This document shows, piece after piece, positions 1 to 64,000 of a DNA stretch of 64,000 bases. Position numbers and translations under genes: made by a program. The stretch is from positions 160,001 through 224,000 of the forward strand of contig CAVOHZ010000008.1 of NCBI GenBank assembly GCA_963695855.1, given 5' to 3'. The stretch is from an uncultured Nitrososphaerales archaeon (lineage in GTDB: Archaea; Thermoproteota; Nitrososphaeria; Nitrososphaerales; Nitrososphaeraceae). Each line of letters opens with the position of its first letter. Position 1 is the stretch's first letter. The notes under the pieces are model-generated. The model saw only the letters and a list, made by a program, of their open reading frames with translations, did not search any database and was not told where the DNA came from.

Positions 1-2
1 AA

Positions 3-2423
3 TTTTGTCAGATAATTACCTTCAGAATCCCATACCTGTACAACTGGTCTAATATTGTTATTTATGAGAAATACCCTACCTTCACTATCAACATCTAAGT
101 GTTCTAAGAACATTAGCATTTCACCATCTCCTGAACCTTCTTTTCCCCATTTCTTTATGAATTTTCCATTTGGGTCGAACTTTTGTATATATGGCTGGAA
201 GCCAGAACTGACGTAAACATTTCTATCTGGACCTACATCAATAGCGTGAGGATGGTCAAATTGACCATCTCCTGTACCTTTACTTCCCCATTGTAGTATA
301 AAATTAAGGTTCTTGTCTAACTTTACAATTCTATTATTTCCGGTATCTGTGATATACAGATCGCCGTTTGTAAAGTCGAATGCCAAATCTTCAGGCATAA
401 CAAAGTTCTTACCGTTTATACTTTTCAATTCGGTAATAAAGACTCCATCGTTGGTTAGTTTTTGAATTCTATTGTTCTCTCTATCAGAGACATATATGTT
501 ATTGTTGCTATCATGGGCAATGCTATATGGAACGTTGAATTGTCCTGGACCTGAACCAGGACCACCAAATTTCGATAAGAACACACCTTCATGTGTGAAC
601 TTTTGTATATCACTTCTAACTCTATCAGGTACAAAGACATTTCCAGAGGAGTCAAAAGAAACATCATGAGGGTCCTGAAACTGACCATTTCCGTTACCTT
701 TTGTTCCAAATTTATAGGCAAATTTAAAGTTGAGTGGAGGTGGTGGTTGAGGACACCCTTCATCTATTAAAATGTCACCATCATTATCAATTCCGTCTCC
801 ACATATCTCTGGAGTAGGTAGGTTATCAAAGGAGTTACTAAATACCAATCCGCTAGTTGCAAAGAAGTCATCATTCATCAAATTGGTAATCTCTGTGTTA
901 TTAAGAGCTCTGTTCCAGACACCTACTTCATCAAGCTGACCTATGAAAAAGTCCTCTGTCAAAGACTGAGAGTTACCTGCTATTCTTAAGGGCTTATTTC
1001 CAGTATTATCAGGATTAGAGGTAGTACTTAGTGAACCTATCTGTACACCATCAACAAAGAGTCTAACAATATTGTTATTATTATCAAACGTGACGACACC
1101 ATGATGCCATTGGCCATCATTGTAGGTCTTTGTAGAAGTTACATATTTGTTGGAACCACCAGTGGTCTCAAATCCTCCCTGCAATGTTTCAGAAGGAGTA
1201 AACCATATTCCATAGTTTTGGTTCAAACCTGCACTTTCTGACCCAAGACCTCCTTTGTTCACCATAACTCCTTCATCATCCCAGCCGCCTGTTGTTTTGA
1301 ACCAAGTAGCAACTGTAAACGATGAAAGTCTAAGGTTGGAAGCATCAGGAACATCTAGTTTATTTGAACTAGTTGCAGTAAAGGATGGTGCATAATGGTA
1401 GCCAGTAGTAGTCTGACAATTTGGGTCTGCTACATCTTTTAATCCATCACGATCATCATCTAGTCCATTATCACATATCTCAGGTACAGATAGACAATCT
1501 AGATCTTCAGCATCTATCTTTCCATCACGATCATCATCAAGTCCATTATCGCATATCTCAAGTACAGATAGACAATCTAGATCTTCAGCATCTATCTTTC
1601 CATCACGATCATCATCAAGTCCATTATCGCATATCTCAAGTACAGATAGACAATCTAGATCTTCAGCATCTATCTTTCCATCACGATCATTATCTATATT
1701 GTCATTACATATTTCAGGGGTTGGAGTAACAAAAGAATTGCTGTATACCAATCCACTTGATGGAAATTGACCAGTATTCATCAAATTGGTAATCTCTGTG
1801 TTATTAAGAGCTCTGTTCCAGACACCTACTTCATCAAGCTGACCTATGAAAAAGTCCTCTGTCAAAGACTGAGAGTTACCTGCTATTCTTAAGGGCTTAT
1901 TTCCAGTATTATCAGGATTAGAGGTAGTACTTAGTGAACCTATCTGTACACCATCAACAAAGAATCTAACAATATTGTTATTATTATCAAACGTGACGAC
2001 ACCATGATGCCATTGGCCATCATTGTAGGTCTTTGTAGAAGTTACATATTTGTTGGAACCACCAGTGGTCTCAAATCCTCCCTGCAATGTTTCAGAAGGA
2101 GTAAACCATATTCCATAGTTTTGGTTCAAACCTGCACTTTCTGACCCAAGACCTCCTTTGTTCACCATAACTCCTTCATCATCCCAGCCGCCTGTTGTTT
2201 TGAACCAAGTAGCAACTGTAAACGATGAAAGTCTAAGGTTGGAAGCATCAGGAACATCTAGTTTATTTGAACTAGTTGCAGTAAAGGATGGTGCATAATT
2301 ATAAGTGGCCGCAAAAGCATAATTTTCATATGTAACAGTGAAAATCATAATAGAAAGCAACGTTAAAAGAAAAATACAACATAAAGAAATTATAAAATTC
2401 ATATTAAAAATTTTATTTATCAT
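3..2423 (-). CDS. Secreted surface protein (partial, runs off left edge): signal peptide, LamG domain, EICDNGLDDD metal-binding repeats, second LamG, C-terminal NHL beta-propeller
   Basis: Missing from ORF track because no stop lies in the window. Hand translation from ATG at 2423: MINKIFNMNFIISLCCIF..., LamG motif YNDGQWHHGVVTFD twice, EICDNGLDDDRDGKIDAEDLDC repeats, NHL motifs GQFQDPHDVSFDSSGNVFV and GQFDHPHAIDV. Confidence 0.9.
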   Translation of the reverse strand, partial: MINKIFNMNFIISLCCIFLLTLLSIMIFTVTYENYAFAATYNYAPSFTATSSNKLDVPDASNLRLSSFTVATWFKTTGGWDDEGVMVNKGGLGSESAGLNQNYGIWFTPSETLQGGFETTGGSNKYVTSTKTYNDGQWHHGVVTFDNNNNIVRFFVDGVQIGSLSTTSNPDNTGNKPLRIAGNSQSLTEDFFIGQLDEVGVWNRALNNTEITNLMNTGQFPSSGLVYSNSFVTPTPEICNDNIDNDRDGKIDAEDLDCLSVLEICDNGLDDDRDGKIDAEDLDCLSVLEICDNGLDDDRDGKIDAEDLDCLSVPEICDNGLDDDRDGLKDVADPNCQTTTGYHYAPSFTATSSNKLDVPDASNLRLSSFTVATWFKTTGGWDDEGVMVNKGGLGSESAGLNQNYGIWFTPSETLQGGFETTGGSNKYVTSTKTYNDGQWHHGVVTFDNNNNIVRLFVDGVQIGSLSTTSNPDNTGNKPLRIAGNSQSLTEDFFIGQLDEVGVWNRALNNTEITNLMNDDFFATSGLVFSNSFDNLPTPEICGDGIDNDGDILIDEGCPQPPPPLNFKFAYKFGTKGNGNGQFQDPHDVSFDSSGNVFVPDRVRSDIQKFTHEGVFLSKFGGPGSGPGQFNVPYSIAHDSNNNIYVSDRENNRIQKLTNDGVFITELKSINGKNFVMPEDLAFDFTNGDLYITDTGNNRIVKLDKNLNFILQWGSKGTGDGQFDHPHAIDVGPDRNVYVSSGFQPYIQKFDPNGKFIKKWGKEGSGDGEMLMFLEHLDVDSEGRVFLINNNIRPVVQVWDSEGNYLTK
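873..2299. repeat. Near-perfect 524-bp intragenic duplication (873-1396 and 1776-2299) encoding the two LamG domains
   Basis: Direct comparison: offset 903 bp, only one substitution noticed (aaagagtcta vs aaagaatcta). Confidence 0.9.
1445..1690. repeat. 60-bp tandem repeat, about 4 copies, encoding EICDNGLDDDRDGKIDAEDLDC-like units
   Basis: Recurring ccatcacgatcatcatc...gtccattatc...tacagatagacaatctagatc units. Confidence 0.8.
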
Positions 2424-2875
2424 TGTGTTTATTCACTTGTGCTTTTTGATGGCATTATCATCATCAGATTGAATAGTCTATTCTTAGAAGCTTTCATTTT
2501 ATTATAAAGACTGACAAGTAAAAATAGGATCAATAATTTTCTAAACCTGTAAACACAATAGAATACAATAAAAAACAACGTAGCAGATTGCTGTGACGTT
2601 GCATACATCATTGAGTAAAAATTAGGGAGTAATAAATTATTTGTACATGCATGCATATGCTTCTTATGACTATCAATTTCAAATTATTTTAAATACCTAA
2701 GCGTAATATGTTATGAAACATCCTCTTATTGTTTAATATACTAAAAATATTATTGTATAAGTTGATATAAAATCTATACAAAAAATCGATCTTACAATTC
2801 CAGACTGTTTTCCATTACTGTTTATAATTTTCAAATATATATATGAATTGAAATTAGTAGTATATACCTAATTGA

Positions 2876-2951
2876 TAAACATATTTAATTCTACAAATTG
2901 AATATATATAATAATAAACATATTTAATTCTACAAATTGAATATATATAAT
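2876..2951. repeat. 38-bp perfect tandem duplication upstream of 3006
   Basis: taaacatatttaattctacaaattgaatatatataata twice. Confidence 0.8.
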
Positions 2952-3005
2952 ATATTTAAGAATCTGTCAGAACCTAAATATATTTAAGTCAGATCTGAAT
3001 ATATA

Positions 3006-3503
3006 TTGAAGAACTTGAACATATCAATTGTTTTCGCTTCAGTATTCCTGACAATAAGTTTTCTTTTTTTAATAACTCTTTTCTCCCCACTAACTGCAAA
3101 TGCACAAAAGATAATTGGGAACTATGAAGATAATTTTAAATACTATGAGAAATTGAGTCTAGGCAATAAATACACGATACAGAAAACCTGTGGAGATTCA
3201 TTTTTGTCACAAAATAAAGGAGGACCATTATCCCAAGATATAGTCTCAGATCTCAACAGGTATTTATCTCAAAATCCCATAGCAATAGGTGATGAGCCCC
3301 TAACAAAAGTAAAAAATGTTGATGGATTATGTATACTTATTAACTTAGTAAAATCACAAGGTAATGAGGAAAGAATAGCTAATGCGGAACAAATAAGAAA
3401 TATCCTCAATGCCGCTTTACAAGAAAAACAGAATCAGCTTGTAACAAACGATCTAATCATCAATTTATTACAGTTAGGTCTAATTGAACCTTCTGATGAC
3501 TAA
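3006..3503 (+). CDS. Hypothetical secreted protein
   Basis: 165-aa ORF with N-terminal hydrophobic signal ending ANA-Q. Confidence 0.7.
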   Translation: MKNLNISIVFASVFLTISFLFLITLFSPLTANAQKIIGNYEDNFKYYEKLSLGNKYTIQKTCGDSFLSQNKGGPLSQDIVSDLNRYLSQNPIAIGDEPLTKVKNVDGLCILINLVKSQGNEERIANAEQIRNILNAALQEKQNQLVTNDLIINLLQLGLIEPSDD

Positions 3504-3954
3504 ATTCTAGGATAATATTTTTTTATTTTTCTTTAAATTTGATTGATAATATCCAATGATTTAGATTAGTTTCAATGAATATTTTAGTTTCCTCCATAAA
3601 TATATCTATTAATATATTTTTTAGTAGAAAGGTAAAGAAAAGATTATTAATAATATATGATGTTACATAAAAGAAGGATATTATTTTGATATTAAAGATA
3701 ATATAAAGAAAAAGATTTGTGTAGCACTAGCAAAGAGATCTTTATGTAAATACAATACGAACTTTTTTATTAATAAAATTACATAGGAATTATTAAAAGA
3801 TATAAAATAAAAATAGGCAGTTTATTAAATATATCAGAAGAAACATTATATATTATAAATAATTACATATAATATTTTTTCAATAATAATACAAGCATCG
3901 TAAGGCAAATTTTAAAGCAATAATCACTTAAATCTCTAGGTATTCAAAAGTAAT

Positions 3955-4020
3955 TGGTTTCACTTTATAGAATGGAACCGAAATTTAAGTCAAATTTGTT
4001 TCACATCCCACTGGCCCCAT
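3955..4020 (+). repeat. Dispersed junction site family C (tRNA 3'-end-like cccactggcccc)
   Basis: tggtttcactttatagaa...aaatttgtttcacatcccactggcccca; similar to 12039-12100 and 12898-12950. Confidence 0.7.
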
Positions 4021-4127
4021 ATAGCGTAAGGGGACAGTTAAAGTATAAGAAGATTATACCAGACAGAACAACAACAAACTATCTTTTATTTTCAATTTAC
4101 ATTTAAATAGATATATTCGTATGGTAG

Positions 4128-4164
4128 TCGAGTCCCACTCCCGGCGCTCAACTCGCGGAGTCTA
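4128..4164 (+). repeat. tRNA-Ser-like 3'-end fragment, junction family S copy 1
   Basis: tcgagt-cccac-tcccggc-g (T-loop, T-stem, acceptor, G73) followed by ctcaactcgcggagtcta, shared with 7176-7216. Confidence 0.75.
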
Positions 4165-4412
4165 CTAAGATTATGTCATTTTCAAATATTTTAGTTGTAA
4201 GTATTATCAGATTCAATTTTTCTGCCATTCTTGGCATTTCAATATTCATTTAAAATAGTTTGCAACAGTCATATCTCTTCTTTTAATTAATTAATTAATC
4301 TATTACGCTAACGATATTCAATCAATAGAGGAGAGTTTGGTAAAGCAGTCAAGAAGGTATTAGCATTAGAATATTCGAATACAAATCTAACCACATATTT
4401 GTTTTTTATCTT

Positions 4413-4631
4413 TTATTTGATTTCAATAATTAATTCACATTTTACGTTCAACTTGGAATGATATTTTTCTATTGCTTCCTTGCTTGAAGCATCTAACATG
4501 TAATAACATAGGTCTGCATCTCGATTGAAGTAAGTGTTAATATTCCTAATCTCACCTCTTGTATGCGTTTTTACCAAACATTCTATCTGCGAGACTTTAT
4601 GGACATCAAGAAATACTGGCATATATCTCAC
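4413..4631 (-). CDS. DUF4242 / SCO4226-like small metal-binding protein
   Basis: MPVFLDVH...CYYMLDASSKEAIEKYHSKL pattern. Confidence 0.65.
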   Translation of the reverse strand: MRYMPVFLDVHKVSQIECLVKTHTRGEIRNINTYFNRDADLCYYMLDASSKEAIEKYHSKLNVKCELIIEIK

Positions 4632-4723
4632 TAACTATAACTATGCAACAACTCTAATCAAGGTTAATGCTAGGTGATACAGGCAAGTAAAAGACATCGG
4701 AATGCAAAGTCTAATTCCACTAT

Positions 4724-5644
4724 TTATCCATAATTAACCTCTTCCTTTGGCGATATTTCGTGTAAACCCAGGTGTACTGCTTCTGGGTTCGAGTCCCACT
4801 CCCGGCGCGCGCCACATTCTATTTGAAATAGTCTGCCATTTAGAAATCTTGATACGGTTCTATTAAATTCCTCTACTTTCTCTACATGAGGATAATGACC
4901 ACACTCATCAAATATTACAAGTCTGGAATTGGGAGTTTTAAATTTTTCTGCATATCTTAGAGGCATTAGTTTATCATTTCTTCCCCAAATTATCAATGTA
5001 GGTGTATTAATATTTAGTCTATCAGCGAGCTGAGGATGATTTTTAAGTGATATTAAAGTAGACATGAAAGCAAACTTTGAATTACTCAGATTCATCCTCT
5101 TAATAAAATCTTGGATTGAATCTTCTGTAATCATACGCGGATCATACACCATCTCATAGTATGCTGTTGCCACATTATAGAACGTGGGATAGAGTGCAGC
5201 AGAAATATATTGGTTCAAAGCTGGTGTTATATGATTCATCATTCCAGCTGGCGATATTAAAACCAGTTTGTTTATATCTTTGGGAAATCTAATAGTATAT
5301 TCTAACGCTAAAAGTCCCCCAAACGAGGAACCCATAAGATGTAAATTATCAATCTCCATAATTTGAAGGACTCTTTGAATAAATTTTATAAAAAAATCCA
5401 TATTGTATTCTGCATGAGGTTTATCACTGTACCCAAAACCAATTATATCTGGTACTAATAGTCGATAAAATTTAGATAAAAATGGTATTATTTCTGACCA
5501 GCGGTCTAATGATCCTCCCAAGCCATGGAGCAGAAGCAGTGTTGATTTTTTTGGATTGCTATTCTTTTTACCGGTGTCTAGGTATCTAATTGAATAATCA
5601 TCAACTTTCATTGTCGCAATATCGCGGTCAATCAAACTATACAA
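4724..5644 (-). CDS. Alpha/beta-fold hydrolase
   Basis: LLLLHGLGGS oxyanion motif, GSSFGG nucleophile elbow, WGRND acid, CGHYPH catalytic His; C-terminal tail reads through a tRNA fragment. Confidence 0.9.
   Translation of the reverse strand: MYSLIDRDIATMKVDDYSIRYLDTGKKNSNPKKSTLLLLHGLGGSLDRWSEIIPFLSKFYRLLVPDIIGFGYSDKPHAEYNMDFFIKFIQRVLQIMEIDNLHLMGSSFGGLLALEYTIRFPKDINKLVLISPAGMMNHITPALNQYISAALYPTFYNVATAYYEMVYDPRMITEDSIQDFIKRMNLSNSKFAFMSTLISLKNHPQLADRLNINTPTLIIWGRNDKLMPLRYAEKFKTPNSRLVIFDECGHYPHVEKVEEFNRTVSRFLNGRLFQIECGARREWDSNPEAVHLGLHEISPKEEVNYG
4785..4808 (+). repeat. tRNA-Ser-like 3'-end fragment, family S copy 2
   Basis: gggttcgagtcccactcccggcgc. Confidence 0.75.
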
Positions 5645-6585
5645 CTGATATCAGAACATCCTCCAATATTTTGTCCATTTGAATAAAATATAATTAAATT
5701 TGTAACATAATTACGAGAATTCAAATTTTTGGCCACTAGAAAAAGATATATACATAAAATAATATCTATCATATAATAGATCTTCACTTATAATATTTTG
5801 GCGACCTCTAGTATAAATGACTATAATTCAAAGATTTAGTGTTTCTTGCTCTATAAATCATAAATCTTCTTGATTGCTTCAAATAAAAACCAAATTCTCT
5901 GAAATAGTTGTAAAAATAATTTATCATTGTTTTGTATTTGAGTATACGTATTTTCATTTTTAATTTATAAAAATACTATTCTAAAAGAAGTAACAATCAC
6001 ATTTCACTTTTTCTATGATATTATCAGGTATGGATGTTTTTTTTAATACCTGTACTTGTTTCTATCCCAACTATCGCTGTTACACCCTGTTTAGTCCCTA
6101 TCTTTTCTGGACAGCTAAATTATCAATAATATTTTTAACTATAGTTTTTACCATTATCTTTGTAATGTAGCGAGAAAAGTGCCGAGGTTATCTCCAATAC
6201 GGGAAGAGGAATTATAGGATGAGTAGTAAGAAGAATTCTTACCGTTGTCGTCGTCTACTCCATAATTAGTTCTGTTCACAATAAATTTCATTAATTATAA
6301 ATCAACATGAGATAGAATATCTGTTGGACACAAATTTTAACCGATTGAGAAGAAGATGATGATGGCTAGGATGAAAATAGGGCTATATCATCTAGCTGTG
6401 TATCTATGAAGTACTAGAACAAAACTTTGTGTAACGGATACATATGTGTGAATGCTTAGTTTGGTAGCTAAATGAAGGATTTATTGTTATTCTTACTCTT
6501 GATTGATAAATTACATCTTATATTTATTTATTATATTTTTGACGAAATTATTATATATATTAGAGTTCCTTTATTTATATCAAAA

Positions 6586-7077
6586 ATGTCTGCAAGTGTA
6601 GGTAAACCTATTCCTCTTTTATCAGACATTGATAGAAAAATATTAAAGATTCTTCTTGTACCGAATGGAAATATACAATCCAACACGATAGCAAAAAATT
6701 TAGGAATTCCAATTACTACAGTTAGAAGGAGACGTAAGCGGTTAGAAAACGAATTTTTAAAAACATACCATGTCTTGGATATAGAGAAATTTGGATGGAG
6801 ACGTGTTGATTTCTTTATTTCAGTGAGAAATGGAAAGGTAAATACTGTCGCTAATAAGCTGATGGAAATAGATGAAGTAACATATGTAGGCAAAAGTATT
6901 GGAGAACATACAATTGATTTGAGAATAGAAACTATAGTTAAAGATAACATTGTACTTCTAGATCTGCTTGAAAAGATAAAAGGAATGGATGGAGTTGCTG
7001 ACGTGATATGGAGCGAGATTGTACATGTAATAGCTAGAAAAATATCCATTCCCTCTACAATTATTGACAAAATATAG
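6586..7077 (+). CDS. Lrp/AsnC family transcriptional regulator
   Basis: LSDIDRKILKIL...IAKNLGIPITTVRRRRKRLE HTH plus RAM domain; start revised from 6472 to the in-frame ATG at 6586. Confidence 0.88.
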   Translation: MSASVGKPIPLLSDIDRKILKILLVPNGNIQSNTIAKNLGIPITTVRRRRKRLENEFLKTYHVLDIEKFGWRRVDFFISVRNGKVNTVANKLMEIDEVTYVGKSIGEHTIDLRIETIVKDNIVLLDLLEKIKGMDGVADVIWSEIVHVIARKISIPSTIIDKI

Positions 7078-7175
7078 TAATAATAAAGATGGATTCCAGG
7101 TCACTAATTATCTTAAGATTTGGAAGTCTAATAATATTTTAATATTTGATAGTAGAACCCACATTTGATGAACAA

Positions 7176-7216
7176 GGGTTAGAATCCCACTCCCGGCGCT
7201 CAACTCGTGGAGTCTA
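7176..7216 (+). repeat. tRNA-Ser-like 3'-end fragment, family S copy 3
   Basis: gggttagaatcccactcccggcgctcaactcgtggagtcta. Confidence 0.75.
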
Positions 7217-7369
7217 TCAATTACAAATATGAAGACAATTCAAAATTTATGAAGACAATTCAAAATTTTCAGCGATTTCTTATCTTAACAAATGTATATT
7301 TTGTTGTAGTGTAGAATTTGATTTTATTAAAGGCTTTATACTATTTTGGGAAAGTTGATTTTTTTTAAT

Positions 7370-9031
7370 CTAATTTTTATTGATTTTTTCTTTATTTAAT
7401 AACTTATTAAATGATGATATAATTTTTTTAAAATCGTCTTTGGTAGCATTAGATTTAGCAAATTCTACTAGATCAGTAATTTTCAAAGATTCTCTAATAT
7501 CATCAATAGGATAATAATTATGTTTTTGTAGTAATCTTATTAATTCTTCACTAGTTATTTCTCTTTTAAGACCTGCATCATGGCTCAAAAATAATCTAAT
7601 TGCTTTGCCGGCAGTTCCAAAAGCTTCCTTGTATTCTCCTTTATCATAATACTGTTGAGCTTGTGATATTAGTTTTTTTGATTCAATAATATGCTCAAAG
7701 GATTTTAATTTTGGAATTGGAGATGAATCATTAATAGTAAATGTTTTTTTCTTTTTTAAGAATTTTTTGATTACAAAATAAATAGATACAATAGATATGA
7801 TAGCCACAGCCAATAGTATGAACAAAGTTAGATTAGATGAGTTAGAACTGTTATCTTCTAATGTAACGCGCTTTATCTCATCATTTTCAAAATTTGCTGT
7901 GATTTTTGCATTATCGTGTTTTTGATTCTCATATTGAAGTATTATATTAGTTTCATTTTCATTATCTTGAAAATTGATATCATTTTGAGAATATCCTTCT
8001 GTGACTAACTGATTATGAAATTGTTGAAATAGCGTATTTTGTTTTAATTTTTCTAAAAGTTTTTCTTGTTGATCTTGTGTTTGTTGTTTGAGCTCAGTTA
8101 TTGTTCCGTTTTTCATATTTCCTTGTAATGTAGCCCATTTCCCATCTGTATTTTTGTATTTCATATCAAAACTGCCAGTATCATTAGACAAAGGTTTCAA
8201 AATACTGTTTGTAATGTTATAACCATTTTCTAAGAGTTTTTGGTGTCTATTTAGAAAATTATTATTAGATAATAATTGCTTTTCAAACTCTTTTTTTATT
8301 TGTTCTTGTTGTTGTACCTGTTTTTGTATTTGTTGTTTTAATGCATTGCTGTCTTGAGATAATTGGTTGTTTTGAAGACGTTGTTGCTGATTTTGTGATG
8401 GATTTTGTTGATTTCCAAGTAGTTCATTTAGTCTTTGTTCCATCTGTTGTTCTTGTTGAGAAAATAAATCTTGTTGATTTCCAAGTAGTTCATTTAGTCT
8501 TTGTTCCATCTGTTGTTCTTGTTGAGAAAATAAATCTTGTTTTTGAGATTGCGTGTTTGGTTGCTGAGATTGCGTGTTTGGTCGAGAAGAGCTTTGTATT
8601 TTATTTTGTTGATTATTTTTTTGAGAAGCATCAGATACAAAGTGAATTATTATAGGACCTAGAGAAACAGTTCGATCTCCATTTTCATTATAATTAAAAT
8701 TTAGATTCATGACTAAATTAGAAGGAGCATCAGAAGTACCTAAATTCAAGTAAATTTTTTGGTTTTCTTCATTTATTACAAGAGATTTTGCTTCTGTATT
8801 AGAATTTGAGAATTGAACATTTCCCTGGCTGATTTGCTGTGTTATAGTGTATTGTAACATGCCAGAAATCTGTTTTCCATAAGTGCTGTTTATTTCAATT
8901 GGAATTATAGCCTGTGCGCCAATCTTAAAATAATATTCAGTTTGTTCAGTTGAGAACAAAATATCCTGTGCATAAACAGCTTGAAGGGAAGCTAGAAAAA
9001 TAAATAGGGATAATAAAACAAATACTTTCAT
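7370..9031 (-). CDS. Gln-rich membrane-anchored protein of the MoxR/vWA (Bat-like) operon
   Basis: Signal peptide, Q-rich linker with 66-bp duplication (8405-8541), TM helix, C-terminal helical DLVEFAK domain; 4-bp overlap with vWA gene. Confidence 0.75.
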   Translation of the reverse strand: MKVFVLLSLFIFLASLQAVYAQDILFSTEQTEYYFKIGAQAIIPIEINSTYGKQISGMLQYTITQQISQGNVQFSNSNTEAKSLVINEENQKIYLNLGTSDAPSNLVMNLNFNYNENGDRTVSLGPIIIHFVSDASQKNNQQNKIQSSSRPNTQSQQPNTQSQKQDLFSQQEQQMEQRLNELLGNQQDLFSQQEQQMEQRLNELLGNQQNPSQNQQQRLQNNQLSQDSNALKQQIQKQVQQQEQIKKEFEKQLLSNNNFLNRHQKLLENGYNITNSILKPLSNDTGSFDMKYKNTDGKWATLQGNMKNGTITELKQQTQDQQEKLLEKLKQNTLFQQFHNQLVTEGYSQNDINFQDNENETNIILQYENQKHDNAKITANFENDEIKRVTLEDNSSNSSNLTLFILLAVAIISIVSIYFVIKKFLKKKKTFTINDSSPIPKLKSFEHIIESKKLISQAQQYYDKGEYKEAFGTAGKAIRLFLSHDAGLKREITSEELIRLLQKHNYYPIDDIRESLKITDLVEFAKSNATKDDFKKIISSFNKLLNKEKINKN

Positions 9032-9978
9032 TGTATTATTCTACCTCTACCATATCTCAAATAGATCTGTAAAAAGAAAATACCAAGTGCAAATACAAAA
9101 AACCAATCTTTAATGTTGGTTTCTTCTTTTTCTCGTTTTATATCAGTACTGATATTTTGATAAATCTCATTTAATGTCTTAATATCAACAGACTTGAAAT
9201 ATTTGCCACCTGTCTGCTCTGCAATAGATCTGAGTGTATCTTCGTCTAGTTCTGCATATTGCGGTCTACCAAAAAAATCATAACCAAGAAGAGTTTTTCC
9301 TCCTGAACCAAGACCAATTGTGTAAACTTGAATATTGTTTGATTTTGCAAAAGATACGGCTTCTGATGGAGAGATTACTCCTGCATTACTTACTCCATCG
9401 CTGAGTAAAATCACAACTTTTTTCTTATTTTGAATAGAGGTTGCCATATCAATTCCCAGACTTAATCCATCACCAATAGCCGTTTCACCGTTTGTTTGAG
9501 CAATATTAGAGAGTTTTTCTATAACCTTGTCCTTATTTGGACTCAAATATGCTGCAGTAGTTGCACCTGTCCCAAATATTACAATTCCAGCATTATCTTT
9601 AGGAGGTAATGACTCCACAAGAATTTTTGCAGAATTTTTTGCAGCCTCAAGCCTGTCAGGTTTATAATCTGTAGCTTGCATACTGCCTGAAACATCAATC
9701 ACAAGCACTACATTTACTCCTTCTTTACTTTGTTCCAGCGGTATGTGTGGATTAGCAAATCCTATAATCATCAATCCAATTGTTACCAAAGATAGATAAA
9801 ATAGCCATAAATCTCTCCGAGATTTTCTTTTATTTCCTATCGCAGATTTAATAAATTCTAAATTACTGAATTTTATCGCTTCCTTTCTCTTTTTAGATAT
9901 TATTTTATAATATAGAAAATACAATCCAGGAATAACAAGAAGCGCAATTAAAACAATCTGAGAATCGAATCCGGCCAA
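9028..9978 (-). CDS. BatA-like vWA domain membrane protein
   Basis: MIDAS DVSGSM, PDRLEAAK, TAIGDGL, LLSDG; N- and C-terminal TM helices. Confidence 0.92.
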   Translation of the reverse strand: MAGFDSQIVLIALLVIPGLYFLYYKIISKKRKEAIKFSNLEFIKSAIGNKRKSRRDLWLFYLSLVTIGLMIIGFANPHIPLEQSKEGVNVVLVIDVSGSMQATDYKPDRLEAAKNSAKILVESLPPKDNAGIVIFGTGATTAAYLSPNKDKVIEKLSNIAQTNGETAIGDGLSLGIDMATSIQNKKKVVILLSDGVSNAGVISPSEAVSFAKSNNIQVYTIGLGSGGKTLLGYDFFGRPQYAELDEDTLRSIAEQTGGKYFKSVDIKTLNEIYQNISTDIKREKEETNIKDWFFVFALGIFFLQIYLRYGRGRIIQ

Positions 9979-9983
9979 AATTA

Positions 9984-10859
9984 TTATCTCCTAATTCTTT
10001 TTTTAAAGAATTTTCTTAAGGGGGTCTCGTAATTTTCATCAGATAAAATCTTTATAAAATCTACTTTCAATTTTATTAGATTTAAAATCAATTGTGACTC
10101 GTTATTTGATACAATCTCTGTATATTTTGTTTGAAATAGGGGATCAGATGTATCAACAAGAATCTGTTCTCCTGTTTCTTCATCTTCAAGCTGGATTAAT
10201 CCTATTTTTGGAATTTCTTGTTCACGTACATCAGAGATTTTTAATATAATAACATCATGCTTTTTCCTCAATATTTTTAATGGTTTTAGATAATCATTGG
10301 AATCAAAAAAATCCGAAAGTATAAACAAAATACAGCGTTTTTTTAGAATTTGTGAGACTTGAACTAGTGCTGTTTTCAAGTTAGTAGTCTTTGATTTTGG
10401 TTGGAAAGAAATGATTGAGCTTAGAATTTGTAGAACATGTTTTTTCCCCTTTCTTGCAGGAATAAATCTTTCAATTTTATCAGTAAATAAAAAAATACCA
10501 ATATTATCATTATTTCTCAGTGCTGCAAACATCAAGCTTGCTACAATTTCTAAAGCTTTTCTTTTTTTAGGAATTTTATTTCCAAAACTTCCAGAACCGG
10601 AGATATCTAAAAGAAAATATACTTGCAGATCTCGTTCTTCAACATATTCTTTAACGTAAGGTTGATTGTATCTAGCAGTAACATTCCAATCTATAGAACG
10701 TATATCGTCTCCTGACCTATATTCTCGAATTTCTGAAAACTCAATGCCTTGTCCTTTAAACGTGGAGTGATAATTTCCAGTTAGTAATTCATTCACTAAA
10801 TATTTTGTAGAAATTTCTAGTTTTTTGATTTGTTTTAGAATTTCTTGTGTTTGGTTCAT
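9984..10859 (-). CDS. DUF58 domain protein
   Basis: GQGIEFSEIREYRSGDDIRSIDWNVTAR...VKEYVEER. Confidence 0.93.
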   Translation of the reverse strand: MNQTQEILKQIKKLEISTKYLVNELLTGNYHSTFKGQGIEFSEIREYRSGDDIRSIDWNVTARYNQPYVKEYVEERDLQVYFLLDISGSGSFGNKIPKKRKALEIVASLMFAALRNNDNIGIFLFTDKIERFIPARKGKKHVLQILSSIISFQPKSKTTNLKTALVQVSQILKKRCILFILSDFFDSNDYLKPLKILRKKHDVIILKISDVREQEIPKIGLIQLEDEETGEQILVDTSDPLFQTKYTEIVSNNESQLILNLIKLKVDFIKILSDENYETPLRKFFKKRIRR

Positions 10860-10889
10860 TGGATCACTTTTAGATGATTATAACAACAC

Positions 10890-11891
10890 CTAAGGGAGAG
10901 GAATTTTCTCGAGAATAGTTTTAATTATTTGATCACTAGTAATGTATTCAGCTTCTGCCTCATAGGTAAGAATAATTCTATGTCGTAGTACATCATAGGC
11001 AATATCTTGAATATCTTGTGGAATTACATATCCCCTTCCATTAAGAATTGCATTGGATTTTGCACCCACCGTGAGCCAGAGAGAAGCCCGGGGTGATGCA
11101 CCATACTCTATCTTGTTGTCAATATCAAGATCATAATCTTCTGGATGTCTTGTCGCGTCAACAATCTGTGCAACATATTCACGAATTTTTTGATCGGTAT
11201 AAATTCGGTGATTGAATTTTTGAATTTCTATTAATTTATCAGCAGAGATTGTTTTTTGTATTTTAACATCAATGCCTTCTGTGAATCTATGAATAATTTT
11301 TGATTCTTCATCTTTTCGAGGATACGAAATCAATAGTTTAAACATGAATCGATCAATTTGTGCTTCAGGTAGTTTGTAGGTACCTTCTGATTCAATAGGA
11401 TTTTGGGTAGCCATAACAAAAAATGGTTCCTTAAGTGGAAACGTCTCGCCTTGTATGGTTACTTGTTTTTCTTGCATTGCTTCTAACAATGCTGATTGGA
11501 CTTTTGGAGGTGCTCTGTTTATTTCATCTGCTAAAACAAAATTAGAAAAGATTGGTCCTTTTACTGTCCTAAATGAGGTAGAATTATGATCGTAAATTTT
11601 GGTTCCAATGATATCTGCAGGCAATAAATCAGGAGTGAATTGTAATCTCACAAAATTGGAATCAATGCATTCTGATAATGTCTTAATCAATAAAGTTTTG
11701 GCAAGACCTGGAACTCCCTCTAATAATACATGACCCTTTGACATCAACGCCAATATTAATTTGACAATGATTTTATCTTGACCTACAATTACTTTACTGA
11801 TCTCATTGTGTACATTAGAAAGAAGTTGGCAATATTGTTCGGCTTTCCGGTTTAGCTCTTCAACTTCTGGATTCAACATATCAGTCATCAT
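10890..11891 (-). CDS. moxR: MoxR family AAA+ ATPase
   Basis: LEGVPGLAKT Walker A, QFTPDLLPADIIG, LADEINRAPPKVQSALLEAMQE, ATQNPIE, GASPRAS. Confidence 0.95.
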   Translation of the reverse strand: MMTDMLNPEVEELNRKAEQYCQLLSNVHNEISKVIVGQDKIIVKLILALMSKGHVLLEGVPGLAKTLLIKTLSECIDSNFVRLQFTPDLLPADIIGTKIYDHNSTSFRTVKGPIFSNFVLADEINRAPPKVQSALLEAMQEKQVTIQGETFPLKEPFFVMATQNPIESEGTYKLPEAQIDRFMFKLLISYPRKDEESKIIHRFTEGIDVKIQKTISADKLIEIQKFNHRIYTDQKIREYVAQIVDATRHPEDYDLDIDNKIEYGASPRASLWLTVGAKSNAILNGRGYVIPQDIQDIAYDVLRHRIILTYEAEAEYITSDQIIKTILEKIPLP

Positions 11892-12038
11892 ACTTCTTCA
11901 ACTTCTGGATTCAACATTTCAGTCATAATACTAAGAAAACTAGTATGTCAATTTTCATATAAATATTATTTAACAACGTTCTCTAATGAATTGGATTATA
12001 TAAAAATCAAGGTGTTTGTTATATTTTGTAAAAAAATA

Positions 12039-13155
12039 ACTGGTCCCACTTTATAGAAGGGTTCAAATCCCACTGGCCCCGTTGTGATAATAGTTCTAAA
12101 ATTGGATTCACTAGAAAGAAAATAGGTGAATCAAAAAATAAAATGAAAATAGAACAGAGTTATGAAGAATCTAATGTATATTCATTATTTGAATATGATC
12201 AATTACTTTGCTTATGAATTATTAAATAATATCTTTATCTGATAAGTTTAGTGAAGGATAAGAATAACTTAGATAATAGAACTGCTTTAAATAAATATCA
12301 TCTTCCAGTACCAAAGAATTCCATTCAAAGAATTGATAGAAACACATCACCTGCTCATATAGGAAAGTTAAGAAATGCAATAGACTTTCTAGTTCCAGAA
12401 AATACCCCTGTATTAGCAGCAAGCGATGGAACAGTAACACTTGTTAATGATGACTCAATAATAGGTGGTCCAAGCGCTGCTTATTGGAACTTTTCTAATT
12501 TTATTTTAATTATGCATAAGAATAAAGAATGGTCAAGATATGATCATCTCAGATTTAATAGTTCTACTGTAAAAGAAGGACAAAAGGTTAAACAAGGACA
12601 GAAAATTGCGGAAGTAGGTATGACTGGTTATACATATATTCCGCATCTACATTTTCAAATCTCGATATTTGATGGTCCTAATATTTGGACAGATTTTGAC
12701 ACATTAATAGTTGAAGATTTTATAGATTCATAAATATTTAAGAAAAAAATACTTATATTTTTGAAAATGATTGAATATGAAAACGTGTTAGAGCTATTCT
12801 TTGATAAGGGTTATCGTTTAGATCTTTAATAAAAAATAAGTTACATAAATAAAGATTTTAGAATTAACGCATAAGATCCAAGATAGGTACAAAATTCTAG
12901 AATGAGACCAGAATCTGTGTTAAATTTGTTTTACAAACCACTGGCTCCATTGAACTCTGGGTTCTAATCCTATTTCTAGGAGAATTCATGAAACAGCAAT
13001 GTTACAAACTAGGAATTAATCTTTACTTTTTTTAATTATTTATTTATGAATCCATTAAGACAAAGAATTTTGAAATCCAATAATTATATTCAAAATAATT
13101 TTGTAACAACAAAGGATTCTGTAGGATTTGAACCCTTCTATAAAGTGAGACCAGT
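12039..13155. mobile_element. 1.1-kb segment bounded by 35-bp inverted repeats (family C) and carrying an M23 peptidase
   Basis: 12039-12073 actggtcccactttatagaagggttcaaatcccac vs reverse complement of 13121-13155: 2 mismatches in 35. Confidence 0.55.
12251..12733 (+). CDS. M23 family metallopeptidase
   Basis: H...NAIDF, TPVLAASDG, RYDHL, VGMTGYTYIPHLHF. Confidence 0.9.
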   Translation: MKDKNNLDNRTALNKYHLPVPKNSIQRIDRNTSPAHIGKLRNAIDFLVPENTPVLAASDGTVTLVNDDSIIGGPSAAYWNFSNFILIMHKNKEWSRYDHLRFNSSTVKEGQKVKQGQKIAEVGMTGYTYIPHLHFQISIFDGPNIWTDFDTLIVEDFIDS

Positions 13156-13544
13156 ACTTTTCATATTAACCTGATAGCTGCATCAACGAATGATCAGTCA
13201 TGGTCAATGGATAGAAACTCAACTAATAACGATATAAGAATACATTTCAAAAGATTGCATTTCAAAAAATTATTTCATTGAATTGAAAGAAGGAGAGAAC
13301 TTATCTTAGATTAACATATACGAAAATCGTCTATGATTTGTATTGATATGCAAATTCTGTTTTGTTTTTGAAGTAGTTATACTGCTTATTATTTATTGGT
13401 ATCAATATATTATTTGTAAAAATAATTTTATATTTTTTATCTGTTTCAATATTCTTAACCCAAGAAATTTTTATATCACCAAAATGATTTTGTCGCTAAA
13501 TTAAGGTACATTTTAAAAAAGAGTATTAAAATTGGTGTTTTCTA

Positions 13545-14141
13545 CTAACCACCTTGTTTACAATCATAGTTCGCTCTAAAGTGTGATTTTCCGCTATCTG
13601 TAACATAAATATAGCCTTTAGAGTCCATCGCGATGTCATGAGGAATTAGAAATTGGTCATCTTTACATCCAAGTGATCCCCACATAGTTAGGAAGTTACC
13701 ATTGCTGTCAAATTTTTGAACTCTAACATTTCGGGTATCCACTACATAGACATTGCCTTCTGAATCAACAACAATACCATGATTTTCGATAAATTGACTT
13801 TTACCTTTTCCTTCACTACCCCACATTTTTATAAATTTACCGTTGCTATCAAATACTGACACTCTGGAATTTTCTCTACCATCAGTAACATAAACATTAT
13901 CTTTAGAGTCTACTGTTATATCGTGTAGATGTACAAATTGACCTTTCTTTTTACCCTCTTTTCCCCACATGTCTATAAATTTACCATTGCTGTCAAATTT
14001 TTGTATTCTGGGAAGTGTTTGATCAGAAACATACACATTACCGCCTGAATCTACGGCTACACCCCAAGGCTTTTTAAATTGACCTTTCTTTTCACCTTCT
14101 TGTCCCCACATGTCTAAGTCAAGTGGCTTGGTTAATGTCAT
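13545..14141 (-). CDS. NHL-repeat beta-propeller protein
   Basis: Four GQF..P.GVAVDS.GNVYV.D repeats. Confidence 0.9.
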   Translation of the reverse strand: MTLTKPLDLDMWGQEGEKKGQFKKPWGVAVDSGGNVYVSDQTLPRIQKFDSNGKFIDMWGKEGKKKGQFVHLHDITVDSKDNVYVTDGRENSRVSVFDSNGKFIKMWGSEGKGKSQFIENHGIVVDSEGNVYVVDTRNVRVQKFDSNGNFLTMWGSLGCKDDQFLIPHDIAMDSKGYIYVTDSGKSHFRANYDCKQGG

Positions 14142-14155
14142 ATCCTTTTAACTAA

Positions 14156-15278
14156 CAGGTCTAAATTATTGAATAGGTAAAGCTTAAGGTATCCTGAATA
14201 TCATAATTCTATGTACCATGGTTCTACTACCAAACTCAACCTCACCACAGGACAGAAGAACAGTCTAAAGTCGTTGATGAAATATAGTACCGACAAGAAG
14301 CATTATCGCAGATTAATGGCAATACTTCAGAAGAGCAACGGTAGAACTTTTGCAGATATAGCAAGAAGGAACATGGTGTCAGTATCAGGTCAGTTCAAAG
14401 ATGGATATCGGCATATCTCCAGATAGGAACAAAAGGATTGGAGATAAGGAAACCAGGTGGTACAAAATTCCGTATAACAGATGAGGATAGAGAGACTATA
14501 CTTTCTGTACTTTTTAACGATCCCAATATTTTTGGTTACATCAGAAACACCTGGAGTCTGAGGTCACTGGCAAAGTGTCTTACAGAAGAACTTGACATTC
14601 CAATCAGTTTCAAACACCTTCAAAGGATACTGAAGGACATGGGTATCAGATGTAAGAGACCCAAGCTTGAACTTGAACATGGAGCTGATTATGAAGAGGG
14701 AAAGAAACAGATAAAGAACTACAAACAAGTAGCATCAGCTCTCAAAAAAAGAAAGTGATGTTGGTCTTTGAAGATGAAACTATAGTAACACAGAAGCCAT
14801 GTATAAGAAAGTCAATGAGTTTTGAAGGTGAACAACAAAAAATTAGGCATAACGGTAGTAGAAAGAAATTCTCAATGTACATATCCATGCTATGGCCTGA
14901 ACAGAATCTGTTGTATGATTTCTATGACAGATCAAATTCCACCAATGCTATAAACCATTTAGAGAATCTCAAGATACATGTAATGAAAAATAATGGTTGG
15001 AAAAGAATTGTACTGGTATGGGATAACGCTTCATTTCACCTAAGCAAGATGACAAAAAAATATATCAATGGACAGAAAAAAGACTGGCTCAGTATAATAC
15101 ACCTTCCAAAGAGGGCGCCATACCTTAATCCAAATGAGAGAAAAGTAAACCAGAAGATAAAATCAGATGTGTGTGCAAATAGATTCTATACCAATATAGA
15201 AGAACAAAAAGATGCAATATCAGAATATCTGGATAAGAGATTTGGAAGATGGTGTAACGACATTCATGATGACACTTG
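14156..15278 (+). mobile_element. IS630 family element; transposase split in three frames (14211-14426, 14438-14758, 14755-15279)
   Basis: HTH WSLRSLA, DDE domain FEDET / WDNASFH / PYLNPNE; A7G slippery run near 14744-14751; extra frameshift in orfA; ends approximate. Confidence 0.85.
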
Positions 15279-15722
15279 ACTTCCTTCGGCAGTTAGATCA
15301 TCAAATGCTATGATAAATTCAACTTGTGCTCCATAATGTCTCTGTAGTATTGCAATTCTTTCATTTTTGAATTGAATTACGCCATTTTTATCCCATTGCT
15401 TTTTGTATTCGGGAGTTCTTTCGAGAAGTTGTTTTGTATGTATGCTTTGCTCATTTTTTGCCTCTTTTATTTCCTCCTTGTTGGATTTTTCCGCTTCCTC
15501 AAAGCATGGTTTACAAAGTACATCATCTTCTGACATTCCACTAGGTCTTTGAATTCTTCTTACAAGAAAATCCTTATATGGAAATTTTAAACTGAATGTC
15601 CCTAACTCCTTTTTGCAAACATAACAAGCTTTTGTCATTATCAAAAATAAATCATGCCAATAATTAAGATTTTTGAGTAAAATGATCCGCTTATTCCGTA
15701 ATATATGAAAAGAACTTTTCAA
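15264..15722 (-). CDS. Zn-binding hypothetical protein, 3' end truncated by IS630
   Basis: CYVC...LCKPC; likely start at MTKAC; last codons lie inside the IS end. Confidence 0.55.
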   Translation of the reverse strand: MKSSFHILRNKRIILLKNLNYWHDLFLIMTKACYVCKKELGTFSLKFPYKDFLVRRIQRPSGMSEDDVLCKPCFEEAEKSNKEEIKEAKNEQSIHTKQLLERTPEYKKQWDKNGVIQFKNERIAILQRHYGAQVEFIIAFDDLTAEGSQVSS

Positions 15723-15801
15723 TAGATATTCAAAATTATTTTTCTACATGTAAAGATTCCTGTATTTATTGTTGAAAATTATATTATAATAATTAATTCT
15801 A

Positions 15802-16854
15802 TTACGTTATATTTAATATTGAGGATAGCCAATCAACTTTGGTATGTCTTTCTAACAAACTTTTTGAATTTTGAACTATTTTTGTAGTATCAGGATCTTT
15901 TTTTATCAAGTCTACCAACTCATCAGAATTATCAACAGCAAAACAATTATAACCCTCTTTAAAGTCACAATAATCTTTTTTATAATATCTATATACATTT
16001 TCAATCCATTTTCTATGTAAAATTAATGCACATCCATCATGTATTGCTTCTAAGAATGTATATTGGGTACCACCACCATCATATCTTATTACCGATAAAT
16101 CTACTACAAATTTGTATTTTGAGAGAAGTTTTGAAATTGTAAAAAATGATTTTTTAAATTTACCATGGTAACTATTCTTGAAATCTGGATTATTTTTACC
16201 AAATGTTAAATAAACATATTTTGGTGTAATACAGCCATATATGTCGATAAATTTTTTATCTAGTTTTTTATTCGCATTAATTAGAATATCAATATTTTTT
16301 CCGTAACCGATTCTTGAGATTGATACTGCACCATTTTTATCTAGATTTGATTGCTTAAATGTAGGATATGGATAAAAAGGATGATAGATGAATGTAGAGT
16401 GTAGATCATATCTTAGTTTTAGATAATCTTGCATGGTTTTTCTAATAGTTATCAAATTCCATTTTTTTAAATATGGAATCATACGATTGGATATATCTCT
16501 TGGATCATGGATGACCAAGAATTTATTTTTTTTGCTAGATGTTTTCTCTTCTAGTTCAGAAATTACTTGGAAAAAATTATCTTTAATAACAGTTATTAAA
16601 AGATCCTTCTTTTCTAGTAAATGATCTAAAGTAATATTCTTATATTTAATATCGTAACCAAAATCACGCAGTTTTTTCTCATTTTTTAGAGAGAAATGTA
16701 AAATTGGTTCATTCATTTTATCAAGTCCCATCTTATAAAATAGATGTGCAGTAAAAGTAGTAACCCCTCCATAGAAATATTTATGAAGATATAACAAATC
16801 TATGCTTTCAAGAGTATTTTCAATTACACCATCATCATAATGAATTCTTTGCAT
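15802..16854 (-). CDS. GT-B glycosyltransferase resembling phage DNA alpha-glucosyltransferase (AGT-like)
   Basis: YGGVTTF, VIHD, SISRIGYGKN and DLS...GGGTQYTFLEA motifs. Confidence 0.7.
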   Translation of the reverse strand: MQRIHYDDGVIENTLESIDLLYLHKYFYGGVTTFTAHLFYKMGLDKMNEPILHFSLKNEKKLRDFGYDIKYKNITLDHLLEKKDLLITVIKDNFFQVISELEEKTSSKKNKFLVIHDPRDISNRMIPYLKKWNLITIRKTMQDYLKLRYDLHSTFIYHPFYPYPTFKQSNLDKNGAVSISRIGYGKNIDILINANKKLDKKFIDIYGCITPKYVYLTFGKNNPDFKNSYHGKFKKSFFTISKLLSKYKFVVDLSVIRYDGGGTQYTFLEAIHDGCALILHRKWIENVYRYYKKDYCDFKEGYNCFAVDNSDELVDLIKKDPDTTKIVQNSKSLLERHTKVDWLSSILNIT

Positions 16855-17047
16855 TAAGATTCACCTTGGAGAAATACAATAAAAATAATTATACTAAAAA
16901 TATTATTAAATATATCTCAAAAACAATAAGCAAAAACAATAATCTTTAATGCTCTGATGATTGAAATTAGGTGTTTTAGTGATGTACTATAACAAAAAAT
17001 ATTCATCGTTATTTTGTATTTGCTTGTTATATTTAAGACATGTATAT

Positions 17048-17114
17048 GAACCCGAATACATAACGGGCCCGTCGGGAGTAATACCGATAGCGGTGCAAAA
17101 ATAAGAGTCTAATG
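17048..17114 (+). repeat. Junction element family A copy (gaacccg arm, tRNA-like core, accgatagcggt hairpin arm)
   Basis: gggcccgtcgggagtaataccgatagcggtgcaaaaataagagtctaatg, also at 26956, 33510 and 41701(-). Confidence 0.85.
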
Positions 17115-17272
17115 CTATAGTAAAAAGAGAGAATATTTAAGATTTCCTTTCTAACTTATGAAATATATTATTTACCTATAAAGAAAACTTTGTTTTATCG
17201 TAACGTTAACAAACTGAAAAAAAGGAGTTAAGACCTCACCTCAATTATGATACGAATTTAAAAAATTTAATT

Positions 17273-17707
17273 TCATGTCAATTCTTCTTCCTTTTCCCTT
17301 TCAGCTTTTTCCCTTTCCTTCTGGGCCTTTTGTATCTCCTTTTCAGCTTCCCTTCTAGCTTTTTCCCTTTCCTTCTGGGCCTTTTGTATCTCCTTTTCAG
17401 CTTTTTCCATCTCCTTTTCCTCTTTTTCCCTTTGCTTTATCTGTCTCTTTTCCATCTCCTCCTTCAACTTCTGTTCTCTAAAATACTCCTCCGCCTGCAT
17501 CTTTAACATCTTCTTTTCTTTTGTTGGTCTTGATCTATGTGCCAGATACATAATGACAAATCCAAAGATTGTTACTAACAAACCAATTATAGGAATACCG
17601 CCCAAAAAAAGCAAGGGCTGAGCTAATGCCGCAATAATTAATCCAAGTCCTGTTAATAGGATTATGAAACCAAAAAGATATCCAAATACTTGTGATGCTC
17701 TACCCAT
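17273..17707 (-). CDS. Two-TM membrane protein with charged coiled-coil tail
   Basis: Two hydrophobic helices, then EK-rich tail containing a 54-bp-period duplication. Confidence 0.7.
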   Translation of the reverse strand: MGRASQVFGYLFGFIILLTGLGLIIAALAQPLLFLGGIPIIGLLVTIFGFVIMYLAHRSRPTKEKKMLKMQAEEYFREQKLKEEMEKRQIKQREKEEKEMEKAEKEIQKAQKEREKARREAEKEIQKAQKEREKAEREKEEELT

Positions 17708-17856
17708 TTATTTACTCAATTGCCTTGATTTTATATTTATTGATAGCCGTACATATTAGCGATCTTTCCTTTCCAAGATTCATAGCAGTATGTACAGCAT
17801 ATTTTTCTAAATACGGTGTACATTCTGACAGAAATGAATTCAAGCTCTAACATCCC

Positions 17857-18309
17857 TCAATTGAATATGCTTGATAATAAGTTAATTACTCCATTGCCTG
17901 ACGAACTTCCACTACCACCACATCCTACTTGGGATCTCAACATAAGAAGTTCTGGATGACCCATAATAATCGCTAATGTGCCTCCACCTAGACACAACAA
18001 AACACGTTCCCCTTCACTTGTTAACTCATTATTATCATCAACTAACTCATTACAAGGTTCGGATACTAAGAAATCTGGTGCCATTTCACAAAGTTTCATC
18101 CAATTTATGCCGTTATTTGAGTTGTAGTCATCATTGTAATCGCCATATGCTAAAGGAATAGTAAATAGACCTATACCTTTCATGTGTTGTTCTGTTGCTG
18201 CGTCCAATTCAGTAGAGATTGTAGATAGAACAACAACAATCATTAACATCGCCATGGCAAAAATTGTTGTTGTTGATATAAATTTAGATTTCTCTGTATT
18301 AATTCTCAT
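17857..18309 (-). CDS. Hypothetical secreted Cys-containing protein
   Basis: Signal peptide; WMKLC...PCNELVD...LTSEGERVLLC. Confidence 0.7.
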   Translation of the reverse strand: MRINTEKSKFISTTTIFAMAMLMIVVVLSTISTELDAATEQHMKGIGLFTIPLAYGDYNDDYNSNNGINWMKLCEMAPDFLVSEPCNELVDDNNELTSEGERVLLCLGGGTLAIIMGHPELLMLRSQVGCGGSGSSSGNGVINLLSSIFN

Positions 18310-18400
18310 ATACAGATTTAAGCTGAGCTTTTGTAGTTATATATTAATCTTAACAAGATTTTACAAATTCTTTAAAATTTGTTAAAAATATTATATAATT

Positions 18401-19581
18401 GAGAGTGGGTCATAATTCAATTAACAAATTTTATGATGCTAACAATAGTAGGATGTTTTCAGTCATTATGTTCCTAGCATGTATTTGATTGCTCTTGGAT
18501 TATCTTTTCTAGTTTTACAGTTATAATACACAAGTATCTGATAGAGCAGTACTGATAGTAGTACTACTGAAGAAGCCTTGGCATATCCTCTCACAGGTAA
18601 TGGATCTATTCTAAAGACAGATTTGATATGTTCTATCAATGGTTCAATTGATATACTTCTGAGAGAATAGATAGTCTGTCCAACTTCAGATTCATAAAAT
18701 TCTATCAGTTTTATTCTGTCAGAGGGTGTATTTCTATATCTCTTTACTGGACACACTAGTTGAAATCCCATATCTGTACTAAGATCGTACAGTTCATGAT
18801 CATCGTATCCAGGATCTGCAGACATGTATAATGTTCTTTTAATCATTGTAAACGGAAGACTTGCTGTCAATATACTGTACATCTGATTGTCTGGTATGTT
18901 GGCAGTTGTAAAGTCTGCTGCCAAAGGTACAATAATAGAACCACCGGTACTTGATATCAAATGTAATTTGTATCCAAATATCCAGCCCTTTGTATGGCTA
19001 ATTCCCCACATTGCATCTGTATCGATACCGGAACGAGGTACTACTTTCTTCTTTATAGAGGATTTGTGCCATACATGACCTTTAGCCTTTACAAGAGTAC
19101 TGTCTGCTGAAAGAATAGATGGATCGATTATTTTATCATGCACAAAAAGTTTACCCATTGTAGTAATTCTGTTTTTGATATCATTAGATATCGCAGCAAG
19201 ACGTCTATCAAATGTTCGTCTGCTAGGTATTCTGGATAGTCCACATTCCCTCATTACCTTTTTGTTATATGATAGGTCCATTGCAAGGTATTCGTGTAAT
19301 GCTCTGTTAGAATCCAATCTAAACCATATACGTACTATAAAGCATCTCAAAATAACAGTAGGTGAATAGACATATGGTCTACCACGTCCTCCTCCTCCTC
19401 CTCCTCTACTGTTATGTGGCCAATGAATCAAACCAATCAAATACAAAATACTAATTAGAATAGATGTTGATCTTTTTTGCTGTGCTAGTTTGTTGGTTTG
19501 GATGATTGTTACACCAAAACATCATATACCAATAAACTAGCTTTATTTGTTATGAAAATAAAATAATTATGACCCAGCCTC
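18401..19581 (-). mobile_element. Complete IS with DDE_Tnp_1-type transposase (18466-19446; family not firmly assigned)
   Basis: TIRs gagagtgggtcataatt and gaggctgggtcataatt (revcomp); 8-bp TSD ATATAATT (18393-18400, 19582-19589); paralogous empty site near 29958; motifs ADST, FGYKLH, ADPGYD, IEP. Confidence 0.92.
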
Positions 19582-20089
19582 ATATAATTACAAATGCATT
19601 TTTAATATTATTATTACAGATAATTGTTAATTTTGTTTTAATTAATAGGTATTTTAAAATGTACACCATAAATGGGTGGTTTTAGAATTATTTTAATATC
19701 GTAGCAACTAGAAAGTATCTAAGGTATAGTAAAGGTGTTTTCAGTGGTTGTTATGACATTGTTGATGAATTTCTTATTGCATTTTAAAGTATGTCTATCT
19801 ACAATAACTTCAATTTCTAAAACTTCTGTTAAATTAAATTTAATACCTATAGAGGGAATTCCAATGATTATTAGGCTAATTCAGCCTATTATTCAAACCA
19901 TATTATTTAGGACATTTATTTATGTTATCGCTCCATATATTGTTGAAGAAAAAAGATAATCAAAGTATAATCTTATACAATCAATGAAAAAGATTCAATA
20001 GAATTATTTCATATTTAACCATCTTTTCCTTTACACAAGTAATTTCTTATTATAAAAAGTTAATTACTTGTTGATGGATAATTTATAAT

Positions 20090-20365
20090 ATGGTAAACAA
20101 ATTTATGTTTATTTATGGCCGCACATCTTATCTAATTCTTTTCACAATGTCTATTCTTCTTGCTGGTACTTCTCTAGGTATAGGTTTTGCAGACGATGAT
20201 GACGACAATGATCTTTCATCTTATGACGTAGCAGTATTGTGTGATGCAACAGAGGATTATGAGGCTCACAAGAAACAGTGTGACAAGTTATACGATGAAC
20301 TAAGAGATGAAGGAAAGAAAGTAGATTATGATGCAAAAGATCACGATGACGATGACGATGACTAA
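20090..20365 (+). CDS. Small acidic secreted hypothetical protein
   Basis: Signal peptide plus Asp-rich body with two Cys. Confidence 0.65.
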   Translation: MVNKFMFIYGRTSYLILFTMSILLAGTSLGIGFADDDDDNDLSSYDVAVLCDATEDYEAHKKQCDKLYDELRDEGKKVDYDAKDHDDDDDD

Positions 20366-20586
20366 AAAAACTCATCCCCTATTTTATTATGATATCCTAA
20401 ATGAATCTCTTTTTTAATAAATTAATATAATTTTTTTCTAAATTTGTTAGTCTTAATCAAGAGTTAATATTTTCGGATATCAAACTTTCGCTATTTCTCT
20501 GTAGGCAGTCAATTTTTTTCTGATAGTCAGGTACAATTTGTTTCAAAAAACTCCAAAAATGATGAGAATGTCCCTGAATTTACTAT

Positions 20587-20625
20587 GTAGTAGAACACTA
20601 CTACGTGCAAGACTCTACTCCCAGA
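20587..20625 (-). repeat. Junction element family B copy (degenerate)
   Basis: Revcomp gggagtagagtcttgcacgtagtagtgttctactac matches 34321, 54338 and 60274. Confidence 0.7.
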
Positions 20626-20909
20626 TAAGCCTACTACTTTTATAAAGTAATGAAATTTTTTATAACTATACTCTCATTCTATATGTAGACATGTTATATC
20701 ATTGGAACTATAAACTTGAAGATGATGAATTAACTTACAGTATAAATACAAATGACAAACTGTTTAACGCACTTGTAGATTTATCGATGCAGGAATGGGA
20801 AGATGCTTTGGGCGGCGTGATATCATTTAAGAAGGTGGATAATCAACCGTTCAATTTATAAATTATTAAATTAAATTATAATTATTTCATTAATCAAACC
20901 CATTTACTC

Positions 20910-21236
20910 TTAGTATTTAGTCATGTCTTCGATCAATTTTATATCTTTTTCATCTACACCTTCAAGGCATTTAAAATCTGAAACTTCTAAGTCTAATTCT
21001 TTTTGTAGGTTTTGTATTCTATTAGCGTATTTGATTTCATTATCAAATTCACCTTTATTATGAGCAATAGAATAACCTACCCAGCATTTATGTAGAGCGC
21101 CCCATGTTTGACTGTCATAATATAATGATTCTAAAATTTTATGATATCTGCTCCCTTCCCTATAATATCTACCAGGATTAAATCCATGTTTATAAAGAAA
21201 TGCAGGATAATATCTTCTATATTTATGTGAACGCAT
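20910..21236 (-). CDS. Uncharacterised multicopy 'WGALHK' family protein (intact copy)
   Basis: QTWGALHKCWVGYSIA...EIKYANRIQNLQKELDL; paralogues at 34703-34969 and 62366-62688. Confidence 0.75.
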   Translation of the reverse strand: MRSHKYRRYYPAFLYKHGFNPGRYYREGSRYHKILESLYYDSQTWGALHKCWVGYSIAHNKGEFDNEIKYANRIQNLQKELDLEVSDFKCLEGVDEKDIKLIEDMTKY

Positions 21237-22186
21237 ACTAATAATATTTTATCTTCTAAACTATTTATAATTTAAAATCAAGGAGCTTGGATGAAAAAAA
21301 TATTTAATTCTAAATCTATTATATTTCTTTCAATATTTACAACATTTTAGAAATTTGAAGACAGAAGTGGTAATATACTTCCTCATGACATTTCAAGATT
21401 TATAAATGTTCCCTACCTAATTTAATAGCTTCATTAAAGAGAACTTATTTTCCTTTTAATACTTCCTAATAGTCATGTAATTAATCAGATTATTATAATA
21501 TTTATCTTCATATATGGTTATTAATATACAATATTTGAAAAATGAATTTAGTATAATGCTATACCAAAACCAAATTGAAACTAAGAGATGAGAGTTAATT
21601 TTGAGGCTTATTCTTTTTCTTCACAAAAGTAAGGATATTCATCTCTAAAATTATTCCTGCTTTCACATTCACCTTCACAACTTATTTGGTTGAAGATTTA
21701 TCATTATCTAAATTTACTTTCACCATCTTTAACAAGTTTACAACCTTTATTATCAGATAATCCCTAATGACCATCTTATTATTTCTATATTTATCAATAT
21801 CATCAAAGTATTTGTCTGCTTTATCTTCATTATCATCAGCAAAATCATACACATGAGTCTCCCAGCTTGCACGGTTATTTGCACATGATTCATTTATTTT
21901 TCATGTTTTTCTATTTCATAACTGTCTTCCGCATACGCTACGTCATCTTTATATTCATCTCTCAGATTTTCATTTTCAAGTTTACAGTTACAGTCCTCCC
22001 ATTCTCCATGATAATAAGAACAAATCTCTTCCTTGTTGTCTTCAATGTCGGGATAAATATATGCAGGGATTATTAATGACATTATTGCAACAAATAGGGA
22101 TGATCCACCTATCATTCATGATAGCTGATGTTTTTCCATAAACTATAACATATTATATTTTTTTATAAAGTAATTTTTACAACATT

Positions 22187-22384
22187 TTAGAAATTTGATA
22201 TCCCTACAAATGGTTGAAACATTATAATGTAGATCTCGGGCAGGGCAATCTCTGTTTCTGTTTTGGATTGTGCCCATAACTTAGTAACTTGACGTCTTCG
22301 TTCTTCAATAACGAATTTTGATTTGCTATTGTTGTTAGTATCATAATCATAATTAAAACTTGAATTTTGCAGATCTATGGTCAA
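22187..22384 (-). pseudogene. Frameshifted HTH protein remnant of mobile-element type
   Basis: IEERRRQVTKLWAQSKTETEIA, continuing in another frame as YNVSTICRDIKFLK. Confidence 0.55.
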
Positions 22385-22896
22385 ATTTTGCTTTTATATA
22401 TGATGTTTAAACTTTTATATTTTTTCTAAAGTTAAGTATATAGAACGAAATCAATCAAGTAATATTATGAGATGCAAATGCAAGAAGATTGTAAATAATA
22501 TAATAGTTATCAACTATTATAATTATCGGGTTACTAATTAGTTTATTAGACCTAATATTTTTTATCATTTATAGATTCTGTGAAATTGTTACACAATATT
22601 TATTATATCATTTAATAAGAGAATAATCCTTTTATAATTATCTTATAATTATCTTATAAAATATAATTCTGTGGGTTATTTGTCGAATAGATATTTTTAC
22701 CTACTTTTAATGATATTACTATACGATAGTAATTTATTTTTGATATATAAAAATAAAATAGATGAATTCCCTAGTTAATAGAACGTAATAATTTACAAGT
22801 AAATAACTATATTATTAAATTAATAATTAGATTCTTCTATTAAATTAGCTAGTGATCATTAGCACCCCAAATAAAGAATATATGAATCTATAAACT

Positions 22897-23931
22897 ATGA
22901 ACAAATTATTATTGTTCTCAACGGCTCTTATGATGAGTCTAGTATTTGGATCCGGTTTTGGTATTGCTGGACAATCTATCTTTGCTCAAAACTATGGATA
23001 CGATGATGACTACTCAGACGGAATGAGTCAACCAGATTATAGATCTGACTATAGTTATAGCAAATACCCAAAAAATGATAAAAAATATGAAAGTCAAAAA
23101 GGTAAATTTGAAGGGTTCTATGTAGCTTCTCCAGAATTCTGTATGGAAGATGACAGAAAGGACAAACAAGATTACAATGATTACAATGATTATAAAGCAA
23201 AAATATTTCCTAAATCTGGAATCCTAACAGTAAAATGGTGGCAATGGATCTTGGATATACCTAGTGAAATTAGTCCGTAGCTTGACGAAACTGGAGAAAA
23301 CTGTAATGTAGATCAACGAGGACCTGTTTGGTTCTTAGTAGGAACACCTGGTAATACTGATCAACCTCCTCCGATTACTGGTTCTACAGAACGAGATTGT
23401 ACCATATCAGAAGGAAAAAAGATATTGTTTCCAGCATTTAATACATTCTGTTCAGAATTAAACGATGCAGACGCAATAAAAGATGCATTAGGTATTCCAC
23501 GAGATCAACCTATTCCTCCATCACAATTAGAAGAAGGGTTAGGCCTATGTGCTAAAAATATTGTTGATTTAGCTACCATACATGTGGCTTCTATAGATGG
23601 TAAAGCAATAACTAATTGGGAAGATTTAAGGGTATTGAGTCCGATATTTACAATTACTTTTATAGAAGATAACGCTTTTGGTGTAACAGATTTTATTGGT
23701 ATCCCACAAAAGGCTGTTTCTGATGGATACTGGGTCTTAGTTAAGGGACTTAAGCCAGGAGAACATACCATAGTATTTAAAGGAGGGATTCGAGACTTCT
23801 TTGAAACACAAACAACATACCATATAACAATAGAACCATCGAACAACAACGATCATAATTATTATGACAACAACTATGGAAGTTATAATAATAATGGTTA
23901 TAATAATAACTATAACTATTATTATTATTAA
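22897..23931 (+). pseudogene. Secreted protein (WWQW...GPVWFL...SDGYWV family) interrupted by one in-frame TAG at 23278-23280
   Basis: ORFs 22897-23280 and 23425-23931 share a frame; the gap reads LDETGENCNVDQRGPVWFLVGTPG without stops. Confidence 0.85.
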
Positions 23932-24094
23932 TCCATTTCCATATTTTTTACTAACGCTATATTTAGATCCTTCTTTTGAAATAGTTATCATCAAAATATC
24001 TTATTTAGGACTTTTTAGTAACATGAGTATTAATAGTTGGTAATTATTATTGACTGTGTTGATTTAACCAAATAGTTTTAGCGATGAATGTCCT

Positions 24095-24340
24095 ATCCTT
24101 AATCTAACATGCAAATTAGATTTGAAAGAAGTAGAACATCCAAAGTTATAGTAATATATTCTCTTTATCTATATTTTCTTGGTTTGAGTTTAAGAAATAC
24201 TTCCAAGGCATTAGTGATATTGAGATAAAAAAAATCATGGCACTGTATGGAACTGGATTCAAAGATTTGGTTCCTGCTGTCAGATCTATAAAAGAAAAAG
24301 GGTGCCTTGCCTTCATAATAGATAAAACTGTTATTCATTA
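24095..24340 (+). pseudogene. IS6 family transposase 5' remnant
   Basis: ctttatctatattttcttggtttgagtttaagaaatacttcc and tggaactggattcaaagatttgg match the IS6 copies at 28269 and 37554. Confidence 0.7.
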
Positions 24341-25074
24341 TAGTTACAAAATTATACAATGAATTTTTTTTGTCTTGGTTCATTAACGTCTGGAAAGTAT
24401 CTATGGAAAAGTGACTATATTTTAAATAGAATGAAATAGATCCGATGTTTAAAAGGAAGTATTATTGAAATTGAATAAAGTGCATTTACAATAAAAAAGT
24501 AAATGAATCTATTGTAGAGCAACCAATATCTTCATTTAGATATTTCCAGATATTCTTTTTTGGTTCTTGTTGGAGATGTTGTAAGTCCCTACTACTAGTT
24601 GATCCATTATTTGTAAGATCAAAAAACTAATGTCAAGATATATTTGAACTAATGGATATGATAATAAGATATTCATGAAAAATATTTGTAATCCACTACT
24701 GCAGTAATATAAGGAGAGTTAAGCTTTGCCTTAGTAGTAGTAGTATCATTATCACTCTCACTTTTGAAACTGAAAGCTAATCTTTTTTTAGTATTTCCTG
24801 ATTGTTTGATATTGTATTTTTTTATTAATTTTTTTAAATAATCATCATATTCTCTAAGGTTGCGATAAATTGTTTTTAAATTATTTAAATTGCAAGATGA
24901 ACGAATAAAATTAAATCTCTCTTTCTTAAATTGTATCCTTAATATTTTTCGTAGGACGCCATAAAAAGTAATTTGTTTATATTGGATTTTAAAATATACT
25001 TAAAATTATATAGAGAATAGTTAAGCTATTAGTAACTAATTCTATATCACATATTTTTATGACAAGTTCTAAAG

Positions 25075-25256
25075 ATTAGAGAAAAAAACTATTATTGGAT
25101 ATTAGAGAAAAAAACTATTATTGGATATTAGAGAAAAAAACTATTATTGGATATTAGAGAAAAAAACTATTATTGGATATTAGAGAAAAAAACTATTATT
25201 GGATATTAGAGAAAAAAACTATTATTGGATATTAGAGAAAAAAACTATTATTGGAT
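25075..25256. repeat. 26-bp perfect tandem repeat, 7 copies
   Basis: attagagaaaaaaactattattggat starting at 25075, 25101, 25127, 25153, 25179, 25205, 25231. Confidence 0.95.
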
Positions 25257-25298
25257 ATTACATAACCAATAAAAACTAAAAGATTATACAATTATCAC

Positions 25299-26195
25299 AT
25301 GTCTATAGCTTATACTACAATTACTACTATAATTGTAATAAGTATATTTTCCATAGTAGACTACTATGATTCCTACAATTTTTTAGTAACATTATCAACA
25401 GTATCTGCAGAGAAAGTTTTAGATGATAATGGCGTAATAAAGTACATTTACCCTGGATTTCAGCGTAGTGTGTACAATCCATTGACCTTATCTAGTGGGG
25501 GTTTATCATATTTAACAGAATACGAAAAGACTGGAGATATGGAAGCCGGCGAATTTTTTATTAATACTGCCAACTGGCTTGTTGATAATGCAAAATATAA
25601 AGAAGGAGGAAGATACTCTATTTGGGAATATGATTTTACATGGCCGTGGTATGGAGGAATACCCCCTCCGTACTATTCTGCCTATGCACAAGCAACAGGA
25701 ATGGTTGTTTTGGTTCATGCTTATGATTTCACTGGTAATGAAATTTACTTACGTGAAGCACACAAGGCATTTCAGGCACTCCTTGTTGATTATGATGATG
25801 GTGGTGTAACGACTATAGAAGATGATAATGGCGATTCAATCTTTCTTCATCTATTGGCTAAACCTGGCTTTCCAAAGACATATGTTTTAAATGGTCATAC
25901 AGGTTCATTATTACGTATATGGCAATATTATGAGCTAACTAATGATCCTCAAGCAAAGTCAATATTTGATAAAGGGATAAATTACCTAAAACAGAATTTA
26001 TGGATGTATGATACTGGATTCTGGTCGCTTTATGATCTGACACTTATTAATCAGTCGGAAAACCTTGCTTGGGATGTATATCATAAACAAATTATAGGTC
26101 AGCTAAAAAAGCTGTATGATATTAGCGGCGAACCGATACTAAAAGAATATGCAGATAGATTTAATAAATATCTTAATCCACCATTAAGTCTATAA
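25299..26195 (+). CDS. D-glucuronyl C5-epimerase C-terminal domain protein (membrane-anchored)
   Basis: W.YDF.W, YSAYAQATG, YVLNGH..SL, YDTG.WSLYD, YH...QL motifs. Confidence 0.85.
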   Translation: MSIAYTTITTIIVISIFSIVDYYDSYNFLVTLSTVSAEKVLDDNGVIKYIYPGFQRSVYNPLTLSSGGLSYLTEYEKTGDMEAGEFFINTANWLVDNAKYKEGGRYSIWEYDFTWPWYGGIPPPYYSAYAQATGMVVLVHAYDFTGNEIYLREAHKAFQALLVDYDDGGVTTIEDDNGDSIFLHLLAKPGFPKTYVLNGHTGSLLRIWQYYELTNDPQAKSIFDKGINYLKQNLWMYDTGFWSLYDLTLINQSENLAWDVYHKQIIGQLKKLYDISGEPILKEYADRFNKYLNPPLSL

Positions 26196-26955
26196 TAACT
26201 AATATTAGGTCATATATCTAAAGAGATAGTTTATTATGATATTTAGATTGAACTTTTTAGTTCAATTATATATCTATATAGAACAATCATACTTTTTCGA
26301 TTAGAGCTTGTATATTTTCAGGAAATTCAAATGAAATTCTATTATTTTGTGCTACTCCCTATCAAAAAGAAGTTTTTCCAATGAAGCATTTAATGTACTG
26401 ACTTTAGTTTTCTCTCGATATATCTAATGTATCACCGTTATGAATAGACACAAGGATTCTCTTTAATACACCTTGTAGTATTGGAACTTCTACTACCTTC
26501 TAATCTCCATTATCTACTTCAATCATCATTAACAGTAGCAGTATTCATATATGCATTTGGATTGCTATCGATAAATCTTAATGGTAAGCTAAGAGACATG
26601 CGTCACCACTAAAGCCATCATCAGATAGTCCATAATCATTATCATTATAATTACCATTTTGAGTATCTACTCATTTGCTGTTTGTGTATTCATTATACTG
26701 ACATTTTTAATATATCGTTGTAGCGTTTTCTGTTCTGTTTTTTCATTCTTATCAGTTAACTCTATTCCGTCCCTCCTTCCTAATCTAAGAATAAAAACCT
26801 GTTCTATGTTATTAGTTTATTGTATTTCTTACGATTTATACATTAGCAATATGAAAATTTGTTATTAGTATCGTTTCAATAGATAAATCATAATGGTTGA
26901 TTCGAGTAATTCATAAAAAGAGTCAGAGAGATGATAAATCTCTAAAAGTAAAGTA

Positions 26956-27025
26956 GGCGAACCCGAGAAAAGTACTGGCCCGTCGGGAGTAATACCTATA
27001 GCGGTGCAAAAATAAGAGTCTAATG
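26956..27025 (+). repeat. Junction element family A copy
   Basis: ggcgaacccgagaaaagtactggcccgtcgggagtaatacctatagcggtgcaaaaataagagtctaatg. Confidence 0.85.
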
Positions 27026-27145
27026 TTAAGGTATCATTAATAATAGTCAAGATTTATTTTTTAATTATTATATTACATTTTTTTAAAATTACTTGAGAGT
27101 TTCTTGAAAGATAAAAAAAGAAAGAAAGTTAATGTCTCAATAACA

Positions 27146-27262
27146 ATGGAACATCATAGAAAAGTAAAAAATGGTATTGAATTTCTTTTATCTCATTTTG
27201 CCGGAAGGCACAGATTATTTCCTAGCAGATGTCTACATTAGCAAGTAATGGTAGACAATTAA
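27146..27262 (+). pseudogene. 5' remnant of a primase/PriX-like mobile-element replication gene
   Basis: MEHHRKVKNGIEFLLSHFAGRHRLFP resembles, from memory, the G.DFILSHF..PLFPR N-terminus of thaumarchaeal primase-like proteins. Confidence 0.4.
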
Positions 27263-27382
27263 GGTTTTCTTTATTCTTAAATAGGTAGCGCTATAGCATG
27301 TTTGTTTACGTATTATTGAGATATACTTCTATAGAAAGACTGTATATTTTTATCAAACAAGATTTGTTTATTATTAATAGTA

Positions 27383-27745
27383 ATGCGAGATATACAAGCT
27401 AATGAAGTTGCATGGTATTTACGTGATCATTTTTTCAGGCAGTTTAATCAAGGCAGAGAGCATTTCAAAAAAGAGTCACTTGCAGACGAAATGATTAGTT
27501 TGTATTTAAGATATAGGAATTCTAATTTGCAGGATATGAATGATATGATAACTGCCGTAGTTGAAAATCTAATTTCCCGTCAAGTAATAAAAAAGACCGA
27601 GAATAATTCATTGGAATTGGCAAGCAGATTTTCTCGTTTACAGTGCTCTAAATGTTTTTACATTTCCTATCTAAATAGTAATGAACCTAGAAATTGCTTG
27701 AGATGTTTATCAAGTGAATTGCATGATTTCCCAAAGAAAAGGTAG
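27383..27745 (+). CDS. Hypothetical protein, wHTH-like with C-terminal Zn ribbon
   Basis: QCSKCFY...NCLRCLS. Confidence 0.7.
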   Translation: MRDIQANEVAWYLRDHFFRQFNQGREHFKKESLADEMISLYLRYRNSNLQDMNDMITAVVENLISRQVIKKTENNSLELASRFSRLQCSKCFYISYLNSNEPRNCLRCLSSELHDFPKKR

Positions 27746-28218
27746 TTGTTAAATTTTTCCCTTGATTGAACATATTTTCATTGGATTATATTCTTTTTTG
27801 GTTGACTCAATTTTCATTTATTTAGATAACCTCTATGTACCCATAAAATTATCTTATTTTAATAATTAACATGCAATTATTATAAGTTAGTAATGCATGG
27901 TCCTGACTAAATGAAAATCTTTATTGGATACCAATTTCTTTTGTATACAGGCTAGGTTCAAAGTTAACGTACTCCGTATGAGAGTGAGGTCCTGACTGAA
28001 CCAATATACGAGCGGCTATAATACTGCCTCATAAAGAAGGCGAATGGATGTTTGCCGCCTGTAAGCCGAAATAAAAAAGAATGAAAAAAATAAAAATGAA
28101 TGGAAAGTGACATGTATAGCATATACTATTTTCGATAATTTTTAATATGATGAATTATAATAGAATATTACGGTTAACAGGAACATAAGGATGACCTGAT
28201 ACAGATGAAGATTTTCAT

Positions 28219-28935
28219 GGATGTTAACTTAAGACTATTTTACCTCCAATTTTGAATACAATATTGTTTCATATTTTTGCATTATACAGATAAACAAATA
28301 ATCTTATCCAATTGTATACATGCTGTAGACCACATTTTATACTAATCTCGGTACAGGGATAGTAATCATCAAAACATTCTGTTCTATCCTTGAAATACTG
28401 CATCACTCTTTCTATCAATCTTTTCTGAAATGGTGAATGCAAATAGTGTTTTAATCCCAATACATTGCAGGCCTCTGGATACCATGTACCACTATCCGAA
28501 TATACGGTATGTTTTACATATTGGGATACAAGCGATCTAATGAATTTTTCAGCAACAAGCATGTTTCTCTCTTCTGATATATAGATTCCAAGCACGGAAC
28601 TGTGGACCGGTTCAATACAAAACCATAGCCAGAAATGCTGGTTACCAATCTGAATAACTGTTTCATCAATAATAAAAGTAGATGCTCGTTTCCTTTTGTA
28701 AATTTGAGATGAACCAAACCTTTGTATCCAATTCCATACAGACACGTAAGTTCTTTTCCTATCTTTAAAGAGTATTAACGCTTTAGATGTATTTCTTAGA
28801 CTGAGACCAAGAAAATACAGATACAAAGAATACATTACTATAAAATGGAGTGTCTTATTTCTTTCAAATTTGATTTTCATATTATAAATAGAATGTTCTT
28901 AGCTATAGCTTTTACTGCTTAAATTAACACAGGCC
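28219..28935 (-). mobile_element. IS6 family element (transposase 28269-28880)
   Basis: [18 protein letters not shown] motifs; TIRs gg..tgttaacttaag and cttaaattaacacaggcc. Confidence 0.9.
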
Positions 28936-29173
28936 ATTACAGTAATAATATCGCTAGAGTAATAGATTAGTCAATTATTTATTTTAAAAAAAGAAAAACA
29001 AGCTTGTCAATTGGTATGTCGGCTTATTCAACTTGATTGTCTACTACGAAGTACCTGAAGGTAAAAAGAACGAAGTTAAGACAATCTTTGAATTATTTAT
29101 TAAATGGAAAAAACAAATAACAGCATAAAAAACGAGTTCTTCATATACTATGAAGACTAATATAGAGTAAATA

Positions 29174-29446
29174 ATGACGACAGAATTCAGTTATCATTAT
29201 TTGCCATATTGTGTTGCTGTTTTCTTTCTTTTTTACTCTATGTTTTTATTGTTAGTCCACGGGGAATTTGAACAAGAAGAAGACTATTCAAGCATGGATA
29301 TATATGGAAACATATTTTACAACAATATTGAGGACGAAATCTTGGACACTGAACAACCCGTTCCAATGAATACCACAGAACTGATAGAAATAGGAAAGAA
29401 TCTTACAATTATCCACAACCCTTCTACTGGAAAATATTTTCAATAA
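29174..29446 (+). CDS. Small secreted hypothetical protein
   Basis: Hydrophobic N-terminus, acidic body. Confidence 0.45.
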   Translation: MTTEFSYHYLPYCVAVFFLFYSMFLLLVHGEFEQEEDYSSMDIYGNIFYNNIEDEILDTEQPVPMNTTELIEIGKNLTIIHNPSTGKYFQ

Positions 29447-29571
29447 AGACAATTGATTTTATTTATAGTGTGGCTAGAAAGATTGGAGGGTTTGAAGCGT
29501 TGAACTTTTGTGATATCCAGATATGGCCGCAGATGTTATACTGAAAGGCGTCTACCTTGATTATTGTCATG

Positions 29572-29685
29572 TTAGTAGTATTCACTCAAACGTTTACCGC
29601 AATAAGTACATTTTAAAAGTCTACCGTAATTTGTAGCGTAAGACAACTCTCGCATGTTTCCTTTATTGCATTTTTTACAGCTCAT
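29572..29685 (-). CDS. 37-aa Zn-ribbon microprotein
   Basis: MSCKKCNKGNMRELSYATNYGRLLKCTYCGKRLSEYY; next ATG 1 bp downstream (29463-29570, truncated Zn-ribbon MTIIKVDAFQYNICGHIWIS). Confidence 0.6.
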   Translation of the reverse strand: MSCKKCNKGNMRELSYATNYGRLLKCTYCGKRLSEYY

Positions 29686-29868
29686 TCTTTTTAATCCCGT
29701 CCTTGTTGTTCTTCTTGTTGTTCTCGTTCGTTGTTATCCTCTTCTTCTGTTTCATCTTTATCTTCTTGTTGAATTGATACAACTGGAATAGGGCCTTTGT
29801 CTTCTGCTGGATTGTCCACTGGTTTTTGTTGTTGCTGTTGATATAAATTTAGATTTTTTTGTATTAAG

Positions 29869-30202
29869 TCTCATATACAGATTTAAGCTGAGCTTTTGTA
29901 GTTATATATTAATCTTAACAAGATTTTACAAATTCTTTAAAATTTGTTAAAAATATTATATAATTACAAATGCATTTTTATTATTATTACAAGTAATTGT
30001 TAATTTTGTTTTAATTAATAGGTGTTTTAAAATGTACACCATAAATGGGTGGTTTTAGAATTATTTTAATATCGTAACAACTAGAAAGTATCTAAGGTAT
30101 AGTAATGGTGTTTTCTGTGGTTGTTATGACATTGTTGACGTATTTCTTATTGCCTTTTAAGAAGTATGTCTATCTACAATAACTTCAATTTCTAAAACTT
30201 CT
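29869..30202. repeat. About 330-bp duplicated upstream region, copy of 18304-18400 plus 19590-19828 without the IS
   Basis: Near-identical sequence tctcatatacagatttaagctgagc...tctaaaacttct. Confidence 0.9.
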
Positions 30203-30285
30203 ATGATTTGTCTTTTGTCCTATCTATAGAAACGAAAAGTAAACAGTCAATAGTATGAATCTTAATATCCCTAGTATTCTAAATA

Positions 30286-30711
30286 ATGACTATGTCTACT
30301 AATACAAACAAAATTACAAACACAGTAAGTAAATTTCAAGATGAAACCAGCAAGATATATGAAAATAATATTGAAATACAAAAAAATATAATCTCTTCCT
30401 ATCAGTCAGTATATGGTCAGGTTCTTGAAAATCTATCCAAGTCATATAGGAATAATTGCAAGATTCCAGAAGAAGCTGCTGAAGCATACAATTCAATCAG
30501 CAAAAATGTAGTGGATAATATCACTAACAGAACAAATTTTATAAATGAAATGACAATAGGAAATATAGATAAATTTAGTAGAAATATTGAATTTGCGCAA
30601 AGATATTTCAACGATACGGCTCAAAATTATTTCAACTATCAAAATTATTTCAACTATCAAAATTATTTCAACTACATAAAAGAGTTAGAAAGGTCTTATG
30701 ATAACAAATAA
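30286..30711 (+). CDS. Asn/Gln-rich helical protein (possibly phasin-like), paralogue of 46234-46788
   Basis: Shared INNTVS...IEIQKNII.SYQS...TNFINE...ERSY.K pattern; 18-bp x3 repeat at 30621-30674. Confidence 0.65.
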   Translation: MTMSTNTNKITNTVSKFQDETSKIYENNIEIQKNIISSYQSVYGQVLENLSKSYRNNCKIPEEAAEAYNSISKNVVDNITNRTNFINEMTIGNIDKFSRNIEFAQRYFNDTAQNYFNYQNYFNYQNYFNYIKELERSYDNK

Positions 30712-30776
30712 GAAATTTATTTTTCCACTATAATTGGATTATAATCTGTAATCCATAAATATTTTGAATTAAGAAC

Positions 30777-31350
30777 GTATCCCAAAATTATCCTCCTAGA
30801 TACAGTAATGCTACTTGCTAATTTTACAAGACCCAGATAGTTCTCATCCTTCTTTCCATATCTTGTAAATAATTTTCTGAATCTGTTATGCCAAGAATTT
30901 GTTCTCTCAACTACCCATCTTCTTGCAGGATGTTTTCTACAAAATATCTTTTCTTCTCTTCTGTGTCGCATATGGGAAATATATCCTCTGTTGATAATTT
31001 CTTGTTCTATTTCTTTGGAATGATATGCTTTGGCAAGGCACAGGTTCTGTTTCTGTTTATGCTTTGGTTTGAATAATGATGGTCTCTTGATAACCATACT
31101 GTCAACTGTTTCAATTGCAACAGTGATATCATGAGTATTTGCAGATGTTAGAATAGCGGATAGTGGAAAACCTTCTTTATCTGTTAGAATATGTCTTTTG
31201 GTTCCTAATTTACTCCTATCTGTAATATTATGACCAGTCATCGCCCCCCCTAAAGGAGATTTTACTGATATGCTCTCAAGTGGTTGCCAGTTCCATTTTA
31301 TTCCTCTCGTGTTATCGTATATTTTTAGTAATCTGGTCCATAATTTGTCA
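30777..31350 (-). mobile_element. Truncated IS5 family (IS427-like, two-ORF) element
   Basis: TDRSKLGTKRHILTD, RWVVERTNSW; catalytic D replaced (CLAKAY); orfA only a remnant; homologous to 41937-42859. Confidence 0.85.
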
Positions 31351-31359
31351 AATAATCCT

Positions 31360-31530
31360 CATTGTCTCCATTGGAGTTCATCCACCACATAGAATAATTC
31401 TAAAGAATTTAAAAAATCGATGGGGAAGTATCACTAAAGAAGATACTATCAACCTGAATAGAAATATAATAAAAGCTCATCATGACATTATTGATAATAT
31501 TATTATTCATGAATTGTGTCATCTAAAAAA
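31360..31530 (+). pseudogene. C-terminal fragment of YgjP/DUF45-type zinc metallopeptidase
   Basis: LKNRWGS...INLN...IIDNIIIHELCHLK (HExxH). Confidence 0.7.
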
Positions 31531-31968
31531 TTCAAGGATCTTGAATGTGTACATATTCTTCGAACTAAATAGTATTATACTAGACCTTGTATGATTATCT
31601 AATGAAACGATGTTTTTGGGCTCAAAAGCAAGATATGGGTCCTTGGGTAGAAGTTGGCATTCTATGAGCTATCACTTTGATAAACAGAAAAGTATCTTAA
31701 ATAAATTATTAAACCTGAAATTTATTTTTTTGTCGTTTTTTACATCAAAAAAACTCGTTAATTCTTTTGATAGTTGGTCACCAAATATACGTAAAATCTC
31801 GAATTCAACATGAGTTAGCTTTTAGCAATATTAAATTTATTTATTGTATTCCAAATCGTAACATTAAATGGTTCGATGTCTGAGTTGATGATAATTTAAA
31901 ACAAGAAAAGACAGATAAAAAGTTTGGAGCTTACGACGTTAGTATATTTCCCTACAAGTGTCCCAAGC

Positions 31969-32208
31969 TTAAAGGACTTGCCAAAAATTAGGATCTTGAT
32001 AATATTTGTAGGCAGTTTCCGCCCTTTCTTTAGTAATTTTCGCATTGATTATGTCTTTATTATCAGCCTGTGTATTAGCTTCATCAAGCAGTCTGCTAAT
32101 CTCGTCCAAGAATTTTTGTCTAACTTCAGCTTCATTGTTTCTTTTAATTTCAGTAATTTTCCGATCCAAATCACTTATCTTTTGTTTAATTCCATCTTCG
32201 GTGGACAT
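31969..32208 (-). CDS. Small coiled-coil hypothetical protein
   Basis: 79-aa charged ORF with TATA-like upstream sequence. Confidence 0.5.
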   Translation of the reverse strand: MSTEDGIKQKISDLDRKITEIKRNNEAEVRQKFLDEISRLLDEANTQADNKDIINAKITKERAETAYKYYQDPNFWQVL

Positions 32209-32936
32209 GAGCGTTGTAGTAGCACATACTTATTTAAAGATATTATAAATTAAGTTTATTAGTAATTTATGTATCAGGCTTCGAGAATTCGGATACTAAC
32301 CTTCAACACGTCATTTTGATATCTTTCAGAAGTTCGCATGCATTTTGATATCTTTCAGAAGTTCGCATGCATTTCAAATATTCATGAAATTCAATCAGCA
32401 AAGTAGCATTTTTTCTGTTAGGTAAGAGCATTTACTTTTTTCAGAATATTCGCTAACTTCGTTGGCATCTTACTGAGGTCTCCTGTTCATTTCTATCTAC
32501 TATCTATAGTATATGAGCCCAATTGGTTGACTGGCTCGGAGGTATGTGAATTGTTTTTGACACAATATTTTTGGCCCATATTATAAGATAATAAAACTTG
32601 GAATTAGATTCAATCACTTTCTTTCAATACTTAAAATAAAGAAAGGAAATTAATTAATAATTGTACCTAACTAAAAACTTTAACATTTTTTAAATAAATA
32701 ATAAGTGGTCACAAGCTATGTTTTTTATAATTTTTAAAAGAGTATACTGTTCTTTGAATCTTTATTCATAGTGAATTACATATTTTTATTTTTAGAGTTA
32801 ATTAATAAAATGTTCTAAAAGTAATATTATTAAGTTAATATATCAAATAAAACCAGAATGTATTAGAAAAAATTGACATTTGAATAAATGAAAGATTTTA
32901 ATTCAATTCAAAAGAAACTACAAATATTTATAAATG

Positions 32937-33239
32937 TTATAATTTTTTACACTGTTCGATAACATCTGAAAATGTGATTAGAGGGACTATTTTCAATGCA
33001 TTAAATTTACCTACATTTGTTGCAAAGAATGATTGTATTAAATGAGCATCATTAGCTTCAACGACCCATAAAAAAGTGTGTTCTAAACCTGAGTGATATT
33101 GGTTAATTATTTTTATATTTAGTTTACTTGCTTCCTCAACTATTTTGGGACCATTTTCTAATACAGCTTTTCGAGTTTCAGCGTTATTCAATGGACATGC
33201 TTCTGTAGTATGACTACCGTATATTCCATATAAGCCCAT
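32937..33239 (-). CDS. Conserved small alpha/beta protein (DUF3303/GYD-like)
   Basis: GSHTTEACP...EHTFLWVVEA...KIVPLITF. Confidence 0.7.
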   Translation of the reverse strand: MGLYGIYGSHTTEACPLNNAETRKAVLENGPKIVEEASKLNIKIINQYHSGLEHTFLWVVEANDAHLIQSFFATNVGKFNALKIVPLITFSDVIEQCKKL

Positions 33240-33509
33240 AGTTATTAATTAGGATTAAAGTTTATAAATGTTGTTTGGTTTGTTTGCATTTATATTAATT
33301 TGACTTCTCTATCTTTTAATTGAATAATAAAATATTGTATTGTACTGTTAAATATAATACAAAAAAATAGATGAACTCAAGAAAAATACTCACCTAATGG
33401 AATGGAATCATTTATGTAGTAGGTTCTTATTAAATCATATTTAGATTTCATTATTACAAACCTTTTTTATTTTATTTTGAATTCGTTATAATATGTTATA
33501 ATTATAAAA

Positions 33510-33604
33510 GGGAGTAACACCGATAGCGGTGCGAAAATAAGAGTCTATTGTAGAGATACTACTATCTTGTATTTAGCTTTTATTATTAGAAACTTATTTT
33601 TAAA
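33510..33604 (+). repeat. Hybrid junction element: family A arm followed by family B tail
   Basis: gggagtaacaccgatagcggtgcgaaaataagagtct, then ctactatcttgtatttagcttttattattagaaa. Confidence 0.8.
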
Positions 33605-33675
33605 TGAATACCAATGTAGAGTTACTATAAAAATTAATATTATATATTTTGATATATAAAAAAATATTAAATTAA

Positions 33676-33939
33676 TTAGTCATTTTTGATGGTAGTAGCT
33701 TGTAATAATTCGCCCATTTCATTATGCATTTTGAGATAGTTTAGTCCTTTTTCTGTAGTCTTGAATGTTTGAGTCACATCAAGATATTCTATTAGATTGT
33801 TTTCTGTCAAAACAGAAAGATATTCCTTTAATTGTGCATAACTTAGAAAAGCTTTGTACATAATTTTTGTCTTTGTTGCTCTTCCATTTGCAGCGTCCAG
33901 TATATTACCCACTATTTCCGTTCTACTTCTATATTTCAT
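33676..33939 (-). CDS. Winged helix-turn-helix regulator (HTH_45 type)
   Basis: MKYRSRTEIVGNIL...TKTKIMYKAFLSYAQLKEYL...TTEKG. Confidence 0.9.
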   Translation of the reverse strand: MKYRSRTEIVGNILDAANGRATKTKIMYKAFLSYAQLKEYLSVLTENNLIEYLDVTQTFKTTEKGLNYLKMHNEMGELLQATTIKND

Positions 33940-34290
33940 ATTATTATAAGGTTATTTAATTATTTTAGTTTAATATCACAGTCAAAGGTAAGATAATTAT
34001 AGTACAAACATTGTAAATATTATTCGCAAACAAAGAAAATATATAAGAAAAGGTAATGCCTCAGCACTCAATAAAAATCAATAGTAATAGTTGCAGATAA
34101 TGTTTTGATACATGAAAACGAAATGAAAGATTATTTAGATTATGTTAAATTCTGAGAGATACAATAGTTATTACAGCAACAACAAAAACTACTTCAGAAT
34201 TTACTAAAAATGTTAAAGATGTTCTGAAACTCAGTATATTAGTAAATTTGAACTAGCAAGTTGTTTGAATTTTAGTTCTTTTTAACAATA

Positions 34291-34395
34291 GGGTTCGCCT
34301 GCATTTTCAGCAAGCTGGTCGGGAGTAGAATCTTCCATGTAGTAGGGTTCTACTACGTTATATTTAGCTTTTATCATTAGAAATTTATTTTAAAA
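34291..34395 (+). repeat. Junction element family B copy
   Basis: gcaagctggtcgggagtagaatcttccatgtagtagggttctactac...tttagcttttat. Confidence 0.85.
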
Positions 34396-34702
34396 TAGTT
34401 CTATTTTTTTATTTAAAAGATAAAAATAGAATCGGTTAATACAACAGATAATAATCAATTAGTCCCCATCCTCTTCTTGGAATGTATATCTTTATGTTTT
34501 TGTCATCGGTTCTTGGATAAACATTTTTGCACTTAGATTTCTGAAATAATAATAATAATCAAAACTAATCAAGTAAATGCGATCAATATAAAAAAATTGT
34601 TTATGAAAAAGGATAATAACTTTAGTAGCATAAAAAGTACCTGAAATATATACAGAGTAATCCTAAATTAAGTATTTAAATTAAATTTCACTATTTTTTT
34701 AG

Positions 34703-34969
34703 TGCAGATTCACTTTTGACAAGTTTGTAAAATTAAAAAGATGGGACCCCTATAAAGGCTACAAATATGGTCACAGATATTCCAGGATGCTTCCTTCAGG
34801 ATATTATGAAAATCAAGGATGGGGAGCTTTACATAAAACATGGGTAGGATATTCTATTGCTATCAATAAAAGAGAATCTGATAAAGAAATCAAATACGCT
34901 AAAATTATACAGAAACTACAAAAGGAATTAGATTTGCCAATTGAAGAATTTGAATGTTCATGGCAATAA
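34703..34969 (+). pseudogene. 'WGALHK' family paralogue with degraded 5' end
   Basis: QGWGALHKTWVGYSIAINK...EIKYAKIIQKLQKELDL; homologous frame extends upstream of 34787 without an ATG. Confidence 0.65.
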
Positions 34970-35470
34970 AAGTGCAAATATTACTGATAGCTGAATAGCA
35001 TTAAAATTAACTAATGAACTATCAGATCATTTTCCTTTTAATACTATATCTTTTTCCTTTTTCTGGTCTAAAACATTTTTAATTAATATCTTATAACTCA
35101 TGGATATTAAAGGAAAAATATGTAACCTCAATAAACAATTAAATAGGCAAGACCTAAAAATTTTAAAATGCATGAGGAAGTATATTAGCAAAATCTGCCA
35201 GCCTTTCTAAATCATGAATAACGCTTTTCCAAAAATTAAAGATCAATATCATGGTATTTGTAATCAATTAAAGAGCTTATAGAAGAAATATCTAAGGTTA
35301 TATAGAAAGAACATTATCTGCGATTATAATATTTCAAGATTCTAAATTACTGACTATAAAAAAGATAGAAAATGATGTTTAGGTAGAAAGAGAAATCCTA
35401 GCACTACAGCAACCGACACATGTCTATGAAGAAAGACCCAAGATAAGAAATAATATCAGCATGACTAGCA

Positions 35471-35493
35471 TGGAGGGGATGGGATTTGAACCC
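35471..35493 (-). repeat. tRNA-Ala-like 3'-end fragment (att-like)
   Basis: Revcomp GGG-TTCAAAT-CCCAT-CCCCTCC-A: U70 and A73 fit tRNA-Ala; no 5' half present. Confidence 0.7.
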
Positions 35494-35569
35494 GTTACGT
35501 GCATTCCCTGGTTTGTGCAGTTAATACTAAAGAAACAGATAGAAACTAAAATTGAAGAATTATAGATAT

Positions 35570-35728
35570 TTAATCTTCAAAGAAAGGTCTATGTTGAACA
35601 TCGAAACCTGGAGAGATATTTGCAAATTGCATTATTGTGATCATTTTGCATATTTTGTCCTGTAACTCTGAATGTTCAATGAATTTCTTTTTACAAATAG
35701 GACATTTAGTTTCTTTTCCTACATTCAT
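35570..35728 (-). CDS. 52-aa Zn-finger microprotein
   Basis: MNVGKETKCPICKKKFIEHSELQDKICKM... (C-x2-C...H...C). Confidence 0.6.
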   Translation of the reverse strand: MNVGKETKCPICKKKFIEHSELQDKICKMITIMQFANISPGFDVQHRPFFED

Positions 35729-35986
35729 AATGTTACTATCGCTCATTACATTGTTGAATACGAATTTAATATATCTATGGTTAGAAGGAACATTATCTGA
35801 TCTTGTAATATTTCAAGATTCTGAATTATTGACTATAAGAAGAATAGAAAATTATGTTAGAGTAGAAAAATGAAATTGTCGTAGTACCAATATCGGTAGA
35901 GAAATAGATTAATTAATTGACATTTACTAATTGTTCCTAATATATGAGATTACTAAAGCTATGCTCGAAAATCAACTCCAGAACTC

Positions 35987-36137
35987 AAAAAATAGAAGGT
36001 TGATATAGTTGAAATTGCTAGATGGATATCACTCAAATAAAAAATAGAAGGTTGATATAGTTGAAATTGCTAGATTGATATCACTCAAATAAAAAATAGA
36101 AGGTTGATATAGTTGAAATTGCTAGATTGATATCACT
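35987..36137. repeat. 52-bp tandem repeat, about 3 copies, upstream of 36199
   Basis: aaaaaatagaaggttgatatagttgaaattgctagattgatatcactcaaat. Confidence 0.9.
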
Positions 36138-36198
36138 ATGGATTTATTATGCAAAATGTGACTGTATTTATAAATATAATATTTGACTTTATTAATCA

Positions 36199-37050
36199 AT
36201 GAATAAAAACGTATCAATTATTCTAGCAGGACTTTTCAGCATCAGCTTGTTGATTCCTGGAGGCATCTTCAGTATAGCCTATGGAACGCAATCCGAATAT
36301 AGTGACAGGTATGGATATGAGAAAGAGGACTACAAGAAATATAGTGACAGGTATGACGACAAAAAGAAAGAAGAATTAATAATCAAGAAGAAAATCATTC
36401 TCTGTGAAGATACAGAACCAGATCCAAATAGTGTAGGTGTAATTCAAAATAACGAAGATTTTCACTTCTGTATAGATCCGACGCAGTTCCGAGAGACTGA
36501 AAATGAGCAAATCGTCAGAGACTTTAACGTTGGTTTAGAAGAAGACTTCAATCTTGTAAACTGTAAGTATCAACCAGATGTATGTGAAGAACAGGGAATA
36601 AAATACTCTGACTTTCAGATAGATGTAATTCCAAGTATTCCTGGAAGTAAATTCCCAACTAAATTCGACATAGACAAAACTGCATTTAGAGTAACCGAAG
36701 AATTCAAACTTGAAGGGCTTGGAGATATTGGATGTTTCTTCATTGCTAGAGACAACTTTAAAACCGACTTAGACAAAGGTGGTTTTATTGAAACTCAATT
36801 AGACAAAGCCTTATTCGTGTGTGCTTCCTTTGAAGGAGACTGCAATGTTAACGAGGACGACAGCATAGGTAGAGACTTCGCAATGTCATATGGTGACAAT
36901 AGTTATGATTATGAATACAAGACATGTACAGTCACAAACTATGTCATTGCTTCATTCGATCTATCTGATCCTGGTGTTACCGGACAAATGACAGACCTCT
37001 TGAATTCCCAGGTTTATGATTCACCAACAGCAAGCGCAGCCCAAAGTTAA
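36199..37050 (+). CDS. Secreted acidic Cys-rich hypothetical protein
   Basis: Signal peptide, Y/D/K-rich N-terminal repeats, CASFEGDC...TCTVTNY. Confidence 0.8.
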   Translation: MNKNVSIILAGLFSISLLIPGGIFSIAYGTQSEYSDRYGYEKEDYKKYSDRYDDKKKEELIIKKKIILCEDTEPDPNSVGVIQNNEDFHFCIDPTQFRETENEQIVRDFNVGLEEDFNLVNCKYQPDVCEEQGIKYSDFQIDVIPSIPGSKFPTKFDIDKTAFRVTEEFKLEGLGDIGCFFIARDNFKTDLDKGGFIETQLDKALFVCASFEGDCNVNEDDSIGRDFAMSYGDNSYDYEYKTCTVTNYVIASFDLSDPGVTGQMTDLLNSQVYDSPTASAAQS

Positions 37051-37065
37051 AACACCAATATAGCA

Positions 37066-37120
37066 GGATGAGCAGGTAATACCGAACTCATCCAACAAAC
37101 AACCCTTATTTTTATTTTGG
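37066..37120 (+). terminator. Hairpin followed by T-rich tract downstream of 36199-37050
   Basis: ggatgag...ctcatcc stem, then ttatttttattttgg. Confidence 0.4.
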
Positions 37121-37394
37121 TATTTGATATATTTTCAAAATAGACTTTATAAAAATCTAGTTTAATTCAATATAAAATTCATCCTCATTTACCTGAAATT
37201 ATTTTGATTTGTTGTTGTATCTTTTGACAGAAACAAAGAATTGAATCAATACATGTAATTCATTTCGGATTCATGCGTACTCGTGGGACCAAACTTTAAA
37301 AAAATTGAAAAAGAAATACATTGAAAATCATCTACCAGTTCCATATGAAATGATAGTTAGTTAATTGACTAATAAATTGGATAAATGAAAAATG

Positions 37395-38112
37395 GGCTCT
37401 GTTAATTTAAGATAATATTCACCTCCTTTAACTGAAAATATAAGTATTATTTGCTATTCTATCATTATATATAGATACAAAGAATTGTATCCAATTATAA
37501 ACATGAAATAAATTACATTCCATTTGTCTGCATAGATAATAGTCATCAAAAGATTAAGTTCTATCTTTCAAATACTGGTTGACTCTTTCCATCAAACTTT
37601 TCTGAAATGGTGAGTGTAAATAGTGTTTTAATCCAATTATGTTACATGCTTCCTCATACCATCTACCTCCATTATCTGTATACACGGCATGTTTTCCATA
37701 GTTTGATACAAGAGATAGAATGAATTTTTCAGCAACAAGCATGTTTCTCTCTTCTGAGATATAGATTCCAAGCATGGAACTGTGGACCGGTTCAATACAA
37801 AACCATAGCCAGAAATGCTGGTTACCAATCTGAATAACTGTTTCATCAATAATAAAAGTAGATGCTCGTTTCCTTTTGTAAATTTGAGATGAGCCAAACC
37901 TTTGTATCCAATTCCATACAGACACGTAAGTTCTTTTCCTATCTTTAAAGAGTATTAACGCTTTAGATGTATTTCTTAGACTGAGACCAAGAAAATACAG
38001 ATACAAAGAATACATTACTATAAAATGGGGTGTCTTATTTCTTTCAAATTTGATTTTCATATTATAAATAGAATGTTCTTAGCTATAGCTTTTACTACTT
38101 AAATTAAGAACC
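37395..38112 (-). mobile_element. IS6 family element with nonsense-truncated transposase (37554-38060)
   Basis: 5' half near-identical to 28269-28880; TIRs ggctctgttaatttaag and cttaaattaagaacc; premature TAA before SFDDYY. Confidence 0.9.
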
Positions 38113-38146
38113 ATAGAAAAATACTATATTCGTAAAAGAGATGTAA

Positions 38147-38403
38147 GTTTCAATCCTTGTTATGATGGATTTTGTTTTTTGACACTGGATATACCATTGT
38201 TAAAGTAAACTCCATTATCATGGTTTCAATCCTTGTTATGATGGATTTTGTTTTTTGACACCAGCAATGTTCAAATATGATGAAGATTTTGCAGAGTTTC
38301 AATCCTTGTTATGATGGATTTTGTTTTTTGACTATCTTCAAAAATAGAACATTAAAGTATGTAAAAGTTTCAATCCTTGTTATGATGGATTTTGTTTTTT
38401 GAC
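38147..38403 (-). CRISPR. Orphan CRISPR array: 4 identical 37-bp repeats, 3 spacers (39, 36, 34 bp)
   Basis: Repeat GTCAAAAAACAAAATCCATCATAACAAGGATTGAAAC (minus strand) at 38147, 38223, 38296, 38367; ATTGAAAC 3' end; AT-rich putative leader to the right; no cas genes in window. Confidence 0.95.
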
Positions 38404-38567
38404 ACCAATTTATTTTTTTCATCTTTCTATTATATTTAGGATCTATCTATCTAAAAGATGCATTATGACTCTAGTAATGACTGTACGCCAAATCCATCTT
38501 ATAAGAGGATAGAGTATAGATCAGACAGGTAGTCAATAAGGATCGTATTCAGTATTTGAAATAACTT

Positions 38568-40055
38568 TTATTGCTTACTTAACTGAGCTGTCATAGGTAT
38601 CGTAAAATTAAAATTTGCACCTTTCTTCTTATTGTTCTCAGCCCATATTTTTCCCCCATGTTTTTCGATAATATTTTTGCAAATGTACAGACCTAGACCA
38701 GTTCCTGATTTTGAGCCTGTTACAAATTTAGTAAAGAGTTTATCCTTTATATTTGATGGAATGCCTGGGCCGTTATCTATTATTCTTACCAATACAGTAT
38801 TGTTGTCTTGTCTTTCTAAAAATACAATAATTTCTCCTTCTTGTACAATATTTATAGCATTATTGATAATGTTTAAAAAAACTTGGTTGAAACGCAATTT
38901 ATCTGCAACTAGCAAAATTGAATCTTCTTTGTATTTTAAAATTAAACTAATCTTTTTATTTCGAATTTGGTTTTTCAGATCTTTTAGTAAATCTTTTACT
39001 AACTCTACAAGATCAAATTCTTCCATATTAAGATTTAAAAGTTGACTGTCAATACGGGCAGTCTCCAATATATTATCTGTAAGTAACTCAATTTTTTTAG
39101 TATTCTTTCTAATTATTTTGACTAAATCCTCTATATGAGGAACATCAAGGTTCTTGTTAGAAAGCATAATTTCTGTGAGGCCTAAAATAGACTGGATTGG
39201 ATTTCGAATCTCGTGTGCTGTTTCTTTAATAAATTGTATTTGTAATTCATTTGTTTTTTTTAATTGCTCATAAAGATCTTCCGCCTTTTCATAAAGGTCT
39301 GACTGTTCCCACAAGTACTCAAACAGAGAAATATAATATAATACCGTTGACTTACTATTAGAGAAGGTTGAGAGCCCTATAGATTCAGCAGGAATTTCTG
39401 TATAATCGTTTACTAGTTCCGCGGCCATAGAGAATTTCCTGTCTACTATCAAAAATGTGACCGTTAAATAGAGTGCTTCTGGTAAATACTTAATATGTAC
39501 TCCTTGAGTCTTTAATCTGTTGACTGGATCAACAATCTTTTTATCAAAAGGAGTTAGAATTCTAAATTTTATGTTACCTTTGGTAGTGTCTTGCAATCTT
39601 TGCAAAGTAAGAAAACTGTCTCCCAATACCATTCTCCTATAAAACCCGTTTGCTGAAGAAAAAAGTAATAATTCTTCATCCTCTGCAGATTGAACAAGAT
39701 TAATAGCAGTTCTTATTGCTTCTTCAGGGTTGTTGATTACTTTGAGCCATGGTTTACTGGATTTATTATTAGTTTTTATTTCTTGAATTTCTTTTGAAGT
39801 TGGAATGGCTTTATCCCAGAAAGTATCAAAAACAAATTGTTTATTTCCAATAAAATTTTTAATATTTTTACCATAAAAGTCCTCCAATCTCTTGTACACG
39901 TTAAAACATTTATGAGTATGAAAAAAGTATAGAGAACCATCTATTACTTCTTGAATGATTTCCTCATCGTTTTCAGTAAGCAGGGGTTCTTTACACAAGA
40001 AACATTTTAATTCAGTTTCTTTGTTGGAATTGGAGAAGTCTATATTTTCATTCAT
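38568..40055 (-). CDS. Sensor histidine kinase with N-terminal TRASH/YHS-like Cys motif
   Basis: CFLC...FFHTHKC; AHEIRNPIQ H-box; NIINNA, DNGPGI and GTGLGL boxes. Confidence 0.92.
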   Translation of the reverse strand: MNENIDFSNSNKETELKCFLCKEPLLTENDEEIIQEVIDGSLYFFHTHKCFNVYKRLEDFYGKNIKNFIGNKQFVFDTFWDKAIPTSKEIQEIKTNNKSSKPWLKVINNPEEAIRTAINLVQSAEDEELLLFSSANGFYRRMVLGDSFLTLQRLQDTTKGNIKFRILTPFDKKIVDPVNRLKTQGVHIKYLPEALYLTVTFLIVDRKFSMAAELVNDYTEIPAESIGLSTFSNSKSTVLYYISLFEYLWEQSDLYEKAEDLYEQLKKTNELQIQFIKETAHEIRNPIQSILGLTEIMLSNKNLDVPHIEDLVKIIRKNTKKIELLTDNILETARIDSQLLNLNMEEFDLVELVKDLLKDLKNQIRNKKISLILKYKEDSILLVADKLRFNQVFLNIINNAINIVQEGEIIVFLERQDNNTVLVRIIDNGPGIPSNIKDKLFTKFVTGSKSGTGLGLYICKNIIEKHGGKIWAENNKKKGANFNFTIPMTAQLSKQ

Positions 40056-40516
40056 TTTTTTCTAGGCCGGCACGATTATGGGAATATTATGATCTCTATG
40101 AGTTTTAAACTATTCGAACATTCAGAATGTTTACAAGAATTATTTATTGCTTAAAAAGAAGGATCATTTAGACAGAATTTTTATATTTTAAAATTATTAT
40201 TTTGCGACGCCGAAAAATTTTAGTCTTATATAAATGTTATATTTAATACTAATAAATAAAATTTATAAAAAACATTATTTTCTTAACGTATGTCAATTAA
40301 ATTTGTAAAATTGTTTACAAATATAATATAATTATATCAATCATTATTCTACATCTATTATAATAGTATTGAAATATTAGTTCACCAAATAACTTTTATA
40401 AAATGAACCTATCTTAATCTTTTAAGAAGGGAAAAAAAATGAATTTATCAAATCTATTTGATTATGTTAATAATAAATTTCCATTTTTAATTAATATTTC
40501 TGGAGAAGACTGTTAA

Positions 40517-41644
40517 ATGAAAAATTTTACTCCAAAAGAAATAAGATTTTCGGGTAATTCAATAAAGTGTTGTATAGTTTTTATCGACTTGGTAGATTCG
40601 ACTAAAAATACTATTACAATGGACAATTTAGAATATATTAAAATCTATTATTCTAAATTTATAAATTCAGTATCAAAAATACTTAAAAGTTATGGTGGTA
40701 AAGTTATTAAGAATATTGGGGATAGTCTCTTAGTATACTTTCCAAAAACATCCGATAGTAAAAACGAACAAGCTTTTAGAGAGGCTATTGAATGTGGTTT
40801 GAAAATCCTAGATTCCCGCTATGCTGTTAATCAAGAATTGTCAAAGCAGTATCTTCCCCCATTTAGCTATAGAATTAGTATGGATTACGGTGTACTAAAT
40901 ATAGCTTTAGTTGGTGAGTATAGCCAGATAGATTTATTTGGTTCAACTATAAATCTTTGTTCAAAGATAAACTCTTCTTCTTTGTCTATTCCTAATAAGA
41001 TAATTATTGGAGACAATTGTTATAGGATATTAAAATCTTTTTCTAATATTAATAACAATTATAATTTTATTAATAATGGTGAATGTAAGATAACCGAAAC
41101 TTTTGGATACTCTACATATAGTATAAAAAAAGTTAACATATCATCGTCACTTAATGATAGTAGTATTAGAAACTTTCTTAGGAAGAAAATGAAGGTAGGT
41201 TCTTCTACGGCTAAGGATTTTATAGAAACTAAAAGTAAAAAAGATTTATTTTTTCATAAACAAAAAAACAATAAAAAAAATAGAATAATTTTAGTAGATG
41301 ATGATGAGGATCTACTTCTTATCTATGACTCATTTTTAAAGGATAATGGTTATGAAATAATTTCTTTTACAGACCCCGCCGAGGCACTGAATTATATTCG
41401 AGAAATTCCTAATTTTGATGATTTATTAGTAATACTTGATATCAGAATGAAAAATATGAATGGAATTCAATTACATCAACAAATAAAAGCTATAGATCCA
41501 ACAATTAAGATTCTTTTTGTAACCGCTTTAGATATATTAGACGAATTATTAAGTATAGTTCCTGGAATATCAAAAGACCAAATTATGAGAAAGCCAGTTG
41601 ATAAAGAGCTATTTGGAAATACTGTAAAAAAAATGTTGAAGTAA
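40517..41644 (+). CDS. Class III adenylate/guanylate cyclase fused to a C-terminal receiver domain
   Basis: FIDLVDST, KNIGDS, DLFGSTIN; LVDDD, LDIRM, FVTA, RKP. Confidence 0.9.
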   Translation: MKNFTPKEIRFSGNSIKCCIVFIDLVDSTKNTITMDNLEYIKIYYSKFINSVSKILKSYGGKVIKNIGDSLLVYFPKTSDSKNEQAFREAIECGLKILDSRYAVNQELSKQYLPPFSYRISMDYGVLNIALVGEYSQIDLFGSTINLCSKINSSSLSIPNKIIIGDNCYRILKSFSNINNNYNFINNGECKITETFGYSTYSIKKVNISSSLNDSSIRNFLRKKMKVGSSTAKDFIETKSKKDLFFHKQKNNKKNRIILVDDDEDLLLIYDSFLKDNGYEIISFTDPAEALNYIREIPNFDDLLVILDIRMKNMNGIQLHQQIKAIDPTIKILFVTALDILDELLSIVPGISKDQIMRKPVDKELFGNTVKKMLK

Positions 41645-41700
41645 TAAAAAAATTATATTTTATTATTATCATTATTGTGCTATTCAGTTAATATAAATAT

Positions 41701-41764
41701 TATCTCTTTATTACTATAACATTAGACTCTTATTTTTGCACAGCTATCGGTATTACTCCCGACG
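41701..41764 (-). repeat. Junction element family A copy (inverted)
   Basis: Revcomp cgtcgggagtaataccgatagctgtgcaaaaataagagtctaatgttatagtaa. Confidence 0.85.
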
Positions 41765-41936
41765 TAGGAAGACAATTTATTCTCAATGTTGAAAGGAGAA
41801 TATTCAAAAACCGATTTTAACTAAAAAAATAGATACAAAAAATAATGAATCTATATATAGAAAATTAGAAAACTGGTTTGATAATGAAAAATATCATTAC
41901 ATTCCTCTTACCACTTTATCTGAAGTTTTTTATTTA

Positions 41937-42859
41937 GAGCCTATCCCAAAATTAACCTCCTGTAAACAATAATACTATTAGCCAATTGTACAAGACCGAG
42001 ATAGTTCTCATCCTTTTTTTCATATCTTGTAAATAACTTTCTGAATCTATTGTGCCATGAATTTGTTCTCTCTACCACCCATCTTTTTGCTGCAGGATGT
42101 CTCTTGTTAAGTTTCTTTTCTTCTCTTCTGTGTCGTATATGTGGAATATATCCTCTTTTGATAACTTCTTGTTCTATTTCCTTGGAATGATATGCTTTAT
42201 CAAGACATAGATTCTGCTTTTTCTTATTCTTCTTCTTGTTTCTATATTTTGCTATTGATGATGAAGATGGTGGTCTTTTGATAACAATATTATCAATTGT
42301 ATTTGTTGCAACAGTAGTAACATCGTGAGTATTTGAAGATGTTATAACAGTTGAAAGGGGAATACCATCTTTATCCGTTAAAATATGTCTTTTGGTGCCT
42401 AATTTACTTCTGTCAGTAGGATTATGTCCAGTCATCGCCCCCCTAAAGGTGATTTTACGGATATGCTATCAAGTGATTGCAATGTACATTTGATTCCTCT
42501 CTTGTTATCGTATATTTTTAACAATCTACTCCATAGTATATCAAATATACCTGATTCTCTGCATTCTTGAAATCTTCTATGACATGTTGAACCTGAACCA
42601 TATTCTTTGGGTAACATTTTCCATTGACATCCAGTCCTCAGGATAAAGATGATACCATCAAATACTTTTCTATATGGAACAATTGGACGACCTATTGTAT
42701 TGTCTGGTTTCTCATCCGGTAAAATATTTGTAATTTCATTCCAAAGATCATCTGGAATACATGTAATTGTTCTAATATACTTTTTATTCTTACTCAAACA
42801 TTATTATATATGATAAGAAACCAACAAGCTATATTCCTATCTATTTTTGGGATAGGCTC
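41937..42859 (-). mobile_element. Complete IS5 family (IS427-like) element, orfA 42432-42797 and orfB 41941-42435
   Basis: Perfect TIR gagcctatcccaaaa; flanking TA; motifs LRTGCQW..LP, DS, DKAY, RWVVER. Confidence 0.93.
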
Positions 42860-43199
42860 TAAATGCGGCTTACAAAATATACAAGGATTAGCTACATTTT
42901 TGTATTTATCTCAGTGGTTTGTGAAACAAATTTACTTAATTTTTTGTACTTCTATATAAACAGTATATTTTTATAAAAATGTTAACCAAATTGATAGTAA
43001 TTTTTCTAAACAATTACTATTAATATTATTTTTAAAATAATAATACATACATCTTTTTCATTTTATTGTTAAAATCACAAAATATTTTATTTAACTCACA
43101 TTTTGAAAAGCAATATTTTTGGTAATTAATTTTTGATTGCAAGAAAAGCTTATTTTTAATCTATATCCATTAAATGGAAATAGTTGCTAAAAATATCAT

Positions 43200-44042
43200 T
43201 TATTTTTCAATAGGATTCCCAAGAGTATTACCCCATTCTAGCCATGAACCATCATAACTTTTTACATTAGGATAACCAAGAAGATATTTCAAAACAAACC
43301 AAGTATAAGCTGCTCTTTCCCCAATCCCACAATATGTTATTACTTCTTTATCGGGTGTAACATTTAGCGATTCATAAAGTTTTTTCAACTCATCTGCCGA
43401 TTTGAGACTTCCATCTTCATTAACCATTTTAGCCCAAGGTACATTTACTGCACCGGGGATGTGTCCTCCCATTTGACCATATTCAGTAGAATATTCTGTT
43501 GGAGCAAGTGTTTTTCCATTATATTCCTCATTAGTTCTTACATCAACCAGTACCTTGTCTTGAGAGCGTAATGCCTCTTTTACATAATTCATATAGACTC
43601 TTATACTTTTATCTGGGTCAGAGGCTTTGAAGTTCCCTCTTGGATAAGATGGAATATCTAAACTAAGTGGTCGGTTTTCGTCAAACCATTTCTTCCGTGA
43701 ACCATTCATTAATCTAACATCTTGAAATCCATAATACTTGAAAATCCAGAAAGCAAATGTTGCAAACCAGTTCTTCAAATCACCATAAACAATTAGTGTT
43801 GTCTCATTGTTTACACCTATCCGTTGTAATAAATGCTCTAGATCTTCTTTTGAGATTATATCTCTCTTCCATGAATCAATTATGTCTCTTTTCCAATCAA
43901 AGAGGACAGCTCCGGGAATATGCCCAAGCATATAGCTTGTAGCAGGAGTATAGTCAACTTCAACAATTCGTACTTTTGGGTCGTTTAAATGATCATTTAT
44001 CCATTGTGTACTGACTAAGACGTTAGGGCAAGCATAATCCAT
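43200..44042 (-). CDS. Tandem-domain sulfurtransferase (rhodanese, SseA/CysA-like)
   Basis: LVSTQW, GHIPGA twice, TYCGIGERA active loop, YDGSWLEWG. Confidence 0.95.
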   Translation of the reverse strand: MDYACPNVLVSTQWINDHLNDPKVRIVEVDYTPATSYMLGHIPGAVLFDWKRDIIDSWKRDIISKEDLEHLLQRIGVNNETTLIVYGDLKNWFATFAFWIFKYYGFQDVRLMNGSRKKWFDENRPLSLDIPSYPRGNFKASDPDKSIRVYMNYVKEALRSQDKVLVDVRTNEEYNGKTLAPTEYSTEYGQMGGHIPGAVNVPWAKMVNEDGSLKSADELKKLYESLNVTPDKEVITYCGIGERAAYTWFVLKYLLGYPNVKSYDGSWLEWGNTLGNPIEK

Positions 44043-44278
44043 TATAACACACTAATTTCCTTGTACATTCTACTATGTTCAACTCTTTAATTGTTTCTTA
44101 AATAAAATAGGATATAATTTATTTATTCATTAGAACAGTTATTAAATCAGAGCAGTAACCAATAGATTGTCTTATTCTTTAATTATCATCTTTACATCAG
44201 GTTTTCTGTGATAGTGGTTTTTTTAGATAATAGGTTGGCTTTTTATGTAAGTATTGATTTCTTCTAGATTAGAGAAAC

Positions 44279-45166
44279 TTGAAGTTTCCCATGTTGAATT
44301 CTGATAATTCATTTTTTAAAGAAAAAGAATTGGATTTTGTCGATTTGTTATCTACAATTACGAATGAAATAATCTTTTGCAAAAGAGAAAGTAAATTGTC
44401 GAGATACATGTCAGATAAAGACAAAACAATTTTGGATGACAATAATACTTTTCCACAAATAACAGATATTCAAACTTACATTGCCGAAACTGAAACAAGA
44501 ATCTTGGAAGCATTTGAAAAGGGTTCTAGATTTAAGCCAAAAATAGAAATGGCTGAACAGTTTTTGCATCAGCATGTGGGTTCTAAATTGAAACTTGTAG
44601 CACTTTATGTTGATTTGGTTGATTCTACTTTAATGACTAGAGATTTTTCAGTCGAAAAGTTAGCTACAATAATACAGATGTTTACACAAGAAATGTCGGT
44701 TGCCGCCTCCAGTTTTAATGGACAGATATTAAAATATGTAGGAGATGCCGTGATAGTATATTTTCCTATAGAAGCAAATGATTCTGTTTCCTATAGTTCC
44801 GCAATAAATTGTGCATTTCATATGATTACTATTATTGACCAAGCGATAAATCCTATTTTAAGACGATATAATTATGACCCCTTGAAAGTAAGGATAGGGA
44901 TAGATGCTAGTGAACATTCAATTATTCACTATATTTTAGGTGAGAAATCCTATACCGATATTTTAGGTTACGGTATTAGTATGGCAGCAAAATTCACTAA
45001 ACTAGCAAAGCCTAACCAGATTATTACCAGTCATGGAATATATATTAGCATGCATCCATCACTAAGAAAGAGATTCTCAGAATTGGAGATATCTCCTAGA
45101 ATATGGAAATATATAGATGAAAGAATTCAACCTGGAGTTTGGCAATCACTGGATAAAATGCAATAA
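44279..45166 (+). CDS. Class III adenylate/guanylate cyclase
   Basis: YVDLVDST, LKYVGDAV, VRIGID, DILGYGISMAAK. Confidence 0.88.
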   Translation: MKFPMLNSDNSFFKEKELDFVDLLSTITNEIIFCKRESKLSRYMSDKDKTILDDNNTFPQITDIQTYIAETETRILEAFEKGSRFKPKIEMAEQFLHQHVGSKLKLVALYVDLVDSTLMTRDFSVEKLATIIQMFTQEMSVAASSFNGQILKYVGDAVIVYFPIEANDSVSYSSAINCAFHMITIIDQAINPILRRYNYDPLKVRIGIDASEHSIIHYILGEKSYTDILGYGISMAAKFTKLAKPNQIITSHGIYISMHPSLRKRFSELEISPRIWKYIDERIQPGVWQSLDKMQ

Positions 45167-45386
45167 TAAAGAAAAATTATTTGATATTAAAAAACATTAC
45201 ATTGAATATACAAGGTCATATTTTTCGATTATATAGGATATGTATGGTAATAGATTATCTCCTAAAATCAACAGTTACTTGTTATAATATTCATTGAAAC
45301 AATATATTACTATAGAATCAAAATGCAGGAATTATAATTTGAATCAATTACTTAAAAATAGTTATAAATCAAAACAATATATTTAT

Positions 45387-45626
45387 TTAGGATGTCTGGG
45401 TGATTGAGAATTTTAATAGTGGCATAGATGACAATAATAACACACATGAATTATCTTTTTCCAAAAAACTGCCAAATGCTATTACAACCTTTAAATTATT
45501 ATTTTGATGATGTTTAGAGGAACTATTATTTCTCATGTACGTAAGAAATTCATTTACTATCTCTATATTCCTGGAATTAGGGATAAACTGAATCCTTCCT
45601 ACTGTTGTAGATAGTTTCATTGGCAT
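45387..45626 (-). pseudogene. N-terminal remnant of a thaumarchaeal-type tyrosine integrase
   Basis: MPMKLSTTV..I..IPN..N....EF..YM..N.SS..HQNNNLKVVIAF recalled as the SAM-like N-terminus of these integrases; catalytic domain absent. Confidence 0.65.
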
Positions 45627-45994
45627 TTATGAGATCTTTCTCCTCTTATATACAAGATATAATATCAATTCCAAGTACATGAACCCGCTTATATAATGCG
45701 GCCAGTAGTTTCCGTTGTGATATTGGTACTAAAAACGGATTTAAAATATTATAGTTAATTACGAGCTATAAACTTTTCTATTTCACCAGATTTTATTTAA
45801 TTTTTGATATGATCTTGATTAAAATCTATAACTCAATTTTTGAAGATCTGTTATATCAATACCATTTTATCAGTTCTTGTATTAAATTTAGAATCGATTC
45901 GACTTATTCTTGACCTTTCTTAGTCAATTTATATTTTACTGGCATGTAAAAATGAATAATAAAAACCTTAAATGTATGCAAATGTATTATAACC

Positions 45995-46105
45995 ATGATG
46001 TCATCAGCAACCAAAGTCAATAAATGCGAAGAATGTGGTGAATCATTCAATTCTGAGCAGGAACTTAATAGGCATATTAACCAAGAGCATGTAGGAAACG
46101 CTTAA
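45995..46105 (+). CDS. 36-aa C2H2 zinc-finger microprotein
   Basis: MMSSATKVNKCEECGESFNSEQELNRHINQEHVGNA, canonical C-x2-C-x3-F-x5-L-x2-H-x4-H; T-rich tract follows. Confidence 0.8.
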   Translation: MMSSATKVNKCEECGESFNSEQELNRHINQEHVGNA

Positions 46106-46233
46106 AATCCTTCTTTATTTATTTATATTTTTGATTTTTATTCTAAAAGTCTAGTGAGCGTTAGTAGAATAACAAAATAAAATTAAAAAAAATATCATAA
46201 TTAATCTAAGAAAATGAGAAAAAAGAGAAAAAT

Positions 46234-46788
46234 TTATTTATTGTATGATCTTTCTATCTTTCTTGCATAATTGAGGTTATTTTGAACAATATCGTTGTAA
46301 TATTTTTGTGTAAGTTCTACTAATTTATTAAAATGTTCGACGCCACCAACAGCAATTTCATTTATGAAATTTGTTGCATTTACAGTACCTTCTTGTATGT
46401 TTTTGTTTAATATGTTGTATGTCTCAGAATATCTTTCTCGAATATTGAAATCGACCCATGACTTGAAGGCGTTATCCAGAAATTTAAGATATGAGGATTG
46501 ATAGGTATTAAGGACATTTTTTTGTAACTCCACAAAGTTATCTGTTATTTCTTGGGAAGTTTTGACTATCTGGTCTTGATTTTTCCCAAAAGTATCTGTA
46601 CTCTTTTCTAAGATCCTTTTAGTATCCGCTTGGAATTTATTTGCGCTTTCGCTAATCTTTTTTGTAGCTTCAGATATGTTAGACACTGTATTATTAATTT
46701 GTTGATTCTGCTCATCTATGTATTCTTCTGTAGATTCCTTAGATTTCTTAGTACTTTCTTTTATATCATCTTTTTTGGTAGTAGACAT
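46234..46788 (-). CDS. Asn/Gln-rich helical protein (possibly phasin-like)
   Basis: Paralogue of 30286-30711. Confidence 0.7.
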   Translation of the reverse strand: MSTTKKDDIKESTKKSKESTEEYIDEQNQQINNTVSNISEATKKISESANKFQADTKRILEKSTDTFGKNQDQIVKTSQEITDNFVELQKNVLNTYQSSYLKFLDNAFKSWVDFNIRERYSETYNILNKNIQEGTVNATNFINEIAVGGVEHFNKLVELTQKYYNDIVQNNLNYARKIERSYNK

Positions 46789-46839
46789 ATTATATAATAT
46801 ATAATCTTTGGGATATTAAGATTAGTATTGTAATGATGT

Positions 46840-47793
46840 GCATTGTTGCACAACTTGTTCTTCCCAACACATTTAGCTAACCAATTCTAGTCATATTATG
46901 TGAACTGGAGAAATTACAACGAATCTCTTGTTAAACGTGGTGAGGTATTACTGGATTTTGATATTATAGATAACTGGAATACTGAACTAGAGAAGATGAA
47001 TAAGGAAAAGGAAGGTAGGAAATTCGTATATCCAGATTCATTTGTCAAGTTATTGGGATATATGAGAGCATACTTTCACTTACCCTACAGACAAACAGAA
47101 GGCGTAGTTAGGGAACATGCTTTAAACACACTACCATCTATTCCAGATTATAGTAACATTAGCAGAAGAATAAATAGACTGGATATCAAGATTTCTGATG
47201 ATATAGCTAAATCTAGTGTACATGATGATAATTTTGTAATTGCAATTGATTCTACCGGTCTTAAAGTTACAAACAGGGGTGAATGGATTAGACACAAGTG
47301 GAATGTAAAGAGAGGATATCTAAAGATACATGCAGCAGGTGACATAAAAAAGAAGAGAATTCTATCATTAGATGTTACTAGTGAAGAAGTACATGATGTA
47401 AAAGTACTTCCAAAATTGGTTGATTATATAGCAATAAAACAGAATAAGGTAATAGATACTGCTATCATGGATGGTTCCTATGATAGTAACAAGATCTTTC
47501 AGTTTCTATCATTTAAAGGCATACAACCAGCAATAAAGGTAAGAAAGAATTCTAGATGCAGAAAGATCAATCATTACCTTAGAAACAAGACTGTAAAGAT
47601 CCAGAAGAATTATTTGCAAGAATGGAAAGATGGCGTACGTTATGGACAAAGATGGATGGTAGAGACTGTTTTTTTATGTATCAAGAGAATGTTTGGAGAA
47701 TATGTTACTGCTATCAGGTTAGCGAACATGATAAGAGAGATAATGTTGAAAGCATCGTTGTATAACTGGTTTCAAAGTATAACTATCAGATGA
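46840..47793 (+). mobile_element. IS5 family (IS903/ISH1-like) element, transposase 46900-47793
   Basis: NWRNYNESLVKRGE, AIDSTG, DGSYD, YGQRWMVET; candidate left IR gcattgttgcacaact; right IR not found. Confidence 0.9.
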
Positions 47794-47891
47794 GGAGTTT
47801 TTAGATAATTTAAAATATATTAAATTCGATGCTTATGTATAATGAACTTTTACAATTTTAGCAATAGTATTATCATGAATAACTGTTTTTA

Positions 47892-49229
47892 TTAATCAAA
47901 TATTTTTTTACATATATAGTTAATTTTAGTTACATATTCTTTTTTTGTAAAGACATATAATTTCAGAGGTAATTTTTCTTTAGGTATGACAGGAAATTTA
48001 TCATCCATTTCCTTTATTTTCCCATTCTTATCAATATACAAAAATGGCATTTCATCTGATAATAATGATTCTCTTGAAGACTTGTAACTTTTCATACCTA
48101 ATTCATTATTTTCAATGTAAACTATAACTAATTCTTTTGGAATTCCTGATTTCTCTGATAATTCTTCTTCATATTTTTCTAAAACTTTGGGATTTTTTAT
48201 CATTTCCATTCGTTTTCCAATCTGAATTTCTTCCATATTTTTTTCATAAGCACGTTTAAAAAGACGCCTATTTTTTAAATCGTTCATTATTGTAAATGAG
48301 TAACTATTGATATCATCAGTTTTCAAAACTAGTTCATAAATTGAACAGTCATCAAATTCAAAAAAGTTTTTAAGAAAATCCTGTTCACGTCCTTTGAATC
48401 TAAAAATTTCTTCTGATAATCCTCTTTCTGAAAATATTGCCAATTCTAATGATCGTAAAAACATCTGATCGGCTATTACTCTGGTATGATGTTGAATAAC
48501 TTGTACATATAGTGAAAAACGTGCTGATCTAAAACTGTCTACTGCAGGTATTCCCTTTTCTTTACTAACAGGATATTGAATTCCTCCATCTTCGGCAATT
48601 GTTAGAGTTGAGAGTATTCTTTCTAAATCAAAAATACCATATGTTGAGCCTGTATGATAAGAATCACGCCTAAGATAATCTAACTTATCTGCATCTAATT
48701 GACCAGAAATAATTGATTTAATAATACGATCAGGTTCTTCTTCATTGTTGTTTTCAAATAAATTCAAAACATCATTATAGATATCTGAAAGTATATTTTT
48801 TGAATTAACTTTTCCTTTTAATATAGAAGAAATATTTTCGTCATATTTTATTATTGCCTTGGTTACCTCCTCATGAGAAAATTTACGATCGTTTATTCTA
48901 ATTAAAATCTCCTCAAAAAGATGGGAAAAAGGTCCATGACCAACGTCATGTAATAATGCTGAAATCCTTGCAATTTCTCTTCTTTTATCTGTTATTTTAA
49001 AACATGAACACATTCTATCTGCAATGTGAAGTATGCCTAATGAATGCTCAAATCTAGTATGAACAGCACTTGGATAGACTAGATAAGTATGTGCAAGTTG
49101 TTTTATTCTGTTGAGTCTATGCATAAAAGGAGTAGCAATTAGAAGAGCCTCACGTTCTGAAAGATGAACAAATCCATATAATGGATCTCGTATTACCTTA
49201 TGATCCCAATATGATAGATCATAACTCAA
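47892..49229 (-). CDS. SAMHD1/YwfO-like HD-domain dNTP triphosphohydrolase
   Basis: DPLYG, RLNRIKQL, YPSAVHTRFEHSLG, LLHDVGHGPFSH, DADKLDYLRRD. Confidence 0.9.
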   Translation of the reverse strand: MSYDLSYWDHKVIRDPLYGFVHLSEREALLIATPFMHRLNRIKQLAHTYLVYPSAVHTRFEHSLGILHIADRMCSCFKITDKRREIARISALLHDVGHGPFSHLFEEILIRINDRKFSHEEVTKAIIKYDENISSILKGKVNSKNILSDIYNDVLNLFENNNEEEPDRIIKSIISGQLDADKLDYLRRDSYHTGSTYGIFDLERILSTLTIAEDGGIQYPVSKEKGIPAVDSFRSARFSLYVQVIQHHTRVIADQMFLRSLELAIFSERGLSEEIFRFKGREQDFLKNFFEFDDCSIYELVLKTDDINSYSFTIMNDLKNRRLFKRAYEKNMEEIQIGKRMEMIKNPKVLEKYEEELSEKSGIPKELVIVYIENNELGMKSYKSSRESLLSDEMPFLYIDKNGKIKEMDDKFPVIPKEKLPLKLYVFTKKEYVTKINYICKKIFD

Positions 49230-49245
49230 CGAAATTCAACTAAAC

Positions 49246-49803
49246 CTAGATTAAGTTAAGTAACTCTCTACTAGATTTTATTAAATCTTTATCATTAATA
49301 TTCCAACCATATTTTTTGGCCATTTGAGGTAAATAATATTCGTTCAGATTTGTTTTTGTTTTATTTTCAATATAATGAATTTTTGCAGCAAAAGATAATG
49401 CTTCTATTATATCTCCTTTTATTTCTTTTAGATTTTCAACAATTTTTTTTATTGTATTAAATGATTCTTTATTATTATTAATTAATTCTTCACAGTATTT
49501 TTTTCCCCTTTCTGTGAGTGAGTATGTATATAAGCCTCTATCATTTTCTGTTAAGAAATAGTCTTCATTAATCAATTTTAATGAAACCAAGCGACCTAGA
49601 CACATTGTTAACATAGGACTGAATGGACCATAATAGTGGTGGATATAATCATTATCAATATCTAATTTATTAACAACAAAGTATCCCAACTTTTGAAGAA
49701 TAGTTCTTCCTTTTATATAAGTACAATGCTCTGAAGCAGCAAGTATTAAAATAAGAAGATCGTATATATCCAATTTGTTACTATCAACCATAGTAAACGT
49801 CAT
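49246..49803 (-). CDS. YwgA/SocA-like winged-helix protein, operonic with the HD gene
   Basis: GRTILQKLGY...HYYGPFS...YSLTERG; 16-bp gap to the HD gene. Confidence 0.75.
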   Translation of the reverse strand: MTFTMVDSNKLDIYDLLILILAASEHCTYIKGRTILQKLGYFVVNKLDIDNDYIHHYYGPFSPMLTMCLGRLVSLKLINEDYFLTENDRGLYTYSLTERGKKYCEELINNNKESFNTIKKIVENLKEIKGDIIEALSFAAKIHYIENKTKTNLNEYYLPQMAKKYGWNINDKDLIKSSRELLNLI

Positions 49804-49884
49804 TTATCCAGGAATATAAACAGATATCTACATATTTATGGATTTTTTTATTAGTATTTATACCAATTAGCCTATATTTTCTAA

Positions 49885-50500
49885 TCAGATTTCATTATAC
49901 TCACATATACAGATTTATGCATAAGTGGGGATTCAAGCATAAGGTACCAAGAAAAGTACATGTGAGCACAGCATCAAAAGAAGATAAAAAAGATTTTAAA
50001 AAAGAGCAAGAAAGATAATGGACAATCTAAAAAATGAATGCACAGTAGTATCTACAGACGAATCATTCTTCTTCTATGATACTTGTAAGAAGAGTCTGGA
50101 TAAAGAAAGATGAAAGACCAGTTGTAAGGATTACTGGATCTCATCGAGTCAGTTCTATTTGGTGCCACAAGTTTAGAAGGAAAACAGTTATTTAGACAGT
50201 GTAACTGATTTGATGAAAACACCTTTCTTGATTATCTAAAACAGATACATAAAAAATTTCCAAAATGTTATTTGTTCCTAGATAAAGCAAAACAGCATCA
50301 CAGATCAAAAAAGGTACTGAAATATTTTGATGAATACAAAAAAGATCTAATTCCAGTATATCTTCCAACAGCATCTCCAGAGTTTATGGTACTTGAGGAA
50401 TGCTGGAATATAGCCAAAACCGATCTACTTGTTCTACAGTATCATTCATCCTTTACAGATTTCAAAAATAAAATATCCTCGTATTTTAGAACAAAAAAGA
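49885..50500 (+). pseudogene. Degraded IS630 element
   Basis: High similarity to 58168-59233 (HKWGFK.KVPRKVHV, LDKAKQH, PTASPEFM), with frameshifts and stops. Confidence 0.85.
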
Positions 50501-51360
50501 TCAAGTTTAGAAAGATGGATGCGATAAAGCAAAAAACATATTATTTGCAATTATTTTTTCAAAAAAGATTTTAACAAGAGGTAAAAAAATTCTAATGAAT
50601 TTTCAAATGAAATTACTCACTTCTTTTACACAAGATTTTCAATTATAGTGTATATTGTCTTCATGTATACGTATTTCTCATGATCCATTTTACATAAGAA
50701 TCATTTCAAAATATCATGTAAAGAAAAATATACCTTTTGAGTTGATGCACAATAACAATAATTTGGTTATTTCGATCAAATCTGCATTGGAAAATAAAAA
50801 GATATTGTTTCAGGAACTTAAATTATTAGTTATTCATTAGAATTTCTCACAAAATAATGACCATCAGCCGTAAAGTTAATAGAACCTTGTTTCTATCTTG
50901 CCAAAAGTTGGGTATCATTCTTTGTCAATTTTATTCAAATATGACGTGTGAGAAAAAATCTTTTTTCTATTTTGTAAAAATGTTGAACTAATTGAAATTT
51001 GTTAGATGGGAAAAGAAACAATAACTACATAAGAAACACTATTGAGCAGTCTTCTTGTTCCGGTAAATTGTCCTAAAAATTTTCGCCTCAAATCAAAATA
51101 TCTAACTGCAAAAATGAATAACCCGTTGTTTAATTTGCTTATAATTTTATTTCATTTTGTGCGTTTTTTGTTTGATATTTCTTCATGAAAATGAGTATTA
51201 TTCTCATGTTTTTACATAAGAGAATTCAATATACTCTAATAGTCTATAAACAAGAGTAATGATTAGACATTTTGTATAAGTCGTTACACAAGACTATACT
51301 GTTAGTATTGTATAGATCGCAAAAGTATTACTTTATGGCAAAAAATTACAGTATATTAAA

Positions 51361-51564
51361 TTAAATATACCTTATCCAGTAATGACCAAAACTACAATTA
51401 AACGATCTCATCATTCGTAGTGAGGAATCCCATTCTACCCAATTACCGTCTTCATTATAGTATCCACCAGAAGTTTGAAAGAATGGCTTCATATCAACTA
51501 CAAAAACTTTACTTCTTAAGTTAAATTGTTTACATGTTGGACAAATGACTTTGTCTACCATCAA
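51361..51564 (-). CDS. Small Zn-ribbon protein
   Basis: ICPTCK...FNCSFGHYW. Confidence 0.6.
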   Translation of the reverse strand: MMVDKVICPTCKQFNLRSKVFVVDMKPFFQTSGGYYNEDGNWVEWDSSLRMMRSFNCSFGHYWIRYI

Positions 51565-51705
51565 AATTCCTATGACGTGGTAATTATTATTATTTACTAA
51601 TTTATTTTGATCTTGTATTGATCTTTATCTTCTTTGGTTTGAATAATATCAATTGTTTTTTTATTTTGGTTAAGAAATAAAAGAAGAATTTTTATTACAT
51701 TTATC

Positions 51706-52145
51706 GTGGTCCTTGTACTGAGTGATATTTTATTTAGTCTTTTTAATCTGAACCTAATGCGATTACATCCAAATCTTTTTGTTATACGTAAATCCAGGAT
51801 TTGTCGTTCTATCTCATTTGTTACTTTTCCCTGGGTGTATATTATGTGGTTTTCTACTTTTATTCTGCAGATCATGTATTCCATACTTTAGGTACCTGTT
51901 CTTCCACTTGTAGTATGTCTTTCTGGATATCTTATACCATTTACAGATGTCAGTTATTGTATATCTCCTGTCCATTCTTTCTTATGAATTAAATTAAATC
52001 TTGTTTGTAATTCTATTTCGTATACACTTCCTAGCAGAACTAGAAAGTGTTACCTATGTCAGTAAACGAAATTGTAACCTATGTCAGTAAACGAAATTGT
52101 AACCTATGTCAGTAAACGAAATTGTAACCTATGTCAGTAAGTACA
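51706..52145 (-). mobile_element. IS481-like remnant: TGT-initiated end with 25-bp subterminal repeats and frameshifted HTH N-terminus
   Basis: ICKWYKISRKTYYKWKNRY...SRKPH...RFGCNRI; end reads TGTACTTACTGACATAGGTTAC on minus strand; repeat at 52052-52140. Confidence 0.7.
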
Positions 52146-52153
52146 ACACTTAA

Positions 52154-53464
52154 TCATCCAAGATCTACATTCCTGGTATCTGGATTAACCCTAGAACCTA
52201 TTATAACAATAATAGCACCTATTATAATATTTATAGCAACAGCATAATATAGACTAATACTATACTTATCAAAATAAGATAACAAAGTAATAGCTATTAA
52301 CGGAGCCCAAGAACCGACTAACAGTCCACCGTTATAAACGAAACCTGCTGCACTATTTCTAACCTCAGTAGGAAATCTCTCAGCTAAAAATGCAGGCATT
52401 GCTCCAAATCCACTAGCTACAAAGAAAACTAACAAAGAAGTGTACATAGCAATCTCAAAACTATTTGATGCAGTAAAGATCCCATTCAAAGAAGGTATAG
52501 CAATTAGTATTGCTACGATTCCAAATATTGTTAATATTTTTAATCGCCCAATGTATTGACTAATAAAACCTGCAAATAAATGGCCTATTAAGGAAAATAT
52601 TATAGTAACAATCATGATAGTTGCCACTTCCTGTCTTTCTAATTTTACATACTTTTCCAACAAGGTAGGCATAAAACCTGTAGAGCTATAATAGGAAAAT
52701 AAAAGGCCAGTCATGACTATCAAAGATAAAAAAAAGCGTCTTCTATTATCTTTATTAGATAAAACATTTTTTAAAGGAAGTCTAGCAATCTTCTTTTCTT
52801 TTACTTTCTTGATCCATATCTGTGATTCATCCATTTTTAATCTTACAAACAATGCCACTAGTCCTGGTATTATACCTGTAAAGAATAGTACTCTCCAACC
52901 TATCTCCATAAATTTATCATCAGGAAAGGCAGATTGAGTGAGTTGAAAAGAAATTGATGCAAGTAGGAAACCAACTGTAAATCCGCTTTGTACAAATCCT
53001 GAAAGAAGTCCTCGCATAGGTTTTGGTGAAGATTCCATACTGATTACCGCTCCACTACCCCATTCGCCACCAGCGAAAAAGCCTAGTGCGAATCTAATTA
53101 TTATCAATAAAATTGGTGCCAAAAGTCCTACAGATTGCCAGGTTGGCAATAAACCTGTGCAGAAAGTTACTATAGAAACACCTGTGATTGTTATTATCAT
53201 GGCATTCTTTCTTCCATGTTTATCACCGAAGTTTCCAAAGAATGCTCCACCAAGGGGTCTCATAATTAAGGTTACTACATATGTCCCAAAGGTAGCTAAA
53301 AGACTCAAGGATGGATCTGTAGAAGGAAAAAATAATTGATTGATTGATGCAATTACAAAAAGCATTAAAACAAGATCATAACCATCAAGAGTCCAGCCAA
53401 GCCAGGATCCAATAATTATAACTTTTTGGTGCTTTGTTAGTTCTTTGAGGGATAAGACAGACAC
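52154..53464 (-). CDS. MFS transporter (metabolite:H+ / sialate-type symporter)
   Basis: LGWTLDGYD, RPLGG.FFG..GDKHGRK, GGEWG, ERFPTEVR; about 12 TM helices. Confidence 0.93.
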   Translation of the reverse strand: MSVLSLKELTKHQKVIIIGSWLGWTLDGYDLVLMLFVIASINQLFFPSTDPSLSLLATFGTYVVTLIMRPLGGAFFGNFGDKHGRKNAMIITITGVSIVTFCTGLLPTWQSVGLLAPILLIIIRFALGFFAGGEWGSGAVISMESSPKPMRGLLSGFVQSGFTVGFLLASISFQLTQSAFPDDKFMEIGWRVLFFTGIIPGLVALFVRLKMDESQIWIKKVKEKKIARLPLKNVLSNKDNRRRFFLSLIVMTGLLFSYYSSTGFMPTLLEKYVKLERQEVATIMIVTIIFSLIGHLFAGFISQYIGRLKILTIFGIVAILIAIPSLNGIFTASNSFEIAMYTSLLVFFVASGFGAMPAFLAERFPTEVRNSAAGFVYNGGLLVGSWAPLIAITLLSYFDKYSISLYYAVAINIIIGAIIVIIGSRVNPDTRNVDLG

Positions 53465-53676
53465 TAATCACATCAAAAAAAAGTAGTATAAAAATGTTCT
53501 TATTAAAATCGTTGTGTATAATAAACATTTGTATTTATTTTAAAGTTATATATGTATTAACCTTTAAATACTTACTACAATTTATCTTTAAGGATAAGTA
53601 ACTATATAATGGTTAACTAATCCTACTGAAATATTGAAATTTTTTTTAATAATATTTTTGTTACTATGAACTTGAA

Positions 53677-53694
53677 TTTTTCGGCGCCGAAAAA
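53677..53694. promoter_or_regulatory. Perfect 18-bp palindrome, candidate operator upstream of the MFS gene
   Basis: TTTTTCGGCGCCGAAAAA; imperfect copy at 40199-40217. Confidence 0.45.
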
Positions 53695-54286
53695 ATAACA
53701 TTAAAAATATGAAAAAATATTTTCATACAATAGTCAACAGGATGGCTGGAATGGCTCAGATATATGCCATCCTGTTGTCAGTTACCCATCTTTTATGTAA
53801 TGTTATAATAACTTGGTATTTGTATTATTTATGATATTTGGTAATAAAAAATACTTTTTCATCATGTTATAATTTATCACGTAGAATCAATCGATATTCG
53901 TAGACTTATTACTCTTGTTTATTCGGATATACATGATATGAACTTGAGTTTTCTTAGTACGGTTCTAACACCATCTACATGTTAGTCCAATAAAAGAAAG
54001 CGCTCCTATTAGGACTATCCCTGCAATCATCCCTATGATGCAGATGTTGAATTTTGTTAATTTGAACATAACTCTTTATTCTCTTTAGAATAAAAAAAGA
54101 TTTTCCACATCTGAAAACAGAGTTGTCTGTAAAGAAGTAACGTAATTCAGAACTTACAAGTAAGAAGACCAATAGAGTTATAAGATACTGTATTTTGGTG
54201 TCGTGATTTCAATTCATCAATATATTTAAATATGTTAGAATTGTTATTAGTATTTTACTAAATTTATGGTAAAAATTCTATTATTC

Positions 54287-54406
54287 GGGTTCACCTTTTA
54301 TCAATAGGATTCAACTACATATTCCGCAAGATGGTCGGGAGTAGAATCCTCCATGTAGTGGGGTTCTACTACCTTGTATTTAGCTTTTATTGTTAGAAAT
54401 TTATTT
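54287..54406 (+). repeat. Junction element family B copy
   Basis: gcaagatggtcgggagtagaatcctccatgtagtggggttctactaccttgtatttagcttttatt. Confidence 0.85.
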
Positions 54407-54456
54407 CTGTTGATTTTACAGCTAAATTATAAATAAACCGGAGAATCAAACAAATA

Positions 54457-55020
54457 TTGAATTTGGTAGTTTTCAGGGAGCTTAATTACTATGATGACAA
54501 TAAATTATTGAAACAAAGTTTAGATATTTGTTTGACTTATTTTCCTCTTCAAGAAACAAGACCCTTGGAAAAAACTATTTCAATGATACAAAAAGATAAC
54601 AATTATCGTATTCTTGTAGCATTACAACATGAAACAGTAATAGGCATTTCTTTATTATATATATTTCCAGCATTAAAATTTGGATTATTGGATTCTATGA
54701 CAATTATAAAGGAATTTCAAGGTAAACGAATAGGAAGAAAACTTTTTAATTTTACATTTGACATATTTAGTTCAAGAATTTCTGATGGGATTGGACTTTT
54801 GATGGAAATCCAAAAAGATAATGTCCAAAACATTGAAGAAAATAATATTCAAAAAAACAGAATTAAATTTTATATAAATTTGGGTTGTAAATTTCTTCAT
54901 GGTATTAACTATTTAGCTCCATCGCAAATTGGTGGACAACCAGAAGAGATGTATTTAATGATTAAACCTATTAAAAATATAAAATCATTATCAAAATACG
55001 ACTTGAGCAGAGAGCGTTAA
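54457..55020 (+). CDS. GNAT family acetyltransferase
   Basis: EFQGKRIGRKLF motif A, RIKFY.NLG motif B; 3' end fused to foreign DNA. Confidence 0.85.
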   Translation: MNLVVFRELNYYDDNKLLKQSLDICLTYFPLQETRPLEKTISMIQKDNNYRILVALQHETVIGISLLYIFPALKFGLLDSMTIIKEFQGKRIGRKLFNFTFDIFSSRISDGIGLLMEIQKDNVQNIEENNIQKNRIKFYINLGCKFLHGINYLAPSQIGGQPEEMYLMIKPIKNIKSLSKYDLSRER

Positions 55021-55388
55021 AATTTGAGCAAGGTACAGCAGAATATGAGGCACTGTTAGAAAAAAGCAAAAAAGTTCTTAGAGCCATTGAGTCGGGGAAT
55101 GAGGACCCCCGTTTTACTGCGGAAGATAATGCTTTAATTGCGAAAGTCAGGGAGGTCAGGGCGTTGAAGGCGGATCTTGATAAGACTAAGAGGGAAAGTA
55201 TTCTGAAAGCAGGTATGTTACTGGAGAAATACCTAATGAGGGAATCAAAAAACCAAATCTGCACACAATTGAAACAAAGTTTCAAAGGAGTAATAAATCC
55301 GAGATTTATACAAGATTATTGTCCTCCAGAATGGAAACAGACAAAATAATATCATGATGATGGCAGGCAGGGAGATGAATAAACAGAA

Positions 55389-55875
55389 ATGAGTCAAAGT
55401 AATATCTATCCTAAAATCTGTGGTTATGGTTGCGGAATAAGGATTTACTGGAATACTGCAGTAAATGAATATTGGAAAGTTTTATCACAGAAAAAGCATA
55501 TCTGTCCTAATAGTATTAAAAGAACTACTACTGCAGCAACTACAGGTAATTCATAAAATTACACTAGAAAACCCTGGAATATTAAACCAAAAATGCCTAA
55601 TAATTCCTTCGAGTTACTGCAGGGTTCCATTACAGAAGTACAAAAACAATATGAGATATTATCGGATATTGTTATTTCAAATAATGTAAAGTTCATGGTT
55701 CGCAGAGGAATAGAGACAGAAGAACCGAATTACTTGACTTATTGGTTTACTATGTGGTTCCAGAAGGTAAGAGAGACGAAGTAAAAAGGAAGTTTGAGTT
55801 TATCAAAAACAAGCCTTCTTCCTCTACTAATGCTGCTAGTACCTATATTCCAAGTGGTAGTAGTGTAGCAGCCTA
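55389..55875 (+). pseudogene. Frameshifted Zn-finger protein of mobile-element type
   Basis: MSQSNIYPKICGYGCGIRIYWN..., continuing out of frame as KKHICPN. Confidence 0.5.
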
Positions 55876-55917
55876 ATCTATATATATACTTAAACTCCTA
55901 GTAGTAGTGTAATACGC

Positions 55918-56436
55918 ATGAAGGCATTATCAGACAAAGCGAAGGTTGAACAGTTAACGGATACGCTTGCTGACCTCCTTCGTCCCAGCGATGAGGAAAA
56001 TAGGGCCACAGAATTAAGTTTGTGGAAGGTATGGGCTTATCATTGTTACCGTTGTAATTATCTCTGGTTTCCTAAAGATTATGATTATGGGCTTGATAAT
56101 CCCATTCTAAATATGACTCCTCCTACGTCATGTGCCAGGTGTAAATCAAAATACTGGAATAAGATTCCACAAAGAAGGACAAAGAATTATGATAATATGC
56201 TTGCACTTCCCAGAATAGTGGCATTGAGTTTGAAGTATTTTCTTGATAGGTTTGGCAGTCCTGAAGAATTCCAGAAAGTGTATAGGGAATTCATGGCACG
56301 TAATCCCTATATAAAAGATAACGTAGAATTTGACGAAGCGTTCAGAAAAGAATTCGATACCCCTGACAGGATAATAATATCTAGAAATGTGAGAGATATA
56401 ATTGATAGTGCAGTAGAGATAAGAAGAAATAACTAA
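55918..56436 (+). CDS. Zn-ribbon hypothetical protein
   Basis: HCYRCNYLW...PTSCARCKSKYWN. Confidence 0.75.
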   Translation: MKALSDKAKVEQLTDTLADLLRPSDEENRATELSLWKVWAYHCYRCNYLWFPKDYDYGLDNPILNMTPPTSCARCKSKYWNKIPQRRTKNYDNMLALPRIVALSLKYFLDRFGSPEEFQKVYREFMARNPYIKDNVEFDEAFRKEFDTPDRIIISRNVRDIIDSAVEIRRNN

Positions 56437-57073
56437 CTAAAAATTTTTATCCTAATCCTTTCTTATTTTCATTGTTATTATTGTGTTGGGAACCAGAAAA
56501 CTAAACAGTCTTCATAAAGTGGACCAGGTTAGAGTTATCCAGTTAAATGAACAGATATATCAGAGATTGAGAAATCATTTTAATGAGTTTCACTGTGGAC
56601 CCGAAGATTTATGCAATAATAAAGTTACTACGTATGACGACATAATTATCAAAATATTATCAAAATATTAGACTTTTACGAAGAAAGGAATCAAGTCTTA
56701 TTATTAGTTACCAAAAAAAGTTCTCTATTCTTGAACACTTAAATACTAACACTTAAATAACTGTGATGGTATATTATAGTTAACACCGAAATCTCTATAA
56801 TGTATTTTTGCGGCACTAACCTTATTAAATCTAATGCAGAGAGAAAAAAAGAAGGATATGACATAACCTATGGAGAATCTTCACGCCCATTTGGTGGATA
56901 AATTTCAAGAACAAAATAATTGTAAGTGTTATAACAGTAGTAAATAAATAAAAAATAAGATTATAATGTATAAATTTTGTAGTTTTTATTGTCTGGTTTC
57001 TCTAATGTAGGAACCTTGACGATACTATCAGAAAACTACTAGATTTTTATGATAGTAAGGAGAAATCACAGAA

Positions 57074-57586
57074 ATGACTACTAGAGACGACGACAATAAT
57101 AACAATAACGATGAAGAAGGTAAGGTAATTCTGGATGAAGAAGGTCTGGTAATTCTGGATGAAGAAGGTCAGGTAATAATTCTGGACCCTAAGCGTAATA
57201 AGGTAATTGAATTTGTATTCGAACAGGGCGGTAAGGAAGGTAGTAGAAGAATATACATTGATGAAAAATGTCGTTGGTATTGTATAGCGGCTTCTCTGAA
57301 GGATGCGAAAGAAGGTAGGGGTAAATTCTATAAATATACTGATTTAGGCAGAAAATTATTGTTGGAAGTTTTCGCCGAATTAGATAAAACAGGTCATTTT
57401 AATGATAAAGCGATCTATAAATATACTGATTTAGGCAGAAAATTATTGTTGGAAGTTTTCGCCGAATTAGATAAAACAGGTCATTTTAATGATAAAGCGA
57501 TAGAAGAAGATTACTTCTCTGATATTGTGGTTAGAAAGTGTATTGATATGATCAAAATCAAAAATGACCTATCAGATCTTAAATAA
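57074..57586 (+). CDS. Hypothetical protein with a perfect 87-bp internal duplication (57327-57501)
   Basis: YKYTDLGRKLLLEVFAELDKTGHFNDKAI twice; VILDEEG repeats. Confidence 0.6.
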   Translation: MTTRDDDNNNNNDEEGKVILDEEGLVILDEEGQVIILDPKRNKVIEFVFEQGGKEGSRRIYIDEKCRWYCIAASLKDAKEGRGKFYKYTDLGRKLLLEVFAELDKTGHFNDKAIYKYTDLGRKLLLEVFAELDKTGHFNDKAIEEDYFSDIVVRKCIDMIKIKNDLSDLK

Positions 57587-57713
57587 AATTTCAATTTTAT
57601 TAAATATTTAATATTTTTTTTATATGCAATATAATTTTTTAAATATACTTTTATCCTAATCTTCTTTTATTTTCTTTGTATGGATGGTAGTGGTCCGTTA
57701 CGTCGTGGCTGAT

Positions 57714-57864
57714 TGGGTAGAGTTGTAGAGGAAACAAATTCATGGCATAACAGATTCAGGAAGTTATTTACAAGATATGAAAAGAAAGATGAGAACTATC
57801 TCGGTCTTGTATAATTGGCTAATAGTATAATTGTTTATAGGAGGATAATTTTGGGATAGGCTCT
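57714..57864 (+). pseudogene. 3' fragment of the IS427-like IS5 element with intact terminal IR
   Basis: aattcatggcataacagattcagg...ttttgggataggctc. Confidence 0.85.
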
Positions 57865-58167
57865 AAATGTAAAAATATAATTAAATACCGATTTGATATT
57901 TAAATTTCTCAAGTTGAGCATTTTTTCTCAGTTATTTTATCTGTCATTATAATATTTTTTATAATCTTTTTAATTTCCTTTTCTGAATTTTTTTAATAAA
58001 CTTAACATTATCTCTTTTCACAGCTTTTTCCCAATTCTTTTGTCAGATTCATTCCAGAGTTTTTCTACTATTTGTTATTGTAAATGAATAATGTTTTAGA
58101 AGACCAAAACGGTTTCTTTAAAAAAAATATTCGCTATTTTGGTATCATAATATCAAACTATACCATC

Positions 58168-59233
58168 TAGCATATGTTAGCTGACACCTCCCAACAGATA
58201 GTGTCTCATATCAAGACAGAATCTTTTTGTCTTAAAATACGAGGATATTTTATTTTTGAAATCTGTAAAGGATGAATAGTATTGTAGTACAAGCAGATCG
58301 TTTTTGGCTATATGCCATATCTCTTCCAGTACCATAAATTCCGGAGATGCTGTTGGAAGATATATTGGAATTAGATTCTGTTTGTGTTCATCAAAATATC
58401 GTAGTACCTTATATGATCTGTAGTGCTGTTTTGCTTTATCCAGAAACAGATAACATTTTGGAAACTTTCTGTGTATCTGTTTTAGATAATCTAAAAATGT
58501 GTTTTCATCAAACCAGTCATATTGCCTGAACATCTGTTTTCCTTCCAGACTTGTGGTACCAAATAGAACTGACTCCTGATGTGACCCCGTAATCCTTACA
58601 ACTGGTCTTTCATCCTTGTTTATCCATACTTTCCTGACAAGTGAATCATAGAAGAAAAATGATTCATCTGTAGATACTACTGTAAATCCTTCTTGCTGAT
58701 GCTGCTGCTGGAGAGTATCCAGTACCTTTCTTGCTCTTTTTTAAAATCCTCTTTCTCTTCTTTTGATGCTGTGTTCACATGCACTTTTCTTGGTACCTTC
58801 TGTTTGAATCCCCACTTGTGCATTAGTCTGTAAATATGTGTATAATGGTATCTGATTCCACCACTCTTCCTTACTATTAGATCTTCTACCTGTTTCGTAG
58901 TCCATCCTTGTTTACTGGATGCTAATTCGTTTTTTATCTCATATACAGTCTCTTCTGGTATATCTGGTGGTCTGCCACTCTTTGTCCTGTTTTTTAATCC
59001 TTCTATACCTTCTTTCCTGTACCTCTTTAACCAGTCAGAAGCCCATGTTCTGCTTCTATGAAGATCTCTTGCTACCTGTGCAGGAATCTGTTTATCATAT
59101 ACTACGTTCAACACAATTAGCATTCTTTCCTTTACATTAGTATCATGTTCAGATCTGTATAGTTTTTCAAATCTTGCTTTAGATATTGTACTAGTCAATA
59201 AGATATCATGTTTATAGTATCAGCTAATAGCTA
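58168..59233 (-). mobile_element. IS630 family element, orfA 58677-59198 and orfB to 58177 via a probable -1 frameshift
   Basis: HTH and DES / LDKAKQH / LEE motifs; slippery TTTTAAAAAAG near 58735-58746; ends TAGC...TTAGCTGA. Confidence 0.9.
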
Positions 59234-59357
59234 TTCTGATCTAAAAGATAATACAAGATAGTAAAATATTGTCAGCATACTTATGATAACTGGTATATAA
59301 CTTTGTTATTATAGATATTAAGATAAAGATTATATGAGAATTTAACCTTCAACACTT

Positions 59358-59951
59358 GTGCAGAAATATGTTAAAATAATATATTGTATGTTAGTAATTT
59401 CAATTACAGTTTCGTTAATAACTTTTAGCCCATCTACACAGATGTTATCAATAATAAATCCTGCTTTGGCAGAAGATGAAAACTTTGATAATATGAAAAA
59501 TGTATCACAACAGACACAAGAATCATCCACAAAGAATCATAATAAAATCAATGTGGAATATGCAAAAAAAGACAAAACTGAGTCAGACTTGGATGATAAT
59601 AATTGTAAAACGAATAAGATCCTTAAGGGCGCATCAAATAAAAAGGATTTAAAAATACTTTCAGAATGTGAAAAGGCCGTAGGAAAGGTAAAACATATTC
59701 AAGAAATGCCTGATGGGGATTATAAATTCTTGCTAAAGTTAGAAAAAGAATACAAATCTCTTTTAAATAAAGATAATAAGAAAAAGACAGGAGGAAATCT
59801 TGTTATAGAGATTGTTCCTAAAGATCAAGATTCTAAATATGTTGAATTACCTGATAAAGGAGACGATGTAGAAGTATGGGGAGCTTGGGTCATAGATAAA
59901 CCAAAGGGATGGAATGAAATTCATCCAGCATGGAAAGTTTTGGTTAAATAG
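59358..59951 (+). CDS. Secreted protein with putative OB-fold C-terminal domain
   Basis: Signal peptide; DGD..F...LVIEIVP...VEVWGAWVID...WNEIHPAW. Confidence 0.7.
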   Translation: MQKYVKIIYCMLVISITVSLITFSPSTQMLSIINPALAEDENFDNMKNVSQQTQESSTKNHNKINVEYAKKDKTESDLDDNNCKTNKILKGASNKKDLKILSECEKAVGKVKHIQEMPDGDYKFLLKLEKEYKSLLNKDNKKKTGGNLVIEIVPKDQDSKYVELPDKGDDVEVWGAWVIDKPKGWNEIHPAWKVLVK

Positions 59952-60244
59952 ACAGAATCAATATATTCTATAGTACATTCGCTTGACTCACTTCTCCAAA
60001 TTTCTGTTATTACGTACATGATCCAATAGCATTATTTTGTGATTAAATTATCTTTTACTATTAGTAATAATTGCAATCATTTTTTCAGTATCTTCTTATA
60101 TGTGATGAAGCCAATTGAGTTTTTTTGATTGTTCAAATGCTATTACTGCTAATTTTTTATCATCCAGTAACCCTTCTGAGCTAATAAAGAAGCTTGATCC
60201 CAATAGATGTCTTCATGCAATAAAACGAAAATTTTTAAGGCTAT

Positions 60245-60333
60245 GGTGAACCTGAGAAACGTACTGACCCGTCGGGAGTAGAATCTTCCATGTAGCGGGG
60301 TTCTGCTACCTTGTATTTAGTTTTTTTTAGAAA
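60245..60333 (+). repeat. Junction element family B copy with gaacc arm
   Basis: ggtgaacctgagaaacgtactgacccgtcgggagtagaatcttccatgtagcggggttctgctaccttgtatttag. Confidence 0.85.
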
Positions 60334-60461
60334 CTAAAATCTGTAAAATTTTATTGTGAACAATGATTAGGTTTTTTAAAATAATTTTGGATTTATGAAT
60401 ATATTCATATTTGATAATCATCTTTAGGCTTATTAATATAATTCATTAACATAATAAAAAT

Positions 60462-60890
60462 ATGGAAATTAGTCAAACAAAAATAAATGAATTTTATAAT
60501 ATAGTTCAAGATCGAATTAGCAAAATAATTACAAAGGAAGGATTAGATATTAATATTCTTTCAAAGGATATAATGACAAATTTAGACTATCTTATATCTT
60601 CTGAAACTTATGAATCCGACACATGCCGTATTCGTTATGATAGTAATAATTTGGAGATAAAAATGTGGATTTTTAGTCTAATATGTATGTCTTGGACACT
60701 AATGAACCTAACAAATAAAGTTAAAGAAGGACATTGTAATAACATAGATCATAAGCATGGAAGTCAAAATCCAGGTGAATGTTTCGACGGAAGAAAATTC
60801 CATTATTCTTTTTATCAAAAATGCATTAAATCTTTCTATGATAGTTTAGGAGTTATAGAAAAAGACTTAGATAAATATCGGTTTTATTAA
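60462..60890 (+). CDS. Hypothetical protein
   Basis: 142-aa ORF, no motif recognised. Confidence 0.55.
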   Translation: MEISQTKINEFYNIVQDRISKIITKEGLDINILSKDIMTNLDYLISSETYESDTCRIRYDSNNLEIKMWIFSLICMSWTLMNLTNKVKEGHCNNIDHKHGSQNPGECFDGRKFHYSFYQKCIKSFYDSLGVIEKDLDKYRFY

Positions 60891-61405
60891 CCCGACATAC
60901 AAGGTATTAGTATATTCTATTTTGCTGCTATCTTATGTTCTGAATTTTAATGGATTTTGTCAATTTAACGTTCAAAATTTGGCTTAACTAAGAACCTATG
61001 TCAAAATTATAAATTTATTATGTGATTTTCAAAAATAAACTCAATTTTGATCTAATCGAAAATAAGCTTTTGATCAAAATCATCTTCTAAATCTGCAATC
61101 TATAACATGGAGGAATATTGTTAAATCCATATTTTCCAACAATATTTAATTTCCTAAGATCAATACATATGCTCTGAAACCCATTAAAAATGTCTTTATC
61201 CAGATTAATATGCAATTCAGAGCTAAATGTACACAAGGTATTTCGTATCTCAGTAATACTTTGTCTCCATACTTATTCCAGACACCTCTTATTGTTGAAT
61301 GCGTCTCCCGCAATAGTTATTCCTCTGTTCATATCTTGATTTTGATATGTGGTTTCATTTTACTAATGGATAAGGATTTTAACATAGTTATTATACATAT
61401 CTAAA

Positions 61406-62126
61406 GGCTGTGTTAACTTAAGACTATTTTACCTCCAATTTTGAATAGAATTTTGTTTCTGATTTTTGCATTATATAAATAAACGAATAATCTTATCCAA
61501 TTGTGTACATGTTGTAGATGACAATTTTGTATAATATTATTACGACGATAGTAATCATCAAAACATTCTGTCCTATCCTTGAAATACTGCATCACTCTTT
61601 CTATCAGACTTTTCTCTAAAGGAGAATGAAATCGATGTTTCAGAGTCAAAAAATTACATGCTTGTATATACTACGTACCACCATCTGTGTATATAGTATG
61701 TTTTCCATACCTTGATACAAGCGATCTGATAAAATTATCTGCTACAAACATGTTTCTCTCTTCTGAAATATAGATTCTAAGTATAGATTTATGAACAGAT
61801 TCAATACAAATCCATAACCAAAAATGATTACTACCAATCTGAATCATTGTCTCATCGATTATGAATACGGAAACTCTTCTATGCTTGTTATAGATCTGCA
61901 ACAATGAACTAAATCGTTGAATCCATTTCCAAACAGCAACATAACTTCTTTTTTGCTCCTTAAAAGGTTCCAATGCTTTGGATTTATTTCGTAGACTGAG
62001 ACCAAGAAAGTACAAATAAAGAGAATACATAACAATAGTGGATGTTCTATTTCTATTGAATTTAATAAGCATAGATTAGAAATAATACATTCACAACTAA
62101 ATCTATTTCCTTAAATTAACAGGTCC
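61406..62126 (-). mobile_element. IS6 family element with nonsense-split transposase (61671-62072, 61413-61649)
   Basis: IIDET, YTDGGT*; TIRs ggctgtgttaacttaag and cttaaattaacaggtcc. Confidence 0.9.
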
Positions 62127-62365
62127 TTTATTTATCAAGATTAATTAACTGATTTTTACTCATTACCTGTTTTTAGCAATTCTTTCATATCCTTAAAGAC
62201 ATTGTTGGTAAATTACAAATGAAGAGAGAAAAGTCCTATTCCACATTTAATTCATACGATATATCCTGCAAGAAATCAAATAGCTTGAAATAAATACTAA
62301 AATATTTTATCATAAATTATTAAATTAAATTTTAATTTACGTCATTAATCAAACCTCATTTATTC

Positions 62366-62688
62366 TTAGTATTTAGTCATGTCTTCAATCAATTTTATAT
62401 CTTTTTCATCTACACCTTCAAGGCATTTAAAATCCTCAACATCCAAGTCTAATTCTTCTTGTAGATTTTGTATTCTATTAGCATACTTGATTTCTTTATC
62501 AAATTCCCATTTGTTTCTGGCTATACAATATACTACCCAACATTTGTTTAAAGCTCCCCATGTCTGATTTACATAGAATCCTGATGGTAATAGTTCATGA
62601 TATTTTCCACTTTATAATATTTGTAAGGATCAAATCCATGCTTTTTGAAAAATGTGTTATAATTTCTCCTGTATTTATGAGGTTTCAT
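62366..62688 (-). pseudogene. 'WGALHK' family paralogue with one frameshift
   Basis: MKPHKYRR...; QTWGALNKCW...FKCLEGVDEKDIKLIEDMTKY, C-terminus identical to 20910-21236. Confidence 0.8.
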
Positions 62689-63291
62689 TTAATCTATTAA
62701 TTTTTGATCCTGAAAAGTATATAAAAATAAAATTTAGATAGTTATCTTTTCTGTAAAATTAATAATATTTACTTCTTTTTATCCTAAGTTAAAATCTATG
62801 CATGACGTCTATTAGCATATGATCTAAGATTATTTTTAAAAAATATTTTTTGTAGAAAAATTTACCGGTATAGTTCCTCATGGAGAAAATTTATTTTTAA
62901 ATATTTCCCAACAAATAATACTGTTAAAATAATTAATGTATTTTGGATTTAATACCCTGAAAAGATCTTTATTTTCTTGTTAATAATAGACATAAGATAA
63001 ATTCACAACTTTTGTACTCTTACTACAGAAAAATATAGAGAAATATAATATATTTTTATTGTAATGACAATTTCTAATAAAAAATATTTTGAGATAATTA
63101 ATCTATTGTACTACATTGTCAAATTAATATACCATATATAAGAATGTCATTACCATATAAAGTCCCATTGATATTTTTTTAATACCATTGAAATACTAAT
63201 TGGGTACACAATTTTTTAGTTGTTATTTTGTGACAAATTCTTTAATGTTTTATTGAGATCCTTTTTGTAATTTTCTCTACCTGGCAATTTA

Positions 63292-63522
63292 TTATTTTTT
63301 CTTATCAAAAACCCAGTCCTCTATCAGACGGACTATTACATCATTGTTACGTCTTGTACCAAATTTTTCAATTACTTTCATACAGAATTTTTTATAGAGT
63401 TCTACATCTATTGCTACCGTTGTATGCGTTTTATTGCTATTATTACTTTTGTTGGTATTCATACTTGTATTTGTATTTGTATTAGCCATTTTAATATATA
63501 TACATGAACATACATATATCAT
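63292..63522 (-). CDS. Ribbon-helix-helix DNA-binding protein
   Basis: TTVAIDVELYKKF...NDVIVRLIEDWV. Confidence 0.65.
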   Translation of the reverse strand: MIYVCSCIYIKMANTNTNTSMNTNKSNNSNKTHTTVAIDVELYKKFCMKVIEKFGTRRNNDVIVRLIEDWVFDKKK

Positions 63523-63962
63523 CAGATATATATTTCCATCTTTAATTTCATAACCATATCATATAACTTGGTGCGTTCATCAGGACTAATATACCAGTTG
63601 TAAGGCTGGTCAGTTACTATATCGATAATCATATCAACAAGTACATTTTCGTTAAAAATTTTAGCAATTATTCGTAGATCATAGATATAGTCCTTACTTA
63701 AATTGAAATCACGATGAAGTGCTTCATCATAATTTGTAATAAAAAAGTCATGTTCGATTTGTTGATTAAATTTGTATATAATAGTAGCTAACTCATAATA
63801 TAAAGAGCTGGGTAAGTTACGATATTTTCTTTGATCATTCTTTCCATAAAAAAGATCTTTTATTTGTTCAACAACCTTAAAATATAACTTTTTGAAATCT
63901 TCTACTTTTTTATTACTGTTATCTTTAGATTCAAATTCAAAATAATAGATGGCATCTAACAT
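63522..63962 (-). CDS. Hypothetical helical protein (possibly DUF1016 N-terminal-like)
   Basis: LYYELATII...L.RDFNLSKDYIYDLR..AK.F pattern. Confidence 0.45.
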   Translation of the reverse strand: MLDAIYYFEFESKDNSNKKVEDFKKLYFKVVEQIKDLFYGKNDQRKYRNLPSSLYYELATIIYKFNQQIEHDFFITNYDEALHRDFNLSKDYIYDLRIIAKIFNENVLVDMIIDIVTDQPYNWYISPDERTKLYDMVMKLKMEIYI

Positions 63963-64000
63963 TACACTCCGCTTTGTTCCATGTATATCTTGGACTTGTA

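Follow-up and report, generated by a model that had tools for sequence, protein, structure and literature searches.

Dozens of small blocks of accessory genes are stacked in the genome of a soil ammonia-oxidising archaeon, and short repeated sites mark where the blocks joined. Very probably, these sites are att junctions left by the serial integration of elements whose tyrosine integrases target tRNA genes, a tandem accretion within an IS-rich plasticity zone of about 300 kb; the stretch of 64,000 nucleotides analysed here, called the window, is the middle of that zone. The original prediction had already read the sites as att-like junctions of tRNA-targeting tyrosine integrases, and the genome bears it out on both counts: the cores of the sites are tRNA ends, and intact integrases stand beside the cognate tRNAs.

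Sites in the window

All 17 positions of the original prediction are multi-copy: 120-nt segments taken there, compared with the genome by blastn-short, have 3 to 53 matches, the segment itself included. The four types of tRNA fragment that had been distinguished each map to a host tRNA:

Type A (17048, 26956, 33510, 41701): 3' end and trailer of the tRNA at C8:2734-2821
Variant A', grouped with type A (20587, 34291, 54287, 60245)
Type B (3955, 12039, 12898, 13121, remnant 45681): tRNA at C8:91508-91603
Type C (4128, 4785, 7176): tRNA-Ser-like gene at C2:~4436-4540
Type D (35471): tRNA-Val(tac) at C10:1703132-1703206

A fifth type, at 32509-32548, had been overlooked. With P for proximal and D for distal arms, the sites are the following:

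3955..4045 (+), type B, variant B2: distal arm, 14-nt core at 4006-4019 identical to the 3' end of tRNA C8:91508-91603, then an inverted core copy
4124..4170 (+), type C: degenerate T-arm, core 4134-4147 (tRNA-Ser-like 3' end), downstream arm of ~19 nt without an integrase behind it
4762..4810 (+), type C: 24/24 identity with the tRNA-Ser-like 3' end at 4785-4808; overlaps the 3' end of a hydrolase ORF, and a paralogue at C6 begins directly after the site
7150..7220 (+), type C: core 7186-7199, flanking arms inverted; ~144 nt from the left end of the MoxR block
12033..12112 (+), type B, variant B1: distal arm, 22-nt tRNA match ending at 12080, downstream arm
12898..12975 (+), degenerate type B, with a further T-arm-like fragment behind it
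13109..13161 (-), inverted partial type B1, forming with 12033-12085 an inverted repeat (83%, 53 nt) that encloses the M23 peptidase block
17042..17126 (-), type A: P1 17042-17063, core 17064-17079 (tRNA 3' end), D1 17080-17126
20587..20631 (+), type A': partial core and D2
26954..27033 (-), type A: short arm P2 with no integrase behind it, core 26975-26990, D1
32280..32548 (-), fifth type: tRNA-Arg(tcg) 3'-end remnant (32509-32548) with the motif GGGCTCATATAC at 32509-32520, adjoined by an integrase N-terminal stub at 32280-32468 (-), the first ~53 codons
33510..33605 (-), type A remnant: D1, with ~6 nt of the type A core left
34291..34396 (-), type A': partial core and D2
35471..35493 (-), type D fragment: 23 nt resembling the tRNA-Val(tac) 3' end, the last 14 identical
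41701..41764 (+), type A, inverted relative to the others: D1 and 10 nt of core; co-duplicated with the cyclase/receiver gene on its left
45387..45710 (-), remnant of a type B core, with the proximal arm (GGGTTCATGTAC, 45675-45686) and an integrase N-terminal stub
54287..54412 (-), type A': D2
60245..60343 (-), type A': D2, core, short arm P2

The 3'-terminal 14-mers of the 32 distinct host tRNA ends, searched in the window with at most 1 mismatch, agree at 13-14 of 14 nucleotides with 8 distinct loci (4006, 4133/4134, 4794/4795, 7185/7186, 12068, 17077, 26988 and 35484), and reversed controls give 0. The remaining nine listed sites consist of conserved arms and partial cores only. A looser motif, GGGTTCATATAC with at most 2 mismatches, is not enriched in the window, with 6 matches versus 7 in the reversed control. 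Over the whole genome, the 3' 20-mers of 34 tRNAs (at most 2 mismatches) have 107 extra copies, some of which are similar tRNA genes matching one another, and 0 in reversed controls.

The window holds no intact tRNA, as had been stated: ARAGORN reports 0 tRNA genes, and an Rfam scan (E<=1) returns only 4 CRISPR repeats and one weak unrelated match, none of them to a tRNA model. The sites were also said to fall almost only between cargo blocks, which agrees with the 16 of 17 that are intergenic; the exception is 4785, where the hydrolase ORF shares its last ~30 codons with the site.

Could the sites be functional RNA genes, for example small regulatory RNAs or split-tRNA halves? They stand out as GC-rich islands against a genome of ~30% GC, and the host tRNA set looks incomplete (37 tRNAs by ARAGORN, 33 by Rfam). 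However, a complete cognate tRNA gene is present for every type, no 5' half came to light, a good many of the copies are degenerate, and tRNA models are without a match in the window: we find this explanation barely credible.

Arms that switch at the core

In each site, a tRNA-derived core is joined to arms, and the arms switch exactly at the core. Type B has 2 families of upstream arms and 5 of downstream arms, and 9 of the 10 possible combinations are present, which confirms the earlier remark that the arms recur in different combinations.

Sites that are short, intergenic, present in high copy number and tRNA-like inside also call to mind tRNA-derived miniature transposable elements, MITE- or SINE-like, spread by transposition. 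A constant pair of termini with target-site duplication does not characterize the sites: since upstream and downstream arms combine freely and switch at the core, there is no fixed pair of ends, and the copies span variable parts of the unit. Their cores, moreover, match present host tRNA 3' ends and adjoin integrase starts. Spread by transposition is, in our opinion, very improbable.

Arrays and integrases in the genome

The genome contains 153 site clusters, 76 of them on contig C8 and 71 within C8 20-320 kb, where their median spacing is 2,445 nt (2.4 kb); the density far exceeds one remnant per element, as predicted. The sites avoid genes: only 3 of 73 have their midpoint inside an ORF of at least 90 aa, though such ORFs span 56% of the region. 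They also form strand-coherent runs on C8: a run of type A on the plus strand, from 2 to 44 kb, headed by its tRNA and integrase; a run of type B on the plus strand, from 91 to 172 kb, headed by its tRNA; and a run of type A on the minus strand, from 177 to 296 kb.

Four cognate tRNAs have an open integrase frame directly on their 3' side, at C8:2892-4235 (type A), C2:2812-4461 (type C), C10:1701555-1703063 (type D) and C10:1147485-1148792 (Arg), and a second open type A frame, of 469 aa, adjoins a type A site at C8:~291.6 kb. The genome has two open-frame integrases for type A and three for type C. They are tyrosine integrases with a C-terminal zinc ribbon, placed in the general Phage_integrase family only: the C and D integrases score 36.4 and 34.6 bits against PF00589, above the Pfam cut-off, and the A integrase scores 20.2 bits, below the cut-off of 27.1. 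Their alignment contains ARPHE, K, RHS, W and Y blocks, which we take to be the catalytic motifs.

Within the window itself there is no intact integrase: it holds 2 of the 44 integrase loci found by tblastn, both of them N-terminal stubs. One is the N-terminus that had been noticed beside 45681, recovered here as ORF 45387-45626 (-) with a tblastn match at 45453-45626 (-). A search of the genome for an intact type B integrase, the check proposed for this stub, found none: beside type B sites, the four examined loci of one integrase family are all broken, and the other associated family has left partial remnants only. Intact cognate integrases of types A, C and D, encoded elsewhere in the genome, could act in trans.

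In the SSV-type, or "suicidal", archaeal integrases, attP lies inside the integrase ORF, so that the gene is left in an N and a C part upon integration (PMC7253208). The integrases here do not follow this pattern: full-length open frames adjoin the tRNAs in the integrated state, and the stubs start after the core, about 50-70 nt past it, and read away from it.

At the 8 window loci the core agrees with the 3' part of a host tRNA at 13-14 of 14 nucleotides, with 0 matches in reversed controls; a tyrosine recombinase gene stands at the tRNA-proximal junction elsewhere in the genome (A, C, D, Arg); and integrase-less blocks flanked by att sites lie, co-oriented, in the same array as the element with the cognate integrase. 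Integration into a tRNA 3' end would duplicate a short core taken from the 3' part of the acceptor and T-arm, and would place the distal arm of the element on one side of the core and the proximal arm of the next element on the other. Further rounds, targeting either the tRNA or any core copy left by a previous one, would build long and mostly co-oriented arrays. Most units probably lost their integrase through decay, as the broken and partial type B loci suggest, and inverted pairs of sites, together with IS copies, may have further inverted and shuffled the blocks. We infer that integrases made these junctions, and catalysis at the core has indirect support from the arms that switch there and from two breakpoints against relatives, described below; the intact integrases encoded elsewhere may still act on type A and type C sites.

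Blocks, IS elements and relatives

Two of the labels given to the cargo were not confirmed by annotation: the ORF 3006-3503, called DUF4242, is without a Pfam match, and the ORF labelled GT, 25299-26195, matches C5-epimerase_C instead. Against the reading of the sites as junctions, the blocks often end 40-150 nt away from a site; for MoxR, the type C core stops at 7199 and the left end of the block is at 7343. In favour of captured blocks, several relatives carry the MoxR operon and the M23 gene in conserved contexts free of sites. In the relative G010, the MoxR block adjoins an integrase-like gene, which implies that at least some blocks are the remains of ordinary integrase-bearing elements.

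If the sites are junctions, synteny with close relatives should break at them, and it does so in two comparisons: homology with G003 ends at the 3' end of a B core (window 12080), and homology with G010 sets in no more than 2 nt from the 5' edge of an A core (window 17077). Against this, the comparison of the rhodanese/cyclase block with G010 gave no breakpoint at the level of a core. Relative G012 has an array of its own, at C16:288-319 kb, in which all 15 of 15 site clusters are co-oriented and the cargo is mostly unrelated. Each of the genus's 4 genomes has 10-22 type A sites; of 37 genomes from 17 other genera in the family, 29 lack such sites and the richest has 5.

A more passive origin would be that a few old integrations supplied repeats, and that homologous recombination and IS activity, not integrases, made the mosaic. 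The material for it is at hand: transposase ORFs or pieces of them number at least 9 in the window; an IS630-like element recurs with 100% identity at 4 other loci, and with 97-100% identity at 6; a soil contig joins precisely across 18400-19606, giving the IS-free form (side 68); and an inverted repeat of 576 nt, 97% identical, stands on either side of C8:297.8-314.4 kb. However, homologous recombination would not be efficient over cores as short as 14-24 nt, and yet it is precisely at the cores that homology between copies breaks off. None of the 17 sites coincides with an IS end, and the co-oriented runs headed by a tRNA and an integrase also speak against this origin, which we judge unlikely.

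Possible movement of cassettes in trans

Most type A, B and C junctions have proximal arms of ~20 nt without an integrase behind them, and the mutual homology of the short-arm copies mostly ends within 29-38 nt of the core start; this is not what one would expect if full elements had simply decayed. One may conjecture a true cassette platform, functionally analogous to chromosomal integrons or to cis-mobilizable elements, in which integrase-less units of 1-5 genes, each made up of a distal arm of ~100-150 bp, a core and a proximal arm of ~20 nt, are captured, excised and inverted in trans by a few tRNA-specific integrases, this being the main way in which the arrays grow.

Several observations point in this direction. 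Arm P2 has ~14 or more copies without an integrase, and the matching type C arm has 8. Many blocks are small: of 72 blocks on C8, 14 have no ORF of at least 90 aa, 18 have one and 9 have two. The cyclase/receiver gene and its D1 arm are duplicated as a unit, at window 40517-41764, C8:266.2 kb and C3:68 kb. Five integrase stubs (162-189 nt) break off at nearly one and the same codon, which would fit the spread of a single truncated unit; a unit of 2.25 kb inside the array, at C8:289.3-291.6 kb, holds an open integrase frame only; and the open-frame integrases of types A and C would be there to do the work.

Against it, no two different cores were seen to carry an identical cassette, assembled contigs showed no circular junction, and two joints seen in metagenome contigs, 12069->12947 (side 27) and 4020->12981 (side 23), are below the reliability mark of 30. 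The ORFs do not share an orientation, hairpins are absent from the sites, the MoxR block has its integrase-like neighbour in G010, and the type B integrases are broken or partial. Integrase-less cassettes may plausibly move in trans, and it is only tentatively that we propose, for the genus, a tRNA-anchored accretion platform in which a few zinc-ribbon integrases move such cassettes, with several tRNA-specific systems interleaved in one zone of ~300 kb. If true, this would be an archaeal counterpart of bacterial super-integrons, with tRNA ends in place of attC hairpins, and it would help explain the large and variable accessory genome of the genus.

Comparison with known systems

In chromosomal integrons, small gene blocks are separated by recombination sites, and a tyrosine recombinase lies beside a primary site at the head of the array. 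Our arrays share the site-separated small blocks and the recombinase at the head. The label "integron-like" of the original prediction does not stand in the tests made here: folds of 8 sites as single-stranded DNA have z from -2.42 to +1.53, none below -2.5, and so show no attC-like hairpins; the ORFs have no polarity within blocks; and the integrases matched the general Phage_integrase family only, integrons having an IntI-type integrase with an extra domain of its own beside attI. Contrary to integron cassettes, which are single, co-oriented and mostly promoterless ORFs, the blocks have 0 to 33 ORFs in mixed orientations. In our arrays the primary site is a tRNA gene, and one region combines several recombinases with several types of core. 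With at least one block being the cargo of an integrase-bearing element in a relative, a strict integron was rejected.

The ICESt1/ICESt3 family offers another likeness: Pavlovic et al. are said to have reported, in 2004, integrase-less blocks flanked by att sites in tandem with an integrase-encoding element. Site-specific recombination can reportedly join or release these blocks, and mobilisation is said to have been shown by experiment. The tandem arrangement of att-flanked, integrase-less blocks is the same, but those arrays have two or three units with experimental mobilisation, whereas ours have dozens and are known from sequence.

Nearer in taxonomy, elements of Thaumarchaeota and archaeal tyrosine recombinases integrate into tRNA genes, including intron-bearing ones, through short att sites; the same site can be used again, giving arrays of elements, and such elements are involved in inversions (PMC6563490, PMC8371274). 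Our sites resemble these in their tRNA-gene targets, short att and re-use (Krupovic et al. 2019; Badel et al. 2021). In the sections of both articles that treat tandem cases, each case has two elements, and arrays of dozens of remnants are not described; the suspected host genus, Nitrosocosmicus, has 0 occurrences in the accessible text of the 2019 survey (PMC6563490).

The closest precedent, as far as the excerpted text of McMurdie et al. 2011 (PMC3146451) allows the comparison, is the tandem ssrA islands of Dehalococcoides. There, islands are stacked downstream of one small-RNA gene, all within ~100 kb, in a region of high plasticity; each is bounded by a direct repeat of ~20 bp of the ssrA 3' end, about half are without an integration module, and the authors discuss possible cis-mobilizable elements built by accretion. 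Stacking at a small-RNA gene, repeats of its 3' end and many units without an integrase are common to both systems. In Dehalococcoides, the same excerpts indicate, a serine recombinase acts on one target, the tmRNA, with about a dozen repeats per genome; in our case the host is an archaeon, zinc-ribbon tyrosine integrases serve at least 5 interleaved tRNA targets, and one genome carries 153 site clusters at a median spacing of 2.4 kb.

Origin of the sites

The window, positions 160001-224000 of contig C8, holds no intact tRNA gene, as had been predicted: ARAGORN finds none, and Rfam at E ≤ 1 reports four CRISPR repeats, one weak unrelated match and nothing else. All 17 positions that the original prediction listed as tRNA-fragment junctions are short GC-rich islands repeated in the source genome (3.55 Mb in 11 contigs, about 31% GC, archaeal amoA gene present), with 3 to 53 blastn-short matches each, self included. 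The four types of fragment that it distinguished all find a source among the host tRNAs. In the following list, the core is the tRNA-derived part of a site, and C2, C8 and C10 are contigs of the source genome.

Att-like sites of the window, sorted by matching host tRNA 3' end
Type A: 17048, 26956, 33510, 41701; core corresponds to the final ~16 nt and the trailer of the tRNA at C8:2734-2821
Type A' (variant): 20587, 34291, 54287, 60245; core corresponds to this part of the same tRNA
Type B: 3955, 12039, 12898, 13121 and a remnant at 45681; 3' end of the tRNA at C8:91508-91603, which has an intron
Type C: 4128, 4785, 7176; tRNA-Ser-like gene at C2:~4436-4540
Type D: 35471; tRNA-Val(tac) at C10:1703132-1703206
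Fifth site, overlooked in the original prediction: 32509-32548 (-); tRNA-Arg(tcg) 3' end, then an integrase stub at 32280-32468

The type C site at 4785 is identical to its source at 24 of 24 nucleotides. As a control for chance, the 3' 14-mers of 32 distinct tRNA ends, with at most one mismatch, match 8 loci of the window, against 0 for the reversed sequences. Over the genome, 107 extra copies of the 3' 20-mers of 34 tRNAs are found, including some matches between similar tRNA genes, against 0 for the reversed controls. The observation underlying the original prediction is confirmed.

ARAGORN labels the type A and type B tRNAs 'Stop(tta)' and '???', respectively; from their sequences, we read them as probable Lys(UUU) and Pro(GGG) genes. 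The name of the tRNA-Ser-like gene, equally provisional, comes from its long variable arm and from a 3' end like that of the tRNA-Ser genes called by ARAGORN. All three genes have introns, and some of their positions are non-canonical. Since only 33 tRNAs of the genome pass the Rfam cut-off, its tRNA set is under-called by standard tools.

Integrases and arms

Searches with PF00589 and tblastn reveal open tyrosine-recombinase frames that directly adjoin the cognate tRNA on its 3' side for types A, C, D and Arg.

Open integrase frames at target tRNAs
Type A: C8:2892-4235
Type C: C2:2812-4461
Type D: C10:1701555-1703063
Arg: C10:1147485-1148792

Further integrase frames adjoin type C fragments at C10:1771462 and C10:1793477, and another open frame of type A, 469 amino acids long, adjoins the type A site at about 291.6 kb of C8. 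This frame, whose product is 80% identical to the integrase at the type A tRNA, is the sole ORF of a 2.25-kb unit that two type A sites enclose (C8:289338-291589): the unit is a minimal integrase-plus-att element within the array. The aligned integrases have ARPHE, K, RHS, W and Y blocks, which we take to be the catalytic motifs. Past the catalytic tyrosine, the four listed integrases share a CxxC...CxxC zinc-ribbon-like C-terminal tail; the Pfam zinc-ribbon matches of the tRNA-associated integrases are weak and below cut-off. These integrases are not of the split SSV type, because the integrase remains whole in the integrated state. At the integrase loci, the tRNA 3' end is followed by about 10 nt, a GGGTTCATATAC-like motif, about 50 nt and the integrase start; on its own, the motif is not enriched in the window (6 occurrences versus 7 in the reversed control).

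Of the 44 integrase loci found by tblastn, 2 lie in the window, as N-terminal stubs: 32280-32468 and 45453-45626, the latter being the integrase N-terminus that was predicted to follow directly upon a site. Together with C5:7216-7377, C10:1364785-1364952 and C3:370438-370602, they make up five remnants that retain the first 162 to 189 nt of the gene, and whose similarity is lost within about 15-20 nt of one common point. This common cut reflects either a preferred break point or the spread of one truncated unit. Beside the type B sites no intact integrase was found: one integrase family is frameshifted or truncated at 4 of the 4 loci examined, and the other is present as partial remnants only.

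Anchoring the copies of all sites at the core allows the flanking sequences, or arms, to be compared. In type B, the arms upstream of the core fall into two families and those downstream into five; 9 of the 10 possible pairings occur, with similarity switching exactly at the core. Type A has three distal arms, D1, D2 and D3, and four proximal ones, P1 to P4. Arm P1 is found at the tRNA and at 291.6 kb of C8, in both places followed by an integrase, and at window site 17048, where the expected position is taken by ORF 15802-16854, which we reject as an integrase (BLASTP E of 0.96 against the type A integrase, no Pfam match). Arm P2, about 21 nt long, has at least 14 copies, none with an integrase behind it, and their mutual homology mostly ends within 29-38 nt of the core start. 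Type C has a comparable short arm without integrase.

Such integrase-less arms with mostly sharp ends, and five stubs cut at nearly one codon, fit a stronger reading that we consider unlikely, namely that integrase-less units spread after the loss of their integrase, mobilised in trans; the type B sites, with no intact integrase beside any of them, speak against it. The likeness to an integron that had been proposed fails on two counts: at 8 sites, single-strand folding into attC-like hairpins is no better than for shuffled sequences (z from -2.4 to +1.5), and ORF orientations are mixed inside blocks.

Arrays in the genome and the genus

Clustering of the site matches yields 153 site clusters in the source genome, 76 of them on contig C8. 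Between 20 and 320 kb of C8 there are 71 clusters, spaced by a median of 2,445 nt (interquartile range 1,376-4,535). Sites do fall between gene blocks, as predicted: 3 of 73 site midpoints lie within ORFs of at least 90 amino acids, versus a coverage of the region by such ORFs of 56%. Among 72 blocks, 14 have no ORF, 18 have one, 9 have two, 8 have three and 8 have four; small, short units also fit mobilisation in trans. Along C8, the sites form strand-coherent runs.

Strand-coherent runs of sites on C8
2-44 kb: type A/A', tRNA sense, with the tRNA and its integrase at the head
91-172 kb: type B, tRNA sense, with its tRNA at the head
177-296 kb: type A/A', opposite sense; covers most of the window
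297-307 kb: type A, tRNA sense again

The orientation of type A sites flips near 45 kb and near 297 kb, the pattern expected from a single large inversion; we conjecture that one inversion, from about 45 kb to about 297 kb, would co-orient all type A sites with their tRNA. Two inverted type A sites, at C8:297823 (+) and C8:314416 (-), have 576-nt flanks that are 97% identical and enclose a 16.6-kb segment. In relative G012, 15 of the 15 clusters at C16:288-319 kb are co-oriented, and their cargo is largely unrelated. Four sampled genomes of the genus have 22, 10, 19 and 21 type A sites; outside the genus, 37 genomes from 17 genera of the family have at most 5, and 29 of them have none (no claim depends on G059, one of the 37). 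Sites of B1, a variant of type B, number 23 in the source genome versus 3-7 in the other three genomes of the genus.

The cargo of the window consists of ordinary accessory genes: an alpha/beta hydrolase, an AsnC-type regulator, a MoxR operon, an M23 peptidase, an NHL-repeat protein, a C5-epimerase-like protein, a histidine kinase, a cyclase with receiver domain, a rhodanese, an HD-domain protein, an MFS transporter and a GNAT acetyltransferase. The histidine kinase (38405-40147) has paralogues at C8:141762-143504 (93%) and C8:131360-132997 (88%), within the same plasticity zone, and the MFS transporter (52150-53508) has one at C8:45782-47143 (90%), some 370 nt from another type A site. ORF 3-2423 (-), cut at the window edge, encodes at least 807 amino acids with two laminin-G/ConA-like domains and NHL repeats; it and a second NHL-repeat ORF, 13545-14141 (-), have internal repeats of 78 nt and about 141 nt.

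At least nine transposase ORFs or fragments (IS630-like, IS4/IS5-like and IS6-like) lie in the window, whose insertion sequences have 12 to 48 genome copies each (14115-15282, 18380-19608, 27903-28936, 30759-31372, 37387-38115, 41924-42864, 46824-47791, 49883-50497, 58156-59300 and 61402-62134). The IS630-like element was recently active, since it has copies of 100% identity at 4 loci other than its own; copies of 97-100% identity are present at 6. A CRISPR array of four repeats (38147-38403 (-); Rfam CRISPR-DR7, 47 bits each) lies between the IS6-like transposase ORF 37554-38060 and the histidine kinase gene; its repeat has up to 6 further genome copies, and there are no cas genes among the window ORFs scanned. 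Two tandem repeats complete the picture: about 8 copies of a 26-nt unit just upstream of the C5-epimerase-like ORF (25049-25291), and 4 copies of a 25-nt unit adjoining the MFS transporter gene (52043-52140), beside which a 384-nt stretch (51707-52090) has up to 19 genome copies.

Comparison with relatives and metagenomes

If the sites are junctions of integrated units, breakpoints of synteny should coincide with them, which holds in two cases and fails in three. The MoxR/DUF58/VWA operon (7317-12010) is found at 88-95% identity in G015, G012, G003, G010 and G007. The source genome and G003 share the operon and its B1 site, and diverge exactly past the core, at 12080; in G012, G015 and G007, another sequence, similar among the three and without a site, forms the right flank. 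The second case is the block with ORF 15802-16854, 95% identical in G010, where homology starts at most 2 nt from the 5' boundary of the type A core (17077), and unrelated sequence replaces arm D1.

The left end of the MoxR block goes against this pattern, being about 144 nt away from the C core, and its left flanks in G012 and G010 are alike and site-free. Nor does the rhodanese/cyclase block break at a core in G010: homology begins at about 42985, away from any site, and an apparent 'A site' beside the block is a chance-level 19-nt match. The M23 peptidase gene has one conserved site-free neighbourhood in 7 of the 12 relatives examined, whose homology to the window never extends outside 12172-12857; in G010 the difference does not amount to a clean deletion from core to core, since about 230 nt of other sequence are present there.

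In G010, the MoxR operon lies about 5 kb from the same tRNA, inverted with respect to the source genome, near an integrase-like gene 91% identical to C10:1674194-1674952. A block thus accompanied argues against mobilisation in trans, as does the fact that no moving cassette was caught. Within the source genome, the cyclase/receiver gene and arm D1 are duplicated jointly at C8:266.2 kb and C3:68 kb (about 80-82% identity). The hydrolase paralogue C6:81378-82256 (97%) is not a duplicated cassette, since it lacks the type C site.

Metagenome runs were compared as assembled Logan contigs, the best run matching 0.43 of the sampled words. One soil contig joins 18400 to 19606, with the IS precisely absent. 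The joints at cores are 12069 to 12947 (side 27), 4020 to 12981 (side 23) and 15282 to 17074 (side 24), which we do not count as evidence because all sides are under the reliability mark of 30. Contigs often end at sites, for example 7174 and 17058-17077; short-read assembly alone could cause this, as repeats break such assemblies regardless.

Discussion

The simplest account of these data is that elements integrated site-specifically, one after another, at tRNA 3' ends and at copies of the core already present. An element would integrate into one or the other, and repetition of this step would produce tandem accretion; each integration would leave arm-core-arm junctions whose two arms derive from neighbouring units. 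Tandem accretion explains the tRNA-derived cores, the integrases heading arrays, the co-orientation of sites, their intergenic position, the free combination of arms and the two exact breakpoints with relatives. It explains less well the small size of the units, the short arms that lack an integrase and mostly end sharply, and the near-identical cuts of the five stubs. The interpretation given in the original prediction, integrase-driven and integron-like gene accretion, is partly supported.

If integrase-less units still move, they would offer a slow-growing soil archaeon a simple way to gather and reshuffle genes for sensor kinases, cyclases, transporters, hydrolases and other accessory functions, and gene flow could be mapped in soil metagenomes with the short sites as ready-made markers. 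Should the sites be dead remnants instead, dozens of integration events would still have left a dated record in them.

As a process, tandem accretion is already known from tRNA or tmRNA genes. For archaea, the accessible text of two studies (PMC6563490, PMC8371274) reports re-used integration sites and, in thaumarchaea, short att sites, and describes no arrays of dozens of remnants; in that of the first, a 2019 survey, the suspected host genus, Nitrosocosmicus, is not named. The literature searched, supplements and most subscription journals aside, describes no accretion at this scale, meaning more than 150 att remnants per genome, one per ~2.4 kb over 300 kb, with at least 5 tRNA targets intermixed, and, within the same limits, no such array for archaea or ammonia oxidisers. 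The closest described case that we found is that of the tandem ssrA islands of Dehalococcoides: according to the accessible text, tmRNA 3'-end direct repeats lie no more than 100 kb from the gene, an integration module is missing from about half of the islands, and the authors raise the possibility that they are cis-mobilizable elements arising from accretion (PMC3146451). Beside these islands, the array is a new, unusually dense, multi-target archaeal case of tandem accretion at tRNA genes, and not an integron.
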